Assembly (NCBI GenBank): GCA_903837495.1 | Contig: CAILUT010000005.1 | Span: forward strand, 43,782-107,781 | DNA length: 64,000 bases | Reading direction: 5' to 3' | DNA from: an uncultured Flavobacteriales bacterium | Lineage (GTDB): Bacteria; Bacteroidota; Bacteroidia; CAIKAF01 | Shown: positions 1 through 64,000 of the stretch, piece after piece | Layout of the letters: every line of letters starts with the position of its first letter | How positions within the stretch are numbered: position 1 is the first letter of the stretch | The notes under the pieces: model-generated | Told to the model about the DNA's origin: nothing | The model's input: only the letters and a program-made list of their open reading frames with translations | The model's database searches: none | Translations under genes and position numbers: made by a program

Positions 1-282
1 CACATTGTCTTTCCAAATGCGGGTCCGATCCAACCGCCGAAACGAAACCCGGCCGCCGGCATGAACAACCAAATCCTTTCCTGCAACCGCATCGCGGGCA
101 TCGAAACAATCCGTAAAATCACCTTCAACGTAGTTCAAATTTGGATGCTGCCAAGGCAGATCTTCCCGGCGTCTTCGAAGCAAATCCACGCGATGCCCCG
201 ATTGAACTAGGGCATACGCTAAATGCTGACCCAAAAAACCTCGACCTCCGGTCAACAAAATGGATAAAGACGATGATTGCAT
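1..282 (-). CDS. NAD-dependent epimerase/dehydratase family protein (N-terminal part; gene runs off window start)
   Basis: Reverse-complement translation MQSSSLSILLTGGRGFLGQHLAYALVQSGHRVDLL... has a Rossmann GxxGxxG motif. ATG is the complement of 280-282. Confidence 0.6.
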   Translation of the reverse strand, partial: MQSSSLSILLTGGRGFLGQHLAYALVQSGHRVDLLRRRREDLPWQHPNLNYVEGDFTDCFDARDAVAGKDLVVHAGGRVSFRRLDRTRIWKDNV

Positions 283-302
283 GAAGATTTACTGGTCAAT
301 GA

Positions 303-1805
303 TTGCAAAGTAACGCAGCGTTTTTCACTTTTGGCGGTCTTGCATTCGTGAAATCGTTACAACGGTATTTCTTTTTGCTGATTTCAGCATTGTTTATTCC
401 CCCGTTTGCTACGGTAGGCCGTGCGTTGGAAGGTCGCATGGTCTGCCAGAACGGGGGAGGACCTGAACAGGCCCCTGGCTTAAGCGTTTTTTATGGAGTT
501 ACCGGCGGGCCCAACGGTCCTGTGCGGGCAATGGAATTCGACAGTGCCTCAGGGATTATTTATGTAGGCGGATCCTTCACCTCGTTCTTAGCTGGAACAA
601 CCCAGGGCGATGGCCATGTTGCAGGATTCAATCCCATCACCAATCAATGGTTTGAAGTGGCGGGCGGATTGCCCGGAAAGGTAAACGATTTAATGTTCTG
701 GAATGGGATACTGTATGCCGGCGGATTATTCACGAACACCAACGGAGATGAATATGGGGTTGCTCGACTGGGCAACAGCGGCTGGGAAGAAGTAGGACTG
801 CTGAGCGGAGAAGTGCATTGCCTGCAGCTGTATCAAAATAAATTGCATGCGGGCGGGAACTTTGCCCTGAACGGGCAGGGCGGGACATCTACCTACATTG
901 CAAAATTCCTAAACGGCACTTGGAGCAGCCCCGGCTTTACCTTTAACGGAGTAGTAAAAACCATGTTGGAGTGGCAGGGGATGTTGGTCATGGGCGGAGA
1001 ATTCAACCACAGCGGACTCATGCCCAGCTTGCACGTGTTTGGCTGGAACGGAACTTCGGGCTGGGTCCCTGGCAGCCCCGGAGCCCCCGTTTATTCCCTA
1101 GAAATTTTTCAGGGGGAATTGTATGCCGGTGGCCCATTGCTTTCTGGATACGACACCTTTGGGTTGGCCAAATGGCAAAACAACCAATGGACAAACCTAA
1201 TTACGCTCGACTTCTTCAACAACACCTCGACCTTCTCGCCTACCCAGCTGGCCTCCATGGGATTTTGGAAAATAAAAAGCATCGAAAACCAGCATCCAGA
1301 TTATTTTTCGCCCCGGCAGCTGTACGCCATCGGCAATTTTTTGTTTCAACCCCAAAACTCCAATTCCCGTCCCGGGCAAAACATGCTAAGGCTCGATGCC
1401 GGCATAGGCCTTACCGGAGATAGCTTTGCCGACTCAACCGTTTACGATGTCATCGAAATCAACGGAACCCTATACGTCGCGGGGCTGTTTAGTACCATAA
1501 ATCAAATCCCGGCCTACTATTTTGGGTACAGCCGGCAAGAAGCCACCTCCATCGAAACCCACAATTCCGGCATTGGTCTTTTGAGTGCATTCCCAAATCC
1601 CAGTGCGGGCAGAATGGTTGAACTGCGTGGTTTGTCGGAATCCATGCTAGGTCAAAAAGGCAAACTGCTTAATGCCAGCGGGCAGGCGTTGGGGGAACTC
1701 ACGCTGCAATCGAACTACCAAGTAAATTTGGGCAATTTGCCCCCCGGAACCTACACCGCAAGCTGGCCCAACGGCCAATTTGTACGTTTTAGCCTTACAC
1801 CTTAA
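303..1805 (+). CDS. T9SS type-A C-terminal sorting domain protein with beta-propeller-like Gly-rich repeats
   Basis: ORF track. Repeated G-G/Y-A-GG units. C-terminus FPNPSAGRMVELRGL...GTYTASWPNGQFVRFSLTP is a typical Por secretion tail. Start is uncertain: TTG at 303 or GTG at 349 giving the signal peptide MKSLQRYFFLLISALF. Confidence 0.7.
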   Translation: MQSNAAFFTFGGLAFVKSLQRYFFLLISALFIPPFATVGRALEGRMVCQNGGGPEQAPGLSVFYGVTGGPNGPVRAMEFDSASGIIYVGGSFTSFLAGTTQGDGHVAGFNPITNQWFEVAGGLPGKVNDLMFWNGILYAGGLFTNTNGDEYGVARLGNSGWEEVGLLSGEVHCLQLYQNKLHAGGNFALNGQGGTSTYIAKFLNGTWSSPGFTFNGVVKTMLEWQGMLVMGGEFNHSGLMPSLHVFGWNGTSGWVPGSPGAPVYSLEIFQGELYAGGPLLSGYDTFGLAKWQNNQWTNLITLDFFNNTSTFSPTQLASMGFWKIKSIENQHPDYFSPRQLYAIGNFLFQPQNSNSRPGQNMLRLDAGIGLTGDSFADSTVYDVIEINGTLYVAGLFSTINQIPAYYFGYSRQEATSIETHNSGIGLLSAFPNPSAGRMVELRGLSESMLGQKGKLLNASGQALGELTLQSNYQVNLGNLPPGTYTASWPNGQFVRFSLTP

Positions 1806-1826
1806 TCCTGCTTCGCTTACCTTTGA

Positions 1827-2414
1827 ATGATGCGCCCGCTTGACCATATCGTTTCAGACTGCCTTAGGGGAAAACCCTCGGCGCAGCGGGAATTGTATGA
1901 CCGCTACGCGTCCCTGCTTCTGGGCATCTGCTTTCGCTATGCCAAAGGACGCGACGATGCCGAAGAAATCTTGCAACAATCCTTCATTAAGATTTTTACC
2001 CGCATGGAATCCTTCAACAATCAAGGCTCGTTCGAAGGCTGGATGAAGCGGGTAACCATCAATACGGCCCTGAACTTTTTAAGCAGCCAAAAACGCCTGG
2101 GATTCACCGAAGAGGTAACTCCGCAGACCGCCTTTCACAACGAAGACCCCGAGGCCGAAATGATCCGAAACATGGAACATGAAAAGCTGTTTGAATGCAT
2201 TGGTCGGCTGCCCGACGGCTACAGAGTGGTTCTTAACCTGTTTGCCATAGAAGGCCTAAGCCATAAAGAGATTGGCGAGCGCTTAGGCATTAATGAAAGC
2301 ACATCGCGTTCGCAATTCGTTCGGGCCAAATCGGCCCTGAAAAAAATATTGGAAGAGAGTTTTAACACAGATGCAATTCCCTATGTCGGTAAAGTGGTTC
2401 GAACTTCTGCGTAA
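1827..2414 (+). CDS. RNA polymerase sigma-70 factor, ECF subfamily
   Basis: Region 2 (LYDRYASLLLGICFRYAKGRDDAEEILQQSF) and region 4 (LPDGYRVVLNLFAIEGLSHKEIGERLGINESTSRSQFVRAKSAL) are conserved. Size is 195 aa. Confidence 0.85.
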   Translation: MMRPLDHIVSDCLRGKPSAQRELYDRYASLLLGICFRYAKGRDDAEEILQQSFIKIFTRMESFNNQGSFEGWMKRVTINTALNFLSSQKRLGFTEEVTPQTAFHNEDPEAEMIRNMEHEKLFECIGRLPDGYRVVLNLFAIEGLSHKEIGERLGINESTSRSQFVRAKSALKKILEESFNTDAIPYVGKVVRTSA

Positions 2415-4236
2415 GCGTGCCGGGGAGTTTCGTATGACTCCCCCGGATCGGATTTTCAGGCAGGTTCAAAATGAACTGCCCGGCCAAGCTATTCCCGGTT
2501 TGAAGGAGCAGGCCGAAGCATTTGTTGTGCAACCCTCTGCAGGCTTGTTTGACGGAATACAAGCAGGTTTGGCCAACCAAGTAGCTCCCGCATTGCAGGA
2601 ACAGGCCGACGCTTTTCGCCTAAATCCTTCCGAGCAGCTGTTTGAAAAAATTCAACAGCAACTTCCAGGGCAGGCCCTTCCCGCCTTGTCCGAAAAAGCG
2701 ACCGACTTCCGCCTACAGCCCTCGGCTAAGCTGTTTCAACACATTCAACGCCGCATGCAAGCACGCCGCCGCCGCCGTGCAGCGGCCCTCTTGCTCACAA
2801 TCCTCATCTTGGGCTCCGCTGCCTGGGTCTTGCCCACATTCTTTGGCGATTCAGGCCTGGGAACCGCCAACCAGAGCTCGGAAACGGCCCAAACTCCATT
2901 AAAAAATCAAAATCAAAACACCCCGGGTACAGAGAACCCAGAACAGCCCGAAGCAGAACCGGCAACTGCCACCGAAACAGCCTTTTCAGCCACCGGAGCA
3001 GAAAGCCTAGAGCCTTCAAACAGCAGCAATACCGGTACCGGCAGACCGAAGCAAAGCAGTTCGAAAAACAGAAATACGAGCGGGCAGGAAGAAGCCGAAA
3101 CAGGCAAAACCAAGGCCTCGGCAGCCTCCGAAAAAGAACAAGCAAGCGGCTTGGCTGCCAAAAACTCGGCTGGGCTACATTCCAACCGATCTGAGAAAAA
3201 ATCAACCCAACCCAACGGGGCTCGGCGTTCGGGAAGAGGGAATAGAAACGGGCAGGCGGAATCTGCCTCAGGCTTAGCCGGCGACCAAAAAGGAAAAGCC
3301 GAACTAGGTTTAAGCAAGCGTGAAAGCTGGGAGCCGCTGGAGTTGAAATGGGAAAAATACCAGGCACAGCGCATCGAACCCGTGTTTAGCTGGAGTTCCT
3401 TCAACAACCGCTGGAAGCGCCCACACATAGAAAAAGTATTTCTGCGTACTCCCCAGCGCCGCCCAGCCCGATTCTCGCTGCGCGGACAATTCGAAGCCAC
3501 GGCCTTAGCTACACAAATGGACTTTAGCGAAAACCCAGATTACCAAGGCAAAAAAAGCAGTTTGTTGAATCCCGCTTCTTATCAGGACTTAGAGTCAAGG
3601 CTTCAAACTCCCGACTTTTCATACCAGGTTCAAGCCGGGTTGGAGTTCGGGTTCCGATCGGTTTACCTGCGCACGGGGCTAAGTTTGCTGCGCTTGACCT
3701 ACCAGCAAAACGAGCTGCAATTTGAGCACAAATCATTGATTGTAAACGTACCCGTTACCGACACCCTGACCTTTACCAACAGTGCGGGAGTTGATACCAC
3801 GGTGGTGTACAGCTACATCAAGCCCGAGCTAAAAGACGTGCTAGACACCACGCGCATCACCTACTCGGCGCGGGCCACCTATGCGAGTATTCCCTTGGCT
3901 TTTGGCTACCGACACGAGCGGGGCCGATGGTTTGCCCAGGCCGACGTAGGCGTGGCTCTGAATCTTTTTATTGAGGGCCGCGGATTGGCCTACATGGCTG
4001 CCGGGGCCACAGTATTGGCTCCCACGGGTCAGGCCGATCAGGCATTGTGGAACAGCTTGGGCTTAGACGCCACAGCCCGACTCAAAGCAGGCTTAAAACT
4101 ATCGCGACGCTGGTCAGCCGCCCTGCACCTCGACTTGCGCATGGGCTTACGCCCAGTGTATTCGAGCGATCACGCCCTGCACCAAACCTATTCCGGCATG
4201 GGCCTAGGCTTCTCGCTAAACCACAGGATTTACTAG
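2371..4236 (+). CDS. anti-sigma-factor-like membrane protein with C-terminal outer-membrane beta-barrel (PorT/OMP_b-brl-like) domain
   Basis: Overlaps the 3' end of the ECF sigma gene. It has three tandem repeats of about 31 aa at the N-terminus, an R-rich stretch followed by one TM helix (AAALLLTILILGSAAWVLP), a long S/N/Q/E-rich low-complexity linker, and a C-terminal roughly 250 aa with alternating hydrophobic beta-strand pattern ending in an aromatic residue. Confidence 0.55.
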   Translation: MQFPMSVKWFELLRKRAGEFRMTPPDRIFRQVQNELPGQAIPGLKEQAEAFVVQPSAGLFDGIQAGLANQVAPALQEQADAFRLNPSEQLFEKIQQQLPGQALPALSEKATDFRLQPSAKLFQHIQRRMQARRRRRAAALLLTILILGSAAWVLPTFFGDSGLGTANQSSETAQTPLKNQNQNTPGTENPEQPEAEPATATETAFSATGAESLEPSNSSNTGTGRPKQSSSKNRNTSGQEEAETGKTKASAASEKEQASGLAAKNSAGLHSNRSEKKSTQPNGARRSGRGNRNGQAESASGLAGDQKGKAELGLSKRESWEPLELKWEKYQAQRIEPVFSWSSFNNRWKRPHIEKVFLRTPQRRPARFSLRGQFEATALATQMDFSENPDYQGKKSSLLNPASYQDLESRLQTPDFSYQVQAGLEFGFRSVYLRTGLSLLRLTYQQNELQFEHKSLIVNVPVTDTLTFTNSAGVDTTVVYSYIKPELKDVLDTTRITYSARATYASIPLAFGYRHERGRWFAQADVGVALNLFIEGRGLAYMAAGATVLAPTGQADQALWNSLGLDATARLKAGLKLSRRWSAALHLDLRMGLRPVYSSDHALHQTYSGMGLGFSLNHRIY

Positions 4237-4300
4237 TAGAGACGCAATATTTTGCGTCTCCGCAATATTTTGCGTCTGCGCAATATATCGCGTCTCCGCC
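4236..4300. repeat. REP hairpin cluster 1 (1 full + 2 degenerate copies of GAGACGCAATATTTTGCGTCTC)
   Basis: Palindromic stem GTAGAGACGC/GCGTCTCTAC seen directly. Overlaps the stop codon of the upstream gene. Confidence 0.7.
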
Positions 4301-4329
4301 GGTCGCATTCCCATACATCGGTTTTTGTT

Positions 4330-4473
4330 GGGGCGGCAGCCGGGCTTTCCGGGCTACTCCGCGGTCCAAAGCGGGCCGGTGCAAGCCCGGCAGTAGCTCC
4401 TCGCGTCGCTCTGCCGTGCCAACACCGGCAGCCGCTTTGGCCCTTGCGGGGTAGCCGCGTCAATCCCTGCCGC
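4330..4473 (-). repeat. GC-rich nested-hairpin intergenic element, copy A (inverted orientation)
   Basis: Ends GGGGCGGCAG...TCAATCCCTGCCGC. Internal reverse complement of the conserved core. About 70% GC against roughly 50% background. Confidence 0.65.
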
Positions 4474-4682
4474 GGGCGGCCTGGGTGAAAAACCAACAAT
4501 ATAGAATAGAGCCGCATGGGAACATCAAACACAATGTGTTGATTGCCAATTAATTAGACCTGCCAGCCTTGACAAAACAGGGAGATTGGCTTATTTTTGT
4601 TGGTTCAAAGAATCTAGGGAATACCGCAGCGCAATTGGGAGTTCCGCATCTCTGGATATTTTTCAAAATTAAAACGTCAAGA

Positions 4683-5402
4683 ATGGAAAAATTCAAGAAC
4701 AAATACCGCATTGCCTCGACCCGCGCCACATACTGGGATTATGGCTGGAATGCCGCCTATTTTATTACCATCATTACCCAAAATTGGTCTTGCTGGTTTG
4801 GCAAGGTGAAAAACAAAAAGATGGAATTATCAGACCTAGGCGCGTATGCAAATTCGTGCTGGTTGGAAATACCGAACCACTTCCCCTTTGTAGAATTGGG
4901 TGCTCATGTAATTATGCCAAACCACGTTCACGGCATTTTGATTATTAACAAACCGGTCGTAGAGACGCAATATTTTGCGTCTCCCGCCGGTAAATCAAAC
5001 CATAGCGACAACGTCGTAGAGACGCAAAATATTGCGTCTCCCGACGACAAATCAGATCGTAGCGACAACGTCGTAGAGACGCAATATTTTGCGTCTCCCA
5101 ACGGGAAATCAGACCGTAGCGACAACGTCGTAGAGACGCAAAATATTGCGTCTCTACAAACGCCACAAAACAAATTCGGGCCACAATCCCAAAATTTGGC
5201 GGCCATCGTTCGTGGATATAAAATAGGCGTAACAAAAAACGCCCGGTTGATTCACCCGAAATTCAAATGGCAACCCCGGTTCCATGACCACATTATACGT
5301 GATGAAAGGGCATTTAATGCCATTTCAAATTACATTTTAAAAACCCCGCCAAATGGAATTCCAATCGGTAGAGACGCACTATTTTGCGTCTCCCGCCGGT
5401 AA
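4683..5402 (+). CDS. REP-associated tyrosine transposase (RAYT; IS200/IS605-like HuH Y1 transposase) carrying an in-frame 68-aa REP-array insertion
   Basis: N-terminal YRIASTRATYWDYGWNAAYFITIIT, HuH motif VIMPNHVHGIL, then C-terminal WQPRFHDHIIRDERAFNAISNYILKTP (catalytic Tyr motif). Between the HuH and Tyr motifs sit four REP units translated as VVETQYFASP.../VVETQNIASP... Confidence 0.7.
   Translation: MEKFKNKYRIASTRATYWDYGWNAAYFITIITQNWSCWFGKVKNKKMELSDLGAYANSCWLEIPNHFPFVELGAHVIMPNHVHGILIINKPVVETQYFASPAGKSNHSDNVVETQNIASPDDKSDRSDNVVETQYFASPNGKSDRSDNVVETQNIASLQTPQNKFGPQSQNLAAIVRGYKIGVTKNARLIHPKFKWQPRFHDHIIRDERAFNAISNYILKTPPNGIPIGRDALFCVSRR
4956..5157. repeat. REP array (4 hairpins, alternating loop orientation, 53-60 bp period) inside the RAYT ORF
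   Basis: GTCGTAGAGACGCAATATTTTGCGTCTCC and GTAGAGACGCAAAATATTGCGTCTCTAC alternate. Inter-hairpin segments are near-identical (..AAATCAGACCGTAGCGACAACGTC). Confidence 0.8.
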
Positions 5403-5614
5403 TTCAAACCGCAGCGACAACGTCGTAGAGACGCACTATTTTGCGTCTCCCAACGAGAATTCAAACCGTAGCGACACCGTAGGGACGCACTATTTTGCGT
5501 CTCCCGCCGGGAATTAAAACCGTAGCGACACCGTAGAGACGCACTATTTTGCGTCTCCCAACGAGAATTCAAACCGTAGCGACACCATAGAGACGCAAAA
5601 TATTGCGTCTCTAC
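5368..5614. repeat. REP array (5 hairpins, period about 54 bp) at the 3' end of and downstream of RAYT
   Basis: GTAGAGACGCACTATTTTGCGTCTCC repeated four times, then GTAGAGACGCAAAATATTGCGTCTCTAC. Spacers are all about AATTCAAACCGTAGCGACACCGTA. Confidence 0.8.
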
Positions 5615-5661
5615 GGCGTAAAATCCCGCGAAATTGAATAAATTTGACCAAAATTATTGAC

Positions 5662-6039
5662 ATGAACGCACCAACAAATTGCAAGTTCTCGAAAGACCAC
5701 GAATGGATTAAATTAGACGGGGATGTTGCCATCGTCGGAATTTCGGAATTTGCGCAAGGGGAATTGGGTGATATTGTATTTATTGAAGTAGAAACCGTTG
5801 GTGAAAACATAGAAAAAGACGGTGTTTTTGGCAGCGTTGAAGCCGTAAAGACCGTTTCGGATTTGTTCATGCCGGTAGCTGGAGAGGTGCTGGAATTCAA
5901 TGAAAACCTAAACAACAATCCCGAGCTGGTAAACAGCGACCCCTACGGCGAAGGCTGGATTGTCAAGGTAAAAGTGAGCAATCCCGAGCAATTAAGCGCG
6001 CTGATGGACAGCGAGGCCTACTTGGCTTTTATTGGCTAA
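5662..6039 (+). CDS. gcvH: glycine cleavage system protein H
   Basis: [42 protein letters not shown]...[18 protein letters not shown] with the lipoyl-lysine motif. 126 aa. Confidence 0.9.
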
Positions 6040-6042
6040 GCC

Positions 6043-6471
6043 ATGTTCTGGCGGCACAACGGCATTGCTTTCTTTCTTACCGTTTTGGCTGGTAGTCTGT
6101 GTCTGATTCCCGGCAAAGATTTGACTGCGTCTCCCTTTGTGAGTTTTGATAAACTCGCACATCTGGCTCTGTTTACTCTGATTTCGTTGAGCTGGATGGT
6201 GGGGCTGCGCAAACAAAGTCGATTTGGATACCTGCGCGAACATTTTTTTCCCTTGGTTATTACCGCTGGGATTTTTTACGGAATCGCCCTAGAGCTTATG
6301 CAAGGAGCGCTTTTTGTGGACCGCTATGCCGACTGGAAAGATGCCCTGGCCGATGCTTTGGGAGTGCTGCTGGGAGCCCTTATATTTTTGGCAGTGTACG
6401 GAAAAATAGCCTTCCAAAACACCTCGCGCCGCAGCCTTCCGGGGCAATTGGTTGAACGTTTTTTGCCCTGA
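6043..6471 (+). CDS. VanZ family membrane protein
   Basis: 4-TM small protein with VanZ-like signatures (FDKLAHLALF...GALFVDRYADWKDALADALGVLLG). Follows gcvH, as is typical in Bacteroidota. Confidence 0.7.
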   Translation: MFWRHNGIAFFLTVLAGSLCLIPGKDLTASPFVSFDKLAHLALFTLISLSWMVGLRKQSRFGYLREHFFPLVITAGIFYGIALELMQGALFVDRYADWKDALADALGVLLGALIFLAVYGKIAFQNTSRRSLPGQLVERFLP

Positions 6472-6486
6472 AACGTAAAAACCCAT

Positions 6487-6508
6487 GAAACGCCTTGGCA
6501 AGTCCAAG
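6487..6508 (+). terminator. candidate rho-independent terminator after gcvH-vanZ
   Basis: GCCTTGG-CAAGT-CCAAGGC 7-bp stem followed by a weak T-rich tract. Confidence 0.35.
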
Positions 6509-6541
6509 GCAATGTTGTATCTTTAATCAATCTTTGTTGTT

Positions 6542-7258
6542 ATGAAAGACAGGAAAAAACCCGAAGTGGATCTCCGTAAATATGGGACTCTCATGTTTGC
6601 TCTAGCCCTTACCCTATCGGTTTCGGCGGTATTGATGGCCACCGAATTTCGGTACTTTGAAGAGCGGCTTTTGGAAATTTTTATTGCAGAAGAAGAGTTT
6701 TTGGTGCAGGAACAGGTAATCAATTACATACCACCACCGCCCTCGGCCGCTCCTAAGCCTCCCCCTCCCTCGGTTGTAGAACAGATTCGAATTGTTGAAA
6801 ACGAGGTTGAACTAGAGCAAGAAGTTGAAATCGACGTTGAAATTGACCTAGAAACTGAAGTGTCGGATCAGCAGGGAGAATTTGGTCAGCAAGAAGAAGC
6901 GGTTCAAGACGATCAGATATTTCAGATTGTGGAAGACATGCCCCGCTTTGCCGGTTGCGAAAAGGCCAAAGACATAGATGCCTGCTTTCAAGAGAAATTG
7001 TATGCGTTTTTGGGTAAAAACCTAAAGTATCCGCCCACAGCAAAAGACATGGGAATTACCGGAAAGGTGTATGTTGGTTTTGTGGTTGAAAAAGACGGCA
7101 GCGTTGGCCAGGTTACTGTGTTGCGCGACATTGGTGGTGGTTGCGGGAATGAAGCCAAGCGGGTAATTTCAAATTTACCAAATTTTACCCCCGGGAAGCA
7201 ACGTGGACGGCCTGTGCGGGTGCAGTACCAACTGCCCATTAATTTCCAACTTCGCTAA
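6542..7258 (+). CDS. tonB: energy transducer TonB
   Basis: N-terminal TM, Pro-rich PPPPSAAPKPPPPS spacer, and C-terminal TonB_C domain (MPRFAGCE...GKVYVGFVVEKDGSV...VQYQLPINFQL). Confidence 0.8.
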   Translation: MKDRKKPEVDLRKYGTLMFALALTLSVSAVLMATEFRYFEERLLEIFIAEEEFLVQEQVINYIPPPPSAAPKPPPPSVVEQIRIVENEVELEQEVEIDVEIDLETEVSDQQGEFGQQEEAVQDDQIFQIVEDMPRFAGCEKAKDIDACFQEKLYAFLGKNLKYPPTAKDMGITGKVYVGFVVEKDGSVGQVTVLRDIGGGCGNEAKRVISNLPNFTPGKQRGRPVRVQYQLPINFQLR

Positions 7259-7385
7259 AACGAGGGGTTGCGGAAATGGGGCCAAGCGCGTAATTTCAAA
7301 TATACCAAATTTTACCCCCGGGAAGCAACGTGGACGGCCTGTGCGGGTGCAGTACCAACTGCCCATTGACTTCCAACTTTGCTAA
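7138..7385 (+). repeat. tandem direct duplication (2 x about 120 bp, about 93% identity, 8-bp spacer) of the tonB 3' end
   Basis: 7138-7257 and 7266-7385 align base-for-base (GGTTGCGG[G/A]AATG...CCAACTT[C/T]GCTAA). The second copy encodes the orphan GCGNGAKRVISNIPNFTPGKQRGRPVRVQYQLPIDFQLC. Confidence 0.75.
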
Positions 7386-7659
7386 TACCAATTGCGCTTG
7401 CTTAAACCGAGAGGGCGGTGCACGGGGAACATAAAACCTGGTTGGATTTCGCCCTGAGCTTATTTTGGGCTATTGCTTGCTTTGCCTGGAAGCAGTAGCA
7501 TGAACGCTTGGGGACAGAATGTGCAAGAAACCAAATTAAAACAACAGCGTGGTCTAAAGTGAATATGCCGGTTTATTCTGGCCGTAAAAATCACAGGATA
7601 AGAATGCGTTTTTTTTAGAAAAATTCAGTGCTTTTTGGGACGCCAACTTAAGGTATCTG

Positions 7660-7887
7660 GTGGAGGCGAAATCTATGGGTATTGCAAGCAAAGCAAGGGA
7701 GAAAATGGTCGTAAACAAAGAGAGACCTGTAGAATACATAGAGGTGGTTTCAGATATTGGTGGTGTTTGTGGGGCAGAGGCCCAGCGGGTGAATGGGCTT
7801 ATGCCTCGGTATAATATAGGCAAACAAGAAGGAAAACAAATTCGTGTGCAGTGCGAATTTCCAACATCATTTCAATTCAGACCGTAG
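7660..7887 (+). pseudogene. orphan, diverged TonB C-terminal domain fragment
   Basis: 75-aa ORF ...VVSDIGGVCGAEAQRVNGLMPRYNIGKQEGKQIRVQCEFPTSFQF parallels the TonB_C end of the 6542 gene. It has no N-terminal TM or Pro-rich region. Confidence 0.45.
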
Positions 7888-7960
7888 TTTTACTTTAAGG
7901 TGTAGGAGTGGGATTGCTAGGGCTTTAGTGAAATGAGGGCGCAGAACGATTGAGTGGCCT

Positions 7961-8103
7961 GCGGCAGGGATTGAAGAGGGTTGCCCGCAAGGTTGGCAGG
8001 GCCTGGCCCGCGTGGCGCGGAGGCGACTTTAGGAGCCCCCGCAAGCCCGCTGGGACAGCCCCTGGCAACCGCGGACTACCCCTGAAAGCCCAGCTGCCGC
8101 CCT
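7961..8103 (+). repeat. GC-rich nested-hairpin intergenic element, copy B
   Basis: GCGGCAGGGATTGAAGAGGGTTGCCCGCAAGG...GCGCGGAGGCGACTTTAGGAGCCCCCGCAAGCCCGCTGGG...GAAAGCCCAGCTGCCGCCC. Internal stem GGTTGGCAGGG/CCCTGGCAACC. Confidence 0.7.
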
Positions 8104-8146
8104 AAAGAAAATATGTATCGAAAGCTGTGAGAAGAGGCGCGGCCTG

Positions 8147-8803
8147 TTACTTTTTCAGCAATTCCGGGAAAAGCTTGTAGAATTTTTCCACCTTTGGCTG
8201 CACCACCATTTGACAATAGCCCTGATTGGGATTCCGCTGAAAATAATTCAGGTGTTCATCTTCGGCACGGTAAAACGCCTCAAAGGCCTTTAATTCGGTA
8301 ACAATGGGCGTATTGTAGATGCGGGCTTCGGTCATGGCGTTTAGAACTTCACGGGCCAGGGATTCCTGCTGGGAAGAGCGGTACAGAATAATGCTTCGGT
8401 ACTGGGTACCGATGTCGGCGCCTTGCCGGTTTAAGGTAGTAGGGTCATGGGTTTTAAAGAACACACCCAACAGCGTTTTCAAAGAAACCTGAGCGGGGTC
8501 GAAGACCACCTGAATGACCTCGGCATGGCCGGTGGCTCCGGAGCAGACCTGTTTGTAAGAGGGATTGGGATTTTGGCCTCCGCTGTAGCCGGGTTCCACC
8601 TTAAATACCCCTTGAATGGCAGAATAAATGGCTTCGGTGCACCAAAAGCAGCCTCCACCAAGGGTTATGGTATCGGTGATTTCAGTCCTGGGCGTAGAAT
8701 CGGAATTCATTTGATTGGCTTTTGCAGGTGAGCAAGAGGTGAAACAGAAGAAAAGGGCGGCTGAGCACAGCCCTAAAGTTGAAGAAAGAGGTAAATTAAT
8801 CAC
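8147..8803 (-). CDS. msrA: peptide-methionine (S)-S-oxide reductase MsrA (lipoprotein)
   Basis: GCFWCTEAIY active-site motif, MsrA core, N-terminal lipoprotein signal. GTG start at 8803. Confidence 0.9.
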   Translation of the reverse strand: MINLPLSSTLGLCSAALFFCFTSCSPAKANQMNSDSTPRTEITDTITLGGGCFWCTEAIYSAIQGVFKVEPGYSGGQNPNPSYKQVCSGATGHAEVIQVVFDPAQVSLKTLLGVFFKTHDPTTLNRQGADIGTQYRSIILYRSSQQESLAREVLNAMTEARIYNTPIVTELKAFEAFYRAEDEHLNYFQRNPNQGYCQMVVQPKVEKFYKLFPELLKK

Positions 8804-8814
8804 ATAAGGGAAAC

Positions 8815-8843
8815 AAAAAAGCCTGAATGTTGGTTCAGGCTTT
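8815..8843 (-). terminator. rho-independent terminator of secDF (hairpin + T-run on minus strand)
   Basis: AAAAAAGCCTGAA-TGTTGG-TTCAGGCTTT: 8-bp stem, with an A-run on plus that reads as a T-run on minus. Confidence 0.5.
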
Positions 8844-8851
8844 CTGATTAA

Positions 8852-11800
8852 TTATGCATTTGTGCTCGATTTCTTTTTTGATTTCAGGTCAATGACCCCT
8901 GGGGCGGCAATACAGATGGAGGAGTAAGTACCCACCACAACGCCGATTAGAATGGCAAAGGAAAGGCCTTTGATGCCTTCTCCACCAAACAGGAAGGCGG
9001 CCAGCAATACGAGCATCGTTGTGGTAGATGTGTTTATTGTTCTTCCTAAGGTGCTATTCAATGCTTTGTTAATGGTCTCGGGAAGATTGGGGTTTTTCAA
9101 ATCTTTCAAATATTCCCGAATCCGGTCGAAGATAATCACCGTATCGTTGATGGAATATCCGATAACGGTAAGAACGGCAGCAATAATGCTTTGATCGATT
9201 TCGAGCGAGAATGGCAGTAGGCCGTCAAAAATCGAGAATACAGCAAGGACAAGTACAACGTCGTGGACAAGTGCTAGTAATGCGGCAGTGCCATATTGCC
9301 AGCCTTTGAAACGGATCAAGATGTAGATGAAAATGATTACAAGGGAGAGTAAAACCGCGTAAATAGATTTGATGGCGACGTCGCGTGCGATGGTGGGGCC
9401 TACAATTTCAACCTGTTCGATGCCGGTTTCGTTGTTGAGGGTGCAAAAGTCTTCAAGGCTTGGAGCGGCGGTGTAGAAACCTTTTAGAACCTCGTACAGT
9501 TCGGCCTTCACGGCTTCGTCCACTTCTTTTCCTTGTTCGTCAAGGCGGTATTTGGTTATCAAATAGATTGTATTGTTGTCGCCGTAGTACTTAACTTGAG
9601 CGGTGGTTCCATCGAATTTGGCTGAAACCGCATCGGAAATTTGGCTGGTGTTAAAGTTTGAATTGTCGAAAGCGATAACGTAGGCGCGGCCACCGTTCAA
9701 ATCGACTCCAAGGTTAAAGCCTTTGGTGGCGAAGGAAACAAAGCCAGCGGCCATCAAAACTCCCGATACAACATAGAACAGTTTGCGGCGGCCCACAAAA
9801 TTGATGTTCATGTTTGTAAACCACTTAGAGGTGACTTTGGAAGCGAATTCGAAGGACTTTCCTTTTTCAAGTTGCCATTCAAAGATCAAGCGGGTTAGGA
9901 AAATGGCCGAGAAGAGGGAAGTAAGGATACCGATAAAGAGGGTGATGGCAAAACCACGAACGGGTCCGGCGCCGAAGGCAATCAAAACAATGGCAATAAG
10001 TGCGGTGGTAATGTTGGAGTCGATAATGGCTCGATAGGCGCTAGCGTAGCCATCGGCCAGAGCGAGTTTAACGCCTTTGCCGCCTCGAATTTCTTCGCGA
10101 ATGCGTTCAAAAATCAAAACGTTGGCATCGACTGCCATTCCAATAGTCAAAACGATGCCGGTGATTCCAGCCAAGGTAAGGGTTGTACCCAAGCCAGCTA
10201 AAGTGCCCATTAAGAAGAACAGGTTGGCAAGCAAGGCAAGGTCGGCAATCCAACCGGATTTGCCGTAGTAAAAAACCATGTAAGCTAAAACAAGGAAAAA
10301 GGCAATAACGAGCGAAGCCACACCTGCGGTTCTTGCTTTTGAACCCAATGAAGGGCCAACCATAGCCAGTTCGACAACCTGAGTTCGGGTGGGGAGTTTT
10401 CCTGATTTCAGGATAGATGCAAGGGATTTAGCTTCGTCGAAGGTAAAATTACCGGTGATGCTGGAACTGCCGCCGCTGATTTTATCTTGAACCGTAGGAG
10501 CGGAATACACTCGATTATCGAGAACGATGGCAATGGACTTCCCCTTGTTTTTGTCGGTAATTTTGGCCCAACGGGAGGCGCCTTCGCCGTTCATTTCCAT
10601 TAAAACCTCGTATCCTCCGGATTTATCGTCGGCATTAAAACGGGCATCAACAACCACATCGCCTTCTAGGGCTGGGCTTTGGTCTCGGGCGTCGGAGCGT
10701 AGGGCATACAATTCAAATTGCCCTTTGCGTGGGTCGTCGTCTGAAACACCTTCAAAGGGTTTGTTGCTCCAGCGCAGCACCAAATCGGCGGGCAAGAGTT
10801 TTTTAAGGTCGGGTCGCGCCAACAGGGCATTTATGGCAATGGTATCGCGGGCTTGGTTGCGGGTATATCCCATAATGGGGCCCATGCCGTAGGAGTTTTC
10901 ACCTTTTTCATTGCTCATGATGTTTGGGAAGAAGGCACTGAACAATGGGCCGGGGTCTTGGTCATCGCCCATTTTTTCGGTTTCCTTGTTTTTTGACGTA
11001 TCTCCGGCACCAAAAGCCAGCTCGGTTGAGTCGGCATCGGCTAAGGTAGAATCGGTGGTGTTGGTATCGGTTTCGGCAATGCCTTTGGCCAGTTTTGATT
11101 CTTTGTTAAGCACCTCGATAATTTGTTGAAAACCAGGGCTTGAGAGCACTTCTGCTCCGTCGTATGTTAGCCAAAATTCCAATTTAGCGGGTGCTTCCAA
11201 AAGGTTTCGGACTTGGGTTTCATTTTGAACGCCGGGCATTTCTACCCGAATGCGGCCGGTACCGCCCACTTTTTGAATGTTGGCTTGAGTCATGCCGAAG
11301 TTGTTGATCCGGGCATCTAAAACATCAAAGGTTCTGGATAAGGCAAGGTCGGCTTCGACTTGCAGGACGGCTAAAACATCTTTGTTGGACATTTTGCCGT
11401 TGATGGCCTTTTGATTGGCGTGTCCAAAAATACCTGGGGCGGCAAGTTGAACACCTGGATTGATGCTTTGGTAGGCTTTTCCGAACAGATCCACGAAGTT
11501 TTCCTGACTGGATTTTTGCTGTTCAATGGCTTGAGCAATGGCTTTTTCGAAACCGGGGTCTTGGGGATTGTTGGCCAATTTGCGGAGTAAATCGGGCAGA
11601 GAAGCTTCTATGGTAACGTTAATTCCACCGCGAAGGTCCAAACCTAGGTTCATTTCCCGTTTCTTTGCCTCGGCATACGTTAGGGTAGGCAAGAAATCCC
11701 AAATGACAGAATGGTTTTCATCGTTGGCAATAGAATCTAGGTAAATGCGTTGTTTCACCACATCTCCACCGGCCAATTCCAGAGCCTCAGCTTCGGTAGA

Positions 11801-11887
11801 ATTGGTTAAAACCGTAAAGGTTAAGTGGAAAAGGCAGGCCAGCCCCAACAGAATGGCAAAAATCCGGATGACTGCTTTATTTTGCAT
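8852..11887 (-). CDS. secDF: protein translocase subunit SecDF (fused SecD-SecF)
   Basis: 1011 aa. SecD and SecF membrane domains (twelve TM; motifs [42 protein letters not shown]). The fusion is typical of Bacteroidota. Confidence 0.9.
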   Translation of the reverse strand: [1011 protein letters not shown]

Positions 11888-11954
11888 AGTTGAAAAGATA
11901 AGTGCAGAATTGGCTTATAAAAAATGAATGCAAAGATATACTTTTAAATAGATT

Positions 11955-14114
11955 ATGCGAAGCATTGCCCTTTACATCTTGGCTTACCTGCTCTTAGCCC
12001 CGGCAATTTCGGCTCAGGCGACGCTTGGCCTTAAGGAATCGGGGGGTCCTTTGGTCATTCGGCAGGGCGACACCCTAAAATTAGCATGGGCAGGCGGTAT
12101 GCACAACCCCCAAATCGGCAACATCGATTGGGATGGGGACGGGATTTTGGATTTGTGGGTTTTCGAGAAAATTGGGCAGCGTCTAATACCGATGATTCGG
12201 GACACAGCCACAGGAAACTGGGTATATAAAGCAGGCTATCGGAATGCGGTTCAGGGGCTTCGGTTTTTTGCGCTCAGCGTAGATTGGAATGGCGATGGAA
12301 AAATGGATGTTGTGGGATATCGGTGGGATGGTTTGCAGGTTTTTATTAATCAAGCCCCCCCTGGGCAAGCTGCATTGTTTTCTAAACCACCCTTGCGTTG
12401 CATTTCTCAGTATGGAGTTGCCCTCAGTGGCCTGTTTGTTCCGCAGGACGACATACCTGCCCTTATCGATGTTGACCATGATGGAGACATAGACGTACTT
12501 ACCTTTCCTTTGTTTGGCTGCCTGGAGTGGCATAAAAATCTAAGCATGGAAACATATGGAATTCCAGATTCAACGGTATTTCGTTTGGAAAGCGAACATT
12601 GGGGATATTTTACGGAGGGCATAAACATCAACAACATCCAACTTAACGACAGTTGTTCTGGGCTGGGTGGCTGGCCCAATCCTATGCACAGCGGCGCCGG
12701 AAGGGCCCTTTTGGCGGCCGATTTTAATGCAGACAGCCTTGTTGATTTGGTTGTGTCGGAGGGGGGAAGTCCGAACATGGCGTGGTTGAAAAACGGAGGC
12801 AGCCTTGCACAGGCCCGCATGGCCGAATTGAACACCAGTTTCCCTTCTACCTTTTCAGGGACGGCCATGCTACTTAATACGTTCCCTGCCGCCTATTATG
12901 CGGATGCCAATTCAGACGGGACTCCTGATTTGTTGGTGGCCACGGCTGGCACCGATAGTCCTGCAGATGTGATGAGTTCTTTTATGTACCCGAACTTTGG
13001 AACCAAATCTCAGCCTTTGTTCAATGGTATCCCTCAGCCCTTTCTTCAATCCGACATGATTGATCTTGGCACAGGGGCATACCCTGCAGCGGCAGATATA
13101 AATGGGGATGGAATTGCCGACCTGGTGGTTGGATCGTCTTCGCAAAATGGCCAAACCGCGCGGTTGTATGTATTGCTGTCAAATCCCGACAGCAGCTTGT
13201 CCTTGCTACCCCTACCTGGAAACGACGGCAGCACATTGACCAACTACGATCTAATTCCAAGCCTTGGAGACATAGACAACGATGGAGATCTCGATTTGAT
13301 TTTGGGGACCCAACCTGGCAGTATTTTGCTGATACCAAATGTAGGGAGCAATACCCAGCCTCTTTTTTCGAGTACAGCGCTTGTTTTGGTTTCGGACATA
13401 GGGCAAACCTATGCCTCACCCGAATTATTTGATGCCGATTCCGACGGCGATTTGGATCTACTTGTAGGGGGACGCGATGGTCGGATTGCTTTTTATCGCA
13501 ATGTCGGGAATGCTTCTCAGGCCCAATTTGGAACGGCAGAAACGACCTTTTTAGGTCAAATCGAAACCGTGGATCCAAGCGTCGGGAGCTCTGGATATAG
13601 CATTCCCCGGATTTTTTATAATCTAGGGGTTCCAGAACTAATGGTAGGCTCCTACCGAGGAACTTTGAGCCACTACAGCACTCTTTTTTCAAGCCCGGGC
13701 CAATTTAACAGCAGTTTCACCTTGGTTACCGACCGATTGGGTTATGCCGACGCGGGGCAGCGTTCGGCTCCGGCCCCCATTGTTCTTCCTGGCCAAGTCT
13801 ATCCTGACGTCGTTTTAGGGGGAGCGGCTGGTGGGCTTTTTTATTATACAGGAGTCGCAGTCGACCTAGGTGCTGCGCATTATTCCCAACCTACAATAAC
13901 GGTATATCCAAATCCGGTTCGCCAAGGCGACAAACTTAATTGCAAGGAATGCCCGTTGAAGGCAACCTGGACTCTGGTTTCAATACTAGGGCAGGACTTG
14001 TTGCAGGGAGAGGGGAACGAAATTCCTACCGATGGGCTGGATTCTGGGTTATATGTAATTAAAATTCAAACCAACAAAGGGCCTATCCTGTCTCGACTTG
14101 TTGTTTTTAAATAA
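11955..14114 (+). CDS. FG-GAP/VCBS repeat protein with T9SS type-A C-terminal sorting domain
   Basis: Multiple DxDGDGxxDL integrin-alpha-like repeats. C-terminus ...VYPNPV...GLYVIKIQTNKGPILSRLVVFK is a Por secretion tail. Signal peptide present. Confidence 0.7.
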   Translation: MRSIALYILAYLLLAPAISAQATLGLKESGGPLVIRQGDTLKLAWAGGMHNPQIGNIDWDGDGILDLWVFEKIGQRLIPMIRDTATGNWVYKAGYRNAVQGLRFFALSVDWNGDGKMDVVGYRWDGLQVFINQAPPGQAALFSKPPLRCISQYGVALSGLFVPQDDIPALIDVDHDGDIDVLTFPLFGCLEWHKNLSMETYGIPDSTVFRLESEHWGYFTEGININNIQLNDSCSGLGGWPNPMHSGAGRALLAADFNADSLVDLVVSEGGSPNMAWLKNGGSLAQARMAELNTSFPSTFSGTAMLLNTFPAAYYADANSDGTPDLLVATAGTDSPADVMSSFMYPNFGTKSQPLFNGIPQPFLQSDMIDLGTGAYPAAADINGDGIADLVVGSSSQNGQTARLYVLLSNPDSSLSLLPLPGNDGSTLTNYDLIPSLGDIDNDGDLDLILGTQPGSILLIPNVGSNTQPLFSSTALVLVSDIGQTYASPELFDADSDGDLDLLVGGRDGRIAFYRNVGNASQAQFGTAETTFLGQIETVDPSVGSSGYSIPRIFYNLGVPELMVGSYRGTLSHYSTLFSSPGQFNSSFTLVTDRLGYADAGQRSAPAPIVLPGQVYPDVVLGGAAGGLFYYTGVAVDLGAAHYSQPTITVYPNPVRQGDKLNCKECPLKATWTLVSILGQDLLQGEGNEIPTDGLDSGLYVIKIQTNKGPILSRLVVFK

Positions 14115-14306
14115 AGCAAGTTGCGGCCTTTGAGATTTTATTTTGTTTATTTTCGCTTCGCATAGTTATGGACTTTATAACGAACAGGTACCATTTGGAT
14201 ATTGAAACAGCAACTTGCTCTCTGTTCTGCATTCTGCCCTTTAGCCTCGGCAATTTGTCCTCAAATTATTAAAAACCCTTTAAAAGGGGCATTAAGTTAA
14301 ACCTAC

Positions 14307-15947
14307 ATGACCAACCTCTCCGACAAAACTTCGTACGACGTAATAATAATTGGTTCAGGTATGGGCGCATTGACAGTGGCGTCGATCTTGGGCCAACTTC
14401 AGGGAAAGCGAGTGCTTATTTTAGAGCAGCATTACATTGCTGGAGGTTTCACCCATACGTTTAAGCGGGAAAAGGGGTACAAGTGGGATGTGGGCATTCA
14501 TTATGTTGGAGATTTAGAAGACGGGCATAAATTTCGGCGCTTGTTTGATTTTGTTACAAGAGGAGGTGTTCGGTGGCAAAAAATGCCCTACATCTACGAC
14601 AAATTCGTGTTTCCGGACTTTACTGTTGAAGCGCCGGCCGATTTGGATTCCCTTCGAAGTCAGTTAATTGTTCAATTCCCGCACGAAGAAAAAGCACTAA
14701 TTCAGTATTTCGAAGATGTGGTGCGGGCGGATGCTTGGTATCGGAAGTACATATTGTACAAGCATATTCCGAGTTTGTTAAAGCCCTTTGTTAAACCTTC
14801 AAAGGCCGACACACTGCTTTCAACGGGCAGCACCAAAGATTACTTAGATGCTCATTTTAGCGATCAGAAGTTAAAGGGGGTTTTGACCTCGCAGTGGGGC
14901 AATTATGGAGCGGTACCTGGGCAGTCTTCTTTTGCCAACCATGCCATGGTGGTGCGGCATTTTTTTAAAGGTGGCTACTATCCGATTGGCAGTTCAAAGA
15001 CAATTTTGCAATCTATAGAGCCGATTGTTGAGCAATATGGTGGTGCTATAAAAATCAACCATCGGGTTGAGGAGATTATTCTTGACGGCGATACGGCTGT
15101 AGGGGTTCGGGGGCAGCAAAAAAAGGGCAAAGATTTTCTTCCATTTGAGTATTATGCTCCTGTTGTGGTATCGGATGCTGGGGCTTACAATACCTACTGT
15201 AAATTATTGCCGGCCAGTCCTAGGATAAAATCCCGGCGTGAATCCCTGAGCAACCACCCCAATGGGCTTTCTCACCTTTGCTTGTACATCGGCTTTAAGG
15301 AAAGTCCAGAAAAAATGGGATTTAAAGGAGAGAATCACTGGATTTTTGACGGCTACGACCACGATGCGTTGTTTGCAGACTTAGATGCAGTAACCGAGGA
15401 CAGGATGAAAATGGCCTTTTTGTCGTTCCCTTCTTTAAAGGATCCTGAGGCGAAAGCGCATACGGGAGAAATTATCACATTTGTAAGCTATGATTACTTC
15501 AAAAAATGGAGTACAGAACGGTGGAAAAACAGAGGGGAAGATTACGAGGCTGTAAAGCAGGAAATCGCAGAGCGCATGCTTAATTTTATTGAGGGTAAGT
15601 ACCCTGGTTTTAAAGAAATGGTGGATTTTTATGAACTTTCGACTCCCTTGACCACAGAGCACTTCACCCTGCACCGAAATGGTGAAATCTATGGGATGCA
15701 TACGACTCCCGATCGTTTGCTAAAAGATTGGAATCAGGTAAAAACGCCCATTAAAAATTTGTATTTGACAGGTACCGATGCGGCGGTATTGGGAGTGGCT
15801 GGGGCCTTTACGGGCGGGGTGTTTGCCTCGGTCGAACTCATGGGAAAAAGCCTAGGGTTGCTTCATTATATAAAGTTAGAGGGCCGCGCCGAGGCTTTTG
15901 CCAAAGAATTGAAAAGCAAGGGAATACGGACTGTTTTTGGGGGTTAA
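14307..15947 (+). CDS. FAD/NAD(P)-dependent oxidoreductase, phytoene desaturase (CrtI/CrtD-like, COG1233) family
   Basis: N-terminal dinucleotide fold YDVIIIGSGMGALTVASILGQ...VLILEQHYIAGG. About 546 aa with amine-oxidase-like architecture. Confidence 0.7.
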   Translation: MTNLSDKTSYDVIIIGSGMGALTVASILGQLQGKRVLILEQHYIAGGFTHTFKREKGYKWDVGIHYVGDLEDGHKFRRLFDFVTRGGVRWQKMPYIYDKFVFPDFTVEAPADLDSLRSQLIVQFPHEEKALIQYFEDVVRADAWYRKYILYKHIPSLLKPFVKPSKADTLLSTGSTKDYLDAHFSDQKLKGVLTSQWGNYGAVPGQSSFANHAMVVRHFFKGGYYPIGSSKTILQSIEPIVEQYGGAIKINHRVEEIILDGDTAVGVRGQQKKGKDFLPFEYYAPVVVSDAGAYNTYCKLLPASPRIKSRRESLSNHPNGLSHLCLYIGFKESPEKMGFKGENHWIFDGYDHDALFADLDAVTEDRMKMAFLSFPSLKDPEAKAHTGEIITFVSYDYFKKWSTERWKNRGEDYEAVKQEIAERMLNFIEGKYPGFKEMVDFYELSTPLTTEHFTLHRNGEIYGMHTTPDRLLKDWNQVKTPIKNLYLTGTDAAVLGVAGAFTGGVFASVELMGKSLGLLHYIKLEGRAEAFAKELKSKGIRTVFGG

Positions 15948-16007
15948 TTATGGCCTTTAGCCAGGAAATCCGATTCAATTAGCAGGGTCTCTCGCATTTC
16001 ATTACCT

Positions 16008-16904
16008 TTGAACATGTTGTTCGGAGCTCCAATTATTGACTTGTCAAAAATGGCCCAACTGGAGGCCCAAACTCCCAACTTAATTGTTTGGGCGGTTCCG
16101 GCCATGGTAATTTTCACCCTAATTGAAATCCTTTTTTCGTACCGAGACCAAAAAGGGTTTTATGAAAAGAAGGAACTGGCGGGCAGCATTTTGGTTGGTC
16201 TTGGCAACCTGTTCGTGAGTGCGGCACTAAAGGTGTCATTGCTTTTATTGGTGGTATGGGTTTACAACCAGCTTCCTTGGCGAATGGAATTAAACTGGTG
16301 GACCTTTCCTATTTGCTATGTTGTTTATGATTTCTGCTCGTATTGGGCGCACCGAATCTCGCATGAACAACGTTTTTGGTGGGCCACCCACGTGGCGCAT
16401 CATTCTGGCGAGCACTATAATTTGGCGGTGTCTTTTCGTTTAAGTTGGGTACAGCACATAAAAATTGTGTTTTTAGCGCCCGTATTGCTGATGGGTTTTC
16501 ACCCGATTGTGTTTTTTGTAACGAACCAAATTGCCGTTTTATTTCAGTTTTGGGTTCATACGGAATACATCCGGAAAACACATCCCATATTGGAGTACAT
16601 TTTGGCGACTCCGAGCAACCACAGGGTGCATCATGGGAGTCAGGAATGCTATATTGATAAAAACTATGGTGCCACCTTTATAGTTTGGGACCGCTGGTTC
16701 GGCACCTACGAACCTGAGTTGGAGCCCGTCAAGTATGGGTTAACCAAACCGATAGAGAACAAATGGAATCCTTTTTTTATAAATTTCCATGAATATATAG
16801 ACATTTGGAAAGACGTCAAGGCCGCAACGGGATTTCGGAGAAAATTGTATTATTTGTTTGGGTCTCCGTCAAAAATTGCGAAAGAAAAAGAACTCGCAGA
16901 ATAG
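16008..16904 (+). CDS. sterol desaturase / fatty acid hydroxylase superfamily membrane protein
   Basis: Histidine boxes HRISHE, HVAHHS and HRVHHG. Multi-TM. Confidence 0.75.
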   Translation: MNMLFGAPIIDLSKMAQLEAQTPNLIVWAVPAMVIFTLIEILFSYRDQKGFYEKKELAGSILVGLGNLFVSAALKVSLLLLVVWVYNQLPWRMELNWWTFPICYVVYDFCSYWAHRISHEQRFWWATHVAHHSGEHYNLAVSFRLSWVQHIKIVFLAPVLLMGFHPIVFFVTNQIAVLFQFWVHTEYIRKTHPILEYILATPSNHRVHHGSQECYIDKNYGATFIVWDRWFGTYEPELEPVKYGLTKPIENKWNPFFINFHEYIDIWKDVKAATGFRRKLYYLFGSPSKIAKEKELAE

Positions 16905-16913
16905 CAGCGCGAC

Positions 16914-17936
16914 ATGTTGATTCAAAATCAGGTTGATTTAAAAGACAAGCACACCTTTTCTACTCCAGCCATTGCTCAGGAATTTATAGAGGTTGTTGAG
17001 CTGAGCCAAGTAGAGGAAGTTCTTCGATATTGGCAGAACAAACCGTATTTAATTTTGGGGGGCGGCTCAAACTTGCTTTTTTTGAATTCGACAGTTGGCC
17101 GGGTATTAAAGGTGAATTTGCAAGGATGGACACCCGTTGCCGAAACGAGTCAACATGTTTGGATCGATGTAGCAGCAGGAGTTTCGTGGCATGACTGGGT
17201 TATCCAAAGTTTGGAACAAGGCTGGTATGGGCTTGAAAATTTAGCTTTGATTCCTGGGAATGTGGGTGCCTCACCGATGCAAAACATTGGTGCTTATGGG
17301 GTTGAGGTTAGAGAATACATAGATTCGGTCGAGGTGATAGACCGAACCACGATTCAAATGCACCGGATCGAGAACAAAGATTGCTCATTTGCCTACCGAA
17401 GTTCTGCGTTTAAGACTTTGTGGAAAAACAAATATCTGATTTGTTCGGTGCGCTTCAAGCTTTGCAAGGGCAAGCATGCATTGAGGACTGAGTATGGAGC
17501 TATAAGGGAAGAGCTGACAAAAATGGGAACAACGCCCGAATTGGCAGGGGCGAGAGAGGTAGCTGAGGCGGTAATGTCGATTCGTCGCAGCAAATTGCCA
17601 GACCCCAAAGAAATCGGAAATGCAGGGTCCTTCTTCAAAAACCCATCTGTACCCATGCACATTGCGCAGGCGTTGCTGAAGGACCATCCTACAATGCCTC
17701 AATATCCATCCGAAAACAAGGACATGGTAAAATTGGCTGCGGGCTGGTTGATTGAGCAAGCTGGATTAAAAGGAATTCGCTTTGGCGATGCCGGAGTTCA
17801 TTCAAAACAGGCACTGGTTTTGGTGAATTATGGACAAGCCAGCGGCGCAGAGATTTGGAACTTGGCGTTGCGGGTTCAGGAAAAGGTGCGGGCCCAATTT
17901 GGCGTTGTTTTAGAGCCCGAGGTGAATGCCATTTAG
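16914..17936 (+). CDS. murB: UDP-N-acetylmuramate dehydrogenase
   Basis: FAD-binding PCMH domain (ILGGGSNLLF), MurB C-terminal domain. 340 aa. Confidence 0.9.
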   Translation: MLIQNQVDLKDKHTFSTPAIAQEFIEVVELSQVEEVLRYWQNKPYLILGGGSNLLFLNSTVGRVLKVNLQGWTPVAETSQHVWIDVAAGVSWHDWVIQSLEQGWYGLENLALIPGNVGASPMQNIGAYGVEVREYIDSVEVIDRTTIQMHRIENKDCSFAYRSSAFKTLWKNKYLICSVRFKLCKGKHALRTEYGAIREELTKMGTTPELAGAREVAEAVMSIRRSKLPDPKEIGNAGSFFKNPSVPMHIAQALLKDHPTMPQYPSENKDMVKLAAGWLIEQAGLKGIRFGDAGVHSKQALVLVNYGQASGAEIWNLALRVQEKVRAQFGVVLEPEVNAI

Positions 17937-18162
17937 CGGGCGAGCGAACTTTGGGTGGCAAGGACTTTGACTTGCATTGGGAATAAAAACAATGGCATTT
18001 AAAAACGAAGATGCAATATGGGGTATTAAACAAGGCAAGGTCAAGAATCGAAACCGCAATCAATGAAAAGTGGTTTTTAGGCCGAGGTCTAAATACAATT
18101 AACATCTTTTACTGGAATGGGTTAAATAAGGGTTTTTCTTTCCTGTACTTTTGCAGTGTGAA

Positions 18163-20212
18163 AAAAATGACCTCTGCATACCCCTTTCCCGCGGCCGGTG
18201 CCGGTTTGTTGTTTTTGGCAATATTGGCAGGCTGCAGCGGCATACAAAAGAAAGAAACAGATATGGCTATTGATGTTGCGTTGTTAGACAGTGCTTATAA
18301 ACCGACCGATGATTTTTTCGCTTTTGTAAACCAAAAGTGGATTGACTCCCACCCTATTCCTGCATCCAAAAGTTCTTGGGGCGCCTTTTATGAGCTTCGG
18401 GAACAGAGTTCGACGGCGCTTCGGGGCATTTTAGAAGAATCGGCCGAACAGGAGTACCCGGCTTCTGACCCGAGGTCAATTATTGGGGACTTTTGGATTG
18501 CGGCCATGGACTCGGCCCGGATTTCTGATTTAGGCTGGGCCCCTTTAATGCCCGACTTAAAGGCGTGGAAGCACGAAAGCGACCCAACGAAGCGGAGTAC
18601 TTTGTTGGCTATGCAACTAAAGCGCGGAGCGAAAGGCCCATTTGATGTTTATATATATCAGGATTTGAAGGATGCCACTCGCCAGGTATTGTATGTAAAT
18701 CAAGGCGGTTTGGGATTGCCTGACCGGGATTATTATTTTCGAACAGGGGAAAGGGCCGATGAAATTCGTGCCGAGTACCAATCCTATATTGGAAAGTTGC
18801 TTGAAAGCATTGGTTTGTACGATGCCTCTAACGCCAAGCGTTTATCGGCAGCGGTATATGGGATCGAGGTTCGGCTGGCCAAAGCATCTATGACATTAGA
18901 ACAACAACGGGACCCGTATGCCAGTTACCATCTGTTAAGTTTAGAAAAGGTGCAAAAAACCTATCCAGAATTGGATTGGAAAACCTTGTTCTTGCAGATG
19001 GGCATGGCCCCTACAGAATTGATTCTTGGGCAACCTGATTTTTTCAGGCAGCTGAACCAAGAGTACCGAGTGAATTCAGCTGAAATCTGGACCGCCTACC
19101 AGCAATTCCATTTGGCGAATTCGTTCGCCACAGAAATGCATCCTGAGGCGGAGGAATTGCATTTTGCGTTTTATGGGACATTTTTGAACGGCAAAAAAGA
19201 AATGGAACCCCGTTGGAAGCGAATGGCCGAATCGGCCGAGACCTATTTAAGGGATTTGTTGGGCAAAGAGTATGTAAAAAAGCATTTTGATGAGAGCGGG
19301 AAAGCCCGAGCCTTAGAGCTGGTAGAAAACCTAAAAAGTGCTTTGGCTGTTCGCATACAAAAACTGGATTGGATGGGCGACTCGACAAAGGTAGCTGCCC
19401 TTGACAAGCTGAACAAAGTCATGGTGAAAGTTGGATATCCAGACCAATGGAGGAGCTATGAAGGCTTGAAATTTTCTAAAACCGGTTTTTTGGAAAATGT
19501 TCGGGCGGCCGAAAGCTATGAGTTTTCAAGAATGGCGAAAAAGTTGGGCAAGCCTGTGGATCGGGCTGAGTGGTTTATGGGACCGCAAACGGTGAATGCG
19601 TATTACAATCCAACGTTAAATGAAATTGTGTTTCCTGCGGCTATATTGCAGCCCCCCTTCTTTTACCGGGAGGGCGATGATGCGGTAAATTATGGAGGAA
19701 TTGGGATGGTTATTGGGCATGAATTGACACATGGTTTTGATGACCAGGGCCGGTTGTTTGATGGCGATGGCAATTTGCGTTCTTGGTGGACGGCTCAAGA
19801 TGAAGCTGGATTTAAAGAGAAAACCAAGGCGTTTGTGGAATTGTACAACAGCTACGCCCCCCTGTCGAATGTGAACATCAATGGCACACTTACCTTGGGC
19901 GAGAACATTGCAGATCTTGGCGGGATGGTGATTGCCTGGGAGGCCTTTAAAATTGCCAGTGCTAAAAACCCGCAGCGTTCGGTTTCTGGATTGAGTCCAG
20001 AGCAGCGCTTTTTTCTAAATTTTGGTCAAATTTGGCGGGGGCATGACACCCCAAAAAGTTTAGAACAAAAACTGTACACCGATGTACATTCGCCGGCTAA
20101 ATATCGTGTAACTGGAGTTCTCTCGAATTTTGAACCGTTTTACGAAGTGTTTCAGGTAAAAAAAGGCGATGGGTTATTTATAGAACAAGGAAAGCGGTGC
20201 AGCATGTGGTAA
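18163..20212 (+). CDS. M13 family metallopeptidase (neprilysin/PepO-like), lipoprotein
   Basis: HELTHGFD zinc motif, GENIADLGG, NAYY. Start placed at ATG 18163, which gives lipoprotein signal MTSAYPFPAAGAGLLFLAILAGCSG. The upstream extension in the ORF track is unlikely. Confidence 0.85.
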
Positions 20213-20226
20213 ACCACAAAAACAGC

Positions 20227-20234
20227 TACCTTTG
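20227..20234 (+). promoter_or_regulatory. Bacteroidetes sigma-A -7 box TACCTTTG upstream of the kdsC-like/neuB-like pair
   Basis: Exact TAnnTTTG consensus 24 bp upstream of ATG 20258. Confidence 0.4.
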
Positions 20235-20257
20235 ATTTGGTTAAAGTTAAAAACGGA

Positions 20258-20776
20258 ATGGAAAAATACACCGAAGATGTATTGCAGCGCGCCCGGAAAG
20301 TTAAAATTGTAGTTACGGATTGCGACGGGGTTCTAACCGATACAGGGGTGTATTATTCCGAACAGGGTGAGGCGATGAAGCGCTTTAGTATTCGCGACGG
20401 AATGGGGGTTGAGCGCCTAAGAACCCAGTGTGGAATTGAAACGGCCATTATGACCGGAGAAGGTTCTGGCAGTGTGGTACGCCGGGCCGAAAAGCTCTCT
20501 ATTGTGCACCTGTTTTTGAATGCAAAAGACAAGCGCACGTTGCTCATCGACTTTTTGAACCATCAAAATCTTCTGCCGGAAAATCTAGCCTACATTGGCG
20601 ACGACACCAACGACCTGGAAGCGTTAGAGTTGGCAGGTTTAGCAGCCAGCCCTGCCGATGCCATGGCTATGGCCAAACAAAAAGCCCATTACATCTGTTC
20701 TGAGAAAGGTGGTTTTGGTGCTTTTCGCGATTTGGCTGAACTAATCATTTTTGCCCACCAATCTACCAACGAATAA
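20258..20776 (+). CDS. HAD-IIIA family phosphatase, KdsC/YrbI-like (KDO-8-P / KDN-9-P phosphatase family)
   Basis: IVVTDCDGVLTD motif I, GDDTNDLEA motif III. About 172 aa. Confidence 0.75.
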   Translation: MEKYTEDVLQRARKVKIVVTDCDGVLTDTGVYYSEQGEAMKRFSIRDGMGVERLRTQCGIETAIMTGEGSGSVVRRAEKLSIVHLFLNAKDKRTLLIDFLNHQNLLPENLAYIGDDTNDLEALELAGLAASPADAMAMAKQKAHYICSEKGGFGAFRDLAELIIFAHQSTNE

Positions 20777-20783
20777 AAACAAC

Positions 20784-21683
20784 ATGAGAAAAGTAATCCT
20801 TGCCGATGGCCGAATTATAGGTGATGGGGCTCCTGCCTTCATCATTGCTGAAATTGGAATAAACCACAATGGAGAAGTCAGCATTGCAAAAAAGTTGATT
20901 GATGCTGCGGTCGATGCCGGTTGCGATGCAGTAAAATTCCAAAAACGTACTCCAGAAATTTGCGTACCCAAAGACCAATGGGATAAAGAGCGGGACACGC
21001 CTTGGGGCCGAATGACCTACATTGATTACAAAAAACGGATTGAATTTGAAGCCGCTGAATTTGGTCAAATCGATGCCTATTGCAAAGAAAAAGGAATTCA
21101 TTGGTTTGCGTCTTGCTGGGATGAGCCCAGTGTTGATTTTATGGAACAGTTTAACCCTGTAATGTATAAGATGGCTTCGGCCTCGCTGACCGATTTGCCT
21201 TTGTTGACTAAGGTTCGCGCCACAGGTCGCCCCCTAATGTTGAGCACCGGCATGAGCAATATGCATGAAATTGAAACTGCCGTTCAGCATGTAGGCTCCC
21301 AAGATTTGATGATTGCGCATTCCACTTCTGCATATCCATGCCCTCCGGAAGAATTAAACATACGCATGATTCACACCTTGATGGACATGTATCGTACGGC
21401 ACCCATCGGATACAGCGGGCACGAAACAGGCCTCGCCACGACCGAAGCCGCAGTTGCCATAGGTGCGTCATTTGTTGAAAGGCATTTTACCCTTGACCGG
21501 GCTATGTGGGGCACTGACCATGCGGCCTCGGTTGAACCGGCTGGAATGGCCCGGTTGGTGCGCAACATTCGGGATATTGAATTGGCCATGGGCGATGGGA
21601 TAAAACGCATTTACGATTCTGAATTAGAGCCCCGCAAACGCCTACGCCGCGTAAGCCTAGAAGATCTGAAAAACAAAGGGTGA
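20784..21683 (+). CDS. NeuB-family sugar-phosphate synthase (N-acylneuraminate-9-P / KDN-9-P synthase-like, TIM-barrel only, no SAF domain)
   Basis: APAFIIAEIGINHNG...AVKFQK...GYSGHE NeuB signatures. 299 aa with no C-terminal antifreeze-like domain. Confidence 0.7.
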   Translation: MRKVILADGRIIGDGAPAFIIAEIGINHNGEVSIAKKLIDAAVDAGCDAVKFQKRTPEICVPKDQWDKERDTPWGRMTYIDYKKRIEFEAAEFGQIDAYCKEKGIHWFASCWDEPSVDFMEQFNPVMYKMASASLTDLPLLTKVRATGRPLMLSTGMSNMHEIETAVQHVGSQDLMIAHSTSAYPCPPEELNIRMIHTLMDMYRTAPIGYSGHETGLATTEAAVAIGASFVERHFTLDRAMWGTDHAASVEPAGMARLVRNIRDIELAMGDGIKRIYDSELEPRKRLRRVSLEDLKNKG

Positions 21684-21689
21684 TAATTT

Positions 21690-22673
21690 ATGGGCGATTT
21701 GTTTTCAAATTGGACTTGGAATGTAGAGACCATCAGCGGTGCGATTCTGCTGATGACTCCCTTCGTGTTCATTTTGTTGGAACGGTATTTCCCTTATCAG
21801 AAAGGTCTTTCCATTTTCCGAAAAGGGTTTTGGATTGACTTTGTATGGTACACCCTGATTCAAAGCTTCTTTTTAAAGATATTGATCTTCGATTTCATCA
21901 TTGCCCCAGCAGAGATTTCGCTAGGCATTGAAAAAAACGGGTACATCAGCCACTGGCCCATCTGGGCTATCGTTCTGTTTTTTGTGGTTACCCACGACTT
22001 CTATATTTATTGGTTTCATCGGTTTCAACACAGCAACGCTTGGTTTTGGCGCACGCACGAGGCACACCACTCCGTTGAAAATGTAGATTGGTTGGCGGGC
22101 AGCCGCTCCCATGTTGTAGAAATCATCATCAATCAAACCATTGAATTCCTTCCCATCTTCTTTTTGCTCGACATTGAAACAGCGGCCATTGTGGTTCCAA
22201 TTAAGGCTCTTATAGATGCCATTTGGGGGCAGTTTATACATGCCAATGTGGACATCAAATTAGGCAGACTGGGGTATTTGATAAATGGGCCGGAATTGCA
22301 CCAATGGCATCATGCCGACCATGCCGAGGTTTACCACGCGAACTTTTCGACGAAATTGGCAATTTGGGACTGGCTATTTGGCACCATTTACAAGCCTGGT
22401 TTTAAACCCCGACGGTTTGGAGTTTGGTATCGCTATCCAAGGGGTTGGGCAGAGCAGCATGTATTTTCGGTGTTTCGGTTTAATGTTGGAAAATGGGAAG
22501 ACGCCGGATTCGGAAAAACAATAACAAACCTGCGCATCAATCTGCTGAACAGGCTAAGGCCTTTTTTACCCAAGGCGTGGAAGCCAATCCGTTTGGATGG
22601 CTACGAAAAATACGGCCCTAAACCCGAGTTGTACGACAGATTGCCTTCGGATATATCGAGCAGAACAGCATGA
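21690..22673 (+). CDS. sterol desaturase / fatty acid hydroxylase superfamily membrane protein (paralog of 16008)
   Basis: HRFQHS, HEAHHS and HQWHHADH histidine boxes. Confidence 0.75.
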   Translation: MGDLFSNWTWNVETISGAILLMTPFVFILLERYFPYQKGLSIFRKGFWIDFVWYTLIQSFFLKILIFDFIIAPAEISLGIEKNGYISHWPIWAIVLFFVVTHDFYIYWFHRFQHSNAWFWRTHEAHHSVENVDWLAGSRSHVVEIIINQTIEFLPIFFLLDIETAAIVVPIKALIDAIWGQFIHANVDIKLGRLGYLINGPELHQWHHADHAEVYHANFSTKLAIWDWLFGTIYKPGFKPRRFGVWYRYPRGWAEQHVFSVFRFNVGKWEDAGFGKTITNLRINLLNRLRPFLPKAWKPIRLDGYEKYGPKPELYDRLPSDISSRTA

Positions 22674-23041
22674 CCCTTTTGTGGCTGAGTTTGGCTGCAC
22701 TTTGCCAAACAGCATGGATTTGGTCCACCACGAAATTGAGCGGGCAGGCCATCCGCGACGGGCTCCGATTTGGAACAAGATCTGCCCGTTGGAAGGCCTT
22801 TTCACCTTTGCTTGTTTATTTGGCCGCAGGCATTAGCAACGTGTGGATGCTAACCCTAGTGATGCGGGAATGGCCGGCTTCATTGACCTACGGAGTTTGG
22901 ACGGGATTGGTCATAGTGCTGGCAGCGGTTCGAGAATGGATGTTTGACAACAAGGCGCTCAGGCCTAAACAGGTCTTTTTTTTGTTTTTGATTTTTATAG
23001 GTACGGCTGGACTTCATTTTTTACACGGTGAAGACAAGTAA
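22670..23041 (+). CDS. SMR/DMT-superfamily small membrane transporter subunit
   Basis: About 120 aa, four TM helices. Overlaps its downstream paralog by 14 nt, like paired SMR systems. Confidence 0.45.
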   Translation: MTLLWLSLAALCQTAWIWSTTKLSGQAIRDGLRFGTRSARWKAFSPLLVYLAAGISNVWMLTLVMREWPASLTYGVWTGLVIVLAAVREWMFDNKALRPKQVFFLFLIFIGTAGLHFLHGEDK

Positions 23042-23396
23042 GCGGGCCTGGTTTTATTTGATAGCAGCCGCCCTGATGGAAGCCTGCTGGTTTTACAGCA
23101 TACAATGGATGCAGAAATTGTCCTGGCCCGGCCGCTTTCCTTGGATAGAAGGTCCAATGGAAGGCTGGTTGGGTTTGCTTGGCTATGCAGGATTTGGAAT
23201 AGCAAATGCCTTGTTTTTTTTAAAAGCCGCCAAGTCTATACCCGCGAGCATTGCCTTTGGTGTATGGACAGGATCTGCGCTGTTTGCAATGGTTTTAATC
23301 GACCATTTTTTCGGAATTCAACCCCTGGATGTTCTTAGGAGCCTTTGCTTGCTCTTCATATTTACGGGTGTTTTGGGATTAAAAAAGGAGAGTTAA
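23028..23396 (+). CDS. SMR/DMT-superfamily small membrane transporter subunit (pair partner)
   Basis: 122 aa, four TM helices, adjacent overlapping paralog. Confidence 0.45.
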   Translation: MKTSKRAWFYLIAAALMEACWFYSIQWMQKLSWPGRFPWIEGPMEGWLGLLGYAGFGIANALFFLKAAKSIPASIAFGVWTGSALFAMVLIDHFFGIQPLDVLRSLCLLFIFTGVLGLKKES

Positions 23397-23499
23397 GGGG
23401 CATTCCTTGGTTGCGGAATCAATTTCCCTTTAAGCCTCAACTGTTTCGGTTTTCTTTCTAAAATCGCTTTCGCCCCTGCCTTGTTTTACTAAACAAGTT

Positions 23500-24852
23500 T
23501 TAAAAAATTTGCAACAAATCAATTCCAGCCCAATTTCCACTGCTCATGCATAAAAAAACGGCATGGTTCTTCGATTCTGTTTCGATGCGGGCTTTAAATT
23601 TAGCGGGGTCTGAAAAAACCTGGTCGGGTTGAATTCCCAATGCCTCGGCTACCTCGGATGGATTCAGGATTGGGAGTCGTTTTATTTCAAGAGCATGCGG
23701 ATCATACAGCACCGCGATTGAATCGGCTCCCGAAAATGCGCCTTTGTATTCTGGCAAAAACACCTTACTTAAACTGCTGTAGGTATGCAATTCTAGCAAA
23801 GCCATCAGCCGGTGTTCTGGATAGGCTTCTCTAACCGCCTGAACGGTTGCCTTCACTTTAGAGGGGCTGTGAGCAAAGTCTTTGATGGCTAAAAAGCCCT
23901 GTTCCTCTATTCGCTTCCATTCTTCCATCCGTTTTGCTGCACCCGTAAAATGGCGCATAGAGGTTAACATGGCATGGTCTGAACCGCCTAGAATTCGGTT
24001 CACCAACAAGCCCGCGCCCAAATTTTGGATGTTGTGCCTGCCTTGAATGCCAACAGGATACTCCTGACCCTCATGTTGGATCAGTGCCGTATGTCCTTGG
24101 TACCGGTAAGGCAGGGTTTTATACGGATGCCTTTGGATGTCGTTTCGGGGGTGGTTTTTTACCAACGTCTCTAAATCGGTGTCTTCTTGACAGTAAACCA
24201 GATGGGCATTCGGCATCAGAGTGTCAATGAACCGGTAAAACTGATTTCGGTAATCGTCTAGCGTCTTAAACACATTCACGTGATCCCAGGCTATGCCTGT
24301 AATAACTCCAATGTGGCCTTGATAAACATGAAACTTAGGGATGGGTTGCCGGGCAGAGGACAGATATTCATCGCCCTCAATAACGGCCAATTTGGATTCT
24401 GGGTCAAACAAAACGGGGGACTCGAGTCCTGGAACGCTAGCCCCAACCAAACAATCAAACCGGATGTTCTGGGCTTGAAGTCCATGTATAATCATGGATG
24501 TGGTGGTGGTTTTCCCGTGGCTTCCACCCACAACAACGCGTGTCTTTTGCAAGGTATATTGGGTAAAAAAGGCGGGATAAGAATGTACGGGAATTCCTAT
24601 CTCTTCAGCTCGAAGCAGCTCTGGATTGTCGGCTTTAGCGTGCATGCCCAACACCACGGCATCTAAACCTGCATGCATGCGGTCGGGGAACCAGCCCTCG
24701 GTTGTCGGCAAAAGTCCAGCAAGCTGAAGCCGTGTCCTAGAAGGCTCAAAGATTTCGTCATCAGAACCTGTTATGGTGTGGCCTTCGCGTTGCAAGGCCA
24801 ATGCCAAATTGTGCATCGCGGCTCCGCCAATGGCAATAAAATGAATGTTCAT
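23500..24852 (-). CDS. mpl: UDP-N-acetylmuramate:L-alanyl-gamma-D-glutamyl-meso-diaminopimelate ligase (murein peptide ligase)
   Basis: MNIHFIAIGGAAMHNLALAL...GSHGKTTTTSM Mur ligase P-loop. 450 aa. Confidence 0.85.
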   Translation of the reverse strand: MNIHFIAIGGAAMHNLALALQREGHTITGSDDEIFEPSRTRLQLAGLLPTTEGWFPDRMHAGLDAVVLGMHAKADNPELLRAEEIGIPVHSYPAFFTQYTLQKTRVVVGGSHGKTTTTSMIIHGLQAQNIRFDCLVGASVPGLESPVLFDPESKLAVIEGDEYLSSARQPIPKFHVYQGHIGVITGIAWDHVNVFKTLDDYRNQFYRFIDTLMPNAHLVYCQEDTDLETLVKNHPRNDIQRHPYKTLPYRYQGHTALIQHEGQEYPVGIQGRHNIQNLGAGLLVNRILGGSDHAMLTSMRHFTGAAKRMEEWKRIEEQGFLAIKDFAHSPSKVKATVQAVREAYPEHRLMALLELHTYSSLSKVFLPEYKGAFSGADSIAVLYDPHALEIKRLPILNPSEVAEALGIQPDQVFSDPAKFKARIETESKNHAVFLCMSSGNWAGIDLLQIF

Positions 24853-24869
24853 TCTTTAAAGTAATAGAT

Positions 24870-25661
24870 CTACTGACAAGTAACGGTGGTTATAACGTGG
24901 CGGTTGGATGTTCCGCCACACCAAGTTGCATGGTAATTGCAATTGGGTTCATATCCAAAACAATTGTTCGTTGAAGGATATGCAATTTGAAAACTCTGGG
25001 CTCCAGAATATCCAATTGCCTGACAAAAACAATCGGCAGTTTGTTGGTCGGTCATTGGCCACCCATACTGACTTGTGCGAATTAAGTACTCCTGGCCCGA
25101 CTGAAAATAGTTGTAGGTGTTAACGGTAACCCCGGCACTGATGGTCATTTGAAGGGAGTCTTTTTCGCTGCAACCTATGCTGTTGTAGGCGGTTAAATAC
25201 ACCCAATAGGTGCCTGCTTGCGACCAAGTAACGCTGGGGTTGGAAGAACTTGAGGTGGCTGGGGTCCCACCCTGAAAAGACCAAGAATAAGAAGCAATGG
25301 TTCCTGGCTGGGCCGCGGCAAAAGGAACAGAAACGTTTGTACCAGCCGAAGTGTTGTTGACCGAAATGCTGGGGTTGGGCGGATTTTGGCAATCGCACAA
25401 TACCGCTTGCCAGCCCCCCTGAGGCAGATGCAATTCCAAGCATTGTGTACTTGTATTGAAAACCAAAAGGCCTGCAGCCGGATTCACAATGGCATTTCGC
25501 TGTTGGGTGGTCATGCGGGGCGGCAACAAGCCCCTGTCGGTAAAATCCACATCTAAGCCAGCGCTGGAATCGGCCGGTGCCGGATTCGGACCGATGCGCA
25601 CTCCTTGAGCCGAAAGGGAGAAAGGCAACAAAGCCAGGAAAATGAATGCCACGGTTTTCAT
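24870..25661 (-). CDS. hypothetical secreted protein (Cys-rich C-terminus)
   Basis: Signal peptide MKTVAFIFLALLPFSLSAQG. No recognisable catalytic motif. Confidence 0.5.
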   Translation of the reverse strand: MKTVAFIFLALLPFSLSAQGVRIGPNPAPADSSAGLDVDFTDRGLLPPRMTTQQRNAIVNPAAGLLVFNTSTQCLELHLPQGGWQAVLCDCQNPPNPSISVNNTSAGTNVSVPFAAAQPGTIASYSWSFQGGTPATSSSSNPSVTWSQAGTYWVYLTAYNSIGCSEKDSLQMTISAGVTVNTYNYFQSGQEYLIRTSQYGWPMTDQQTADCFCQAIGYSGAQSFQIAYPSTNNCFGYEPNCNYHATWCGGTSNRHVITTVTCQ

Positions 25662-26215
25662 TAAGGTATGATATTAAATTCGATGATGGATAATATATTG
25701 GAATTCGGGACGGTTGAACCTGCACTGATTTGAATAGGTTGGCAGAGAAAAGCAGAAGTGCGGTTGTCGCGGGTTACTGCATTTTGACCGACATTAACCG
25801 AGGCGGTATGCACACAAGGACTGGCAGGAACTTCAACAATAGTTCCGGCTGGGAGCCAAGTTATCAAGCCTGATCCCTGCCCCAGTTGATGCCCGTTTGC
25901 CGTCGGGGCCAGCACACCCCCACATGAAGAGAAGTTTATAGCCGTAGCCAAGGTTGAGCCTGATGTGGATCCTGAGCATGGATTTGGCGTTGTTCCGGAC
26001 CAGTTTGCTGTAAAGGTAGAGGTGGAGGATAAAAAATGCCGAGTTCCGTAGCTGTTTTGGGTAATTTTCCAAACCCTTCCCGCAGGTACCGTGTAGGGGC
26101 TGTTGCTGTTGTCGAGCAATAGAGCTTGATTAAATTGCAGGGAACCCTGGGCCCCAAGGACTCCAAAACTGAACAACAAAAACAAAAGAGGGAATCTTTG
26201 CAGGGGCAAATTCAT
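25661..26215 (-). CDS. hypothetical secreted protein
   Basis: Signal peptide MNLPLQRFPLLFLLFSFGVLGAQG. ATGA start/stop overlap with the downstream gene. Confidence 0.5.
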   Translation of the reverse strand: MNLPLQRFPLLFLLFSFGVLGAQGSLQFNQALLLDNSNSPYTVPAGRVWKITQNSYGTRHFLSSTSTFTANWSGTTPNPCSGSTSGSTLATAINFSSCGGVLAPTANGHQLGQGSGLITWLPAGTIVEVPASPCVHTASVNVGQNAVTRDNRTSAFLCQPIQISAGSTVPNSNILSIIEFNIIP

Positions 26216-26285
26216 AAAATTGGGAAGCAGGTTTTCAAAGGTGAAGGTACAAATAAAGATTTGTGGGGTGGAAGGAAAGGAGGGG

Positions 26286-26930
26286 TTAGGCCTCGGGCCT
26301 TACCCTGCACAGATAAATTCGTTTGGGGTTTAATGCCCGACTGCCAGCCCCAACAGGTTCCGTCATCTCGCCTATTCCATTGGTTCTTTTTTGTGAACTG
26401 CGGTAGCGAATGCCTGTAATATTTCCCTGACTGTCGCGCTCCCAGCCAAGAAACAGGGCCGAATGTCCTGTGTTGTTGTTTCGCCAAAACTGCAAAAAAT
26501 CACCCGGCAGAGCATCTTCCAAATTTACCTTTTGTCCCCATTTCCATTTTTCAAGCACATGAAGGCATTGGGTTTCTGCGGCAGCGTTTGTATTCCCGTA
26601 CCAATCTTGCTGTATGCTTCGCAAAGCCTGCAAGCTTAGTGTGTCGAAACAGCCATAGGATTGCATTACTTTAAAAAACACGGTAAAAGTAAATCCAGAA
26701 CAAAAGGTGCCAGACTTGCTTCTTTTTAAAAGGGTGTCGTTCCCATGCTTAAGGGCTTCTGGGCAGCCCGTACTGGACCAAATATATTCTCCACCATTGG
26801 GATAAAAATTAGCCTGGCTTAAAAATTCGGCATTTAAACTTTGAGCGTGCGGCATTGACTCTGAAAAAAGAGGAAGGAGGGACAAACAAATAAAAGCGGT
26901 TTTGGCTAACTGGTTCAAAAATCCTGACAT
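26286..26930 (-). CDS. hypothetical secreted protein with Cys...His dyad (possible CHAP/papain-like fold)
   Basis: Signal peptide. C in TFCSGFTF and H in NTGHSALFLGW are spaced as in CHAP/NlpC-like amidases. This assignment is tentative. Confidence 0.4.
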   Translation of the reverse strand: MSGFLNQLAKTAFICLSLLPLFSESMPHAQSLNAEFLSQANFYPNGGEYIWSSTGCPEALKHGNDTLLKRSKSGTFCSGFTFTVFFKVMQSYGCFDTLSLQALRSIQQDWYGNTNAAAETQCLHVLEKWKWGQKVNLEDALPGDFLQFWRNNNTGHSALFLGWERDSQGNITGIRYRSSQKRTNGIGEMTEPVGAGSRALNPKRIYLCRVRPEA

Positions 26931-27401
26931 TGCATTGCTTTCCGTTCATGAATTGAATTCGAAAATAATCATTTTGGGGGACTCCACGGCAGCACAGGGC
27001 AATCCCAGTCCGTGTAAATGGCAGGGCATTTTTTTAGAGCGGAATTTAAGGCGAAGGCATGACCGGCGCCTATAAACCTATTTATCTAAGATAGAGCACC
27101 GATTTGAAATTCCAAATCAACAGCCCGCCGCATGTTTCCAAACCCGATTTCCCTCAACCCCAAATCCCAAGCCCCAAAAAATGTGGGATATCCTTATCGC
27201 CTGTTTCAATCCTACGATTTCCGCTGCCTAAGCGCCCGAACCTATCCGTCAGATGGGAATAAAAGCAGCATTGAGAACCCAGATGAACACAAACAGCCAT
27301 GCGGCTGTTCTTGATTCGGCATCTGAAATTCGGGTATAACCTGTTTTTTTGCCGGCCGCATTGCGTTCAGTTCAAGACACAAACCGCCCCAAAATATTCC
27401 C

Positions 27402-27409
27402 TACCTTTG
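27402..27409 (+). promoter_or_regulatory. Bacteroidetes -7 box TACCTTTG upstream of lpdA
   Basis: Exact TAnnTTTG 18 bp upstream of ATG 27427. Confidence 0.4.
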
Positions 27410-27426
27410 CAGTAAATTGTCTTGCT

Positions 27427-28830
27427 ATGCAAAGCTTTCAGGTTGTTGTAATCGGGTCAGGACCTGGCGGATATGTCGCTGCCATCCGTTGTGCTCAGTT
27501 GGGTTTAAAAACCGCGTTGATCGAAAAATATGCTACCCTAGGCGGCACCTGCCTGAATGTTGGCTGTATTCCATCAAAAGCCTTGCTTGACAGTTCAGAA
27601 CATTATTACAATGCCAGCCACACCTTCGCCGAGCACGGCATTGAGCTGAGCAACCTGAAAGTCAATTTTGCACAAATGATTGCGCGCAAAAATGAGGTGG
27701 TTAGCCAAACCAGTGGAGGGATTTCGGGTCTCATGAAAAAAAACGGAGTTGCCGTTTTTCAGGGAACAGGCTCCTTTAAAGCCAAAGGCACCATACTGCT
27801 TACCGCCAACGACGGCAGCCAAATCGATTTGAATTACGAAAAAGCCATAATTGCTACGGGATCCAAACCCGCTGGCCTTCCGGGCATTGAACCCGACAAA
27901 AAACGCATCATCACCTCGACCGAAGCCTTGAATCTAAAAGAAGTTCCCAGCCATTTGTTGGTTATTGGAGGAGGAGCCATTGGATTAGAAATGGGTTCTG
28001 TTTATGCCCGATTGGGGGCAAAGGTTAGCATTGTTGAATTTGCAGACCGGCTAATTCCGGGCTTTGACGGCACTATGAGCAAAGATTTAACCCGGGTAAT
28101 GAAAAAATTGGGTGCCGAAGTATTCACCGAAACCCGCGTAACCTCTGTAAAAAATACCGGGAAACAGGTTCTGGTTACCGCCGAAAACAAAAAAGGGGAA
28201 GCCCTTGAATGGAAGGTGTCCTACTGCCTAGTTTCCGTAGGCCGAAAACCTTACACCGAAGGATTGAACCTGGCTTCTGTTGGCCTGAGTACCGACGACC
28301 GTGGGCGGATTCCTGTCAACGATCACTTGCAAACGGCCGACCCAAATATTTACGCTATTGGCGATGTGGTGCGCGGTGCTATGCTTGCACACAAAGCCGA
28401 AGAAGAAGGCATGCTCGCCGCCGAATTGATTTCTGGACAGCAACCCCACATCAATTACTTGCTGATTCCAAATGTAGTATATACCTGGCCGGAGGTCGCC
28501 TCCGTAGGTCATACAGAAGAGGAATTGAAGGCGTCTGGCCGTGCATACAAAGTGGGTAGTTTTCCCTTCCGGGCCAGCGGTCGAGCACGAGCCAGCATGG
28601 ATTTAGATGGGCAGGTAAAGGTGCTTGCCGACAAAAACAACGATGAAATACTGGGTGTTCACATTATCGGCCCCCGTGCCGCAGACATGATTGCAGAAGC
28701 TGTAGTTGCAATGGAATATCGAGCTACCGCCGAAGACATTGCTCGAATAAGCCACGCCCACCCTACTTATACTGAAGCCTTTAAAGAAGCTTGCTTGGCG
28801 GCCACAGACAACAGAGCTATTCACATCTGA
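27427..28830 (+). CDS. lpdA: dihydrolipoyl dehydrogenase
   Basis: FQVVVIGSGPGGYVAAIRCAQLG, redox-active GGTCLNVGCIPSK, C-terminal HAHPT motif. 467 aa. Confidence 0.9.
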   Translation: MQSFQVVVIGSGPGGYVAAIRCAQLGLKTALIEKYATLGGTCLNVGCIPSKALLDSSEHYYNASHTFAEHGIELSNLKVNFAQMIARKNEVVSQTSGGISGLMKKNGVAVFQGTGSFKAKGTILLTANDGSQIDLNYEKAIIATGSKPAGLPGIEPDKKRIITSTEALNLKEVPSHLLVIGGGAIGLEMGSVYARLGAKVSIVEFADRLIPGFDGTMSKDLTRVMKKLGAEVFTETRVTSVKNTGKQVLVTAENKKGEALEWKVSYCLVSVGRKPYTEGLNLASVGLSTDDRGRIPVNDHLQTADPNIYAIGDVVRGAMLAHKAEEEGMLAAELISGQQPHINYLLIPNVVYTWPEVASVGHTEEELKASGRAYKVGSFPFRASGRARASMDLDGQVKVLADKNNDEILGVHIIGPRAADMIAEAVVAMEYRATAEDIARISHAHPTYTEAFKEACLAATDNRAIHI

Positions 28831-29057
28831 TACTTTTGCCCTATCCGCTTTTCAGTGCGTTGGGGATTTGCCTCTTCCAACAACATGCATATTCGGCTCA
28901 AACTAGCAGCTAGCTGAACCAAATGCCTTTGCAAAACAGGGGGGGCACTGACCTTTGTTGAAAAATAATGGTACATTTACTCCATTCTCCCTAGCAACAC
29001 GGCTTTCGAGGTTTCCGAGCGAAAAGAAAGTTCGACAAACATCAAACAGTACTTCCT

Positions 29058-29228
29058 TATGTTTAAGAAATTTTCACTCACCGACAAATTGCTGTTCATT
29101 TCAGCCAGCCTTTCCTTGGTATATTCTGAAATCCTTTTCTTTAATGGAAATACCAACGAAGCAATATTTGTAGGAATATGGGTTCCCAGCATCCTCGCCT
29201 TTGGAATTTATTTGAAATTAATAAATAA
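29058..29228 (+). CDS. small hydrophobic ORF (56 aa), hypothetical
   Basis: MFKKFSLTDKLLFISASLSLVYSEILFFNGNTNEAIFVGIWVPSILAFGIYLKLNK is not in the ORF track (<60 aa). Two predicted TM helices in an AT-rich islet. Confidence 0.25.
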
Positions 29229-29230
29229 AA

Positions 29231-29341
29231 ATGACTGAATTCATCCCTTATTTTGCTGGAGTTATTACTCTAATTTTTGGAGTTGCCTTTAGCTATTCGA
29301 TTACCGACGGATGGAATTTCAAAAGAAAAAAAAAGGAATAA
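29231..29341 (+). CDS. small hydrophobic ORF (36 aa), hypothetical
   Basis: MTEFIPYFAGVITLIFGVAFSYSITDGWNFKRKKKE has a single TM helix plus a basic tail. Confidence 0.2.
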   Translation: MTEFIPYFAGVITLIFGVAFSYSITDGWNFKRKKKE

Positions 29342-29440
29342 TTGCCCTGCTTGGAAAATTGTGGATTGATGGTATAGCTTAATTTAAAAAAAAAATAACG
29401 GGTTAAAAAATAAAACGAATCACTTTAATTAAATTTCAAA

Positions 29441-29791
29441 ATGAACATCTATATTCCATCTATACTTCAGCTTGCCGTAGGATTGTCGGTTATTTACGTT
29501 TGGGTTTTTCGATATGACAATGTCGTTTTGGAGTTCAAACAATTTGGTTTAAGTGATATAACGAGAAATGCGGTGGGGGCGTCAAAAACCATATTGTCAA
29601 CCTTGCTTATCGTTGGGATTTGGAAAACCGACTTGGTTTTCCTGTCGGCAATACTGATGGGGGGCTTTATGTTGGCAGCACAATATTTTCATTTTAAAGT
29701 GAATAACCCCCTCGCCAAACGCATCCCTTCTCTGGTCTTTTTGTTTTTATCGGCAATTATTGCCCTGAATCCGTTTCAATATTTGAAATGA
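29441..29791 (+). CDS. DoxX-like small membrane protein
   Basis: 116 aa, 3-4 TM helices. Tandem paralog follows with a 4-nt overlap. Confidence 0.45.
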   Translation: MNIYIPSILQLAVGLSVIYVWVFRYDNVVLEFKQFGLSDITRNAVGASKTILSTLLIVGIWKTDLVFLSAILMGGFMLAAQYFHFKVNNPLAKRIPSLVFLFLSAIIALNPFQYLK

Positions 29792-30138
29792 CAATTCAGT
29801 TTGTTTGCGTTTTAATATCAGCTGTATCTTTTTATTTCTACGGGGCCGCTTATTTTCTATCGCCGCACATAAAAGCGGAATTTAGGAGATTCAAACTGGA
29901 GCGAATAGGGGTTCTGGTGGTAGGGTTGGAATTGCTGGGCGCCACGGGTTTATTGGTGGGCCTCAAATACAATCCGCTGCTCATGGCTTCGTCTTTGGGC
30001 CTTGGGGTGTTGATGTTGTGCGGCTTAATCGTTCGCATCAAGTTTAAGGACAGCTTTTTGATTTCCATTCCAGCCTTTTTTTTCATGATTTTAAACTTTT
30101 TCATTTTTTTTCAAACCCTTAAATTTCAAAGTCCCTAA
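29788..30138 (+). CDS. DoxX-like small membrane protein (tandem paralog)
   Basis: 116 aa, 4 TM helices, same length as its neighbour. Confidence 0.45.
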   Translation: MTIQFVCVLISAVSFYFYGAAYFLSPHIKAEFRRFKLERIGVLVVGLELLGATGLLVGLKYNPLLMASSLGLGVLMLCGLIVRIKFKDSFLISIPAFFFMILNFFIFFQTLKFQSP

Positions 30139-30421
30139 CCTGCAATTCGTACAAAGGGACGGGGATTCGTTTAGGCTTTATGGATTGGCTGCAACCGTTT
30201 TTTCGAGGGGGCTAAAATACAGCCGCCGCTCTAATGCAACGGAGGAAATCGTGGATAAACATTGAACCTGTTTTTAGATGCGGTTGGGTTTTTAGGAACA
30301 AAGGGAACCCCTCCGATTCAAATAACACCACCTCGAAATCAGGTCAAAGAATCTTATCTGAAAAAATGGCCGCTTATCATTTGGCATTATGTCCGTATCG
30401 CATTATATTTGCCCCGTCAAT

Positions 30422-30492
30422 TGCCCGATCGTCTAACGGTAGGACAGCAGTTTTTGGTACTGTTTGTGGTGGTTCGAATCCATCTCGGGCAA
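30422..30492 (+). tRNA. tRNA-Gln (anticodon UUG)
   Basis: Hand-folded: acceptor TGCCCGA/TCGGGCA, D-arm GTCT-AACGGTA-GGAC, anticodon stem GCAGT/ACTGT with loop TTTTGGT (U33, UUG), 4-nt variable loop, T-arm GGTGG-TTCGAAT-CCATC, discriminator A. CCA is not encoded. Confidence 0.8.
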
Positions 30493-30496
30493 CATT

Positions 30497-30524
30497 AGCG
30501 CTCTTCGGGGCGCTTTTTTTATGT
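30497..30524 (+). terminator. rho-independent terminator after tRNA-Gln
   Basis: AGCGC-TCTTCGGG-GCGCT hairpin followed by TTTTTTT. Confidence 0.6.
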
Positions 30525-30626
30525 CGTGCGTTGAGGCATCACCCAGCCACTTAACCTATTCATAACAGACTGCGTTCCGGTGGCTCTTCGGTTTTTTTTG
30601 TAATTTCAACCCAAATAAAAATTCCA

Positions 30627-33600
30627 ATGCTTCGATTGCTATTTCTAAGCTTTCTTTTGCCCATCAGTCTGTTCGCCCAAACCGACACGGAATTTTGGTT
30701 TGTGGCCCCCGAGGTTCAGCAAAGCCATGGCGACCGGCCCATCACCGTTCGTTTGTCCACCTCGCAGCAAGCGGCCACGGTACAAATTACCATGCCCATC
30801 AATCCGGGATTTCCTCCGATCAACGCAGTAATTCCCCCCAATACTACCAATTCCTTCGATTTAACCACTTGGGTGGATTTGCTGGAGAACAAACCCGCCG
30901 ACGTGGTCCTTGACAAAGCCCTGCGCATTGTTTCAAGCGCACCGATTACGGCCTATTATGAGGTGGTTACTTCCTGCAACTGCAATCCCGACATTTTCAC
31001 CTTAAAAGGCCGAAACGCCTTGGGCACTTCTTTTATGCTTCCTTTTCAAACCTTCCTGAACAATGGAGTAGGAAATGCCTGGAGCGGATTTGATATTGTG
31101 GCAACCCAGCCCAATACCAGCATTACCATAACTCCCACCGCCGCCATTGTAGGCCATCCGGCGGGCGTGCCCTTCACCATCAACCTAAACATGGGCGAAA
31201 CTTGGAGTGGAGTATCCACATCACAGAGTTTTACTCAGCGGCCCAGCGGAACAACAATTAGTTCAGACAAGCCCATAGCAGTTACCATCAAAGACGACTC
31301 CATGAATGGAGGTGTTTACGGCGGGTGTGCCGACCTGATGGGCGACCAAATGGTTCCTATTCCATTGCTCGGCACCGACTACATTACCATCAAAGGCTAT
31401 TTGAATGGTCCCGACCGGGTTTTTGTAATGGCAACCCAAAACAACACCCAAGTAACCATTGATGGAACCGTTGTAGGAACCATCAATGCTGGGCAAAGCT
31501 ATACCCACGTTCAATCGGCCAACACTGCCTTTATTCAGGCCAGCTTGCCGGTGTACGTCTTGCATACCACAGGTTTTGGCTGCGAAGTGGGGGGAGCCGT
31601 TCTACCGACCATTATTTGCACTGGCAGCCAGCAAATTGGTTTTACCCGAAGTACCACCGAATTTTTTGCCTTAAATTTAATGGTGAAAGCCGGGGGTGAA
31701 GGCAATTTTACCTTAAACGGCAATCCCACCCTCATTACCTCAGGCAATTTTGCACCTGTTCCCGGCTCCAATGGCGCATGGATGTATGCCCAAATTCAAT
31801 TTAACACCAACAACATCCCCCAAGGCCAGGCAAGCCTCATTGCCAATTCTTCTCATTTGTTCCACATGGGGGTGATCAACGGCGGAGCTTCTTCCGGTTG
31901 CCGGTACGGGTATTTCTCCGACTATTCAGCCTATCAATTTGACGCCAGCTCTACCACCGATTCAATCTGCCAAGGAGGTAACCTCATTTTGAGTGCCAAT
32001 TCTTTGGGCGGGGCCAATTATCAGTGGACCGGTCCAAACAATTATTCAAGTTCCAACCAAATCGATACGCTATTCAATGTAAATCCGTCGATTTCAGGAC
32101 TGTATCATTTGACGGGTTCGGTTGGAGCCTGCCCTGTGATTTCCGATAGTATATTGGTGTTTATTCAGCAAACGCCTGCCCCTGCGGTGGCCGCTCCCCT
32201 GGGGCCTGTTTGTGCTGGCGACACGGCATTTCTTTCGGCTACTGGCCCATTGGGTGCGTCGTATCAGTGGTCTGGGCCAAACAACTTTCAATCTACAGGT
32301 CAACAAACCCAAGTTGTTGGGATTCTGTCTCCCCAATCTGGTTGGTACACTGTGATTCCAGTCATTAATGGGTGCCCCGGCAGCAGCGATCAGGTATGGG
32401 TTTCGGTTGATTCTGTCGCCCTTAATCCCCAGGTTGTTTCGCCTGTATGCAACAACGGGAGTACGGGCAGCATTCTATTGAATGTACAAAGCGGCATATC
32501 TCCTTTTACCTTTGCTTGGAACGGGAATTTACCTCCGGTTTCTCAACAATCCAATTTGGTTCCAGGCACCTATACCGTTTTGGTAACCGATTCGAACGGC
32601 TGCACGGCAACTTTTTCGACAACCCTTTCTAACCCTGCCCCCATCAACGTTTCTTTAAATGCCAGCCCTGCTACCTGTCCCAGTTCTGCCGATGGAAGCC
32701 TTCAAGCTCAAACGGGAGGCGGTACCGGCCCCCTTTCCTTTCAATGGAGCCATGGCCCAACGGTTCAAAATCCAGCCCCTGTTTCAGGTGGTTGGTATTT
32801 TTTAACCACCACCGACAGCAACGGTTGTCAAAGAACAGATTCGGTTTTGGTGCCGGCACCGCCCATGCTAACCGCCGCTTTCGATTCTGTTTTGCCGCCT
32901 CTGTGCTTTGGGAATTCAAACGGCTTCCTTTCACTTTTGGCCAGCGGTGGCCCCGGCGGATTTAACTACCAATGGATTGGTAGCGGCTATTCTCAAGCTA
33001 GTCAAGGGGGCTTGGCCGCGGGGAATTACCAAATTGTACTGACCGATGGCCTTGGCTGCGACACGCTTATTTTAGACACCAGCCTTATTTCTCCGCCCCC
33101 GGTGGTTGTAACGGCTGCGGGCCCCAACCCGATTTGCCAAGGCATCCCCTTTTTGCTAACGGCAACGGGTGGTCAATCTTATCTTTGGGCAGGAGGCAGC
33201 ATCAACGGAACGGGTGGCGACAGCGTATTTACCAGCCTGCAACAAAACACGACCTTCTCTGTAATTGGCTCGGTTGGTCCTTGTGCCGATACCGCCCAGG
33301 TTTCCGTTTCGGTATTGCCCCGTCCTCAGGCCGACGTCCAATGGCAAGGAGCTTGTGTAAACGATACGCTTTGGCTCGATGCCAGTGGCAGCCAAGTGGG
33401 CAATCCAGCTCAACTGCAACAGTGGTTTTGGGATTTGAATGAAGATGACCAAAACGATGCCCAACAAATTGCAATTGGCCATGTGTTTTCTGCGCCGGGG
33501 TCCCCGATTGTTCGGCTGATTGTGGTAGCCGACAATGGCTGCATTGACACCCTTCATGTGCCGGTGGCGGTTCACCCACTTCCCTTTTCCGCATTTGTTC

Positions 33601-34361
33601 CGGTTGTGGTTTGTTATGGACAAATTTTCCAGCCTCAAAACTCCAGCACCATATCTTCAGGGAACCTTAGTTCGTTTTTATGGAGCTTTGGAGACGGAGG
33701 CAGCGGCAGCGGACAAAGTCCAAGCTATACCTATTCAGATACCGGTTGGTTTCAGGTTCAACTGATCGCCGAATCGGATCAAGGTTGCTTAGATACGGTC
33801 CAGTCTAACATCTATGTTTCTCCGGGGCCCGAAGTCGCCGCCAATGTAGTTCCCGGTTGTTTTGGCTTGGTTGAATTTAGCTTGCAGCAAATCCATGGAG
33901 ACTCCTTGGTAAATCCTGTAACCTGGAATACGGGCGAGAACACTCAAACAACGGGGAATCCTATAAACTACACCTATCAAGGGGGGCCTGGCAGCTATCC
34001 TGTGCAAGCTTTTGTGTTTGATGTAAACGGATGCCGAGGCGAAGCCAACACCACCGCCGAGGTGCCCGACACCAAAACCTGGGAAGACATTTCGTTTCCA
34101 AATGTGCTGACTTCCAATGGCGATGGCCTCAACGATGAACTCGTTTTTGATTCGGACATTGAAAATTGTTCGCCCTATTTGGTCTGGGTATTTAACCGCT
34201 GGGGCCGGCTGGTTTTTGAGGGCAGTTCTGGGGGCAGCATTTTCCGGGGCTTTACCCAAGACGGGGCTAAGCTGGAAGATGGCGTATATCAGTACATTGT
34301 ACGGGCTGCAGATGGCTCCTTCGAGCGGGTTAGCATCCTGTCCCTGTTTGGACAGCCTTAA
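30627..34361 (+). CDS. large T9SS type-B (gliding motility-associated) C-terminal domain adhesin with multiple Ig-like/PKD-like repeats
   Basis: 1244 aa with signal peptide. Repeated about 80-aa CxxGxxxL...GPNNY/SGPNNF Ig-like modules. C-terminus NGDGLNDELVFDSDIENCSPYLVWVFNRWGRLVFEG matches the TIGR04131-type CTD. Confidence 0.75.
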   Translation: MLRLLFLSFLLPISLFAQTDTEFWFVAPEVQQSHGDRPITVRLSTSQQAATVQITMPINPGFPPINAVIPPNTTNSFDLTTWVDLLENKPADVVLDKALRIVSSAPITAYYEVVTSCNCNPDIFTLKGRNALGTSFMLPFQTFLNNGVGNAWSGFDIVATQPNTSITITPTAAIVGHPAGVPFTINLNMGETWSGVSTSQSFTQRPSGTTISSDKPIAVTIKDDSMNGGVYGGCADLMGDQMVPIPLLGTDYITIKGYLNGPDRVFVMATQNNTQVTIDGTVVGTINAGQSYTHVQSANTAFIQASLPVYVLHTTGFGCEVGGAVLPTIICTGSQQIGFTRSTTEFFALNLMVKAGGEGNFTLNGNPTLITSGNFAPVPGSNGAWMYAQIQFNTNNIPQGQASLIANSSHLFHMGVINGGASSGCRYGYFSDYSAYQFDASSTTDSICQGGNLILSANSLGGANYQWTGPNNYSSSNQIDTLFNVNPSISGLYHLTGSVGACPVISDSILVFIQQTPAPAVAAPLGPVCAGDTAFLSATGPLGASYQWSGPNNFQSTGQQTQVVGILSPQSGWYTVIPVINGCPGSSDQVWVSVDSVALNPQVVSPVCNNGSTGSILLNVQSGISPFTFAWNGNLPPVSQQSNLVPGTYTVLVTDSNGCTATFSTTLSNPAPINVSLNASPATCPSSADGSLQAQTGGGTGPLSFQWSHGPTVQNPAPVSGGWYFLTTTDSNGCQRTDSVLVPAPPMLTAAFDSVLPPLCFGNSNGFLSLLASGGPGGFNYQWIGSGYSQASQGGLAAGNYQIVLTDGLGCDTLILDTSLISPPPVVVTAAGPNPICQGIPFLLTATGGQSYLWAGGSINGTGGDSVFTSLQQNTTFSVIGSVGPCADTAQVSVSVLPRPQADVQWQGACVNDTLWLDASGSQVGNPAQLQQWFWDLNEDDQNDAQQIAIGHVFSAPGSPIVRLIVVADNGCIDTLHVPVAVHPLPFSAFVPVVVCYGQIFQPQNSSTISSGNLSSFLWSFGDGGSGSGQSPSYTYSDTGWFQVQLIAESDQGCLDTVQSNIYVSPGPEVAANVVPGCFGLVEFSLQQIHGDSLVNPVTWNTGENTQTTGNPINYTYQGGPGSYPVQAFVFDVNGCRGEANTTAEVPDTKTWEDISFPNVLTSNGDGLNDELVFDSDIENCSPYLVWVFNRWGRLVFEGSSGGSIFRGFTQDGAKLEDGVYQYIVRAADGSFERVSILSLFGQP

Positions 34362-34372
34362 ACAAAAACACG

Positions 34373-35488
34373 TTAATTGATCAATTCAATGACCACCCGC
34401 CGATTCAGGTAGCGGCCTTCTGGGCTGCTGTTGTCGGCTGCGGGTCGATGTGGGCCAAACCATTGTGTTAATATTCGGGCAGGGGTTAGGCCGCATCGAA
34501 TCAGGTAGTTCTTGACTTCCAGGGTTCTCAATTCCGACAAATTTAGGTTGTAATCGTTCCCTCCAACGCTGTCGGTATGGCCGCCAAGCATAATCCTTAA
34601 TCGAGGATTTTGATTCAAGTGCAGCAACAATTTTTTTAATCGGGCTTCCATGTCGGGAGACAAATCAAAGTGGTCGTGATCAAAATGAATCCGAGTCATC
34701 AGGTCTAGGTCTTCGGCTTGGGTTCTTAAATCAACTTGCAAGGCCCTACTCAAAGGCTCCAACGAAACATCATCCAACAAATAATACGCACGCTGCCGAG
34801 TGTTGTACAACAGGTCCAAAATGTTGCTTCCGGTGGTTCCTCTATCCAGTTTAGGTGTTTCACGGTCATCCCTAAAATTCCCGATGGTCAAGTATTGCAG
34901 GGGTTCTCGAGCAACTAAGGTATCTTGAATTAACACCCACCGGTCGGCCCGCTCCAAGACCTCTTTAAATTCTATTTGAGGAATAAGCTTAAGTCGTTTG
35001 TATGAATCTTGCTTTATCGGTTGTGCTGAAAAATAAAAGCCGAGATTTCCGGCAGCAACCGGACTGTTTTTGTGGAGCCTAATCCAGGCTTTTAGCAGGT
35101 ATGATTCTCCCGGCACCAAAGCCGCCGCCAAATGGGTTTGAATATACTCCCTCCAGGCCCCATGTGGCGGGCTTATTCCGTAGGTAAAAATGCCCACCAT
35201 GCTTTGCCCCCGGTGGGCAGAAACGCCCACGATGTTGCTTCCTGAGCCGCAATAGTTGGGGCATTGTTCGTTTTGGAAAGAGGTAAACACGTCGGCGGTA
35301 GTGAAGGTCGGCAGCGTCCAATTATTGATGTTAAATTCATTCAATCGGGCCACCCATCCACAGGGAATTTCGCCTTTAAAAACCTCAAACCCGCCGTTAT
35401 ACACTAGATTTTGGCTTCGCAGGCCAGAGGCTATGCCAAAAAAGAAAAGGTATCGGCAGCTTTTTATCCAAGAAAAGGACACCATCAT
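34373..35488 (-). CDS. OmpA family protein
   Basis: C-terminal OmpA_C-like domain (IMLGGHTDSVGGNDYNLNLSELRTLEVKNYLI...NRRVVIELI). Signal peptide. Confidence 0.7.
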   Translation of the reverse strand: MMVSFSWIKSCRYLFFFGIASGLRSQNLVYNGGFEVFKGEIPCGWVARLNEFNINNWTLPTFTTADVFTSFQNEQCPNYCGSGSNIVGVSAHRGQSMVGIFTYGISPPHGAWREYIQTHLAAALVPGESYLLKAWIRLHKNSPVAAGNLGFYFSAQPIKQDSYKRLKLIPQIEFKEVLERADRWVLIQDTLVAREPLQYLTIGNFRDDRETPKLDRGTTGSNILDLLYNTRQRAYYLLDDVSLEPLSRALQVDLRTQAEDLDLMTRIHFDHDHFDLSPDMEARLKKLLLHLNQNPRLRIMLGGHTDSVGGNDYNLNLSELRTLEVKNYLIRCGLTPARILTQWFGPHRPAADNSSPEGRYLNRRVVIELIN

Positions 35489-36411
35489 CGTCGGTATTCG
35501 GGTTGATTGCTGTCCAACATTTGAAGGTAATTTTTAAACCTGTCGGGGTGAATTTTACCCGATTCAACCCCTTCTATAACGGCACAACCAGGCTCATTGG
35601 TATGCAAGCAATTGGAATACTTGCATTCGTTTTTGAGTTGAAATATATCGGGGAAGAAATCGCCAATCTGCCCATCTTCCATATCGTAGAGTCCAAACTC
35701 TTTAATTCCTGGAGTGTCGATGATGCGTGTTTCTGTGTTCAGAAATAGCATTTCGGCGAAGGTGGTTGTGTGCTTCCCTTTTTTGTGTTTGTCAGACAAG
35801 CCTCCGGTTCTTAGGTCAAGGCTTGGAGACAAGGCATTAATCAAGGTGGATTTCCCTACTCCAGAATGGCCACAAACCAATGTGGTTTTTGATTCCAACC
35901 ATTTTTTCAGGTCTTCTATGCCTAGGCCTGTTTCTGCCGAGACTGAGAAAACAGGGTAAGGCAATTTTCGAAAATGAGATAAAAAGCGTTCGGCCTCGTC
36001 TAAGTGTTCTGGCCAAAGGTCGCATTTGTTAACCACAATGCAGGCCGGAATAGAATAGGCCTCGGCGGTCACCAAGATTCGATCGACAAAGCCTGTACTG
36101 GTCCGTGGGTGAAGAACAGAGGCTACCACCCAAAGTCCATCCAGATTGCTGGCCAGAATATGGGTTTGCTTGTCGAGCCGGGTCGACGTTCGGATTAGGT
36201 AATTTTTGCGTGCTTGAATTTCCTCTATGGTGTGGGGTTGTCCGGGTATGGGTTCCGACAATCGGACTAAATCGCCAACGGCAACGGGATTGGTATGCTT
36301 TAAGCCTTGCAAGCGCAACTTTCCTGCCAATTGAGCGGTTGTCATGCACTGGGCATGTGGCAGCCAGATTGAATAGTGGTTTCCAGTAGAACGAGTTACA
36401 ATCCCGTCCAT
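35485..36411 (-). CDS. rsgA: ribosome small subunit-dependent GTPase A
   Basis: Circularly permuted GTPase: VVNKCDL (G4) precedes GHSGVGKSTLIN (G1). C-terminal zinc-finger cysteines CLHTNEPGCAV. Start chosen at MDGIVTRSTG. Confidence 0.85.
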   Translation of the reverse strand: MDGIVTRSTGNHYSIWLPHAQCMTTAQLAGKLRLQGLKHTNPVAVGDLVRLSEPIPGQPHTIEEIQARKNYLIRTSTRLDKQTHILASNLDGLWVVASVLHPRTSTGFVDRILVTAEAYSIPACIVVNKCDLWPEHLDEAERFLSHFRKLPYPVFSVSAETGLGIEDLKKWLESKTTLVCGHSGVGKSTLINALSPSLDLRTGGLSDKHKKGKHTTTFAEMLFLNTETRIIDTPGIKEFGLYDMEDGQIGDFFPDIFQLKNECKYSNCLHTNEPGCAVIEGVESGKIHPDRFKNYLQMLDSNQPEYRR

Positions 36412-36830
36412 AAAGCTGTGCTGGGATAGGCAAATGCAATGTAGGTGAATAGACAAACACTGGCAAGCAAAACATAACCAAGCAAACTACCCAGCACACC
36501 TCCAATCAAATTGCCTGTTTTTCCGGTAAGCAAAAGAGTAAACAAAAGGTCAATCCCTAGGGCCAATCCCAACAAAGCTAGGGCCTGAAAAACCATAATT
36601 CCATTTAGGGTAATTTGCAGCCACAGGATTAGGCCCACGGTCAACCATGCAAAAATCCCCCCCAGCAATGCTGTCCAAAAGGACCTATACAAAGGCTGAT
36701 ATTCGGCCCATTGCAACAATGCGGCCCGAATAAGCACAAAGAGTAAAAAAGCAGAGCCGGCCAACAAGCCGTTCAGGGGGTCGTTTAAAAATGAATCAAA
36801 CTCCTCAAATAAAAGGGTGCTGGGCTTCAT
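36396..36830 (-). CDS. hypothetical polytopic membrane protein
   Basis: 144 aa, four hydrophobic helices. No recognised family. Confidence 0.4.
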   Translation of the reverse strand: MKPSTLLFEEFDSFLNDPLNGLLAGSAFLLFVLIRAALLQWAEYQPLYRSFWTALLGGIFAWLTVGLILWLQITLNGIMVFQALALLGLALGIDLLFTLLLTGKTGNLIGGVLGSLLGYVLLASVCLFTYIAFAYPSTALWTGL

Positions 36831-36839
36831 TCCTGCAAG

Positions 36840-39512
36840 TTACGATTTTTCGGCTGAACCCTTAGCCCACTCTAACAGCTGCCGGGTAAGCGATTCTATT
36901 TTAAACAAGGCATCGGCTTCTTTTTGCCGCTCAATAGCCACCACCTCTGGCTTTGCATTGGCCACAAAACGTTCGTTGCTTAGTTTTTTGCGCACACTTT
37001 CAACAAAACCCTCTAAGTAGGTTTTTTCCTTTTCAATGCGTTCAATTTCGGCCGCCGCATCCATATATCCCCCTGCAGGAATGCTACACGTCCATTGCTT
37101 TACCTGAAAGGAAAACACTTCTCTTGGGGCCGGGTCTTGGGTATTTACAAAAGACACATGGGCCAAATGCCGAAGTATTGACTCTAGGTTAGAATCCCAA
37201 TGAATGTGTTCGGTGCCCGAAACAAAAAGGGTTAATGGGTCTTTCATGGGTATGCCCTGTTGCTGCCGAACAGCCCTAACTTGGGTAATAACCTCGAACA
37301 TCAATTCCATTTTCGCTAAGAACTCAAGGTTAAAGGAATGTGCCGCTTGTGGCAAGAGTTCAACCATCAGGCTTTTTCCATGGGCACGATGGCGTAATCC
37401 TTGCCAAATTTCTTCTGTAATAAAGGGAATAAATGGGTGCAACAAGGCACAGAGCTGCTCTAACCGTGCCGTCGCAGCCTTAAGTCCCGCTTCTGAAAGT
37501 CGGAATCCAAATGCAGGCTTCAACATTTCTAAGTACCAACTGCAAAAATCATCCCAGGTAAGTTTGTAGACTGTCATCAGGGCTTCGCTGATTCGAAATT
37601 GTTCAAATTGCTGATTCAACTTCGCAGAAACCTCTTGTAAGCGCTCGCTCATCCAAGCTTCAGCCAGGCTAAGGCGTTCCGTTTCTAAAGGGTCTATGGA
37701 TAATTCCGAATCCTGTTGTTGCTGCTTCCAGTGCACAACCAAACGGTAGGCATTCCAAAGTTTATGGGTAAAATTCCGCCCTTGTTGGCACAAATTCTCA
37801 TTAAAAAGCAAATCGTTGCCCGCAGGGGCACTCAACAGCATGCCTACTCGAACTCCATCTGCACCGTGTACTCGAATAAGGGCAAGGGGGTCGGGAGAAT
37901 TTCCAAGGCTTTTTGACATTTTTCGCCGCTGGTCGTCGCGAACAATACCTGTAAAGTACACGTTTTTAAACGGCGCCTTTCCTTGAAAAGCATACCCGGC
38001 CATCACCATTCGAGCCACCCAAAAGAACATAATCTCAGGTGCGGTAACCAAATCGTTGGTCGGATAATAATAGGAAATCTCTGGATTGCCCGGCGATTTG
38101 AATCCATCAAAAACAGAAATGGGCCACAACCAAGAGCTAAACCAGGTATCCAACACATCTTCATCTTGATTCAGCTGGCTAAAACTGGGGTTCAGGGCGG
38201 CCATTTTTTCTTTTGCCTCGGACTCTGTCAAGGCCACCACTGCATTTCCATGCTCATCGTACCAGGCCGGAATCCGCTGTCCCCACCAAAGTTGGCGGCT
38301 GATGCACCAATCTTTTATGTTTTCTATCCAATGCCGGTAGGTGTTTTTAAACTTCGCGGGATGAAATTGGATTTCATCTTGCATAACGGCATCCAACACC
38401 TGCGGGTATTTTTGCATGAAGGCCTGCATGTTGACAAACCATTGCAGAGAAAGTCGAGGCTCAATAACCGCTTGAGTTCGTTCAGAATGCCCAAGCTGTT
38501 GAGCGTACTCTTCTGTTTTGACCAACAAGCCCTGGCTATCGGCCGTCTGGGCAACCGCTTTCCTTGCCTCGAATCGATCCATGCCGGCAAAGCGGCCTGC
38601 CAGCTCGGTTAGAAGTCCCGTTTCAGTAAACACATCGGGGGCTGTAAGTCCATGCCGTTGGCCCAGCGCATAATCGTTGGGGTCGTGGGCGGGGGTTACT
38701 TTTAAGCAACCCGTTCCAAAATCGGCACTTACATAATCGTCGGCAATGATGGGAACCCATACATCGGTGAGGGGCACCCGCACCTTTTTACCGATCCAAT
38801 TTGTGTAGCGATCGTCCTGGGGGTTTACGCAAACGGCCACGTCCGCAAATATAGTTTCAGGACGGCTGGTCGCTACTACAATATAGCTGCCTGGGGTTTC
38901 CCCTTCATATTTTAAGTAATACAGAATCCCAGATACTTCTTTGTGAATCACTTCCTCATCCGACAAAGCAGTACGGCCTACGGGATCCCAGTTTACCATG
39001 CGCAGGCCCCGGTAAATTAATCCTTGCTCATGCAATCGAACAAACACTTCTTGCACTGCCAAGCTTAAATCGGGCTCCATGGTAAATCGAGTGCGGTCCC
39101 AATCGCAAGAGGCCCCTAACTTTTTCAACTGCTCTAAAATAATGCCCCCGTATTTTTCTTTCCATTCCCAGGCATGGTCTAAAAAAGCCGCTCTACCTAT
39201 CTCTCTTTTTTTAATGCCTTTTTCCCGCAGCAAGGCCACAACTTTGGCTTCGGTGGCAATGGAGGCATGGTCGGTACCGGGAACCCAGCAGGCGTTTTTT
39301 GATTGCATGCGGGCACGGCGAACGAGTACATCTTGTATGGTATTGTTGAGCATGTGCCCCATGTGCAGAACCCCCGTTACATTGGGCGGGGGAATCACAA
39401 TGGTGTAGGGCTCCCTGTGGTCGGGGGTCGATTTAAAGTACCCCTGGCTTAACCAATACGAATACCAATAATCTTCCCGCTGATTCGATTCAAACTGCTT
39501 TGAAATTTCCAT
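36840..39512 (-). CDS. valS: valine--tRNA ligase
   Basis: HMGHMLNN (HIGH), KMSKSLGN (KMSKS), about 890 aa, C-terminal coiled coil. Confidence 0.95.
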   Translation of the reverse strand: MEISKQFESNQREDYWYSYWLSQGYFKSTPDHREPYTIVIPPPNVTGVLHMGHMLNNTIQDVLVRRARMQSKNACWVPGTDHASIATEAKVVALLREKGIKKREIGRAAFLDHAWEWKEKYGGIILEQLKKLGASCDWDRTRFTMEPDLSLAVQEVFVRLHEQGLIYRGLRMVNWDPVGRTALSDEEVIHKEVSGILYYLKYEGETPGSYIVVATSRPETIFADVAVCVNPQDDRYTNWIGKKVRVPLTDVWVPIIADDYVSADFGTGCLKVTPAHDPNDYALGQRHGLTAPDVFTETGLLTELAGRFAGMDRFEARKAVAQTADSQGLLVKTEEYAQQLGHSERTQAVIEPRLSLQWFVNMQAFMQKYPQVLDAVMQDEIQFHPAKFKNTYRHWIENIKDWCISRQLWWGQRIPAWYDEHGNAVVALTESEAKEKMAALNPSFSQLNQDEDVLDTWFSSWLWPISVFDGFKSPGNPEISYYYPTNDLVTAPEIMFFWVARMVMAGYAFQGKAPFKNVYFTGIVRDDQRRKMSKSLGNSPDPLALIRVHGADGVRVGMLLSAPAGNDLLFNENLCQQGRNFTHKLWNAYRLVVHWKQQQQDSELSIDPLETERLSLAEAWMSERLQEVSAKLNQQFEQFRISEALMTVYKLTWDDFCSWYLEMLKPAFGFRLSEAGLKAATARLEQLCALLHPFIPFITEEIWQGLRHRAHGKSLMVELLPQAAHSFNLEFLAKMELMFEVITQVRAVRQQQGIPMKDPLTLFVSGTEHIHWDSNLESILRHLAHVSFVNTQDPAPREVFSFQVKQWTCSIPAGGYMDAAAEIERIEKEKTYLEGFVESVRKKLSNERFVANAKPEVVAIERQKEADALFKIESLTRQLLEWAKGSAEKS

Positions 39513-39632
39513 GGCGTGGGTCTGCTTAATGGGCCAAAAGTACTACGAATTTTGCTGGTTTTAGGGCAAATGCAACGGAAGGAAAGCACATTCATTTGGC
39601 TGGGCAGATTTTAAAAACACCCTTTTTAGCTG

Positions 39633-39660
39633 AAAAAACGCAAGCTCTTTTGCGGTTAAT
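39633..39660 (-). terminator. candidate rho-independent terminator (minus strand) between deoC and valS
   Basis: CGCAAAAGAGCTTGCG hairpin followed by TTTTTT when read on the minus strand. Confidence 0.4.
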
Positions 39661-39877
39661 ATCCTACGAAAACCGCCTTTGATGGTTTTTTACCCTAGAG
39701 CCCACCGCCATGCAGGCCGTTTTTTCAGGAACAACAAAAGACAGCAGATTGCTTGCGGAAAAAGGGCCCCGATGTGGCTATGGGTTATGGCCTTTGGCTC
39801 GGCGGGGGGCGGCCTACTCAAACAAGAACCCTGAAATTCCACTTCGCCATTCAAGGGAAAAGGGCGTGTTGTCGGCC

Positions 39878-40618
39878 CTAAGGTGCAATTCCTGCCGACC
39901 TTAAAAGGTCATTGGCCAGGCCACTTGCTCCAATCCGAAACGAACCTGAATGGGCGGTTTTTCCGGTCTGGCTTTCAAAAATGTCTATGTACCGTACTGC
40001 GGTTTCCCGGTCGCGTATTCCGCCCGAGACCTTTAATCCGGCTGTGGGATTTGTCTTGGCAATAGCGGTGCAAAAAATTTGGGCCGCCAATTCGGTAGCG
40101 CCCTTTGGAATTTTGCCGGTCGATGTTTTCAAAAAATCAGCTCCAGCAGCCAGCGCATAGCAAGCCATGTTGTACAGCAAGGCTTCGTCTTCAATTTGTC
40201 CGCTTTCCAAAATCACCTTTAAAGGGATTGGTCCACAGGCTTCTCGAGCTATACATACTTCTTCAAACACCGATTGCCCTTGGCTAAAAAGGGCAGCCCC
40301 TCTGTCAATTACCCAGTCTATTTCGTTGGCTCCGGCATCAATAGCCCGCCGGGTTTCTATGGACTTCAGGCTAGGCTCGGCCTTTCCCGAAGGAAAGTTG
40401 CCCGCAACAGCAGCAAGGGGTATAGGAAGGTCCTGAATGCCCTTTCGAGCGGCCCCCAGCAAAGGAGCATAGACGCAAATGGCCGCAGGCATAAACCGGC
40501 CCTCGGTGGCTCTGCACACCCGTGCAATCTCCCCGGTCCAATTCAATATACTGATGGGCGTATCTAAATCACCCAAAGCGGTAATGTCTAAAAGGCCATA
40601 CAACCGTTCATCTTTCAT
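39878..40618 (-). CDS. deoC: deoxyribose-phosphate aldolase
   Basis: DeoC family TIM barrel: KVILE...LKTSTGK Schiff-base lysine region, ADFLKTSTG. Confidence 0.75.
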   Translation of the reverse strand: MKDERLYGLLDITALGDLDTPISILNWTGEIARVCRATEGRFMPAAICVYAPLLGAARKGIQDLPIPLAAVAGNFPSGKAEPSLKSIETRRAIDAGANEIDWVIDRGAALFSQGQSVFEEVCIAREACGPIPLKVILESGQIEDEALLYNMACYALAAGADFLKTSTGKIPKGATELAAQIFCTAIAKTNPTAGLKVSGGIRDRETAVRYIDIFESQTGKTAHSGSFRIGASGLANDLLRSAGIAP

Positions 40619-40701
40619 AGCACAAATTTATTTTATTTGCGTGCCACTGCCTATATCCGCTTTTTTTTCAACAGTCCTTACAATTTCTTTAATTTGCAGC
40701 T

Positions 40702-42423
40702 ATGAGCTTAGAGAAAACATGGATTGATGTTCCCCCACCCTTGGAACAGGACACAACAGAGTTGGCTTTGGCCATACGGAGTAGTCCGACGGTGGCTCGC
40801 TTGCTTTTGCAGCGCGGTGTTTCCACTTTTGAAGAGGCGAAATTGTATTTCAATCCGGGAAAAGAAGGGCTTTTGCCGCCCTTGTTGATGAAAAACATGG
40901 ATAAGGCCGTTGGGAAAGTCCTTGAAACCATGAAAGGCGGAGGCCTAATTCGGTTTTACGGGGATTACGATGTAGATGGCACAACCTCGGCCTCCATGAT
41001 GTATTGGCATTTTCGACAGCATTTTAAGTACGATACCGTAGATTATTATACTCCCGACAGGTATAAAGAGGGGTATGGAGTTTCTGAAATAGGGGTGCTG
41101 CATGCCTTAGATTCTGGTGTTGAATTGCTGATAACGCTGGATTGTGGAATAAAAGACAAAGCCGCATTGACTTTAGCCGCAATGAAGGGGCTGCCGGTTA
41201 TTGTATGCGACCACCACCGGCCGGGGGCTACACTGCCCCCCAGCCTTGCCATTCTAAATCCCAAGCAAGCCGGTTGCCCGTATCCGTATAAGGAGTTAAG
41301 CGGTTGTGGAGTTGGATTCAAGTTGTTGATGGCCCTAAACGAAGCGCTGGGCATGGGCGAAACCGGCTTGGATGAAGCCCTGCAGTTTGCGGCGGTTTCA
41401 ACCTGTTGCGACATTGTAGAGATGAAAGGCGAGAACCGCTGCATCACGGCTTTAGGACTGGAGGGTTTAAACAGCAACCCTTTGCCTGGATTCAAAATTA
41501 TGAAGGAGCGGTCAGGGAAGGAAAAGGCGTTTAAGGTAGAAGATGTGGTTTTTATCTTGGGGCCCCGCATCAATGCGGCAGGACGGATTTCGCATGCCCA
41601 CGGTGCCATAGAACTGTTGACGGCCCAAGAAGGAGATGAGCGGTTGGAGTCTTGGTGGCAAGCCATTCAGGAACACAATGCGGCCCGAAGGGTGTTGGAC
41701 CAGCAAATTACCCGCGAGGCGCTGGAGGAATTGGATACCGAAGTGCAGCGGGCGAAAAAATCAACGGTGGTTTTTCGACCTACCTGGCATAAAGGGGTGG
41801 TGGGAATCGTAGCCTCTCGCTTGATTGAACGCTATTACCGCCCCACAGTGGTGTTGACCGAAAGTCAAGGCTTGTTGACTGGATCGGCTCGGACTTCTGG
41901 AAATTTTGATGTGTATGAAGCCCTCTTAGCCTGTTCCGATTTGCTGACAAAATTCGGGGGACACACCCATGCCGCAGGTTTGAGCCTGATGCCCGAACAA
42001 CTGTCGGCTTTCGAGGCCGAATTTGAACGGGTGGTGGAAGAGCGGATTCTGCCTGAAGACCAACGCCCCGGAATCTGGATTGATGCTCCGCTGCCTCCAG
42101 AACTTATTAACCGAAGATTGTTTCAGGTGCTTGAACGCATGGACCCCTGTGGCCCTTCCAATTTGTCGCCGGTTTTTCGCTCTGGAAGGGTGCGGGCCAT
42201 ACCTGATTCCGTTCGAGTACTGAAAGACGAACACCTGAAGTTGGTTTTAATGGAACCCGATGCCGAAGGGAATGCCTTGTCGGCCATTGGTTTTGGAATG
42301 GCAGCCTTGGCTCCTCTGGTGGGAGCCGGAAACGGGTTTGAATTGGCTTTTACTTTGTCTGAAAACACATGGAATGGGGTGAGCTCTTTGCAGTTGATGA
42401 TTAAAGACATCCAAGCAAGGTAG
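40702..42423 (+). CDS. recJ: single-stranded-DNA-specific exonuclease RecJ
   Basis: DHH motifs (GDYDVDGTTS, VCDHHRP), DHHA1 domain with GGHTHAAG. 573 aa. Confidence 0.9.
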   Translation: MSLEKTWIDVPPPLEQDTTELALAIRSSPTVARLLLQRGVSTFEEAKLYFNPGKEGLLPPLLMKNMDKAVGKVLETMKGGGLIRFYGDYDVDGTTSASMMYWHFRQHFKYDTVDYYTPDRYKEGYGVSEIGVLHALDSGVELLITLDCGIKDKAALTLAAMKGLPVIVCDHHRPGATLPPSLAILNPKQAGCPYPYKELSGCGVGFKLLMALNEALGMGETGLDEALQFAAVSTCCDIVEMKGENRCITALGLEGLNSNPLPGFKIMKERSGKEKAFKVEDVVFILGPRINAAGRISHAHGAIELLTAQEGDERLESWWQAIQEHNAARRVLDQQITREALEELDTEVQRAKKSTVVFRPTWHKGVVGIVASRLIERYYRPTVVLTESQGLLTGSARTSGNFDVYEALLACSDLLTKFGGHTHAAGLSLMPEQLSAFEAEFERVVEERILPEDQRPGIWIDAPLPPELINRRLFQVLERMDPCGPSNLSPVFRSGRVRAIPDSVRVLKDEHLKLVLMEPDAEGNALSAIGFGMAALAPLVGAGNGFELAFTLSENTWNGVSSLQLMIKDIQAR

Positions 42424-42457
42424 GCCCGAAAAACACCTCAGTGCCGGCAGTTGCTCC

Positions 42458-43594
42458 CTATTTCCCCTGAACCCTAGTTAAACCTTGCTGAGCCAAAGCC
42501 ATTTGAGGGTCAAGAGCCAAAGCCGCCTGATAGGCTTGCCTTGCCTCAGATTTTTGACCTAGAAATTCCAAGCAAAATCCCCGATGGTATTGGGCCTGAA
42601 TAAATTCGGGGTCTAAATTCAGGGCTTTGTCGAACCAGACCAAGGCTTCATCGGCTTTGTTTTTTTCAAAAAGCAATAAAAACCCCAGGTTGTGCATGGA
42701 GGGTACATGCTGGGGGTCCAATTCCAGCAGCTGCAAATAGGTGCTCATGGCCTCCGTTACCCGGCCGGTTTGCTGGTAATAATAGGCCAAGGCGTAATAG
42801 CTTTCTTGCTTCGAGGGGTTTACGTCAATGGCATTTTTAAAATACAGAATGGCTAGGTCAGACCGTTTTGCGGCATGCAACTGCCCCAGCTGAATCCAAG
42901 CATGAAAATAACCGGGGTCTTGTTCGGTAGCCGTTTGAAAGGAGGAAATGGCCAATCCCGTATCGCCCATTTCTTTAAAGGCCATTCCTTTGGTAAAATA
43001 GGCCCGAGGTTGGTAGGGATTTTGGCGGATTACCACATCAAGATGCTTAAAGGTTTCAGGGTATTTCCCCAAATAATACTGCAATTCGGCCATACGCAAA
43101 TTGGCGTCAGCCCCTTCAGGTTCTATGGCTAGGGCCTTTTCAATTTGCATGGCGGCATCTTCCACCTTTTTGGTGGTAAACGACAAATCGGCCAAATGCA
43201 GCCAGATGTCGGCCCGCAAGGAATCAATGCTTAAGGCTTGGTTGGCATCGTTGCTGGCTTTATCGAAAAGTTGGTTTCGGGCAAAATACCGAGAACGAGC
43301 AAACCAGGCATCTGGATTTTGTGGCTGAGCTTCAATTTGGGCATTCAAACGAAGCAGCTCGGCGGCAGAATCCACCACCGCTTCGACTCCGTCGGGTTTT
43401 GATGTGCAACCGGAACTGCCCGTTCCAAACAATAAAAGCCCCAGAATTCCTAAGCCCGATGCGAACAGGGCGAATGAAGGCAGCCCAAACCAAGGTGTGC
43501 TCAATGCATTGAATTTGACGTAAAGATAAGAAGCCCTGCCCAGCGTTCCACTATTTTGCATAAAAGTAGGAATGAACCCCGATTTGGCCCGCAT
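42458..43594 (-). CDS. tetratricopeptide repeat protein (probable lipoprotein)
   Basis: Seven or more TPR units (…AWIQLGQLHAAKRSDLAILYFKNAIDVNP…). Cys after the hydrophobic leader. Start uncertain. Confidence 0.65.
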   Translation of the reverse strand: MRAKSGFIPTFMQNSGTLGRASYLYVKFNALSTPWFGLPSFALFASGLGILGLLLFGTGSSGCTSKPDGVEAVVDSAAELLRLNAQIEAQPQNPDAWFARSRYFARNQLFDKASNDANQALSIDSLRADIWLHLADLSFTTKKVEDAAMQIEKALAIEPEGADANLRMAELQYYLGKYPETFKHLDVVIRQNPYQPRAYFTKGMAFKEMGDTGLAISSFQTATEQDPGYFHAWIQLGQLHAAKRSDLAILYFKNAIDVNPSKQESYYALAYYYQQTGRVTEAMSTYLQLLELDPQHVPSMHNLGFLLLFEKNKADEALVWFDKALNLDPEFIQAQYHRGFCLEFLGQKSEARQAYQAALALDPQMALAQQGLTRVQGK

Positions 43595-44668
43595 TTATCC
43601 CGGCTGCTTTTCCCAAAAAAAACTCAGGTTTAGCATCAAGGCCCAGTTGTGCGGGCCCATTGTAGCGGTTGCCGCCGAAAGCACATGCATGTAACGGCCC
43701 TCTAAGCCCAATCGAACAAAAGAGCTGGGCGAATAGCACAGGTTGGCGCTGCTTGAAAGCAGCCTTAAGTTTGGGGCCCAATATCCCAGCGCTTGCCGCC
43801 CTTCGGGGTCGTGGTAGTAATCGGCACGAAGGGCTGATGACCAGCGGGCAGACCATTTCTTTTGAACCACCCCTCCAATATAAAACCAGGGTTTCCAGCC
43901 CAAGCCTGCAGCGTTTTCCAACCCCACATCGGCAATGCCCCAAAGGGCAAATCCGCGGCCCGCCTTCCATCGAATCCAGGTGTTTTGAAACAAACGCGGG
44001 CTGTTGGCTGAATCGGGCAAGGCATGCCCATAAAAGCCCCCATGGCTTAGGGTTAACGAGTCGGAAGGATTCCACTCCACAAGCCAACCAAAGCCCGGAT
44101 GAGTGTAGGCGTCGGGCATGCGGATGCGTTGCCAGCCGTTGTTGATCCAAGCCTGAAGTTTTAATTGAGTATTGGGAGTCCATTCCAGCCGAGCTCCCGT
44201 TAAGTAGTACGGCGATTGTTCGGACGAGGTAGAACGGCCCAAGCAAGGGTTGGACAAAGGAAGCAAGGATTCGGCGCCCAAATAGCTTTGAAAAATACCG
44301 GCATCCAGCCACAGGTTTGACCCGAGTTTTATTCCCGCATTGGCTTCAAAAATGGATTGAAGGGGCGCGGGTTCGGCCGCGAGATTGGTTTCTACATAGC
44401 TGCCGGCCATCAAAGCGAATCGGCCTCGGAATTTATCGTAGTCCAACACCAGTCCGGCAACGGCCAAGTTAAGGGCGACTTCTCCGTTGCGGTGGTGGTT
44501 GAATAAAAAGTCGGGACGGGTGGTTGAGTCGGTTAGGCTTAGGTCTTTGCTCCAATACACGTCGGCCGCAGCCCAATAACCCAGTTTTTGGGCTTGGATT
44601 TTCAAGGTGGCAGTCCAAGCTATTGGCATCAAAAAAAGGCAGGCCTTGTTCAAAACAAAACGGCGCAT
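43595..44668 (-). CDS. putative outer-membrane beta-barrel (porin-like) protein
   Basis: Signal peptide, alternating amphipathic beta-strand pattern, C-terminal aromatic residue. Contiguous with the flanking genes as an operon. Confidence 0.45.
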   Translation of the reverse strand: MRRFVLNKACLFLMPIAWTATLKIQAQKLGYWAAADVYWSKDLSLTDSTTRPDFLFNHHRNGEVALNLAVAGLVLDYDKFRGRFALMAGSYVETNLAAEPAPLQSIFEANAGIKLGSNLWLDAGIFQSYLGAESLLPLSNPCLGRSTSSEQSPYYLTGARLEWTPNTQLKLQAWINNGWQRIRMPDAYTHPGFGWLVEWNPSDSLTLSHGGFYGHALPDSANSPRLFQNTWIRWKAGRGFALWGIADVGLENAAGLGWKPWFYIGGVVQKKWSARWSSALRADYYHDPEGRQALGYWAPNLRLLSSSANLCYSPSSFVRLGLEGRYMHVLSAATATMGPHNWALMLNLSFFWEKQPG

Positions 44669-45937
44669 TTATCTGGAATTTAGTTCGGTATAGCCCAGCA
44701 ATCGGTGTGCAATATCGCCGTTGTTTCGGGCATACACATAAATTTGATACTCGTTTTCGGTTTGGGCAAAATCGCCTTCGGTGGACATAAGTTCTGCCTG
44801 ATTTTTCCCCTTGGGCACCCAGCCATATAGGTAATTGTAGAGTCCTTGTTTTAGCGGAACAGACAGCATATATGCTTGGGTTCCGGGGTCATAGACCATT
44901 TTGTAGCGTACATCCAAATGTCCGTTGCTCATGCCGCCCAACAAATACACATCTCCATTTCCAAGGGGGGCCGAGGGCGCATAGATGAATTGGGTTTCGA
45001 TGTAATCTTCGTCCATGGAGCGGGTGTAATTTTGGCCTCTGAAATAAAAGCACTTTCCGTTCAAGTCGGGCAGGTCTCGGTAGGGGCTGCTGGCGCGAGG
45101 CAGTTCAGGCCGCAACAGGGCTTTCCATTTTCCTTTTTGTTCTTCGAAAGCCAGAACGGGCTCTCGAATTCCAATCAGGGATTTCAGGTCAAGGAGCCGA
45201 TACTGGTTGCCGCCACCAAAGGCATTTTCGCCACCTACGTGGTCAAAATACAAGGTTTTACTGTCAATAAACCGGGGTTTAATGTCCATTTTGGCGTTGT
45301 CCCAGCGGCGGTTTTGGGTGATGTGTACGATTAGATCTTCGTCGAGCAGGGGTAGATTTAAGCTGCCGGTGTTCAGGTTAAAAACCACCTCTTGGTGGCT
45401 AAGGCGAATCCGTGCCGAGCTGGCGTTTCGTACGGTGGCGGCCAGCTTAAGAACAGGTTGCAGCACAAAGCAGCGTTGCTGAAAAAGAATTTCGTCGGGA
45501 TTGTCGGTAGGAAAAACCTGAATCAGGTAATTGCCGGCCAAGGTAGGCCGCATGGATTCGTTTGGAAACCGGAACCAGTATTTGGTGTAGGGAGTGGTAG
45601 CGTTGTTTGAAAAGGCATAATCCAATATAGGTTGGATTTCGAAGCCCTGCATGTATTGCATAAAAAGCAGGTCGGTTTTTTTCCACATGGCCGAGCAGTG
45701 CAGCACCCGGTAACTTAAATCGCGGGTGTCGTGGTTCAGGTCGTCGAAGGAAACTTCAAGCTGCTGCTCGCTAAACAACTCCACAATAGGCGGCAGCAGG
45801 GGCTCCTCCGGTGGGTGAACCGAAGGACTCCAAATGCTGGACGAAAAAATCCGGTTTTCGGTTTGGGCCTGTATTTCAAACAAGGAAAGGCTTACAAGAA
45901 GCAGGCAAAACAAAAGCGTATTTAGAAAACGAGGCAT
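44669..45937 (-). CDS. hypothetical secreted protein (DUF; first gene of a 3-gene operon)
   Basis: Real start is MPRFLNTLLFCLLLVSLSLFEIQAQ at 45937. The 50-aa upstream extension in the ORF track is translation of GC-rich repeat copy C. Confidence 0.5.
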   Translation of the reverse strand: MPRFLNTLLFCLLLVSLSLFEIQAQTENRIFSSSIWSPSVHPPEEPLLPPIVELFSEQQLEVSFDDLNHDTRDLSYRVLHCSAMWKKTDLLFMQYMQGFEIQPILDYAFSNNATTPYTKYWFRFPNESMRPTLAGNYLIQVFPTDNPDEILFQQRCFVLQPVLKLAATVRNASSARIRLSHQEVVFNLNTGSLNLPLLDEDLIVHITQNRRWDNAKMDIKPRFIDSKTLYFDHVGGENAFGGGNQYRLLDLKSLIGIREPVLAFEEQKGKWKALLRPELPRASSPYRDLPDLNGKCFYFRGQNYTRSMDEDYIETQFIYAPSAPLGNGDVYLLGGMSNGHLDVRYKMVYDPGTQAYMLSVPLKQGLYNYLYGWVPKGKNQAELMSTEGDFAQTENEYQIYVYARNNGDIAHRLLGYTELNSR

Positions 45938-45967
45938 GGTATAAAGGTAAGGAGAGTTTGGGAATGA

Positions 45968-46118
45968 GGCGCCCCGGCCCCCGGATTGCAGCGGCAGGGG
46001 GCGGGTGCTGCGGGCAGGGCAGGGCCGCCGGGCGGAGGCGACTTTAGGAGCCCACGCACCGGCCAGCCCTGCCGCCCGCAGCACACGCACACTACAGCGG
46101 AAAGCCGGATAGGGCCCC
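45968..46118 (+). repeat. GC-rich nested-hairpin intergenic element, copy C (most diverged)
   Basis: Core GCGGAGGCGACTTTAGGAGCCCACGC. Long stem GGGTGCTGCGGGCAGGGCAGGGCC / GGCCAGCCCTGCCGCCCGCAGCAC. Sits in a divergent-promoter region. Confidence 0.55.
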
Positions 46119-46168
46119 CAATTAACAATTTATTTGCAGCAATTCTGCTGCGACTGCTTGGCATTCCG

Positions 46169-46176
46169 TACCTTTG
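46169..46176 (+). promoter_or_regulatory. Bacteroidetes -7 box TACCTTTG upstream of the LTD/T9SS-TBDR operon
   Basis: Exact TAnnTTTG 17 bp upstream of ATG 46193. Confidence 0.4.
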
Positions 46177-46192
46177 CCTCAAATACAATGCC

Positions 46193-47221
46193 ATGAAAAA
46201 ATACGTGCTTTCCTTACTTGCCTTTGGACTTAGCCTAAGCGCTTTTGCCCAAAATTGCTCCAATATTTTTATTTCGGAGTACGTGGAAGGGTCAGGCAAC
46301 AACAAAGCGCTGGAAATTTACAACCCAACCAACAACCCAGTTGATTTGGGCAACTATCGACTTATTCGGTACGACAATGGCAAGAATTTCGGGGAAGAAC
46401 TGATTACTCCCGATATGATTTTGAATTTTCCGGCAGGCACCCTGGTGGCTCCCAAAGACGTGCATGTTTTTGCTTTAAACCAAACAGACCCTTTGGGAAC
46501 CGGCCAAACCCAGCCCATCGATACCGCCCTGCAGAGCAAAACCGACGCGCTGTACTGCGACGGCTGCGCCCCCGGCAACAATTCTTGCCGCACCATGTGC
46601 TTTAACGGCGACGATGCCTTGGCCCTGCAGCAAATGAGCGAAGGCGGAACCTACATCAATGTGGATATTTTTGCCTGCGTAGGCGAACGCCCCAGCAACA
46701 ACACCGGCGGATTTTCGCCCACGGCCGGTTGGACCATCCTGCCCCCCTTCTCTTCTATGCCCAACAACTACGACAGCAATACCCAAGGACCTTATTTTCT
46801 GCAATATTGGACTCAAAACAAAACCCTGATCCGCAAACCAAACGTTACTCAAGGCGTTTCAGTAAACCCAAACCCACAGTCGTTCGACCCTTCGGTTCAA
46901 TGGGATTCCATTCCCGAAGATTCTTTCGATAGCCTTGGAACCCACGTGTGCGATTGCAATTTTATGACGCTGGAAACGGCTCCCGAGGCCTTTACCAAAA
47001 TTTCGCCCAACCCCACCGACAAGGTGCTGCATGTGCGGGCCGAAATCAACATGCGCCGCATTTTGATTCGGAATTTGACCGGTCAGGTCGTTGTGGCTCC
47101 GCTTGCCGTTTCAGGCCTTCAGGCCAGCTTAAACGTGGAGGCCCTAAGCTCTGCTATGTATTTGATTGAAATTCAGTACGAAAGCGGTTTGGTGCGCAGC
47201 CAGCGTTTTTCTAAACGGTAA
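46193..47221 (+). CDS. lamin-tail-domain (LTD)-like secreted protein with T9SS type-A C-terminal sorting domain
   Basis: Signal peptide MKKYVLSLLAFGLSLSAFAQ. NCSNIFISEYVEGSGNNKALEIYNPT LTD signature. C-terminus ISPNPTDKVLHV...MYLIEIQYESGLVRSQRF is a Por tail. Confidence 0.65.
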   Translation: MKKYVLSLLAFGLSLSAFAQNCSNIFISEYVEGSGNNKALEIYNPTNNPVDLGNYRLIRYDNGKNFGEELITPDMILNFPAGTLVAPKDVHVFALNQTDPLGTGQTQPIDTALQSKTDALYCDGCAPGNNSCRTMCFNGDDALALQQMSEGGTYINVDIFACVGERPSNNTGGFSPTAGWTILPPFSSMPNNYDSNTQGPYFLQYWTQNKTLIRKPNVTQGVSVNPNPQSFDPSVQWDSIPEDSFDSLGTHVCDCNFMTLETAPEAFTKISPNPTDKVLHVRAEINMRRILIRNLTGQVVVAPLAVSGLQASLNVEALSSAMYLIEIQYESGLVRSQRFSKR

Positions 47222-47224
47222 ACC

Positions 47225-50044
47225 ATGCCCAGGCGTCTTGCCCTGCTCTTTTTGAGCCTGTCTTGGCTGTGCATTTCTGAACAACTAAAGGCTCAGTCCT
47301 CTGTGGTTTCTGGCTTGGTGCTCGATTCCATTACCGGCGAACCCCTGCTGGGCGCCGCCGTCATTTACGCTCCAGGCAAGGGGGTTACGGCCGACCTAGA
47401 AGGGCGTTTTCGAATCAGCCTAGCCCCCGGAAACTACAACCTTGAAGTACGGTTCATGGGCTACGAATCGAAGCGGTTTTCCCTAACCCTGCCCCGCAAA
47501 AACGAGGAACTGCTGCTAAGGCTCTCGGCCTCGAAAGGCCATTCCCTCGAAGAGTTCCAACTGGTTTCTGATCAGGCCAAGCCGCGTGAAACCCCCGTGG
47601 CCTACAGCAATGTATCGGCCCAACAAATCACCGAGAAACTGGGCGGGCAAGATTTGCCCATGCTGCTGAACGCAACTCCCGGCGTGTATGCCACCCAACA
47701 AGGCGGCGGCGACGGCGATGCCCGCATCAGCATCCGCGGATTCAACTCCCAAAACGTGCTGGTTATGGTGGACGGAGTACCCATGAACGACATGTTCAAC
47801 GGCAGGGTGTTTTGGACCAACTGGTTTGGACTGGATCAAATGACCCAAACCGTGCAGGTGCAACGGGGGTTGGGAGCATCAAAACTGGCCATTCCCGCCA
47901 TTGGAGGCACCATGAACGTGATGACCAAGGGCATTCAAATGAACAAAAGCCTGAGCATCAAACAAGAAGTAGGGAACGACCACAACTACCGAACCGTGGT
48001 GTCGGGATCAACCGGCAGGCTAAAAGGCGATTGGAGCATGCAAGCTGCCCTTTCGTACCGCTCAAACCAAGGTTGGGTCGAAGGTTTGTCTTCAAGCATG
48101 TTTTTCTACTTTTTTAAACTGAACAAAGAGTTTAAGAACCACGCCTTTTCCTTGTCGGCTTTCGGCGCCCCCCAAGAAAGTGGGCAACGGAGTTTTTTGT
48201 ATGCCCAAAGTATAGAACAGATTGACCGAAATTTGGCGGGCTCGCTGGGCATCGACACCGGATTGGTTGCCACGCGCGGAAACCGCTTTTATTTTGGCTG
48301 GAACAACCTGGTGCGCACCCGCAGCGGAAACCGCAGCGCAGATTCGTTGTATGCCAAAGGCGAAATTAGCCTGAGCGAACACATGGCGCAAAACAACCTG
48401 AACAGCGAAAAATACACCACCACGGTGAATGGATTTCATAAACCGGTGGTTACCTTTCAACACAGCTGGAAGGCCGCTAAAAACTGGTATGTGAAAAATA
48501 CAGCCTATGCCAGCTTCGGATCGGGCGGGGGGACAAGCGCTGTGGACGGCGGCGGCTCAACCGTTTCTTTTGGTTCGGCCGATTCCTTAACAGGTCGAAT
48601 CAACCTTCAAGCGCGGTATGATGCGAACATTAGTGGCTTGGCCCAGGGCCAAACCACCTTAACCAGCAGTACTATCATCCGTAAAGACCACAACGACCAT
48701 TCTTGGTATGGTTTTTTAAGCACGTTTGAAGGCAAATTGCCCTTGGGCATGACGCTGTCGGGCGGCATTGACGGGCGCTACTACAACGGCCGGGTGTACA
48801 GCACCGTTTGGGATTTGCTGGGCGGCGATCAATACAAGCAGCAAGGTCAACCCAACCAAAACAGACAGGCAAACGCCTTGTTGGGTTTGGGCGACACCCT
48901 TCGGCAGCACATTGAACGCGATATTTTGTGGGGCGGGGCCTTTACAATGCTGGAATACACCGGCGAAAAATGGACGGCCTTCGTAAACCTGAGTGGATCC
49001 CTGAGCGGCTACAAACAATACAACCATTTTCTAAAAAAACAGCTGCAGCTGGGCGATACCGTTCTAAACATAGGCTACAACGACACCCTGAACTACCAAG
49101 GCAACACCTACACCCGCGGCAGCCAAGGCCTGCGCTCCAACGCTTCCGACCAAGTTTGGGCCTTTGGCTACACCGCCAAAGCAGGCCTAAACCACAACCT
49201 AAACAAGCACCACAACATCTACGGAAACCTGGGCTATTTTAGCCGGGTGCCCTATTTCACGTTTTTGATTACCACGGGCAACCGCCTGGTTAAAGAGACC
49301 TTGAACGAAGAGCTGTACAGCGGAGAATTGGGCTACGGCTACCGAAGCAAGCACTTTGCCCTGCAAGCCAACGCCTATTATACGCTGTGGAACAACAAGC
49401 CGACGGCGGTTTCGTTCACCGTTGACGGAGAATCGGTGCGCGCCCTGGCCAGCAACATGGGCGCCCGGCACATGGGCCTTGAAATTGATTTTAACTGGAA
49501 ACCCTGGAAGTTTTTAAGCGTAGATGGCATGGCCTCTTGGGGCGATTGGATTTGGAACCGGCAGGCCCAAGCCCAAATTTTAGACGAAAACGACGAGTTG
49601 GCCGGAGAAATTGCCTTTGACCCCCGCGGAGTGAAGGTGGGCGACGCCGCCCAGCACAGCTACTCCATCAGCACCCGCTGGATGCCAACCAAAGGACTGT
49701 ATGTTATGCCTGAATTTCAATACTTTAGCCACAACTACGCCAATTTTGATCCTTCAACCTACCAAATTACCGATTTGGCCACTGGCTACGGTCCCAACCT
49801 GGGCCGGCAGGCTTGGAGGCTGCCCGATTACTACCAGCTGAACCTGTATGCGGGCTATCATTTTTACTTGAAAGACCGCCGCATTGACCTGCGCGGCAGC
49901 CTGCTTAACCTGACCGATTTGTCGTACATCAGCGATGCTTCCGACAACAATATGACCAATGCCGACACGTTCAACGCCGCTTCCGCTTCGGTGTACGCCG
50001 GCCTAGGTTTTCGTTGGATGTTCTCGGTAACCGCTACGTTTTAA
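47225..50044 (+). CDS. TonB-dependent receptor with N-terminal carboxypeptidase-regulatory-like domain
   Basis: Signal peptide, CarbopepD_reg (VSGLVLDSITGEPLLGAAVIY), plug domain (NATPGVY...DGVPMND), 22-strand barrel, terminal aromatic F. Confidence 0.85.
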   Translation: MPRRLALLFLSLSWLCISEQLKAQSSVVSGLVLDSITGEPLLGAAVIYAPGKGVTADLEGRFRISLAPGNYNLEVRFMGYESKRFSLTLPRKNEELLLRLSASKGHSLEEFQLVSDQAKPRETPVAYSNVSAQQITEKLGGQDLPMLLNATPGVYATQQGGGDGDARISIRGFNSQNVLVMVDGVPMNDMFNGRVFWTNWFGLDQMTQTVQVQRGLGASKLAIPAIGGTMNVMTKGIQMNKSLSIKQEVGNDHNYRTVVSGSTGRLKGDWSMQAALSYRSNQGWVEGLSSSMFFYFFKLNKEFKNHAFSLSAFGAPQESGQRSFLYAQSIEQIDRNLAGSLGIDTGLVATRGNRFYFGWNNLVRTRSGNRSADSLYAKGEISLSEHMAQNNLNSEKYTTTVNGFHKPVVTFQHSWKAAKNWYVKNTAYASFGSGGGTSAVDGGGSTVSFGSADSLTGRINLQARYDANISGLAQGQTTLTSSTIIRKDHNDHSWYGFLSTFEGKLPLGMTLSGGIDGRYYNGRVYSTVWDLLGGDQYKQQGQPNQNRQANALLGLGDTLRQHIERDILWGGAFTMLEYTGEKWTAFVNLSGSLSGYKQYNHFLKKQLQLGDTVLNIGYNDTLNYQGNTYTRGSQGLRSNASDQVWAFGYTAKAGLNHNLNKHHNIYGNLGYFSRVPYFTFLITTGNRLVKETLNEELYSGELGYGYRSKHFALQANAYYTLWNNKPTAVSFTVDGESVRALASNMGARHMGLEIDFNWKPWKFLSVDGMASWGDWIWNRQAQAQILDENDELAGEIAFDPRGVKVGDAAQHSYSISTRWMPTKGLYVMPEFQYFSHNYANFDPSTYQITDLATGYGPNLGRQAWRLPDYYQLNLYAGYHFYLKDRRIDLRGSLLNLTDLSYISDASDNNMTNADTFNAASASVYAGLGFRWMFSVTATF

Positions 50045-50047
50045 GCC

Positions 50048-50485
50048 ATGAAAAATCTCACCCTTTTCCTGCTGTCGGTGCTGCTGGCTTCGGCTTGTTC
50101 ACCAGAAGATATGGCCCTGGAGAAATTGCAAGGCCGCTGGCAGGCGCAAAGCTTGTCGCATCCGGATTCTGTTTGGCTAAAGCGGTTCGACACATGCGGG
50201 ATTGAGCTGGTATTCTTTCCCTGCGCCCAGCCGTACACGGCGACCTGTTCCCTGCAAATCCGCGAGCAAGGGCAGGGCGGATACCTGTCGGTGGACACGC
50301 TAAAGTACACGATTAAAGGCGATGAGCTGGCCTTTGTGAATGAGGCCTCAAAACCTAAGTTGCTGTATTTTAACAGCTTACTTCGGCTTCGCCGGTTTCG
50401 TTGGAGCTTAGCCACCGAATCGCAGTTGGAATGGGCACGCATTGACGCCACGGTGGTTGAATTTCGGTTTCAACGCATAGATTAG
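50048..50485 (+). CDS. hypothetical lipoprotein
   Basis: MKNLTLFLLSVLLASACSP lipobox. 145 aa. Immediately downstream of the TBDR. Confidence 0.5.
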   Translation: MKNLTLFLLSVLLASACSPEDMALEKLQGRWQAQSLSHPDSVWLKRFDTCGIELVFFPCAQPYTATCSLQIREQGQGGYLSVDTLKYTIKGDELAFVNEASKPKLLYFNSLLRLRRFRWSLATESQLEWARIDATVVEFRFQRID

Positions 50486-50492
50486 GGAATTT

Positions 50493-50634
50493 GGGCGGCT
50501 GCGGGCTTTCACCGGTAGTCCTCGGTTGCCGGTGGCTGGCCCAGCGGGTTTGCGGGGGCTCCTAACGTCGCCTCCGCACCACGCGGGCCAGGCACCGCCA
50601 CCCTGTGGGCTACCTGGTTCAATCCCTGCCGCAG
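50493..50634 (-). repeat. GC-rich nested-hairpin intergenic element, copy D (inverted orientation)
   Basis: GGGCGGCTGCGGGCTTTC...GGCTCCTAACGTCGCCTCCGC...GGTTCAATCCCTGCCGC. Confidence 0.7.
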
Positions 50635-50863
50635 CGGCCTCCATTGAAACGTGTTTTCTGTTCCATTGTTTGCCTCAAACCGCAGCAGCTCGACGGCCTA
50701 CATTTTAGGCCTTTCACCCACTTTGGGCCGCTGGACATACCTGGGGGGCCTTTTGCCCATCGGCTTTTCTTGTGCATGCCATCCGATTGAACAAAAAAAC
50801 ACGCATTCCACTTTGGGAATCAAATAAATTACAATAATTTAACACTCGGTTTTCAATCCCAAT

Positions 50864-51727
50864 ATGCCGAACGCACCCATCCGCTTATTTGTTCCGAACT
50901 ATTTTTACAAGGTCGGTTTGGAGCGCATGCTCAAGGTTCGCCTTGATGGACTGGCATTGCCCATTTGCATAAACCACGCTCTTGGCATGGATTTGCCCGG
51001 GGCAGATGGTTTTTTGGCGGGGGTTGAAGCGTTGCATCGGGGCGACATTGATGTGTTGGCTTGCAGCGGCAGGCACCTTCCTTTGCGTTTGCCGGCCGGA
51101 TTAAACATTGCTGGGGCCCTGTTTGGAAGCTCTCGGAACATGGCCGTTACAGGGAGTTCTTGCGAGCCCGACTTCTTTTATTGCAGCGATTTAACAGGCA
51201 CAATTGCCTACCAAAATGCGTACCCTGCCGCCATTCGCTTGGGCGGCTACAACCCTGCCCCCAAAGCGGGAACGGGCGTGTCAGCACATCGATTGCTAAG
51301 CCAGTCGGAATTGGATTTAACCGGCGTTTCTGAAAGCCAATACCGCGTGCTCCGTTGGATGGTACCTCACCCTGGGGCCGGATTGTGGGTTCTGTTAACC
51401 CTGAAAAAACGGGTTGAAAAAAAATGGCCCCTTCTTGCCATTTCCGATCCCTTAGCCTTGTTGGTGCTTAAAATGGAGCGGAAAATTGCCCGTTACCTCG
51501 AAAAAAAACATCGGTTGTATTCAGGGGTGCAACTCATTCCCGATTCCAAAGGAAACCGCATGAGTTTGCGGGTTTGCATTCCCGGCAGAGAATCCCAGAA
51601 ATCCTTTCATTACACCAACAGCATTCCATTTCGGCATTCCGATAAATGGGTGGCGCTAGCCTTAGAAGAAATGGAAGTGTTGGGCGTTCACAAGCACACC
51701 CGAAGGGCGTTTGTTCATTATTCTTAA
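50864..51727 (+). CDS. hypothetical protein with faint resemblance to hydroxymethylbilane synthase (HemC) domains 1-2
   Basis: IRLFVP...ALHRGDIDVLACSGRHLPLRLPAGLNIAGAL parallels HemC IRIATR...ALL.GE.DIAVHSLKD.P..LP.GL. Known HemC substrate/cofactor Arg/Lys residues are not evident. Confidence 0.35.
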   Translation: MPNAPIRLFVPNYFYKVGLERMLKVRLDGLALPICINHALGMDLPGADGFLAGVEALHRGDIDVLACSGRHLPLRLPAGLNIAGALFGSSRNMAVTGSSCEPDFFYCSDLTGTIAYQNAYPAAIRLGGYNPAPKAGTGVSAHRLLSQSELDLTGVSESQYRVLRWMVPHPGAGLWVLLTLKKRVEKKWPLLAISDPLALLVLKMERKIARYLEKKHRLYSGVQLIPDSKGNRMSLRVCIPGRESQKSFHYTNSIPFRHSDKWVALALEEMEVLGVHKHTRRAFVHYS

Positions 51728-51745
51728 GCATCCCATCTTTGCGGG

Positions 51746-52621
51746 ATGAAAGCTGCGGTTTGGGCTCTGCTCGTGGTTAATTTATTGTACGGCATCAACT
51801 ATGGAGTGGCCAAGTCGATCATGCCCGAACCCCTGCATCCTACCGGAATCATTTTTATGCGCTCGGCCGGAGCCCTTCTCCTATTTTGGATTGTTGCCCT
51901 AAGCCGCCCCATGGAACGCATTCAAAAAGGCGATTGGCTCCGGCTGCTTCTATGTGCTCTGTTTGGTGTTATGCTGAACCAAACCTTGTTTTTTGAAGGG
52001 CTTAACCGAAGCAATCCCATTGAATCTGCCTTGGTAATGACCGTCAGCCCTGTGTTGGTGTTTTTGTTTTCAGCGCATGCCGGATTGGAGAAGATGCAAA
52101 AAACAACTTGGGCAGGAATTCTGCTGAGCGGTGGCGGGGCTGCGGCCCTAATCCTTCATCGGCAAGAAGGCCTGGTATTTTCGCAAAGCAGTGGATTTGG
52201 GAATTTATTGATTTTCATCAACGCCGCCTCATTCGCCCTTTTTTTGGTTTTAGTTAAACCCTTAATGCAAAAATACAGTCCCATAACGGTTATGGCTTGG
52301 GTATTCACCTTTGGCATGCCCATGACAGCGGTGTTGGGCATTCCCGATTTGGCGGCAACCCCGTTGTTGGAACTTCCTGCAGGGGTTTGGTGGGCCGTTG
52401 CCTATGTGGTTATAGGCGTTACTTTTATAGCCTACCTACTGAATGTTTTTGCATTAAAACGGGTAAATGCAAGTTTGGTAAGCGCATTTATTTATTTGCA
52501 GCCGGTTGTGGCGGGCATGTTGCAAGCGTTTGGCGGGAAACTTGACTTTTCTTGGACCTTGGCTTGGTCCTGCGCAGCGGTATGTATAGGCCTATTTTTG
52601 GTAGGTAGAGCATCCAAATAA
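51746..52621 (+). CDS. DMT superfamily (EamA-like) transporter
   Basis: 10 TM helices, two EamA half-domains. 291 aa. Confidence 0.8.
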   Translation: MKAAVWALLVVNLLYGINYGVAKSIMPEPLHPTGIIFMRSAGALLLFWIVALSRPMERIQKGDWLRLLLCALFGVMLNQTLFFEGLNRSNPIESALVMTVSPVLVFLFSAHAGLEKMQKTTWAGILLSGGGAAALILHRQEGLVFSQSSGFGNLLIFINAASFALFLVLVKPLMQKYSPITVMAWVFTFGMPMTAVLGIPDLAATPLLELPAGVWWAVAYVVIGVTFIAYLLNVFALKRVNASLVSAFIYLQPVVAGMLQAFGGKLDFSWTLAWSCAAVCIGLFLVGRASK

Positions 52622-52698
52622 CCGCAGCAGCACTTCCGTTTTAAATAGGCCTATTTTTGGTAGGTAGAGCATCCAAATAACCGCAGCAGCACTTCCTT
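52594..52698 (+). repeat. tandem direct duplication (2 x about 52 bp) of the EamA gene 3' end including its stop codon
   Basis: AGGCCTATTTTTGGTAGGTAGAGCATCCAAATAACCGCAGCAGCACTTCC appears twice in tandem. Confidence 0.75.
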
Positions 52699-52736
52699 TT
52701 TAAAATGGGACTGCATCAAAACAACGGTGCGGTGAG

Positions 52737-52879
52737 CGGCAGGGATTGAGCAGGGTTGCCCGCAAGGGTGCTGACAGGGGGCCCGCGCGGCGCGGAGGCG
52801 ACAGCAGGAGCCCCCGCAAGCCCGCTGGGCCCGCTGTCAGCAACCGCGGACTACCAGCGAAAGCCCGCCTGCCGCCCCC
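52737..52879 (+). repeat. GC-rich nested-hairpin intergenic element, copy E
   Basis: GCGGCAGGGATTGAGCAGGGTTGCCCGCAAGG...GCGCGGAGGCGACAGCAGGAGCCCCCGCAAGCCCGCTGGG...GAAAGCCCGCCTGCCGCCCCC. Stem CTGACAG/CTGTCAG. Confidence 0.7.
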
Positions 52880-53001
52880 ATTAAAACCAAACAATGGCCC
52901 TGAAAACAGAACGGATCGGTTCAAAAATAAGCCGAGGGCAGGCAGCCTATTTTTAAACGTCGCCGCTTTGCCTGTTTTTCAGGAACTGTTTGACCCTGCA
53001 T

Positions 53002-53358
53002 TTAGGGACGGTCGTGAACCAAGGAAAACTGCAACTGCCCCCGAGCCGAAGTGAGCCCCAAATCGTAGCAAAAATACCGGAGCTCGCCCTCGTTCGCCAC
53101 CACCACTTGAGTGGCATATCCAAACTCAAACCCCATCGTTTCAAGTTCTTGCTTGCTGGCTTGAGCCCGACCGGCCTCGAACAATTGCTTCAAAATCTTT
53201 CGGTTTTGCTTTATTATCCGATCAATCTTCCGAAACTCCTTCCGCTCCCGCAACTGAACCCGATTGAAAAAGGAACACCGACACGCATCCGTACAAAATT
53301 TCTTGTCAATTCGGCCCTCTAAGGGCTCTTTACATACCTTGCAGTAGCTTTTCTTCAT
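53002..53358 (-). CDS. hypothetical small protein with N-terminal CxxC...CxxxC zinc-ribbon-like motif
   Basis: MKKSYCKVCKEPLEGRIDKKFCTDACRCSF... Basic, about 118 aa. Confidence 0.4.
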   Translation of the reverse strand: MKKSYCKVCKEPLEGRIDKKFCTDACRCSFFNRVQLRERKEFRKIDRIIKQNRKILKQLFEAGRAQASKQELETMGFEFGYATQVVVANEGELRYFCYDLGLTSARGQLQFSLVHDRP

Positions 53359-53563
53359 AGGCACCCCAAATGTTAATGTTTCCCAAATGAAAGATACATG
53401 CTCCTAAAAAAAGGCGCAAGGCTTTTTGTTAAAAATACCCTATTTTTTTTATCAACATCGTGTTAATTCCTTGACATTCAATTTATTATCTGCCCTCCTC
53501 CCAATTCGGGTAACTTCTATTTTTCCGTGTTTTTGCCCCTCAATATAATTCCAATTGCCTATG

Positions 53564-53571
53564 TACCTTTG
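53564..53571 (+). promoter_or_regulatory. Bacteroidetes -7 box TACCTTTG upstream of the DUF5686-lptB operon
   Basis: Exact TAnnTTTG about 80 bp upstream of ATG 53651. Confidence 0.3.
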
Positions 53572-53650
53572 CAAAGCCAATGCCCGTATTTTTGAAAACT
53601 TTATTGCGTCCTTTGCACCGGTGTTTTGTTCGCCACTTTAACTGCATAGA

Positions 53651-56230
53651 ATGAGTTTTCGTTTGCTTTTTCTTCTGCTCTTTGCCTTGCCCGGGTTGGC
53701 TAAAAGCCAAACCACCGTGGTTCGTGGAATGGTGTACGATGGCGACCCCTCGGTCGCAAAAAAAACGCCCTTAATCGGCGCCAATGTTTTGCTTAAAGGA
53801 ACACAAATAGGTGCGATTACCGATTTAGAAGGGCGGTTTGAACTAAAAACCGACCAAAAGCCCAGCTATGTTCGCATTCAAATGCTGAACTACGCCGACA
53901 CCCTGATTAAAATTCGGCCAGGAACCGTAAACGATGTCAAAATCACCTTGCCAATGACCGGCATTTCCATCAAGGAATTTAATTTTAAGTACAAACGAAC
54001 CCGCAACCCCGCGCTGGTGGTTATTGATTCGGTAAAAAAATACCGCCGCGAAAACGACCCCTTTCGCTTTGAAAGCGTTGAAGCTACGGTTTACGTTAAA
54101 AACAAACTGGACGCCTACAACCTGCCCGAAAAAATACGAAAATCCAAGGTGGGTAAAATTTTCCAGTCATTCTACGACCTCGGATACCAAGACACCCTGC
54201 GCGGCGACACCAATGTGTACTACCCCTTTATGCTCATCGAAATGGTTTCAAACATCCACCGAAAACGTGGATTCTCCATCCGAGAGGTCATTCACAAATT
54301 TGAAATTACCGGAGTTGAAAACGACAACTTCGCCACCATGCTGGGCGCCACCTTCCAAAACTTCAATTTTTACGACGACAACCAACTGATTCTTGGAAAA
54401 AACTTTGTAGGCCCCCTGTCGCCCTTCGGCTCGGCATACTACAAATACGTTTTGGAAGATTCGTTGATGATTGGCAACATGCGCTGCTACGAAATTTCGT
54501 TCCGCCCCCTCGAGGCCGTTCCCCGCGAAATGGTGTACGACGGTAAAATGTGGGTGCACGACAAAACCTGGGGCGTGCGCAAAGTAGAACTAAAAATGAA
54601 CCGAAAAGCCAATGTGAATTTCATCGCCGGCTTCCGCATCAGCCAAGAATTTGAACTCGACAGCGCCAACCAAACCTGGATCCTACGCCAAGACAACGCA
54701 TCGCTCGACATCAACCCCAAAGATTTCGTGGATTTTACCCTGAACATCGGCGACAAAGACACCAACTACCAAATTGTACTGCACCGAACCCGGCACTTTA
54801 AAAACTACATTTACAACCAACCGCCCTCTTCCATTTTTCCTACTCCAGGGGCCGAGGTTACCATCTTAAACAATGTGCACAAAAGCAAAGCCGAGTGGGA
54901 TTCCCTACGCCCCATTGCCCTGAGCGGCTCGGAAGGAAAAATCGACAGCATTACCGAAGACCTGAAGAAAAACACCATTTTTCGTTCCCTGTACCGAATC
55001 GGCGATTTGGTGGCCTCTGGATTTTGGAACTTCGGTTGGGTTGGCATTGGCCCCATTTATGAACTCTGGTCTATGAACGAAATCGAAGGCCACCGCATCA
55101 AATTCGGCGGACGCACCTCCGATTCCATTTCCCGGCGGTTCTTCCTTGAATCCCACATCATTTACGGCACCCTTGACCAACGGTTCAAATGGGATTTCTC
55201 GGGCATTTACCACATAAACAAAGACAAAGACCCCTGGCGGATGATTGGCTGGAAATTCCGGCAAGACATCGAACAATTGGGCCTGTCCACCAACCAATGG
55301 CGCCCCGACAACCTGCTGGGCACTTTCCTTCGCCGCCGCCGCCTGGCCGACCTTTCGTACATCGACGAAGGATTTGTTTACTATGAACACGATTGGTTTA
55401 CCGGACTAAACAGCAAAATCACCGTCAACTGGATGCGCGTGTACGACACCGGAACCCTGCGCTTCGGCTTGCTCGACCCCCAAAATCAAATCAACGCCTA
55501 CCTTCCCAATTTCGCCCGGGCCGAAATACGCCTAGAAACCGAATTCGCCTATGGCCAACAATGGCTGCGCGGCCGAGTAAAACGCCGGCCCTTGCGCGGA
55601 GAATATCCCGTCGTAAAACTGGAATATACCTTGGGAGTAAGCGGAGTTCTTGGCTCCGATTACAACTACCACGCCTTACGCTGCTCCATCGCCGACCGCT
55701 TCCGCATTCGCCCATTGGGATATACCGATTGGGAAATCAGAGCCGGTAAAATCTTCGGGCAAATCCCCTACCCACTCATGGAAATCCACCTGGGCAACGA
55801 CACCTATATGCTCGACCGCTTTGGGTTTAACCTGATGAATTATTTTGAATTTGTGAGCGACCAATGGGTTACGGTTCGATTTGAACACTTTTTTGATGGG
55901 TTGTTCTTCAATAAAATCCCCGGACTGCGCAAACTAAAGTGGCGCGAAACCATCGGAGTTCGTGCCGCCCTAGGCAGCATCAGCTCTGAAAACCGACAAT
56001 ACATGGCCCTGCCCCCAAACACCTACGAACTGGTGGATCAACGCACTGGCAACATCATGCCTTACGTTGAAATGAACGTAGGCATCGAAAACATTTTTAA
56101 TCTCCTTCGCTTCGATTTCCACTACCGATTTACCCACCAAAATGGGCCAGACCCCCTAAATCCAGGCAAAGACCTGTACCCCGGTGCTCCAAATTGGGGC
56201 ATTACCGCTCAAATTTCAGTAAAGCTGTAG
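53651..56230 (+). CDS. DUF5686 + carboxypeptidase-regulatory-like domain protein (Bacteroidota outer-membrane associated)
   Basis: Signal peptide. N-terminal CarbopepD_reg ([42 protein letters not shown]). About 860 aa with the DUF5686 architecture. Immediately precedes lptB. Confidence 0.65.
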
Positions 56231-56232
56231 CG

Positions 56233-56973
56233 ATGGAGCTGAGAACCGAAAATTTAGAAAAGTCCTACCGCGGCCGATCCGTGGTAAACCAAGTCAGCAT
56301 TCATCTGAATCAAGGCGAAATTGTAGGCCTGCTAGGCCCCAACGGGGCAGGAAAAACCACCACTTTCTATATGGTTACGGGCATGATTGCCCCCGATGCC
56401 GGCCGCATTTTTTTGAACAACCAAGACATCACCGGCTTGCCTATGTACCAGCGCGCCCGCCGCGGCATTGGCTACCTGCCGCAAGAGGCTTCCGTTTTTC
56501 GAGGACTCAGCGTCGAAGACAACATCTTGGCCGTTTTAGAACACCTGCCGCTCAGCAAAGCCGAACAACGCGAGCGCTGCGAAACCTTGCTGCACGAATT
56601 TGGACTGAACCGCGTACGCAAAACCAAAGGCAATTTGCTTTCGGGGGGCGAACGGCGCCGCACCGAAATCGCTAGGGCCCTCGCCACAAACCCCGGATTC
56701 ATTCTCCTAGACGAACCCTTCGCCGGCGTGGACCCCATCGCGGTCGAAGACATCCAATCCATTGTGTTTGCCCTAAAAGAACGCAACATCGGCATTCTCA
56801 TCACCGACCACAACGTGCAAGAAACACTATCCATCACCGACCGTGCATACTTGCTCTTCGAAGGCAAAATCCTAAAAGCCGGCAGCGCCAGCGAATTGGC
56901 CGAAGACGAGCAGGTCCGCCGCGTTTACCTTGGCCAAAATTTCGTGCTCAGCCCACGCAATCCACGGACTTAA
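56233..56973 (+). CDS. lptB: LPS export ABC transporter ATP-binding protein
   Basis: Walker [15 protein letters not shown] signature LSGGERRR, Walker [13 protein letters not shown]. 246 aa. Confidence 0.9.
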
Positions 56974-57005
56974 TTCCCTTTTTTTTCTTTCTCTTTTGGG
57001 GGGCG

Positions 57006-57134
57006 GTTGCGGGCTTTCACAGGTTGTCCGCGGTTGCCGGGCATTGCCCCAGCGGGCTTGCGGGGGCTCCTAAAGTCGCCTCCGCGCCACGCGGGGCAAG
57101 CCCCGCCACCCTTGCGGGCAACCCGGTTCAATCC
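57006..57134 (-). repeat. GC-rich nested-hairpin intergenic element, copy F (inverted orientation)
   Basis: GGGGGGCGGTTGCGGGCTTTC...GGCTCCTAAAGTCGCCTCCGC...GGTTCAATCCCTACCGC. Confidence 0.7.
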
Positions 57135-57189
57135 CTACCGCAGGCCACCCAACCCCTTTCTACTCAAAATTTAAAAAATAGGCCTTTTG

Positions 57190-57225
57190 CCCTTGACAAG
57201 TTAAAACCGCCCCCGTACCTTTGCA
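57190..57225 (+). promoter_or_regulatory. strong Bacteroidetes-type promoter (-33 TTG ... 20 bp ... -7 TACCTTTG) with no protein-coding gene downstream
   Basis: TTGACAAGTTAAAACCGCCCCCGTACCTTTGCATATC matches the TTTG-N19-21-TAnnTTTG architecture. Confidence 0.45.
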
Positions 57226-57227
57226 TA

Positions 57228-57472
57228 TCACTAGTGAAAAAACGTTTGATGCTTTGATTTTTGCTTCGTCACGTAAAGGGGTGGCGAAGAACACTTCGGG
57301 TTCTTTAAGCGTGAAGTTTGATGGTGAACCACAGAAGAGCCGAACGGCAATTTTGGGGTTCATCCGGGGGTCTCAGAAATGCCTCTGGGCCTAGGCAAAG
57401 GAAACTTTGTTAAAGTCTAGGGGCGGGAATTATGGGCATGAGACGGGTGATTTGGCAACTCACCATTTTTTT
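57228..57472 (+). ncRNA. candidate small RNA (about 240 nt) bounded by promoter and intrinsic terminator
   Basis: No ORF longer than about 30 aa on plus. The 3' end GGTGA-TTTGGCAAC-TCACC hairpin + TTTTTTT sits at 57446-57472. No match to tmRNA, RNase P or SRP signatures. Confidence 0.3.
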
Positions 57473-57652
57473 AAGAGGCGTTGAGTGAAGAGGCTGGAGA
57501 AGGAAAGGCAAGAGGAAGAGGGAAGGAACAACTTTTTTAGGCAGCGTTTTTTTCTGGTTGAGGCAGGCTCGCCCAAGGGAGTCCATTCTACTGTTGCAGT
57601 TAGGATGCACCGCTATTGGACAGAACTCAACGACTTAAGCAGTCCCAAAAAA

Positions 57653-58051
57653 TCAGCCCCTTGAAAAGGCCCCCAAAATTTGCTGCAGCAATCGAGCGTC
57701 ATTCCCACACCAGTTAAGCAGCCTCCAAAATTCCGGAGCCACCCAAACCACCGAATCATGGTCGCTGCTGTGGCTGGGCCAATCCAATGCACAGCTCGCC
57801 TCTAAAGCAATCAACCTTAGGTTTGCTGCTCCCGCTTGCTCCACACTCCCCAAAACCCGCCCAACCTTCAATTCCATCCCCAACTCTTCCTGGAACTCTC
57901 GAACAAGCGCTTGCCCCGCCGTTTCACCCTGACCTACTTTCCCCCCCGGCAATTCCCACAGCCCCGCATTTGTCTTCCCCGCCTTTTTCCTTGCCGCCAA
58001 AAACAAGCCTTGCCTCCATACCAATCCGCAAACCACCTGTAGCTGACTCAT
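57653..58051 (-). CDS. NUDIX hydrolase (MutT/8-oxo-dGTP diphosphatase-like)
   Basis: Nudix box GLWELPGGKVGQGETAGQALVREFQEELG. Start MSQLQVV overlaps the upstream gene by ATGA. Confidence 0.75.
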   Translation of the reverse strand: MSQLQVVCGLVWRQGLFLAARKKAGKTNAGLWELPGGKVGQGETAGQALVREFQEELGMELKVGRVLGSVEQAGAANLRLIALEASCALDWPSHSSDHDSVVWVAPEFWRLLNWCGNDARLLQQILGAFSRG

Positions 58052-60333
58052 GGTATTTCCTGCCAATGGTTGTTCCACATGCGGTACGCTCCAAATACAC
58101 CCCCCACATCTATATCCAAGGGCCTTAACATAAACCGATTCACTCCAAATGCCTTGGATTGAAAGTCGTAGGCGGTTAATGCGATTCGGTACCGCATGTT
58201 TGGCCGGGCAACAAAGGTAAGCGAGCAACGTGCCCAGCCTCCATCCAAACATCGGCTTCGAGCAGGATTTGCCTGGGCTATCCATTGTCCTTGGCCCTGC
58301 TCATTCACTTCCTCAACAAACAAAACCCCATTCACTGAATTGCTTTGGCGGGCATCTACCCACAGGCTTGCTTCGTAGGCCTCTGGATTCAAACCAAGGC
58401 TGTCCAGCAAAACATGGTATTCACTTCTAGGAATCTGTTTTGCTTTATTTCCGTACGGCGGAGCCTCCCCGTAGCTTTGGTCGGCAAGCCGATTAAAATG
58501 CTTCGCTTTATTTCCGTACGGTGCCGCCCCCGGGTAGCTTTGGTCGGCAAGCAGGTTGAAATGCACGGAATCGCGCTCCGCCGCCTCTGCCAAAGGAAGA
58601 ACCCGCATCCAATCTTCAGCTCGAATAAGCCCTAAACGGTAGGTGGAATCTACCGCCAAGACCTTAAACGGCTTTCGATGCGACCACCGGGCTTGGTTCC
58701 AATCCAAATCCTTTGGATAAAGCAGAGCCAAGATCTTGCCCTTCAATGCCCGCTGAAAATGGGGGCTCGGGGTGTACCAAGGCTCGCTCGAAAAGCCACC
58801 AGTAGCTAAGGCCTGTTCTTCGTTTGGTCGAATTAATATCCCGCCTACGGTTGGCACATTCCCAAGTACACTTAGAACATAGGCCAAGCGCCGCAGCTCA
58901 ACCGGGTTTTCGCCGGCGGTCATCAAACTCCCTTCAAACAAAAAGGGTTCGGTCAGCAAGGCCGCCGGTTTTTCGGACCTCAAAAGCGCCAAACCGGCTT
59001 TAAATTCTTCCGATTGATGGGATTCGGAATACAGGTTGGGGGTTTTTAGGTGGATGTCGGTTAAAAACCGAATGTGGCCATGGGCTTCGATCCCTGCCGG
59101 CATCAAGACCAATGCCAACAAAAAACTGCGCCGAAGGGGGGCGGTGTTTTTAAGGGCAGAGTAGAAAGCCAGCCCAACCGAAAATCCAAGGACTCCGTAC
59201 ATAGGCCAAGCAAAACGCATCACAAACCGAAACTGCTTTAAGTAGGGCACCACTTCAAACAACCACGAAAACCGACTCAAACCAAACAAACCACTTGCAA
59301 AAAGCAACAAACCCAATCCCGCAAAAACAGCCGACCTTGGAAGGGCCTTAAACAGGGATTTACCATAGCCCAAAACGAAAACCCAGAGCAGGGTCCACCA
59401 TACCGACCAAGGAATAAAAGCAAACTCCCAAGCCTGGGAACTGCCTGCATCGCCAATCCACACGTTCAGCCATTCATTTACATGGCCTACCCCCGGCAGC
59501 AACCACTGGGCCAAGCTCATTTGATTGTCGGTAGCGCCCCAAGGCTCTTGGGTTCGGAAATTAGAGGCCAAATCGCTCCATTTTAAAAACACCACAAAAA
59601 GCAACAAGGGCAAGGCCAGCAGAAAGGCCCGAAACCAGGTTTGAAATTTAAAGGGCTTGGCCAACAAAACCCACAACAGAGCAAAGGAACCGTTTACTAA
59701 TCCTAAATACGGATGAATTAACACCGATAAAGCGACCCAAAAAGAGGCACTAAAAATAGGTCGAAGCGTATTGGATTGCTCGGTCGATTTTAGCAATGCC
59801 AAACATAAATACGGAAAAAGAGCGGTGTAGGCCAGTGAAAAGTTGCCGTTGTTTTTTAGCCACTGGGGGGCCAACAACGAAAGAGCTAAGGCCAAAATGC
59901 CGGCAGCCATTGCAGGCATGCCTTTGTAGCGGCCCAACCGATACCAACCCAAATGGGTAAACAGCAACTGAGCCAAAACAAGGCCATTAAACACCCCCAC
60001 CATGTAGGGCCGAAGGCTGGGAAAAAGAGAAAAGAACCCCGCAGAAAACCAACACAACAACGGATTGGCATCTAAGTAAAACAAATGCTCAGCAAAGGGG
60101 AAAAACCAAGAATCCAACCAACATCCTGAGGCATGCCCCAAAGCAAACTCGGCATACACCCGATACGCCCGATCCGCATCGCTCCAATACGAAAAAAGGA
60201 CCTGATTTAGGTGAATGGGCAGGGGCCAGTACAGCAGCAGCACCGCCACAATGGGCAAGACCCAAGCCCAAAAAAGGGTTTTTGAAGCCTCAAGCCTCAA
60301 TACAACAGGTGTTTTTTGGAGCTGTTCTTCCAC
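58048..60333 (-). CDS. YfhO-like large polytopic membrane protein (putative glycosyl/lipid transferase) with C-terminal extracytoplasmic domain
   Basis: More than 12 TM helices in the N-terminal about 450 aa, soluble C-terminal about 300 aa. Contains an internal about 60-bp tandem repeat (58430-58555) encoding (A)PYGNKAK. Confidence 0.5.
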   Translation of the reverse strand: MEEQLQKTPVVLRLEASKTLFWAWVLPIVAVLLLYWPLPIHLNQVLFSYWSDADRAYRVYAEFALGHASGCWLDSWFFPFAEHLFYLDANPLLCWFSAGFFSLFPSLRPYMVGVFNGLVLAQLLFTHLGWYRLGRYKGMPAMAAGILALALSLLAPQWLKNNGNFSLAYTALFPYLCLALLKSTEQSNTLRPIFSASFWVALSVLIHPYLGLVNGSFALLWVLLAKPFKFQTWFRAFLLALPLLLFVVFLKWSDLASNFRTQEPWGATDNQMSLAQWLLPGVGHVNEWLNVWIGDAGSSQAWEFAFIPWSVWWTLLWVFVLGYGKSLFKALPRSAVFAGLGLLLFASGLFGLSRFSWLFEVVPYLKQFRFVMRFAWPMYGVLGFSVGLAFYSALKNTAPLRRSFLLALVLMPAGIEAHGHIRFLTDIHLKTPNLYSESHQSEEFKAGLALLRSEKPAALLTEPFLFEGSLMTAGENPVELRRLAYVLSVLGNVPTVGGILIRPNEEQALATGGFSSEPWYTPSPHFQRALKGKILALLYPKDLDWNQARWSHRKPFKVLAVDSTYRLGLIRAEDWMRVLPLAEAAERDSVHFNLLADQSYPGAAPYGNKAKHFNRLADQSYGEAPPYGNKAKQIPRSEYHVLLDSLGLNPEAYEASLWVDARQSNSVNGVLFVEEVNEQGQGQWIAQANPARSRCLDGGWARCSLTFVARPNMRYRIALTAYDFQSKAFGVNRFMLRPLDIDVGGVFGAYRMWNNHWQEIP

Positions 60334-60629
60334 CCAGCCCGGTACTCAGCATCTACAAAGTAAATTTTTAGGTCGGCACGGTATTCCGCATCGGTAAAAA
60401 ACACTTTTTTCTTGGCTTGGTATTCGGAAGAAACAAAAAACCATTTTCCGTCGTTTTGCCCTGCTTGGTATTCCGATTTTACCCGATAAACAAGCAAGTC
60501 GGCCCGGTATTCGGCATCTACCACATACACTTTTACATCGGCCCGGTATTCATAATCTACGCTGAACACCTTTTGGCCTAGGGCAAACGTGGAAAAAAGC
60601 ATAAAAAGGAAGGAAAAGGCAATTTTCAT
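60297..60629 (-). CDS. small secreted repeat protein (tandem VD(A/S)EY(R/Q)A(D/G) motifs; DUF6150-like)
   Basis: Signal peptide MKIAFSFLFMLFSTFALGQ. Six repeats of about 16 aa: VDYEYRADVKVYVVDAEYRADLLVYRVKSEYQAG... Confidence 0.5.
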   Translation of the reverse strand: MKIAFSFLFMLFSTFALGQKVFSVDYEYRADVKVYVVDAEYRADLLVYRVKSEYQAGQNDGKWFFVSSEYQAKKKVFFTDAEYRADLKIYFVDAEYRAGWKNSSKKHLLY

Positions 60630-60693
60630 ACTCAAGGGCTTTGAGTAAAAGTATTGAATTCCAGTGTAAACACCACCTTCTTTACAGGCTCAA

Positions 60694-63180
60694 TCAACTC
60701 GGTATAGGCTTGCTTGAAGCAGGAGGCATTAGTTGCATCGCTCCTTTCACTTGGGTGCCAAGCAAGGCATATTGCAGCACCTGCTCCATGGTGCTAACGT
60801 ATTCAAAATGAATGCCGGTAAGGTAAGAGGGCTCAATTTCCTCAACATCTCGGCGGTTGTCTTCGGCCATTACAATGGTTTGAATGTTCGCCCGCTTGGC
60901 GGCCAGCACTTTTTCTTTAATTCCGCCCACGGGCAACACTTGTCCGCGCAGGGTAATTTCGCCGGTCATGGCCAGTTTTGGCCGCACTTTGCGTTGGGTA
61001 AACGCCGAAGCCAAGGCTGTAAGCATGGTTATACCAGCCGAAGGACCGTCTTTGGGTGTGGCCCCTTCGGGCACGTGCAAATGCACATTCCAATTGTCGA
61101 ACACCTCATGCGGTATTTTTAGTCGGTCCGCTTTGCTTTTTAGGTATTCAAGGGCAATATGGGCCGATTCTTTCATAACGCCCCCCAGGTTTCCGGTTAA
61201 GGTAAGCCGGCCCTTGCCTCGGCTTAAGCTGGTTTCAATAAAGAGAATGTCGCCCCCCACGGCGGTATAAGCCAAACCCACCACCACTCCGGCCTGTTCG
61301 TTGTTCTCGTATTTTTCTTTGGGTAAAGGAGGCCCTAAAATTTTGCTGACCTGTTCTTTGCTCAATTTCGCATGGAAATACTGTTCAGAGGCGGCAGCCA
61401 CAGCCGCTTTTCGAACCAAAGCAGCAATTTTACGCTCCAGGTTTCGAACTCCGCTTTCGCGGGTGTACGATTCAATAAGGAATTCCAAAACCGATTTGCT
61501 AAGCTGAATGGCGTTTTTTTCCAAGCCATGTTCTTTCAATTGCCGGTGCAACAGGTGTTTTTTGGCAATTTCTACTTTTTCTTCTACCGAATAGCCGCTG
61601 ATGTGGATGATTTCCATGCGGTCGCGCAGCGCAGGTTGAATGGATGACAGGTTGTTGGCGGTGGCAATGAACAGAACCCGACTAAGGTCAAAATCCAAAT
61701 CCAAGAAATTGTCGTGAAAGCTGTTGTTTTGTTCCGGATCCAACACTTCAAGCATGGCGCTGGAAGGGTCTCCATGCACATCTCGGCTCAGCTTGTCGAT
61801 TTCATCTAAAATAAAAACGGGATTCGCCGTAGCCGATTTTTTAAGGCTTTGCAAGATTCTGCCCGGCATGGCACCAATATAGGTGCGGCGATGTCCTCGA
61901 ATTTCGCTTTCGTCCCGCAAACCGCCCAAAGACATTCGGGTGTACTTGCGGCCTATCGCCTCGGCCACCGAACGGCCCAAGGAGGTTTTGCCGACTCCCG
62001 GAGGTCCCGCCAAGCATAAAATGGGAGCCCGCATGTCGCCGCGAAGCTTCAACACCGCCAAGTGTTCTAAAATCCGCTCTTTGACCTTTTCCAAACCAAA
62101 ATGATCCCTGTCCAGAATTTTCCGCGCCCGTTGAAGGTCAAATTGATCGTTAGAATAAACCGACCAAGGCAGATCGGTCATAAACTCCAGGTAGTTCATT
62201 TGAACCGAATAATCGGGCGCCATGCTGTTCATGCGTTCCAGCTTGGCCAACTCTTTCTCAAAGGTTTTTTGTACGGCTTTGCTCCATTTTAGCTTGCTTG
62301 CCTTTTTACGCAGTTCTTTGATGTCAATCGTTTCTCCATTGCCCAGTTCCTCTTGAATTTGCCGCATTTGTTGGTGCAAAAAATACTCCCGTTGCTGTTT
62401 GTCCATGTCCACCCGCACCTTGCTTTGAATTTGGTTTTTCAACTCAAGCAGCTGAGATTCTTTGTGCAAGGCCTGAAGCAACACGGTGGCTCTTTCTTTT
62501 AAGTCCCGCACCTCAAGCATGGCTTGCTTTTCTTCCATGGAGTTGCTTAGGTTGGAAGAAACAAAGTGAATTAAGAACGAGGGACTCTCAATGTTTCGAA
62601 TGGCGAAAGCCGCTTCGCTGGGCAGGTTGGGACTGGCTTGAATGATGTCTAAAGCCAGGTCTTTGATCGAGGAAACCATGGCGTTGAATTCCGAATCGGC
62701 CTCTTCGGGCGTTCCTTCCTCAAAAATGCTGGCCTGGGCGGTCAAATACGGTTCCTCGCTTAAAATCGCTTCAATTTGGCAGCGGCGTTTGCCTTGAATA
62801 ATGGCTGTGGTGCTGCCGTCGGGCATGCGCAGCATTTTCAAGATGCTGGCCACCGTACCAATTTCAAACAGGTCAGATTGGCTAGGGTCTTCTACCTCGG
62901 CATCGCGCTGGGCCACCACACCAATAATGCGCTTTCCTTTGTAGGCATCGCGGATCAACTTAATGCTTTTGTCTCGGCCCACTGTAATGGGAATAACCAC
63001 TCCGGGAAACAACACCGTATTGCGCAGGGGAAGAATCGGCAGTTCTTTTGGGATTTCCGACACCTCCAAATGCCCTTCCTCTTCGGTGGTCATTAAGGGA
63101 ATAAAATCTGTGTCTTCGCCAATCAAATGATATGTCATATTGTCCGTTTCGTGGTAAATGTACGGAGCTTCAAGCGCCAA
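60694..63180 (-). CDS. lon: endopeptidase La (Lon protease)
   Basis: LON N-terminal domain, AAA+ Walker [11 protein letters not shown]-terminal proteolytic domain [11 protein letters not shown] with catalytic Ser. About 828 aa. Confidence 0.9.
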
Positions 63181-63249
63181 CTTGTCGCGTGCCGATGTAA
63201 ATATCAGGAGTTTTAATGCAAATCCCTGATATTACATATCCCGTGCCAA

Positions 63250-63388
63250 GTAGAGCCGCAAAATGTTGCGGCTGATTTGCGGTGGAGACGGAAAATGTTG
63301 CGTCTGATTTGCGGTGGAGACGCAAAATATTGCGTCTCTACTGTTCCTTGATCATCAAAGGTGGAGACGCAAAATATTGCGTCTCTAC
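63250..63388. repeat. REP hairpin cluster 3 (4 copies, 31-47 bp period; first copy carries a compensated stem variant GAGCCGC/GCGGCTC)
   Basis: GTAGAGCCGCAAAATGTTGCGGCTG; GGTGGAGACGGAAAATGTTGCGTCTG; GGTGGAGACGCAAAATATTGCGTCTCTAC twice. Confidence 0.75.
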
Positions 63389-63420
63389 AGGCGATAAACG
63401 GCCACGATGCGCGGCAGGGA

Positions 63421-63544
63421 TTGACGCAACTACCCCGCAAAGGTGCCGACGGCTGGCCCGCTAGGTGCGGAGGCGACGTGAGGAGCCCCCGCAAACCAGC
63501 TGGGCCAGCCTTTCGGCACCTGCGGAGTAGTGCGGAAAGCCCGG
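63421..63544 (+). repeat. GC-rich nested-hairpin intergenic element, copy G
   Basis: GCGGCAGGGATTGACGCAACTACCCCGCAAAGG...GTGCGGAGGCGACGTGAGGAGCCCCCGCAAACCAGCTGGG...GAAAGCCCGGCTGCCGCCCCCC. Stem GGTGCCGACGGCTGGCCC/GGGCCAGCCTTTCGGCACC. Confidence 0.7.
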
Positions 63545-63563
63545 CTGCCGCCCCCCAAAAAAA

Positions 63564-64000
63564 TCACTTCCTGCCCGACCTGTCCTTGCGTTTGTATTGC
63601 AGCGCGGCCGAAGGCTCTGGCACAAAATGCCCTACCCCACCCCCGCGCGGATCGTTGAAATGCTCGGGGATTTTGCCCAACACCGTGCGCTCGGCCCAGG
63701 TTTCTGTCTTGCTGCCGTCGTCGCGGCGCTCCATCGTTATGCAGTCCTCGACCGGGCAAACCAGTGAACATAAATTGCAGCCTACGCAGTTTTCGTCGAT
63801 GATTTCAGGCACCCGACTGCCGTTGATTGGCAATGCAATGGCCTGGTGGGCGCCGTCGTCGCAGGCAATGTGGCACAGCTGACAGCCTATGCACTTGTCG
63901 GCGTTGATGCTGGCCACCACTTTGTAATGCAAATTTAAGTGCTTCCATTCCACCACGTTGGGCACGGCCTTGCCGGCGAAATCGTAGATGGTGCTGTAGC
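63564..64000 (-). CDS. 4Fe-4S dicluster domain protein, PreA/dihydropyrimidine-dehydrogenase-subunit-like C-terminus (partial; continues past window end)
   Basis: Two CxxCxxCxxxCP ferredoxin motifs (CIGCQLCHIAC, CVGCNLCSLVCP) preceded by ...VVEWKHLNLHYKVVA. The reading frame is open to position 64000. Confidence 0.6.
   Translation of the reverse strand, partial: YSTIYDFAGKAVPNVVEWKHLNLHYKVVASINADKCIGCQLCHIACDDGAHQAIALPINGSRVPEIIDENCVGCNLCSLVCPVEDCITMERRDDGSKTETWAERTVLGKIPEHFNDPRGGGVGHFVPEPSAALQYKRKDRSGRK

Follow-up and report, generated by a model that had tools for sequence, protein, structure and literature searches.

The window analysed here, a 64-kb stretch of DNA from an uncultured Bacteroidota, very probably contains a "REPtron" of TnpA_REP subclass 2.4 (RAYT group 4), in which cognate REP hairpins lie upstream of the gene, downstream of it and in frame within it. 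Its placement in subclass 2.4 follows diagnostic features read from the sequence, namely the protein motifs, a REP insertion between strand beta3 and helix alphaC, and a double-foot REP. The in-gene array is a tolerated, family-typical feature rather than a disruption, because one in-gene copy is the family norm and the insert is predicted to form a disordered loop.

Subclass 2.4 has been described as abundant in Cyanobacteria and Bacteroidetes and as marked by "double foot" GTAG...CTAC REPs and by REPs that lie in frame in the stretch from the HuH motif to the catalytic tyrosine (Quentin et al. 2018, BMC Genomics 19:475, PMC6006769); in the scheme of Bertels et al. 2017 it is RAYT group 4. 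The present locus is a good but ordinary example, the in-gene REP peculiarity having already been published for this subclass, and since that publication dates from 2018 and concerns the same subclass and phylum, the locus is of small weight as an isolated finding. It offers a clean, well-resolved case of a mobile-element enzyme with its own DNA substrate in its coding sequence. New here are family-wide figures on fixed position, covariation and stop-free frames, together with apparent changes in unit number and possible deletions, and they sharpen the question of whether the REP within the gene is carried along as a passenger or contributes to REP/RAYT self-maintenance or regulation.

The transposase gene and its affinities

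The gene occupies positions 4683-5402 on the plus strand as an open frame of 239 amino acids, with HVH of the HuH motif at 4923-4931, WQ at 5268-5273 and the catalytic Tyr217 (TAC) at 5331-5333. HVHGIL and WQPRFHDHIIRDERAFNAISNYILKTP are both present in the frame. The motifs PNHVHG, KWQPRF and NYILK(N)P fit the subclass 2.4 signature of NH[IFV]H, WQ and YIxNNP, and the family consensus reads MPNHVHG...WQxRYHDHIIR...YIINNPxxW. H81-V-H83 and Y217 are invariant in an alignment of 64 sequences. In an AlphaFold2 model of the protein, whose core has pLDDT values above 90, the HuH motif lies on a strand (E81-88) and Y217 on a helix (H208-224). The best Foldseek match of this model was 4ER8_A (E = 2.8e-5), followed by the ISDra2, IS200 and IS608 TnpA structures, and every one of the top 30 PDB matches was a TnpA_REP or an IS200/IS605 transposase. 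At the sequence level, the TnpA_REP structure 4ER8 was the sole PDB match, both for the protein in phmmer (E = 0.006) and for a family profile (E = 3.2e-6). As the sole sequence match and the best structural match, 4ER8 places the protein closer to TnpA_REP than to IS200-type TnpA. Several homologues are labelled "REP element-mobilizing transposase RayT" by JGI, and the gene is present once within the 64 kb.

The profile search suggested in the earlier, sequence-only reading of this DNA turned out weaker than anticipated. The NCBIfam model REP_Tyr_transpos (NF047646) matched significantly with the insert (44.2 bits, E = 1.7e-11) and without it (48 bits, E = 1.1e-12, as a single unbroken stretch over residues 23-155), yet both scores are below the curated equivalog cut-off of 80 bits, and Pfam Y1_Tnp (PF01797) gave no match at E <= 1 to either form. 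Among the 120 best homologues listed, one has a precomputed PF01797 match, and the subfamily appears too divergent for this model. Because the HMM scores fall under curated cut-offs, the family assignment rests on motifs, fold and family context; these bear out the RAYT-type Y1 HuH gene that the sequence-only reading had proposed.

Comparison with subclass 2.4 reveals no essential difference. The locus has in common with it the motifs NH[IFV]H (here NHVH), WQ and YIxNNP (YILKNP in close relatives), a beta3-alphaC insertion of variable length made of short DNA repeats, REPs of the "double foot" type (GT[AG]G at the 5' end, C[TC]AC at the 3' end), the absence of a conserved C-terminal extension past the core, and a host in the Bacteroidetes. 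Its own features are four tandem 57-bp units, where one hairpin is usual, a repeat unit shared by the in-gene and downstream arrays, and a 3' frameshift in this allele. The E. coli TnpA_REP (RAYT group 2, 4ER8), the only PDB sequence match, has the same fold at ~15% identity, and both are single-copy genes with GTAG-footed flanking hairpins that are also dispersed outside genes. The E. coli gene, in contrast, lacks an internal REP, whereas the window gene has four, and the C-terminal tail of the E. coli protein contacts GTAG, whereas the window protein ends ~12 residues past the catalytic tyrosine.

RAYT biochemistry found in the literature concerns groups 2 and 3 only (PMC8266576). By analogy with the E. 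coli, Stenotrophomonas and Marinomonas enzymes, the protein would bind the REP hairpin formed on single-stranded DNA, with the 5' GT[AG]G foot serving as a guide, and would cut and rejoin at a nearby dinucleotide via a Tyr217 phosphotyrosine. Such reactions would spread or rearrange REPs.

Hairpins within and around the gene

The window contains 12 copies of the hairpin core, GAGACGC-N8-GCGTCTC, where 0.01 would be expected from shuffles. One copy is upstream of the gene (core start 4239), four are in frame within it (4962, 5019, 5076 and 5133), five are downstream (5371, 5428, 5482, 5536 and 5590) and two lie at a distance of 58 kb (63317 and 63364). All 12 hairpins fold as single-stranded DNA, 11 of them at -8.1 to -12.8 kcal/mol (z -6.4 to -11) and the degenerate hairpin at 5479 at -6.2 kcal/mol (z = -3.5). 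The flanking hairpins (4236-4262 and 5368-5616) start with GTAG, except for one with ATAG, confirming that cognate GTAG-footed hairpins flank the gene.

The palindromes had been described as 28-bp hairpins with a 10-bp stem and an N8 loop; they are indeed palindromic, but the geometry differs among units, and a 12-bp stem with a 4-nt loop is confined to the last units. The last unit of the in-gene array (5130-5157), a "double foot" unit of sequence GTAGAGACGCAAAATATTGCGTCTCTAC, has this full geometry, and that of the downstream array (5587-5616) pairs over 11 bp. The stem is 9 bp in the other in-gene units and 8 bp in downstream units with a ACTATTTT centre. In the inner units of both arrays, the 5' GTA is unpaired and the 3' end reads ...GCGTCTCCC rather than ...CTAC; the copies at 63314 and 63361 read GTGG...CTAC. 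Alternation of the loop between TATT and AATA is confined to the four in-gene units, and four of the five downstream units have ACTATTTT. The units are all repeated in direct orientation, each with its GTAG foot on the plus strand, and so do not form REP/iREP inverted doublets. The BIME-like alternation claimed previously is unsupported, because the 4-nt loop alone flips. E. coli REPs, in contrast to these direct repeats, have a bulged stem, number in the hundreds and form BIMEs of alternating REP and iREP.

The in-gene array (4956-5157, plus strand) comprises 3.5 units of 57 bp (19 codons) with four hairpins at 4959-4986, 5016-5043, 5073-5100 and 5130-5157, the last alone showing the full 12-bp GTAG...CTAC stem; Tandem Repeats Finder delimits 4956-5154 (period 57, 3.5 copies). 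The four in-frame hairpins between the HuH motif and the tyrosine are thus as described in the sequence-only reading, although the array measures 202 nt and not 204 bp, and its excess over single-hairpin homologues amounts to 3 x 57 nt (57 codons). It encodes VVETQ[YN][FI]ASPxxKSxxSDN repeats that are predicted to be disordered. In the AlphaFold2 model, the array falls between strand E81-88 and helix H167-190, the position of the beta3-alphaC insertion, and residues 92-161 have pLDDT values of ~40-50 and lack secondary structure. The model thus depicts the ~70-residue insert as a disordered loop at the protein surface, which should be compatible with the fold, and the four-hairpin linker represents a natural test of the length of disordered insert that a Y1 fold can accommodate.

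The downstream array (5368-5616, plus strand), also noted earlier as 5368-5614, holds five hairpins in units of 57/54/54/54 bp, assigned to repeat family D3, of which the last is double-footed (Tandem Repeats Finder: 5368-5611, period 54, 4.5 copies). Its segment 5368-5480 is 88% identical to in-gene positions 4959-5071, spacers included. The in-gene hairpin fills the variable linker from strand beta3 (HuH) to helix alphaC, where one copy is the family norm. In this lineage the 57-bp unit (the ancestral hairpin plus spacer, 19 codons) has been multiplied to four copies, with slippage or unequal recombination as the most likely mechanism, and the downstream array is made of the same unit. The notion that REPs had "invaded" their transposase gene needs revision: a single hairpin at this position is normal for the family, and what is specific to the locus is the tandem amplification of the 57-bp unit.

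Upstream, a previously proposed array (4236-4300) reduces to one hairpin at 4236-4262 (plus strand) with a GTAG foot and a 9-bp stem (-10 kcal/mol, z = -6.4). The remainder consists of 3.2 copies of a degenerate 18-nt partial repeat of the hairpin loop and 3' arm (4243-4299, plus strand), which differ in count and content in the syntenic alleles L120 and L121. The first G of this hairpin is the final base of the stop codon TAG (4234-4236) of an upstream 621-aa open reading frame. Far from the gene, at 63250-63390 (plus strand), four hairpins of the same family form an extragenic cluster between two minus-strand genes; two are exact GTGG...CTAC double-foot copies and two are degenerate, one of them with a compensated stem change (GAGCCGC...GCGGCT). 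Two hairpin loci are thereby documented for the source organism, within the 64-kb window.

In-gene hairpins across the family

Homologues were considered as two sets, the best 120 and, separately, 80 unselected metagenome homologues with 32-62% identity. At least one ETQxxA motif occurs in 97 of the best 120 and at least two in 25, always in the linker wherever the linker could be delimited, and most of the 120 have VETQN[IF]ASL at that position. In the unselected set, 68 of 80 genes contain a perfect in-gene hairpin (stem of at least 8 bp), whose median distance from the start is 298 nt, and hairpin density is 1.96 per kb in the gene versus 0.39 per kb in the background. The sequence-only reading had judged an in-gene REP unusual for Bacteroidota, a judgement at odds with this prevalence (68 of 80) and with its status as a published hallmark of subclass 2.4 (PMC6006769).

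In-gene and flanking hairpins have an inner stem in common at 29 of 45 loci, whereas 1000 permutations gave 8.4 such loci on average and never more than 16; there are 38 distinct inner stems. The Thermophagus homologue carries a quite different 16-bp in-gene hairpin and has matching variants both upstream and downstream. Sequence comparison thus indicates that the in-gene hairpin co-evolves with the flanking REPs. The frames of double-foot in-gene hairpins are VET in 40 cases and RD..VST in seven, and none is in the frame in which GTAG gives a stop. Hairpin-encoded peptides in other homologues include VETRHALSL, VETLHATSL, VGAKNFSPL and RD..VST, compared to VETQNIASL at the window locus; the peptide is dictated by the palindrome and not selected as a peptide.

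The hairpin also occurs away from the gene, as had been predicted, both within the window, at 63.3 kb, and in other genomes, where more than 100 sites carry it. Other genomes yielded at least 119 stretches with the exact 22-mer, most of them from Hymenobacter, Mucilaginibacter and other Bacteroidota, and 129 of its ~143 copies there have no RAYT homologue within 400 bp. These copies are depleted in long stop-free stretches (32% inside, versus 86% for random positions). At three other homologous loci, no copies were found within +/-10 kb outside the REPtron, so REP numbers in subclass 2.4 may be low; low numbers were reported for group 4 by Bertels et al. 2017.

These observations bear on two other descriptions of the locus. 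It is quite improbable that the gene belongs to an autonomous insertion sequence of the IS200/IS605 type that moves as a unit bounded left and right by the flanking hairpins, instead of being a single-copy, domesticated RAYT. The Y1 fold is common to the IS200, IS608 and ISDra2 transposases, hairpins do lie on either side of the gene, distant homologues have unrelated neighbourhoods, and subclass 2.4 averages 1.5 copies per genome, with horizontal transfer suggested (PMC6006769). However, the best structural and sole PDB sequence match is a TnpA_REP and not IS200, 64 kb contain one copy, and the NHVH, WQ and YIxxNP motifs are those of class 2 and not of class 1 (DH[VI]H, YxENQ or Y[IV]ENQ). 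Moreover, tandem arrays of one and the same hairpin make up both "ends", with no distinction between left and right, and this hairpin turns up dispersed and unaccompanied by the gene, within the window as well as at 129 sites of other genomes. Almost no weight is given to an array unrelated to the enzyme, whether an ordinary VNTR encoding a linker of low complexity or a CRISPR-like succession of 28-nt palindromes and ~29-nt spacers. The regular periodicity (57/54 bp), the CRISPR-like sizes of repeat and spacer and the abundance of low-complexity repeats in family linkers (for example, DDGRNDGRN and PPPS) would suit such an array, but the "spacers" are mutually homologous and spacer diversity is absent, since whole units are 88% alike. 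There were no Rfam or CRISPR-type matches, and the GT[AG]G foot is typical of REPs. Covariation of the in-gene with the flanking hairpins across 45 loci, and the occurrence of the hairpin singly and in doublets far from arrays in many genera, contradict this description.

With the locus read as a subclass 2.4 REPtron, a more speculative proposal, possible though somewhat doubtful, is that the in-gene hairpin is a selected cis-element of these REPtrons and not a tolerated "insertion". It may act as a protected master copy, through which REP and enzyme are co-inherited and homogenised, as a self-target that lets the enzyme sense its own gene or limit it, or as an engineered fragile site at which the gene is trimmed or deleted via recombination with the flanking arrays. 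The prevalence of ~85% at one position among homologues of 32-62% identity fits this proposal, as do the covariation with flanking REPs, a peptide that follows the palindrome, the use of both stop-free frames and the construction of in-gene and extragenic arrays from the same unit. None of these points proves selection; the same pattern would result from gene conversion together with a favoured site of insertion. In-frame palindromes are likewise tolerated in coding sequence as Rickettsia RPEs and intragenic GTAG/CGTC REPs (Di Nocera et al. 2013, PMC3733652), which often occur as dimers or clusters and add 20 to 80 residues, presumably as loops. Their hosts are unrelated housekeeping genes, entered sporadically, whereas here the host is the cognate transposase gene, the position is fixed and most family members are affected.

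Variation between relatives and the 3' end of the gene

The arrays appear unstable between near-identical strains. Proteins that are 87-96% identical have 2, 3, 4 or 5 units, although these differences come from metagenomes assembled from short reads, where tandem repeats may be collapsed. Between syntenic alleles whose unique sequence is near-identical, the loop of the same unit is oriented differently, and the upstream and downstream arrays differ as well.

At 5339-5343 (plus strand), the window allele has a run of five A, one base fewer than two syntenic alleles. The resulting frameshift converts the conserved C-terminus NPAKWNSNR* to TPPNGIPIGRDALFCVSRR*, and a second HSP, in another frame (5336-5368), shows 91% identity to residues 152-162. 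Two conserved residues of the YIxNNPxxW tail, N and W, are thereby missing from the allele, which reads TP for NP, where its close relatives read YILKNP. Judged from these residues, activity of the window allele would hinge on this separate 1-nt deletion, which rewrites the last conserved residues and could be a sequencing error. Relative to L120, the allele shows three synonymous and five non-synonymous differences; synonymous changes do not clearly dominate, and some relaxation of selection in the window lineage is conceivable.

The sequence-only reading had raised the concern that the array makes the gene a fresh pseudogene; the array is in frame and predicted to form a disordered loop, and the sole lesion is the 1-nt deletion near the 3' end. 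In a broader form, in which the REP array, the 3' frameshift or both have freshly inactivated the gene and the open frame is merely temporary, this explanation is still rather unlikely. The deletion, relative to both syntenic alleles, does remove the normal stop together with N221 and W225, residues conserved at 90% or more, the entire catalytic half is absent from two related contigs, with the in-gene array joined straight to the downstream array, and the differences to L120 comprise five non-synonymous and three synonymous ones. However, the array consists of units of 19 codons, relatives with complete proteins likewise carry 2 to 5 units in frame, and in-gene hairpins are normal across a family of more than 7000 intact proteins. 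The frameshift follows the catalytic tyrosine and falls in a homopolymer run, as is typical of sequencing errors, and the deletion contigs come from short-read or unitig assemblies, which are able to mis-join repeats. In the relatives, the stop codon TAG sits within the GTAG foot of the first downstream hairpin, a further feature that sets this locus apart within subclass 2.4.

Identity and fold of the RAYT protein

The 239-residue product of ORF 4683-5402 (plus strand) carries the motifs PNHVHGIL and KWQPRFHDHIIRDERAFNAISNYILK, which comprise a HuH motif, a WQ motif and a candidate catalytic tyrosine. A PDB sequence search returned Escherichia coli TnpA_REP (4ER8) as the sole match, with E = 0.006 for the protein and 3.2e-6 for a profile of 64 family sequences. 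An AlphaFold2 model built on the 64-sequence family alignment reaches pLDDT values above 90 at residues 21-90 and 171-220 and locates the HuH motif within a strand and Tyr217 within the final helix; Foldseek ranked 4ER8_A as the best match to this model (E = 2.8e-5), followed by the ISDra2, IS200 and IS608 transposases. The comparison with profiles that the sequence-only reading had proposed, made with and without the hairpin-encoded insert, gave a divided outcome. NCBIfam REP_Tyr_transpos was matched significantly in both cases (E = 1.7e-11, 44 bits, with the insert; E = 1.1e-12, 48 bits, in one unbroken match without it), at bit scores below the curated cut-off of 80 bits, and a Pfam scan for Y1_Tnp found no match to either form. 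The motifs, the NCBIfam and PDB matches and the model therefore identify the protein as a Y1 HuH enzyme of the RAYT branch. The array-encoded residues 92-161 have pLDDT values of about 40-50 and no secondary structure in the model; they are predicted to link beta3 to alphaC as a disordered loop, and the insert is accordingly predicted to lie outside the fold.

An insertion at this position has been described. Quentin et al. 2018 (BMC Genomics 19:475, PMC6006769) define TnpA_REP subclass 2.4, equivalent to RAYT group 4 of Bertels et al. 2017, by the motifs NH[IFV]H, WQ and YIxNNP, by "double foot" REPs of the form 5' GT[AG]G ... C[TC]AC 3', and by an insertion between beta3 and alphaC, composed of short DNA repeats, whose length and sequence vary widely. 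The same paper words a trait of the subclass as "a unique feature" and models the insertion as a peripheral extension. All tested diagnostic features of subclass 2.4 are present at the window locus. The central claim of the sequence-only reading, that REP hairpins lie in frame inside a RAYT gene, is right, and its interpretation is largely so; what it took for an oddity among Bacteroidota is a published hallmark of the subclass, and the interpretation is not novel. The locus is a new, somewhat exuberant example of TnpA_REP subclass 2.4.

REP hairpins in the window

Across the 64 kb there are 12 copies of the palindrome core GAGACGC-N8-GCGTCTC, where dinucleotide-preserving shuffles predict 0.01. 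One copy (4239) lies directly past the stop codon of a 621-aa ORF, four (4962, 5019, 5076 and 5133) lie within the RAYT ORF, five (5371-5611) follow directly 3' of it, and two (63317 and 63364), next to two degenerate copies, form a second, intergenic cluster at 63250-63390. Tandem Repeats Finder resolved the in-gene block (4956-5154) into 3.5 copies of a 57-bp unit and the downstream block (5368-5611) into 4.5 copies of a 54-bp unit. As single-stranded DNA all 12 cores fold into hairpins, 11 of them at -8.1 to -12.8 kcal/mol (z -6.4 to -11); the twelfth, a degenerate copy at 5479, is weaker (-6.2 kcal/mol, z = -3.5).

The complete REP element, a 12-bp stem with a 4-nt loop (GTAGAGACGCAA-AATA-TTGCGTCTCTAC), is found only in the last unit of each array. 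Inner units have stems of 9 bp in the gene and of 8 bp in the downstream units with a ACTATTTT centre; their 5' GTA is unpaired and their 3' end reads ...CCC. The palindromic arrays proposed in and around the gene were recovered, with these stem lengths in place of the proposed 10 bp, and the supposed upstream array proved to be a single hairpin followed by 18-nt partial repeats. The downstream array has periods that are multiples of three, as in the gene, and positions 5368-5480 are 88% identical to 4959-5071, spacers included; the two arrays are made from one common unit.

Several other readings of these repeats were considered. The suggestion of BIME-like doublets, with REP and iREP in alternation, was rejected because the units all point the same way, as direct repeats whose GTAG foot is on the plus strand; the TATT/AATA loop, 4 nt long, is the sole part that flips, and its alternation is confined to the in-gene array. 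A CRISPR-like array was rejected because the "spacers" are homologous to each other, and intrinsic terminators, judged from the sequence, because no T-run follows the hairpins. A gathering-threshold Rfam scan of the whole window returned a tRNA only, and a permissive scan of 4200-4700 gave miRNA and ribozyme matches at chance level, far under threshold.

The REP foot also coincides with stop codons. The TAG of the upstream 621-aa ORF (4234-4239 region) shares its G with a GTAG foot, and in close relatives the RAYT stop is the TAG within the GTAG foot of the first downstream hairpin (5366-5371, in their frame), so that both genes preceding a REP array terminate at a REP foot.

The in-gene hairpin across the family and the dispersed REP

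The ORF has more than 7000 homologues at E <= 0.001, mainly in Bacteroidota. Among the 120 best of these, 97 contain at least one copy of the motif ETQxxA, the translation of the hairpin, and 25 contain at least two; about seven have none. Wherever the linker could be delimited in the homologues that carry the motif, the motif lies in it, and its last copy typically reads VETQN[IF]ASL. In an unselected DNA sample of 80 homologous metagenome loci (32-62% identity), a perfect hairpin with a stem of at least 8 bp was present in the gene at 68, a median of 298 nt from its start, and hairpin density was 1.96 per kb in the gene and its 300-bp flanks versus 0.39 per kb farther off.

The inner stem varies by lineage (38 variants), and the encoded peptide tracks it: VETQNFASL, VETRLIASL, VETRHALSL, VETLHATSL and VGAKNFSPL. 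At 29 of the 45 loci with both in-gene and flanking hairpins the two have an inner stem in common, whereas 1000 permuted pairings yielded 8.4 such loci on average and 16 at most. Reading frame is also restricted: of 47 double-foot in-gene hairpins, 40 are read in the V-E-T frame, seven in the other open frame (RD...VST) and none in the frame in which GTAG supplies a stop. In a Thermophagus homologue the gene contains a very different hairpin, of 16 bp, and close variants of it occur just upstream and downstream, one of them with a compensated stem change. These sequence comparisons indicate that constraint or renewal acts on the in-gene element as DNA, that this element is the lineage's own REP, and that one hairpin copy at the in-gene position is the norm. 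What sets the window apart is that a 57-bp (19-codon) unit has been amplified to four copies. At another locus, L129 (metagenome contig Ga0209487_1003750, 1690-4766), RAYT-homologous matches extend over about 3 kb with eight hairpins of two types, whose loop regions are AAAATCTT and AATGCATT, which points to a series of RAYT genes, whole or fragmentary, in tandem.

Other genomes contain the exact 22-mer GAGACGCAAAATATTGCGTCTC in at least 119 stretches. Among the matches listed are Hymenobacter, Mucilaginibacter, Arsenicibacter, Chitinophagaceae, Saprospiraceae, Prevotellaceae and a few MAGs from outside Bacteroidota, and several of the genomes carry it at more than one locus. Of about 143 copies, 129 have no RAYT homologue within 400 bp; many are paired as doublets, 55-90 bp apart, whose loops have opposite orientations; and only 32% fall in stop-free stretches of at least 150 codons, versus 86% of random positions. 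Outside Bacteroidota, the identical hairpin occurs in a Methylomonas MAG (loci L012, L035 and L071) that has a RAYT gene with the hairpin inside and on both sides, and in Sumerlaeota, Geobacteraceae, Aminicenantes, Brocadiaceae and Acidobacteriota MAGs (L014, L026, L054, L062 and L069). Possible explanations are contamination during binning and horizontal transfer of the REPtron. The window's SecDF has 98% relatives in metagenomes only, and is about 55% identical to that of named Bacteroidota MAGs, which places the organism taxonomically at the level of phylum.

Array dynamics and other repeats

Two syntenic contigs share the window's gene neighbours (ECF sigma factor, 621-aa ORF, gcvH, VanZ and TonB_C) and are nearly identical to it in unique sequence. 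They differ in the loop orientation of single units, the upstream partial repeats and the downstream array; the close alleles show three synonymous and five non-synonymous substitutions, too few to interpret dN/dS. Proteins 87-96% identical to the ORF have two, three, four or five units, a count open to short-read repeat mis-assembly. In two further loci (L126 and L127) the in-gene array is joined straight to the downstream array, so the catalytic half of the gene is missing; recombination may truly have deleted it, or the repeats may have caused short reads to be mis-assembled.

The in-gene array leaves the reading frame unbroken. The 3' end of the gene is altered: the A-run at 5339-5343 is one base shorter in the window than in both syntenic alleles, tblastn matched the conserved tail in another frame, and the C-terminus reads ...YILKTPPNGIPIGRDALFCVSRR where relatives have ...YILKNPAKWNSNR. 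N221 and W225, at least 90% conserved in the family, are thereby lost. The missing base may be a sequencing artefact of the homopolymer or a genuine mutation, which might be damaging.

Beyond the fold, catalytic motifs, hairpins, dispersal, covariation with the gene and predicted disordered linker described here, a mechanism can be proposed by analogy with group 2 and 3 enzymes (4ER8; PMC8266576). The enzyme would bind the REP hairpin on single-stranded DNA, with the GT[AG]G foot as guide, and the tyrosine would cut and rejoin at an adjacent CT or CA. Arrays would grow and shrink through slippage or unequal recombination, and in-gene and flanking copies would exchange. The family-wide pattern is compatible with a selected role for the in-gene copy (as master copy, in self-targeting or in regulation), and also with gene conversion acting together with a preferred insertion site.

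A second, unrelated repeat family consists of a GC-rich element of about 150 nt that forms one long imperfect hairpin, with six copies (4322-4476, 7955-8095, 50503-50637, 52733-52872, 57012-57146 and 63407-63560). RNAalifold gave 47 pairs for the six copies, with compensatory changes in 21, and the conserved ends (GGGCTTTC... and ...TCAATCCCTGCCGC) gave six matches against 0.08 expected. The element had no Rfam match and, among more than 200 fetched loci, was seen only in same-lineage contigs; candidate identities are a REPIN-like element, a MITE-like element and a structured RNA. Two copies adjoin REP clusters, and one of the two separates the upstream REP from the RAYT gene. Three direct repeats were also noted: a 123-nt direct duplication (7139-7388, 93% identity) that runs from the 3' part of the TonB_C-domain gene (6542-7258) into the sequence beyond it and yields a second copy of the C-terminal coding segment; a two-copy tandem repeat of 63 nt (58436-58561, 83% identity); and a two-copy tandem repeat of 59 nt (52586-52703, 98% identity) that directly adjoins a copy of the GC-rich element.

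Follow-up and report, generated by a model that had tools for sequence, protein, structure and literature searches.

A GC-rich subfamily of Flavo-1 hairpin repeats in aquatic Bacteroidota and its possible REP/REPIN-like mobility

Seven GC-rich intergenic elements recur within 64,000 nucleotides of a contig from an uncultured Flavobacteriales bacterium (the whole of this stretch is referred to here as the window), which raises the question of what family they belong to and whether they act as RNA or as DNA. A preliminary description, made from the sequence alone, proposed a structured repeat of no described family, and considered a MITE, a terminator module or a noncoding RNA. Its seven copies were confirmed by an exact three-block pattern (7 matches in the window versus 0 expected from 100 shuffles) and by a covariance model (R1) trained on 72 members of the family, which recovered all seven; neither approach detected an eighth copy in the window. 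The earlier coordinates were accurate to within about 15 nt, with copy G starting earlier than described. The copies, their R1 scores and their gene context are as follows.

Copy A, 4329-4478, minus strand: 115 bits, fold of -95.9 kcal/mol (z -6.5), pattern match; 5' end 205 nt upstream of, and divergent from, the RAYT-like gene 4683-5402.
Copy B, 7956-8104, plus strand: 154 bits; between convergent genes, 3' end 43 nt from the end of opposite-strand ORF 8147-8803.
Copy C, 45971-46120, plus strand: 54.5 bits; in a divergent intergenic region.
Copy D, 50491-50637, minus strand: 139 bits; 3' end about 6 nt from the stop of ORF 50048-50485.
Copy E, 52731-52879, plus strand: 135 bits; downstream of ORF 51746-52621.
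Copy F, 56999-57146, minus strand: 152 bits; 3' end 26 nt from the stop of ORF 56194-56973.
Copy G, 63406-63555, plus strand: 142 bits; preceded by small GTAG-type REP hairpins, 3' end about 9 nt from the stop of minus-strand ORF 63564-63965.

The copies have a GC content of 0.71-0.77, compared with approximately 0.49 for the whole window, and occur at a density of about one per 9 kb, clustered at approximately 4-8 kb and 46-64 kb with none between and no regular spacing. The unit is approximately 145 nt long and runs (SGCYY)GCGGCAGGG ... CTGCCGCCC. The termini and core that had been described as common to all are shared by six copies but not by copy C, a divergent subtype (GGCCCCCGGATTGC ... 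GAAAGCCGGATAGGGCC) with the sequence blocks CCGGAUUGCAGCGG ... CAGCGGAAAGCCGG, while copy A belongs to a subtype with the apical sequence GAGCGAC-GCG-AGGAGCU.

Every copy is predicted to fold into one long rod-like hairpin (-80 to -96 kcal/mol; z -4.1 to -8.1 versus shuffles). From the base upward, the rod consists of an outer stem, a conserved non-Watson-Crick platform (5'-GGG-A-UU-GA / GA-AA-G-CCC-3') that combines two U-A pairs with an A·G mismatch and tandem G·A, a semi-conserved tier (GUAG-C-CCGC-AA-GG / CC-GCGG-A-CUAC), a freely covarying stem of about 20 bp, and an apical GGC-GA-C-NNNR-G-GA-GCC loop. According to these folds, the inner stem GGTTGCC/GGCAACC of the preliminary description was mis-paired: GGGTTGCC has a GGACTACCC-type sequence as its partner, and GGCAACC pairs with the next segment inward. 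The proposed covariation of the stems was borne out far above chance. Compensatory changes affect 21 of 49 predicted pairs in the seven window copies alone, and 30 of 34 modelled pairs in 122 copies; on a plain MAFFT alignment, 27 of 34 pairs were compensated. In the set of 122, both sides had changed in 754 cells, and 96.3% of cells were paired, versus 73.7% in shuffles and 29-50% in slid controls. The elements form a genuine repeat family whose nested-hairpin structure is conserved: its members share little sequence by pairwise identity (mean 78%, down to 52%) but strictly keep the structure and the loop motifs. The seven belong to a family of at least 122 copies in 708 kb of sampled sequence from four or five related aquatic Bacteroidota genomes, where copies in closely related genomes do not represent independent observations.

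Very probably, the elements are a subfamily, long and rich in GC, of Flavo-1, a family of interspersed structured repeats known from Flavobacteria/Bacteroidota. Flavo-1 (Rfam RF01705) is a multi-copy hairpin of unknown function that was classed as likely RNA on the basis of covariation (Weinberg et al. 2010, Genome Biol 11:R31). The suggestion that the core matches no described family is not supported: although the Rfam Flavo-1 model detected no window copy, neither at its gathering score nor at E<=10 (nor copy C when searched alone), the basal loop (GGGAUUGA/GAAAGCCC), the second-tier blocks (GGUAGCCCACAG/CGAGGACUAC) and the apical loop (GCGAC..GGAGC) all match the published motif. Both groups are single hairpins of unknown function present in many copies per genome in Flavobacteria, with a U-rich 5' flank, an A-rich 3' flank and a basal platform reading GGG/CCG-A-UU-GA(N) on the 5' side and (N)GA-AA-G-CCC/CGG on the 3' side, including a GAUA/GAUAGC covariant. 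The Flavo-1 seeds carry this same basal motif together with the GGUAGCCCACAG / CGAGGACUAC tier, as in those of F. psychrophilum and F. johnsoniae; copy D has GGTAGCCCACAG and CGAGGACTAC, blocks identical to F. psychrophilum seeds, and the long seeds, of up to about 150 nt, bear the AGCGAC..GGAAGCUC apex also found here. Moreover, 22 copies that were found by the model alone, outside the search pattern, retain GGGATTGA, GGCGAC and GAAAGCCCG and show the GAUA/GAUAGC covariant, and a Flavobacterium ichthyis homologue scoring 49 bits with R1 is also a full-length Rfam Flavo-1 match (27.7 bits, E 5e-4 locally). The window family differs in being approximately 145 nt long with 70-77% GC, whereas the AT-rich Flavo-1 model has a consensus of 76 nt (seeds 58-149 nt), in adding the outer stem GCGGCAG/CUGCCGC and the long GC-rich covarying stem of about 20 bp, and in being known from uncultured aquatic Bacteroidota (lake, river, Caspian).

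Analysis of ORF context confirmed the placement at gene 3' ends and convergent junctions, as well as the single copy (C) between divergent genes. In the sampled family, by statistics that rest on crude ORF calls, convergent-gene gaps hold 40 of 102 classifiable copies, and in 76 of 115 copies the element's 3' end points at the stop codon of a gene on the opposite strand, the median distance being about 20 nt; a distant copy from a Luteibaculaceae MAG is likewise positioned. Orientation relative to transcription showed no bias, with 26 sense and 26 antisense copies in co-directional intergenic regions, and adjacent doublets were all head-to-head (5/5). A canonical Bacteroidetes -7 box precedes just 5 of 117 copies. 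A makes up 44% of the 3' flank and G 8%, and the hairpin is followed on either strand by an A-rich rather than a U-rich tract, which does not support the suggested terminator module. The ends are sharp and no target-site duplication was found at copy boundaries; since a matching autonomous element is also lacking, a classical MITE is not supported.

Comparison of related genomes revealed both persistence and turnover. Orthologues were found for copy B in a Tanganyika MAG (L092, a positional orthologue, 91% identical), for copy C (L052, 92% over window positions 44807-46661, the region containing it), for copy E in two metagenome contigs (L094 and L101) and for copy G (L022, 95% identical). Some orthologous copies are 90-95% conserved versus 77-88% for their coding flanks, and elements occupy the same intergenic positions in genomes that are just 70-80% identical in the flanking genes. 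Positional orthologues are often just 52-72% identical, and each of these has a relative of 80-97% identity elsewhere, in most cases a paralogue within the genome that carries it. Closest paralogues share sequence confined to GCGGCAG through CTGCCGCCC, related genomes differ in the presence or absence of copies, and one nested replacement was observed. No clean pair of empty and filled sites was recovered among the compared genomes, so that insertion was not seen directly, and no transposase lies between paired copies, where the intervening genes are housekeeping genes.

Several of these properties are shared with the REP/REPIN/BIME elements mobilised by RAYT, a Y1 HUH transposase: these too lie outside genes in high copy number, favour gene 3' ends and the gaps between convergent genes, often come within 15-20 nt of a stop codon, keep their hairpins by compensatory change and show inverted doublets, within-genome homogenisation and no target duplication; RAYT genes occur in the same genomes. 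Unlike classical REPs of 20-40 nt with a 5' GT[AG]G foot, the present unit is a single 145-nt rod whose internal loops are conserved; the small canonical GTAG REPs of this genome form a separate, low-copy family. Imperfect palindromes of 100-150 nt, intergenic and in either orientation, also occur among the whole-length-palindromic MITE-like repeats (ERIC/IRU of enterobacteria, Correia elements of Neisseria and RPEs of Rickettsia), which are capable of co-transcription and of effects on mRNA. These repeats carry terminal inverted repeats, to which Correia elements add a TA target duplication and conservation at the sequence level, whereas the rods lack a duplication and pair low sequence identity with strict conservation of structure and loops.

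An alternative, in line with the filing of Flavo-1 in Rfam, is a transcribed structured RNA, either as many small RNA genes or as a 3' UTR cis element that shields the 3' ends of mRNAs or binds a protein via two platforms of tandem G·A; the copy number would then reflect the duplication of a module that is useful. Classic features of RNA include tandem G·A motifs and strand-specific loops, and in the rods the tandem G·A and A·G motifs are conserved on one strand only. In distant homologues (F. ichthyis and a Bacteroidales variant) the folding energy of the named strand is 7-17 kcal/mol more favourable than that of its complement, implying that G·U-type pairs are used there. The likely-RNA class assigned by Weinberg et al. 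(2010), the enrichment at gene 3' ends and in convergent gaps, and the orthologues that are better conserved than their coding flanks point the same way. Nevertheless, the balanced orientation, the scarcity of promoter motifs, the missing terminator and the replacement of positional orthologues by other family members argue against RNA, as do G·U pairs that barely outnumber A·C pairs (46 versus 34 in 4014 cells; 19 versus 12 in 31 Flavo-1 seeds) and the F. psychrophilum Flavo-1 matches, which lie sense or antisense to transcripts and are in many cases untranscribed (PMC9723704). An RNA function is considered possible, though rather unlikely.

Alternatively, the rod could be an immobile, host-selected DNA site, a cruciform or hairpin bound by a nucleoid, topoisomerase or recombination protein, as has been suggested for BIMEs. 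Selection would then maintain it at numerous intergenic positions, and gene conversion would homogenise the copies. The sites shared across diverged genomes, the greater likeness of copies within a genome than between positional orthologues, the Watson-Crick-dominated pairing and the head-to-head doublets agree with such a role, but it appears improbable in view of the irregular spacing in the window, the presence/absence differences between close relatives, and conserved loops that are strand-specific and unneeded by a duplex-binding protein; we know of no candidate protein. With respect to mobility, the RAYT-type Y1/HUH transposases of these genomes are obvious candidate enzymes, and a specific version of the mobile-DNA explanation holds that the rods are the cognate REPINs of a nearby RAYT, cut and mobilised by that of the window (4683-5402) or by an L026-type RAYT. 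RAYT-like genes (Pfam Y1_Tnp) have an element 5' end or an element fragment 100-210 nt upstream of their start at three independent loci (copy A with L066; L026; L076 3693-3735), a count biased by ascertainment because loci were fetched as element-containing. The prfB-RAYT intergenic region retains an element in five genomes, and Bacteroidetes subclass 2.6 RAYTs were reported to be flanked by 'atypical secondary structures', including a 122-nt hairpin. The association did not generalise, however: in other genomes, 8 RAYT homologue loci all lack an adjacent element, the orientation of the element in the prfB-RAYT region varies between genomes, and the published RAYT/REP table includes neither the Flavo-1 motif nor the Flavo-1-rich F. 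psychrophilum. Moreover, small double-foot GTAG REPs, a hallmark of subclass 2.4, lie on both sides of and inside the window RAYT and are its expected cognate repeats. This specific pairing is regarded as unlikely.

Overall, the family leans towards a mobile DNA hairpin of REP/REPIN-like type and away from an RNA gene or terminator, in view of the absence of a promoter, U-tract and orientation bias, the near-absence of a G·U excess, the sharp ends, the lack of target duplication, the copy turnover at orthologous sites and the A-rich, G-poor 3' flank abutting the converging gene's stop codon. We assign a probability of roughly 0.5 to the reading that this GC-rich Flavo-1 subfamily acts as a REP/REPIN-like mobile DNA hairpin; that it is non-autonomous and moved by an enzyme in trans we infer at not quite even odds. 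Such an enzyme would read the hairpin in single-stranded DNA on one particular strand, and new copies would arise solely from lineages retaining the hairpin and its two G·A loops, a restriction that would account for the covariation between subfamilies. They would insert without target duplication and with an A-run on the 3' side, the target being in practice the T-rich tract just past a converging gene's stop codon or, alternatively, the A-rich leader of a downstream gene. Over time, the copy at any one site would be replaced or converted, and effects on mRNA 3'-end stability, if any, would be secondary.

The preliminary description listed seven intergenic copies with common termini, a common core and variable arms, and these features were seen again in an alignment of the claimed copies. 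The pattern GGATTG..GCGACNNNAGGAGC..GAAAGCC matches exactly seven sites in the window, where 0 are expected on the basis of 100 shuffles. The copies are as follows.

4329-4478, minus strand, copy A
7956-8104, plus strand, copy B
45971-46120, plus strand, copy C
50491-50637, minus strand, copy D
52731-52879, plus strand, copy E
56999-57146, minus strand, copy F
63406-63555, plus strand, copy G

The elements have a GC content of 71-77% compared to approximately 49% for the window, and a single long hairpin is predicted for every copy, with folding energies between -80 and -96 kcal/mol (z about -4 to -8). RNAalifold analysis of the seven copies predicts 49 pairs with compensatory changes in 21 of them, which agrees with the earlier proposal that the arms differ in sequence and stay complementary. 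The analysis confirms the seven copies and shows their structure to be genuine. Termini and core are common in general, copy C being a divergent subtype, and the proposed inner stem GGTTGCC/GGCAACC was not borne out by the folds, in which the two segments each pair with other partners.

A pattern scan of a species-representative genome collection yielded at least 93 sequence blocks and, among the matches listed, nearly all stem from four aquatic Bacteroidota metagenome-assembled genomes (MAGs), i.e., VGMT01 from Lake Tanganyika, CAIKAF01 from La Plata (labelled Flavobacteriales), JAQCBQ01 from the Caspian, and CAYTJB01. The window genome and VGMT01 have 78-95% nucleotide identity across syntenic stretches. 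A covariance model of the family (R1), as suggested in the preliminary description, was built on 72 non-redundant copies, and scanning with this model found at least 122 copies in 708 kb of sampled sequence, with a mean pairwise identity of 78% (range 67-100%). Standard pairs occupy 96.3% of the base-pair cells as compared to 73.7% with shuffled partners, and fall to 29-50% in a control in which the partners were slid by 1-3 columns. Changes on both sides were found in 30 of the 34 modelled pairs (754 cells, 122 copies), and the data set shows strong constraint on the structure of the element. The 22 copies that were matched by R1 and missed by the search pattern keep GGGATTGA, GGCGAC, and GAAAGCCCG, and motif conservation is therefore not an artefact of the way in which copies were collected. 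The ends of the element are (SGCYY)GCGGCAGGG and CTGCCGCCC, beyond which the closest paralogues are unlike. From base to apex the rod consists of the following parts.

Base, outermost: outer stem GCGGCAG/CUGCCGC
Base, above the outer stem: GGG/CCC, then A opposite G, then UU/AA
Base, uppermost: tandem G·A (GA/GA), then a covarying stem
Middle: semi-conserved tier GUAG-C-CCGC-AA-GG / CC-GCGG-A-CUAC, with a conserved C·A juxtaposition and an AA bulge
Upper part: freely covarying stem of about 20 bp
Apex: GGC-GA-C-NNNR-G-GA-GCC, with a second tandem G·A

The basal platform, GGG-A-UU-GA ... GA-AA-G-CCC, shows little or no variation across the 122 copies, and the Flavo-1 consensus (Rfam RF01705) and its published seeds have an identical basal arrangement. 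The elements and Flavo-1 alike have a 3-bp helix, an unpaired A opposite a G, two U-A pairs, and a GA(N)/(N)GA internal loop followed by a helix (SS_cons <<<-<<---<< ... >>--->>->>>), and the Flavo-1 covariant GAUA/GAUAGC (U-A to A-U) recurs in locus L008 and in a Luteibaculaceae copy (L105). The likeness extends to sequence blocks, since F. psychrophilum Flavo-1 seeds have GGTAGCCCACAG and CGAGGACTAC in common with window copy D, seeds like GCGUGAGGGAUUGCAGCGGUAGCCCACAG...GUGCGAGGACUACAAGCGGAAAGCCCGACC have whole blocks in common with the same copy, and two sampled loci (L084 and L087) contain GCGACCAGCGGAAGCC in the seed-block comparison. The long Flavo-1 seeds (142-149 nt) have the apex AGCGAC-NNNN-GGAAGCUC, which is similar to GCGAC-NNN-RGGAGC in the elements. 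The seed alignment describes Flavo-1 as a single hairpin with a variable apical extension up to approximately 150 nt, of which the genomes of F. psychrophilum and F. johnsoniae each contain many copies (Weinberg 2010, supplement).

In a search of the whole window the copies were matched by no Rfam family, whether the gathering score or a permissive E<=10 was applied, and the Flavo-1 model matched neither five small copy-bearing loci nor copy C alone. A custom covariance model based on nine short Flavo-1 seeds found no window copy either, which is probably not evidence against homology because the apical insertion of approximately 90 nt likely exceeds the hit length. The genome scan provided two kinds of distant homologue, a copy in Flavobacterium ichthyis and a variant in Bacteroidales MAGs. 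The F. ichthyis copy (L073:1085-1235, 48% GC) scores 49.3 bits with R1 (E 1e-9) and, as the sole match among the family copies searched, matches the Flavo-1 model along the entire model at 27.7 bits (E 5e-4 locally), below the Rfam gathering threshold of 42 bits, with an 87-nt apical insertion relative to that model. The earlier suggestion of an undescribed family is not supported, since base, blocks, and apex are those of Flavo-1, although no window copy is scored by the Rfam model. From these sequence comparisons we conclude that the elements very probably are a new, long, GC-rich branch, invisible to the Rfam model, of the known, functionally orphan Flavo-1 family.

Elsewhere in the window, positions 16111-16180 gave a weak, short match to the Rfam Flavo-1 model (25.1 bits, E 0.004 locally), and positions 19237-19315, inside a long ORF, gave a seed-model match of 12 bits (E 0.65); both are AT-rich, unlike the main family, and probably represent chance matches. 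The Bacteroidales hairpin variant (L098 2325-2890 and 5611-6176; also L024, L095, and L097) has the form GGGAUUGG ... GGAAAGCCC, with GGCGACGGCAGGAGCC at the apex and, in each arm, a non-complementary GUGGAAUGGAAC loop. It is the 3' part of a repeat of approximately 560 nt, of which two copies lie 3.3 kb apart with 96% identity, and no Rfam family matches this repeat.

The genomic context was classified for 119 full-length copies, of which 102 have an ORF on both sides according to crude ORF calls: 40 lie between convergent genes, 10 between divergent genes, and the co-directional regions contain 26 in sense and 26 in antisense orientation. The 3' flank is 44% A and 8% G, and the 5' flank is T/G-rich. 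In 76 copies the 3' end is directed at the stop codon of a gene on the opposite strand, at a median gap of approximately 20 nt, commonly in the layout ...TGA-TTTTT-element; for approximately 50 copies the distance from the 3' end to such a stop codon is at most 30 nt, and only about 15 copies have their 5' end within 30 nt of a gene end. The 3' end of the distant Luteibaculaceae copy likewise faces an opposite-strand stop codon. All five adjacent doublets are head-to-head, and therefore each 3' end faces the flanking gene. These patterns show that the element has a one-sided target adjoining stop codons. Orientation is weakly associated with local GC skew (odds ratio 2.4, p 0.02-0.004), an association that was not relied on because copies are non-independent and sequence blocks are short. 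The cumulative GC skew of the window itself (1-64000) climbs to approximately 30 kb and then declines, a turn that may reflect a shift from mostly plus-strand to mixed-strand genes and not a replication landmark.

Orthologous intergenic sites are often occupied although their flanks are only 70-80% identical, and the occupants may share 52-72% identity, with compensation complete in 8-13 pairs, each occupant having an 80-97% identical relative elsewhere, mostly a paralogue in its own genome. Behind a tRNA gene (window 30422-30492, 58.5 bits) the Tanganyika MAG VGMT01 has a 301-nt intergenic region with an element (L078 2215-2516), compared to 75 nt without an element in the window; divergence of the intergenic region is too great for an insertion junction to be read from this pair. 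A 1.6-kb indel with inverted copies at its borders distinguishes L022 5711-7380 of the Tanganyika MAG, where the extra sequence contains a second element copy in inverted orientation along with two small ORFs of secreted or lipoprotein-like type, from window 63250-63360, which contains a REP array only. In the prfB-RAYT intergenic region, L107 (2500-2960) keeps just the 15-nt termini of the minus-strand copy of L026 (4470-4640), separated by approximately 320 nt of unrelated origin in which a full plus-strand copy lies; an older element has thus undergone nested replacement. The comparisons show that copies turn over within genomes, and in placement and turnover together the elements behave as a DNA repeat that is mobile or convertible and prefers targets on one side.

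The MITE reading put forward in the preliminary description is not supported in the sense of a classical MITE. Direct repeats across the junctions have a mean of 4.83 versus 4.69 in shuffled flank pairs, so that there is no target-site duplication above this control, and copy-specific flank complementarity did not exceed the shuffled-flank control either. The ORFs between paired copies are housekeeping genes, with no transposase among them, and viral (including viral contigs), phage, and plasmid collections contained no element copies. Readings as integron attC, retron, tracrRNA, or omega-RNA were dropped because the copies form no array, occur in mixed orientation, and have no gene for an integrase, reverse transcriptase, Cas protein, or TnpB beside them.

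The main rival explanation is that the elements act as transcribed structured RNA. Tandem G·A platforms are a typical RNA feature, and for the named strand of the distant homologues the fold is 7-17 kcal/mol more stable than for the complement. In RNA families G·U is generally far commoner than A·C; in the elements, however, G·U is barely above A·C (46 versus 34 in 4014 cells), and 31 Flavo-1 seeds gave 19 versus 12. The 26:26 division in co-directional regions leaves no orientation bias relative to flanking genes, which had been proposed as a check, and shows that the orientation of the element is indifferent to transcription. An independent sRNA gene with a promoter of its own at fixed distance is not supported: just 5 of 117 copies have the Bacteroidetes -7 box TAnnTTTG at positions -20 to -16, and no position of the 5' flank exceeds an information content of 0.5 bit. 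The terminator module that had been considered earlier was abandoned as well, because the hairpin is followed by an A-rich tract and lacks a U-tract on either strand; with an A-rich 3' and a T/G-rich 5' flank, either strand reads U-rich, hairpin, A-rich. In the literature Flavo-1 is a presumed sRNA, and in the F. psychrophilum transcriptome its matches are sense or antisense to transcripts, with many untranscribed (PMC9723704). It is firm that one particular single strand matters, and the nature of that strand, RNA or ssDNA, is what we infer; most likely, the elements are REP/REPIN-like mobile DNA hairpins.

Like REPs and REPINs, the elements are high-copy and extragenic, lie at 3' ends and convergent junctions, and lack target duplication. 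In contrast to REP/REPIN, where the unit is a short palindrome whose 5' foot is GT[AG]G, alone or as two such REPs in inverted arrangement, they are single rods of 145 nt in which GUAG/CUAC is an internal covarying tier only; the true GTAG REPs of this genome are a different family of 22-28 nt. In the published REP table both the Flavo-1 motif and F. psychrophilum are absent. The ORF at 4683-5402(+), 205 nt from copy A, encodes a RAYT-like Y1/HUH transposase (motifs NHVH, WQPRFHD, and YI..P), whose homologues in L076 and L026 (RAYT at 4780-5412 of L026) match Pfam Y1_Tnp above cutoff and whose relatives in databases carry the name 'REP element-mobilizing transposase RayT'. An E. coli RAYT sequence used as query led to Pfam-confirmed Y1_Tnp genes, and an IS608 TnpA query gave no match in 820 kb. 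At three independent RAYT loci of this clade a long element or fragment lies 100-210 nt upstream of the gene, and in the prfB-RAYT intergenic region an element is kept in five genomes, in either orientation. Among 12 further loci checked for this link, 4 were positive, being positional orthologues, and 8 were independent and negative, these being RAYT homologue loci of other genomes with no adjacent element. RAYT is a candidate enzyme, and its link to the elements is a lead only.

The window RAYT gene has arrays of a small double-foot REP, GTAGAGACGCAAAATATTGCGTCTC(TAC), on its flanks and a further in-frame array within it, features that are described for RAYT subclass 2.4 (Quentin 2018). Window segment 4243-5611 is a complete 'REPtron', with arrays of GTAGAGACGCAAnAnTTTGCGTCTC(TAC), and miRNA-like Rfam matches at 5030-5163 are small-REP hairpins.

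4243-4299, flanking REP array with an 18-nt period
4683-5402, plus strand, RAYT-like gene
4956-5154, in-frame REP array inside the RAYT gene, 3.5 copies of 57 nt, between the HuH and Tyr motifs
5368-5611, flanking REP array with a 54-nt period

Immediately upstream of copy G there are three more small GTAG-type REPs (window 63253-63385, 32-nt period), and the same REP, which is rare (22 matches, in 4 of 88 loci), adjoins long elements in L022, L066, and L076. In L076 (3693-3735) an isolated, truncated 5' arm of a long element (GCGGCAGGGATTGACGAGGCTACCCCGCAAAGG) is followed by a small REP, within a small-REP cluster upstream of a RAYT gene.

Flavo-1, functionally an orphan, is among the most populous sRNA families in Rfam. 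The GC-rich long form provides an unusually clean data set: over 100 copies have diverged from each other with full covariation, their ends are sharp, and several genomes have orthologous sites. Structural constraint, indifference to transcription, the one-sided target, and turnover together probably recast Flavo-1 as a mobile DNA hairpin, and the same four points supply concrete substrates and candidate enzymes. The specific proposal, to which we tentatively assign a probability of roughly 0.3, is that Flavo-1-type rods, including the GC-rich form, make up a separate class of REPIN-like mobile DNA hairpins and are not RNAs. The two tandem-G·A loops would then be where a single-strand-DNA enzyme recognizes or cleaves the rod, possibly a Bacteroidota RAYT/HUH transposase such as that beside copy A or one not yet linked to repeats, and insertion would be directed to the T/A-run adjoining stop codons. 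If the rods are indeed DNA, an orphan Rfam family would gain a mechanism, and an 'RNA motif' defined by covariation would be a DNA element. The Rfam model misses the GC-rich long branch entirely, and repeats as dense as these, with a copy roughly every 9 kb, will break up assemblies and give rise to spurious ORFs in MAGs of freshwater Bacteroidota.

What the first reader, a model, noticed from the sequence alone, without database searches (positions are those of the whole stretch)
7138..7887. Tandem 120-bp duplication of the tonB 3' end plus a third, diverged TonB_C fragment, all directly upstream of a GC-rich element
Positions 7138-7257 and 7266-7385 are about 93% identical direct repeats. 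The second copy recreates an orphan TonB_C tail with its own stop. About 275 bp further on, a 75-aa ORF (7660-7887) again encodes a TonB C-terminal domain, but at much lower identity. This is similar at protein level only. The whole stretch ends at GC-rich element copy B (7961). Repeated regeneration of a gene's 3' end next to the element resembles insertion or excision footprints, or recombination between tonB paralogs.
Basis: seen in the sequence. Interest (0 to 1): 0.5.

Follow-up and report, generated by a model that had tools for sequence, protein, structure and literature searches.

The report
Variable tandem repeat at tonB's end
The last ~120 bases of the tonB gene, stop codon included, are repeated head-to-tail one to five times in different strains of an uncultured freshwater bacterium, next to a dead TonB-like gene; it looks like ordinary duplication and unequal-recombination debris, not the footprint of a mobile element.

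Summary
tonB (6542-7258) ends in a 127-bp unit (7139-7265) that is repeated at 7266-7392 (93% identity). A third TonB_C-like stretch (7588-7887, 45% aa identity) lies upstream of a GC-rich element (7961-8102). Contigs from more than 20 independent metagenome assemblies of the same ~95-100% identical clade carry the arrangement, so it is not an artefact of one assembly. Unit number varies: 1, 2 (most contigs), 4 or 5. One 4-unit array is a 5-unit array minus one unit, from a crossover between the in-gene unit and the next unit, which changed TonB residue N234 to D. Sister lineages (dS of 1.3 or more) have a single tonB end and no third copy. Some of them carry the same GC-rich element in the opposite orientation. 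The third copy is a pseudogene: it has shared in-frame stops, dN/dS is about 1 within the clade, and its nearest relative anywhere is the adjacent tonB. The repeat is not a DGR, not an integration-site duplication and not a structured RNA. Best reading: a lineage-specific minisatellite that persists because each unit carries the stop codon, leaving TonB intact. A causal role for the GC-rich element is not supported, although a second gene end (EamA, 52586-52703) shows the same pattern. Interest is low to moderate.

The parts
6542..7258 (+). tonB, intact 238-aa gene (N-terminal anchor, Pro/Glu-rich linker, TonB_C domain)
   Evidence: ORF. Pfam TonB_C 2.8e-18 over aa 160-237. NCBIfam tonB_Cterm. 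The identical protein is found on 10 metagenome contigs. dN/dS is about 0.1 against clade relatives.
7139..7265 (+). Repeat unit 1 (127 bp): last 39 codons of tonB, the TAA stop (7256-7258) and 7 nt after it
7266..7392 (+). Repeat unit 2 (127 bp): untranslated orphan copy of the tonB tail with its own TAA (7383-7385), shifted +1 relative to the tonB reading frame
   Evidence: 93% identical to unit 1. The amino-acid changes E->G, L->I, N->D and R->C fit drift. The number of such units is 1-5 in related contigs.
7555..7887 (+). Copy 3: TonB_C pseudogene. The open stretch is 7588-7887.
   Evidence: tblastn to tonB aa 141-238, 45% identity. In-frame stops at 7555 and 7585, with more upstream at 7432, 7501 and 7537. 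Pfam TonB_C scores 23.5 bits, below the 24.6 cutoff. dN/dS is about 1 within the clade. The best-identity relative among 1.84 billion representatives is the adjacent tonB cluster.
7628..7690 (+). 63-nt segment inside copy 3. It is single-copy here but is itself a tandem repeat in other strains (x3 in L017; x2 inferred from P0143).
7393..7554 (+). Lineage-specific spacer between the array and the recognisable part of copy 3. It has no counterpart in sister lineages and no terminator.
7961..8102 (+). GC-rich ~142-nt rod-like structured element (context only; not shown to be causal)
   Evidence: 49 predicted pairs, 29 with compensatory changes in 88 distinct copies. No Rfam family.
8147..8803 (-). 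msrA, the convergent neighbour. It marks the conserved right edge of the intergenic region.
   Evidence: Pfam PMSR 2.6e-62. Synteny with L012, L013 and L022.
52586..52703 (+). Second instance of the same pattern: a 59-bp x2 tandem duplication of the EamA gene's last 11 codons, its stop and 23 nt, lying 32 nt upstream of another GC-rich element copy (52736-52877)
   Evidence: TRF. Sequence. EamA Pfam 1.8e-33. In the population there is 1 unit in L032, and an independent junction with at least 3 units in L038.

Best explanation
This is a lineage-specific, copy-number-variable tandem repeat (a minisatellite) whose 127-bp unit begins inside tonB and includes its stop codon. It lies next to an older, now dead TonB_C paralog. 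How it works is partly shown and partly inferred. (1) Inferred: a short tandem duplication arose in the ancestor of this clade, by replication slippage or template switching at a junction with at most 2-3 nt of microhomology. It covered the last 39 codons of tonB, the TAA stop and 7 nt after it. (2) Shown from the sequence: every unit carries the stop, and 127 is not a multiple of 3. The first unit therefore still ends a full-length TonB, and the downstream units are untranslated. Inferred: the duplication is therefore selectively neutral and can persist. This is a survivorship effect, because duplications that overlap a gene are tolerated mainly when they span the gene's end. (3) Shown: the array expands and contracts (1, 2, 4 or 5 units in related strains). 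A crossover between the in-gene unit and the next unit removed one unit and wrote that unit's N234D change into the expressed TonB. (4) Shown: downstream units accumulate non-conservative changes, and the unit has no RNA structure of its own. (5) Copy 3 is a pseudogene. It evolves neutrally today, but it probably spent part of its history as a coding gene. No function is proposed for the array itself.
For: Repeat anatomy. The same arrangement occurs on 10 contigs from different samples and two assemblers, and in a 95-97% identical sub-clade. Copy number is 1 in L021; 2 in the window, L001-L008, L010, L017 and L020; 4 in L016; and 5 in L025, with L026 independently showing at least 4. Each unit has private SNPs. 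L016 units 2-4 equal L025 units 3-5. L016 unit 1 equals L025 unit 1 up to offset 96 and L025 unit 2 from offset 103. The corresponding TonB proteins differ as predicted: P0137 ends ...PINFQLR and P0140 ends ...PIDFQLR. Sister lineages have one tonB end followed by a hairpin-plus-T-run terminator (L012, L013, L022-24) or by unrelated DNA (L011). Their tonB dS against the window is 1.3-2.2, versus about 0.1 inside the clade. Units 1 and 2 share derived states relative to L011. The unit RNA fold has z = +1.05, and no terminator-like site follows tonB. For copy 3, dN/dS is about 1 within the clade while tonB is about 0.1. Most of its stops are shared across the clade, and its closest relative by identity is the adjacent tonB (46%; all others are 39% or less). 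A second gene end (EamA) behaves the same way, with 1, 2 or at least 3 units and two different junctions. A third tandem duplication in the window is in-frame inside a gene. Both fit the idea that only tolerated duplications are seen.
Against: All copy numbers come from short-read metagenome assemblies. Three contigs break or have a scaffold gap inside the array (L009, L018, L019), so the exact counts need long reads. The single-unit L021 could be a collapse or a rare recombinant, because its crossover would have to fall in a 15-nt window. The junction is too diverged to show the microhomology that the slippage model expects. Units that are 7-10% diverged yet still vary in number suggest an array maintained for a long time, and pure neutrality does not predict that. 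Two gene-end duplications in 64 kb, both on the 5' side of a GC-rich element, with recurrent independent events at the EamA end, hint at a local hotspot that this explanation treats as coincidence. The origin of copy 3 is unresolved. Its 98 stop-free, indel-free codons have P of about 0.02-0.05 under neutral-from-birth decay, and no intact relative exists in the databases.
Confidence: 0.72

Rival explanations
1. The GC-rich hairpin element makes a local hotspot. The very stable ~142-nt rod (about -75 to -83 kcal/mol) stalls replication or is processed in a way that provokes template switching, so DNA on its 5' side, which is often a gene's 3' end, is repeatedly duplicated in tandem. Copy 3, the 127-bp units and the 63-nt repeat would be successive products.
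For: Both gene-end duplications in the window lie on the 5' side of a + oriented element: tonB array, then copy 3, then 73 nt, then the element; and the EamA array, then 32 nt, then the element. The EamA end was duplicated at least twice independently, with different junctions. In L075 a 68-bp tandem duplication spans the 5' boundary of an element. Three different tandem repeats occur in the one tonB-msrA spacer.
Against: Sister lineages have the element between tonB and msrA with a single tonB end. In 651 kb of related contigs plus the 64-kb window, with 109 element copies in all, only the EamA locus and L075 have a simple tandem duplication within 100 nt. The apparent enrichment disappears once only intergenic DNA is counted as permissive. 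The 127-bp array is 576 nt from the element. The other three full copies in the window have no adjacent gene-end duplication.
Confidence: 0.13
2. Selected cassette reservoir: the promoterless downstream units (and copy 3) serve as donors that recombine into tonB to vary the C-terminal strand that contacts TonB boxes, for example under pressure from phages or bacteriocins that parasitise TonB. This would be analogous to pilE/pilS-type silent cassettes.
For: One exchange from a downstream unit into the expressed gene is documented (N234D). A G/C polymorphism at unit offset 24 is shared between in-gene and downstream units of different strains.
Against: Units differ from the gene at only 4-5 codons. 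The changes look like drift (E->G, R->C at conserved positions) and are not concentrated in a variable patch. All other sampled TonB proteins keep the same C-terminus. TonB is periplasmic. Direct repeats give deletion or expansion rather than non-destructive conversion. Copy 3 shows no tract shared with tonB.
Confidence: 0.05
3. Integration-site duplication: an integrative element that targets the tonB 3' end carried a replacement 3' end, as e14 does for icd. The repeats would be leftover attL/attR after the element's loss or decay, and copy 3 would be cargo or an older displaced end.
For: The general pattern of a regenerated 3' end plus a displaced pseudo-copy is what e14 produces at icd: a 163-bp pseudo icd' (PMC6379469). 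The ~560 bp between unit 2 and the GC element is absent from sister lineages.
Against: The two units are only 7 nt apart (stop codon to next unit) with nothing between them, and there can be up to five in a row. Integration does not produce that. No integrase, recombinase or reverse transcriptase is called within about 4 kb on either side. Unit 2 shares this lineage's own derived bases rather than a foreign allele.
Confidence: 0.03
4. Diversity-generating retroelement: one unit is the template repeat and the other is the variable repeat at the 3' end of a target gene.
For: Superficially similar geometry: a ~120-nt repeat pair at about 93% identity, with one member at the 3' end of a gene and a GC-rich structured element downstream.
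Against: The mismatches are not adenine-specific. Only 2 of 8 coding mismatches fall at A if unit 2 is the template, and 3 of 8 if unit 1 is (read directly). There is no reverse transcriptase gene nearby. The repeats are in tandem and number up to five. The target is a TonB_C domain, not a C-type lectin or Ig fold.
Confidence: 0.01
5. Assembly artefact: the repeat is an expansion or mis-join produced by the assembler.
For: Some contigs end or have N gaps inside the array (L009, L018, L019). L009's apparent third unit is the path a de Bruijn loop through the 65-nt identical core would give.
Against: The two-unit structure with the same unit-specific SNPs recurs in 10 or more assemblies from different samples, made with two assemblers. 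L016 and L025 contain 4 and 5 mutually distinct units. The L016 hybrid junction lies in a 6-nt window that is too short for a k-mer collapse.
Confidence: 0.03

Closest known systems
Bacterial VNTR / minisatellite loci (for example mycobacterial MIRU loci; from my own knowledge: Supply et al. 1997)
   Same: Head-to-tail units tens to about 100 bp long, lying in or at the edge of intergenic DNA in an operon context. Copy number differs among closely related strains. Expansion and contraction occur by slippage or unequal recombination. No associated enzyme genes.
   Different: The unit here is not a dispersed family. It is a copy of the gene's own 3' end including the stop codon, it is found at this locus only, and the units are 7-10% diverged from one another.
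Microhomology-mediated tandem duplication (MTD), described genome-wide in S. pombe (PMC8639346)
   Same: Short tandem duplications that arise frequently, are reversible, and are seen mainly where they are tolerated. Recurrent events occur at the same site (EamA end).
   Different: The microhomology at the 127-bp junction cannot be demonstrated because it has diverged too far. Here the duplications are fixed or old enough to have diverged, and they have expanded to 5 units.
3'-end regeneration by integrative elements (e14 prophage in icd, with a 163-bp pseudo icd'; PMC6379469)
   Same: An intact gene is followed by an orphan copy of its own 3' end.
   Different: In e14 the two copies flank a roughly 15-kb element that has an integrase. 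Here the copies abut (7 nt between stop and next unit), number 1-5, and no integrase or element lies between or beside them.
Diversity-generating retroelements (TR/VR pairs)
   Same: A ~120-nt imperfect direct repeat with one copy at the 3' end of a gene.
   Different: No reverse transcriptase, mismatches not confined to template adenines, tandem rather than separated copies, and a different target fold.
Silent-cassette gene conversion systems (Neisseria pilE/pilS, Borrelia vlsE; from my own knowledge)
   Same: An expressed gene plus promoterless partial copies nearby. One documented transfer of cassette sequence into the expressed copy.
   Different: The cassettes are nearly identical to the gene. 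The only documented exchange is a destructive one-unit deletion, there is no hypervariable region, and the protein is periplasmic.

Membership tests
VNTR / minisatellite | Head-to-tail direct copies of one unit | tested here: met
   Period 127, with units abutting without a spacer. Up to 5.0 copies by TRF in L025.
VNTR / minisatellite | Copy number differs among closely related genomes | tested here: met
   1, 2, 4 or 5 units in contigs that are 95-100% identical in flanking DNA. Caveat: these are short-read assemblies.
VNTR / minisatellite | Change by unequal recombination or slippage between units | tested here: met
   L016 equals L025 minus one unit, with a hybrid first unit (crossover between offsets 97 and 102).
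Microhomology-mediated tandem duplication | Short identical sequence at both breakpoints of the original duplication | tested here: inconclusive
   The junction ...ACGAG(G/T)|GGTTGCGG compared with the left flank ...GGTGGT|GGTTGCGG shares at most 2-3 nt, and post-duplication divergence obscures it. The EamA L038 junction shares 'CT'.
Integrative-element att duplication (e14/icd type) | Integrase or recombinase gene adjacent, with element DNA between the two copies | tested here: not met
   The neighbours are gcvH, vanZ-like, tonB, msrA and secDF, with no integrase among called genes within about 4 kb on either side. There are 7 nt between the stop and the next unit.
Diversity-generating retroelement | Mismatches between the repeats correspond to adenines in the template repeat | tested here: not met
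   2 of 8 or 3 of 8 coding mismatches fall at A, depending on which unit is taken as template (read).
Diversity-generating retroelement | Reverse transcriptase gene in the locus | tested here: not met
   No RT family among the Pfam annotations of called genes in L001, L016 and L025.
Silent-cassette antigenic/variation system | Cassettes carry diverse variable segments that replace the expressed segment non-destructively | tested here: not met
   Units differ from the gene at 4-5 codons in a drift-like pattern. The only documented exchange is a one-unit deletion.
Functional TonB_C-domain protein (for copy 3) | Uninterrupted ORF with a start codon and export signal, under purifying selection, scoring above the Pfam gathering threshold | tested here: not met
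   In-frame stops upstream of 7588. dN/dS is about 1. Pfam scores of 22.8-23.5 bits are below the 24.6 cutoff. The core strand GKVYVGFVV is replaced by SKAREKMVV.
Structured RNA (for the 127-bp unit) | Folding energy lower than shuffled controls, or an Rfam match | tested here: not met
   z = +1.05, with 176 of 200 shuffles folding at least as well. No credible Rfam hit.

The most novel reading that the evidence does not exclude
The GC-rich ~142-nt rod-like element is a multicopy, strongly covarying structured RNA/DNA family with no Rfam match. In this reading it makes the DNA on its 5' side a hotspot for recurrent short tandem duplications, so the gene ends next to it (tonB, EamA) are repeatedly 'regenerated'. 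The downstream copies can then recombine back into the gene, as seen for TonB N234D. That would link a new class of structured repeat to local structural mutagenesis of neighbouring gene termini.
Probability: 0.12. Interest if true: 0.6.

Novelty: new member of a known kind. Interest (0 to 1): 0.27.

Why it matters
For annotation: the orphan tail and the 60-112-aa 'TonB' ORFs that gene callers report downstream of tonB (some named 'periplasmic protein TonB' by JGI) are not genes. For metagenome assembly: this locus breaks contigs and produces scaffold gaps. The locus is a clear natural example of why tandem duplications that overlap genes are seen mostly at gene ends: the stop codon is duplicated with the unit, so the protein is unharmed. 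It also shows that such relics can feed changes back into the live gene by unequal crossover. The array could serve as a strain marker (1-5 units) for this freshwater Bacteroidota population. The more interesting object is the neighbouring GC-rich structured element family, which deserves its own study.

Tried and rejected
The following were tried and led nowhere or were rejected.

- DGR TR/VR pair: rejected on the mismatch spectrum and the absence of an RT.
- att-site duplication by an integrative element: rejected because the copies abut and no integrase is present.
- Structured RNA or terminator in the unit or the post-tonB region: folds are no better than shuffles (z = +1.05 and +2.27), there is no credible terminator, and no Rfam family matches.
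- Search for an intact donor or ortholog of copy 3: the word-indexed search found only the same-locus ORFs. The exhaustive HMMER search found nothing closer than the adjacent tonB. tblastn against sister loci matched only their tonB.
- Homology of 7393-7587 to the tonB N-terminus or to 7888-8100 (the whole-gene or larger tandem-duplication model): no hit.
- Dating copy 3. The codon-position identities (0.61/0.64/0.36) first looked like proof of a long coding history. However, a copy that has been neutral since birth, compared with a constrained tonB, predicts a similar asymmetry. Only the stop-free 98 codons argue against it (P about 0.02-0.05), so the origin is left open.
- Association of tandem duplications with GC-rich elements across 80 metagenome loci: suggestive if measured against the whole sequence, but not once only intergenic DNA is counted.
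- Literature searches for tonB-end duplications: nothing specific. One search failed on syntax.
Full report

Yes. tonB is an intact 238-aa ORF at 6542-7258, with a Pfam TonB_C domain at E = 2.8e-18. The repeat finder reports a 123-nt direct repeat at 7139-7261 and 7266-7388, 93% identical, with start-to-start spacing 127. TRF reports period 127, 1.9 copies and score 438.

Written as 127-nt units (7139-7265 and 7266-7392), the two differ at offsets 9, 14, 15, 24 and 37, and again at 103, 105, 116, 122 and 125-127. The central 65 nt are identical. Each unit holds the last 39 codons of tonB, the TAA stop and 7 further bases. Because 127 = 3 x 42 + 1, unit 2 is out of frame with tonB and lies behind its stop codon.

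tblastn aligns tonB aa 141-238 to 7588-7881 without gaps, at 45% identity and E = 3.6e-21. The same frame upstream carries stops at 7432, 7501, 7537, 7555 and 7585.

The GC-rich element is at 7961-8102. Four more full copies lie in the window, plus a diverged full-length copy at 4331-4473 and a fragment at 46013-46058.

**2. Not an artefact of one assembly, and not a fixed structure**

The exact TonB protein is encoded on 10 metagenome contigs from different samples and two assemblers (L001-L010). Every contig that reaches the region carries units 1 and 2 with the same unit-specific bases.

Looking up variant proteins from the same 90% cluster gave a sub-clade that is 95-97% identical in DNA. 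In it the array has these unit counts:

- L021: 1 unit.
- L017 and L020: 2 units.
- L016: 4 units.
- L025: 5 units. L026, an independent assembly, shows at least 4.

Each unit has private substitutions, so these are distinct sequences and not a collapsed loop.

L016 units 2-4 are identical in pattern to L025 units 3-5. L016 unit 1 equals L025 unit 1 up to offset 96 and L025 unit 2 from offset 103. One unit was therefore lost by a crossover between the in-gene unit and its neighbour. L025 unit 2 has private bases that no L016 unit has, so the direction was deletion. The identical window at the crossover is only 6 nt, too short for a k-mer mis-join. The predicted consequence is seen in the proteins: P0137 ends ...PINFQLR and P0140 ends ...PIDFQLR.

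Caveats: L009 and L019 end inside the array, and L018 has an N gap inside it. L009's apparent hybrid third unit is what a de Bruijn loop through the 65-nt identical core would produce. Exact counts need long reads.

**3. Where it came from**

- L012 and L013 (about 77% nt identity in tonB), and the widespread P0128-type contigs L022-24, have tonB, then a hairpin-plus-T-run terminator, then about 90 nt, then the GC-rich element in reverse orientation, then msrA. The spacer is only about 280 nt, with one tonB end and no third copy.
- L011 (85% nt identity) has one tonB end followed by unrelated DNA.
- Window 7386-7960 has no counterpart in any of them.

tonB dS is 1.3 (L011), 2.0 (L013) and 2.2 (L012), against about 0.10 inside the clade. 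tonB dN/dS is about 0.1. Units 1 and 2 share this lineage's derived bases: each is about 80% identical to L011, versus 93% to each other. Unit 2 is therefore a copy of this lineage's own gene end, not of a paralog or a foreign allele. The array arose after the split from L011-like lineages and before the clade radiated.

**4. The third copy**

Within the clade, 7588-7884 has dN of 0.02-0.07 against dS of 0-0.085, a ratio of about 1, while tonB in the same genome pairs has a ratio of about 0.1. Most upstream stops are shared. The stop at 7585 is CAA in L018, L020 and L021. Pfam scores of 22.8-23.5 bits fall below the 24.6 cutoff, and the core strand GKVYVGFVV has become SKAREKMVV. Copy 3 is a pseudogene now.

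An exhaustive HMMER search of 1.84 billion representatives found no intact relative. The best single-domain identity is to the adjacent tonB cluster (46%). All other hits are 39% or less, and the higher bit scores come from multi-domain proteins. The word-indexed search found only the same-locus ORFs of 60-112 aa.

Against tonB, nucleotide identity by codon position is 0.61/0.64/0.36, dN is 0.51 and dS is saturated. This asymmetry alone does not prove a coding past, because a copy that is neutral from birth, compared with a constrained gene, also shows it. However, 98 codons without a stop have P of about 0.02-0.05 under simulated neutral decay at the required divergence, and there is no indel. 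I conclude that copy 3 was probably a functional small TonB_C gene for part of its history. It most likely derived from tonB, but its origin is not settled.

Copy 3 contains its own 63-nt repeat (7628-7690): single-copy here, three copies in L017, and two in the sequence behind P0143.

**5. Mechanisms considered**

- DGR: mismatches are not adenine-specific (2 of 8 or 3 of 8), and there is no RT among called neighbours.
- Integration-site duplication of the e14/icd type (PMC6379469): the copies abut, there can be up to five of them, and there is no integrase.
- Structured RNA or terminator: the unit folds no better than shuffles (z = +1.05), and there is no terminator-like site after tonB and no Rfam family.
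- What remains is an ordinary tandem duplication. The closest described process is microhomology-mediated tandem duplication (PMC8639346). It was followed by expansion and contraction through unequal recombination, which is directly documented here.

The reason a gene's 3' end is what gets 'regenerated' is most simply survivorship. A duplication overlapping a gene is harmless if it carries the stop codon with it. The window supports this. Besides REP-like arrays, TRF finds three tandem duplications of 59 bp or more in 64 kb. Two span a gene's stop codon (tonB; EamA 52586-52703) and one is in-frame inside ORF 58048-60333.

**6. Is the GC-rich element involved?**

The EamA case made me take this seriously. 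A 59-bp duplication of the last 11 codons, the stop and 23 nt lies 32 nt upstream of element copy 52736-52877. In the population there is one unit in L032, and in L038 a different junction (period 60) with at least 3 units. The duplication is therefore recurrent and independent.

I scanned the metagenome collection with a conserved element motif. The 80 loci I analysed (651 kb), together with the window, hold 109 element copies. Only the EamA ortholog (L074) and L075 have a simple tandem duplication within 100 nt of an element. In L075 a 68-bp duplication spans an element's 5' boundary.

Measured against all sequence this is an excess. Measured against intergenic DNA alone, the only place such duplications can survive, it is not. 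Sister lineages carry the element next to a single tonB end. I therefore rate a causal role at about 0.1-0.15. It is not excluded.

**7. The element itself (outside the finding)**

Eighty-eight distinct copies align over about 142 nt. RNAalifold predicts a long rod of 49 pairs, 29 of which have compensatory changes. Examples are AU:35/CG:32/GC:10 at one pair and GC:44/UA:41 at another. The unpaired motifs GGGATTGA, GGAGGCGAC, AGGAGCC and GAAAGCCCG are invariant or nearly invariant. No Rfam family matches at gathering or at E <= 10. The element occurs in both orientations relative to its neighbours and is flipped between this clade and its sisters.

**8. Verdict**

It is wrong about mobile-element footprints and about a paralog donor for unit 2.

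This is a new example of a known kind of thing (a minisatellite plus a pseudogene). Two features are mildly interesting: stop-codon-inclusive units, and a documented write-back into the expressed gene. Interest is 0.27.

Noticed in passing
window 7961-8102 (+), 50493-50632 (-), 52736-52877 (+), 57001-57141 (-), 63411-63553 (+); diverged copy 4331-4473 (-); fragment 46013-46058; also L040-L119: A ~142-nt GC-rich element family. It forms a rod-like consensus structure of 49 pairs, 29 with compensatory changes across 88 distinct copies, with invariant or nearly invariant unpaired motifs (GGGATTGA, GGAGGCGAC, AGGAGCC, GAAAGCCCG). About one copy occurs per 10 kb in the window. No Rfam family matches at gathering or at E <= 10. 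It is conserved between lineages whose intergenic DNA is otherwise unalignable.
   Followed up: partly
window 52586-52703 (EamA gene 51746-52621); L030-L039, L074: A 59-bp x2 tandem duplication (98% identity) of the EamA gene's last 11 codons, its stop and 23 nt, lying 32 nt upstream of a GC-rich element. L032 has one unit. L038 has an independent junction (period 60) with at least 3 units and a scaffold gap.
   Followed up: yes
window 58442-58564, inside ORF 58048-60333 (-): A 63-bp x2 in-frame tandem duplication (85% identity) that gives a repeated 21-aa segment (HFN.LADQSY...PYGNKAK) in a 761-aa membrane protein. It is also present in L118.
   Followed up: no
window 7628-7690; L017 623-811: A 63-nt segment inside the TonB_C pseudogene is itself copy-number variable: x1 here, x3 in L017 (protein P0148), and x2 in the sequence behind P0143.
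   Followed up: partly
window 4243-4299, 4956-5154, 5368-5611, 63253-63337; ORF 4569-5402 (+): Arrays of a REP-like palindrome (GAGACGCAAAATATTGCGTCTC; periods 18, 32, 54 and 57). They lie beside and inside an ORF that, with the repeat-derived middle removed, matches NCBIfam REP-associated tyrosine transposase at 8e-13 (below cutoff; Pfam finds nothing). The ORF's reading frame runs through a REP array.
   Followed up: partly
L013 6826-6978, L012 4037-4184, L022 3333-3474 versus window 7961-8102: The GC-rich element between tonB and msrA is in the opposite orientation in sister lineages, and its flanks are unrelated. This means either independent insertion or a local inversion. In L011 the element sits upstream of gcvH instead.
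   Followed up: partly
L008 2951-4668 (corresponds to window ~8030): In one contig, homology to the window stops in the middle of the GC-rich element, and a 511-aa DDE_Tnp_1 transposase gene follows. This is either an IS insertion into the element or an assembly join at a dispersed repeat.
   Followed up: no
L075 13721-13858: A 68-bp x2 tandem duplication that spans flanking DNA plus the first ~30 nt of a GC-rich element (GCGG[CA]AGGGATTGAC...).
   Followed up: partly
L048, L052, L056, L065, L076, L078, L082, L086, L087, L110, L111 (for example L078 12392-13128, L087 7403-8103): Long arrays of period 70 or 86-88 that contain the motif CCATTCGTGCATTCGTGGCTA recur in many of the related freshwater contigs. 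Their nature was not examined.
   Followed up: no
window 7259-8146: The hairpin-plus-T-run terminator that follows tonB in sister lineages (for example L013 ~6740-6785) is absent here. No terminator-like site lies between the tonB stop and the GC-rich element.
   Followed up: partly
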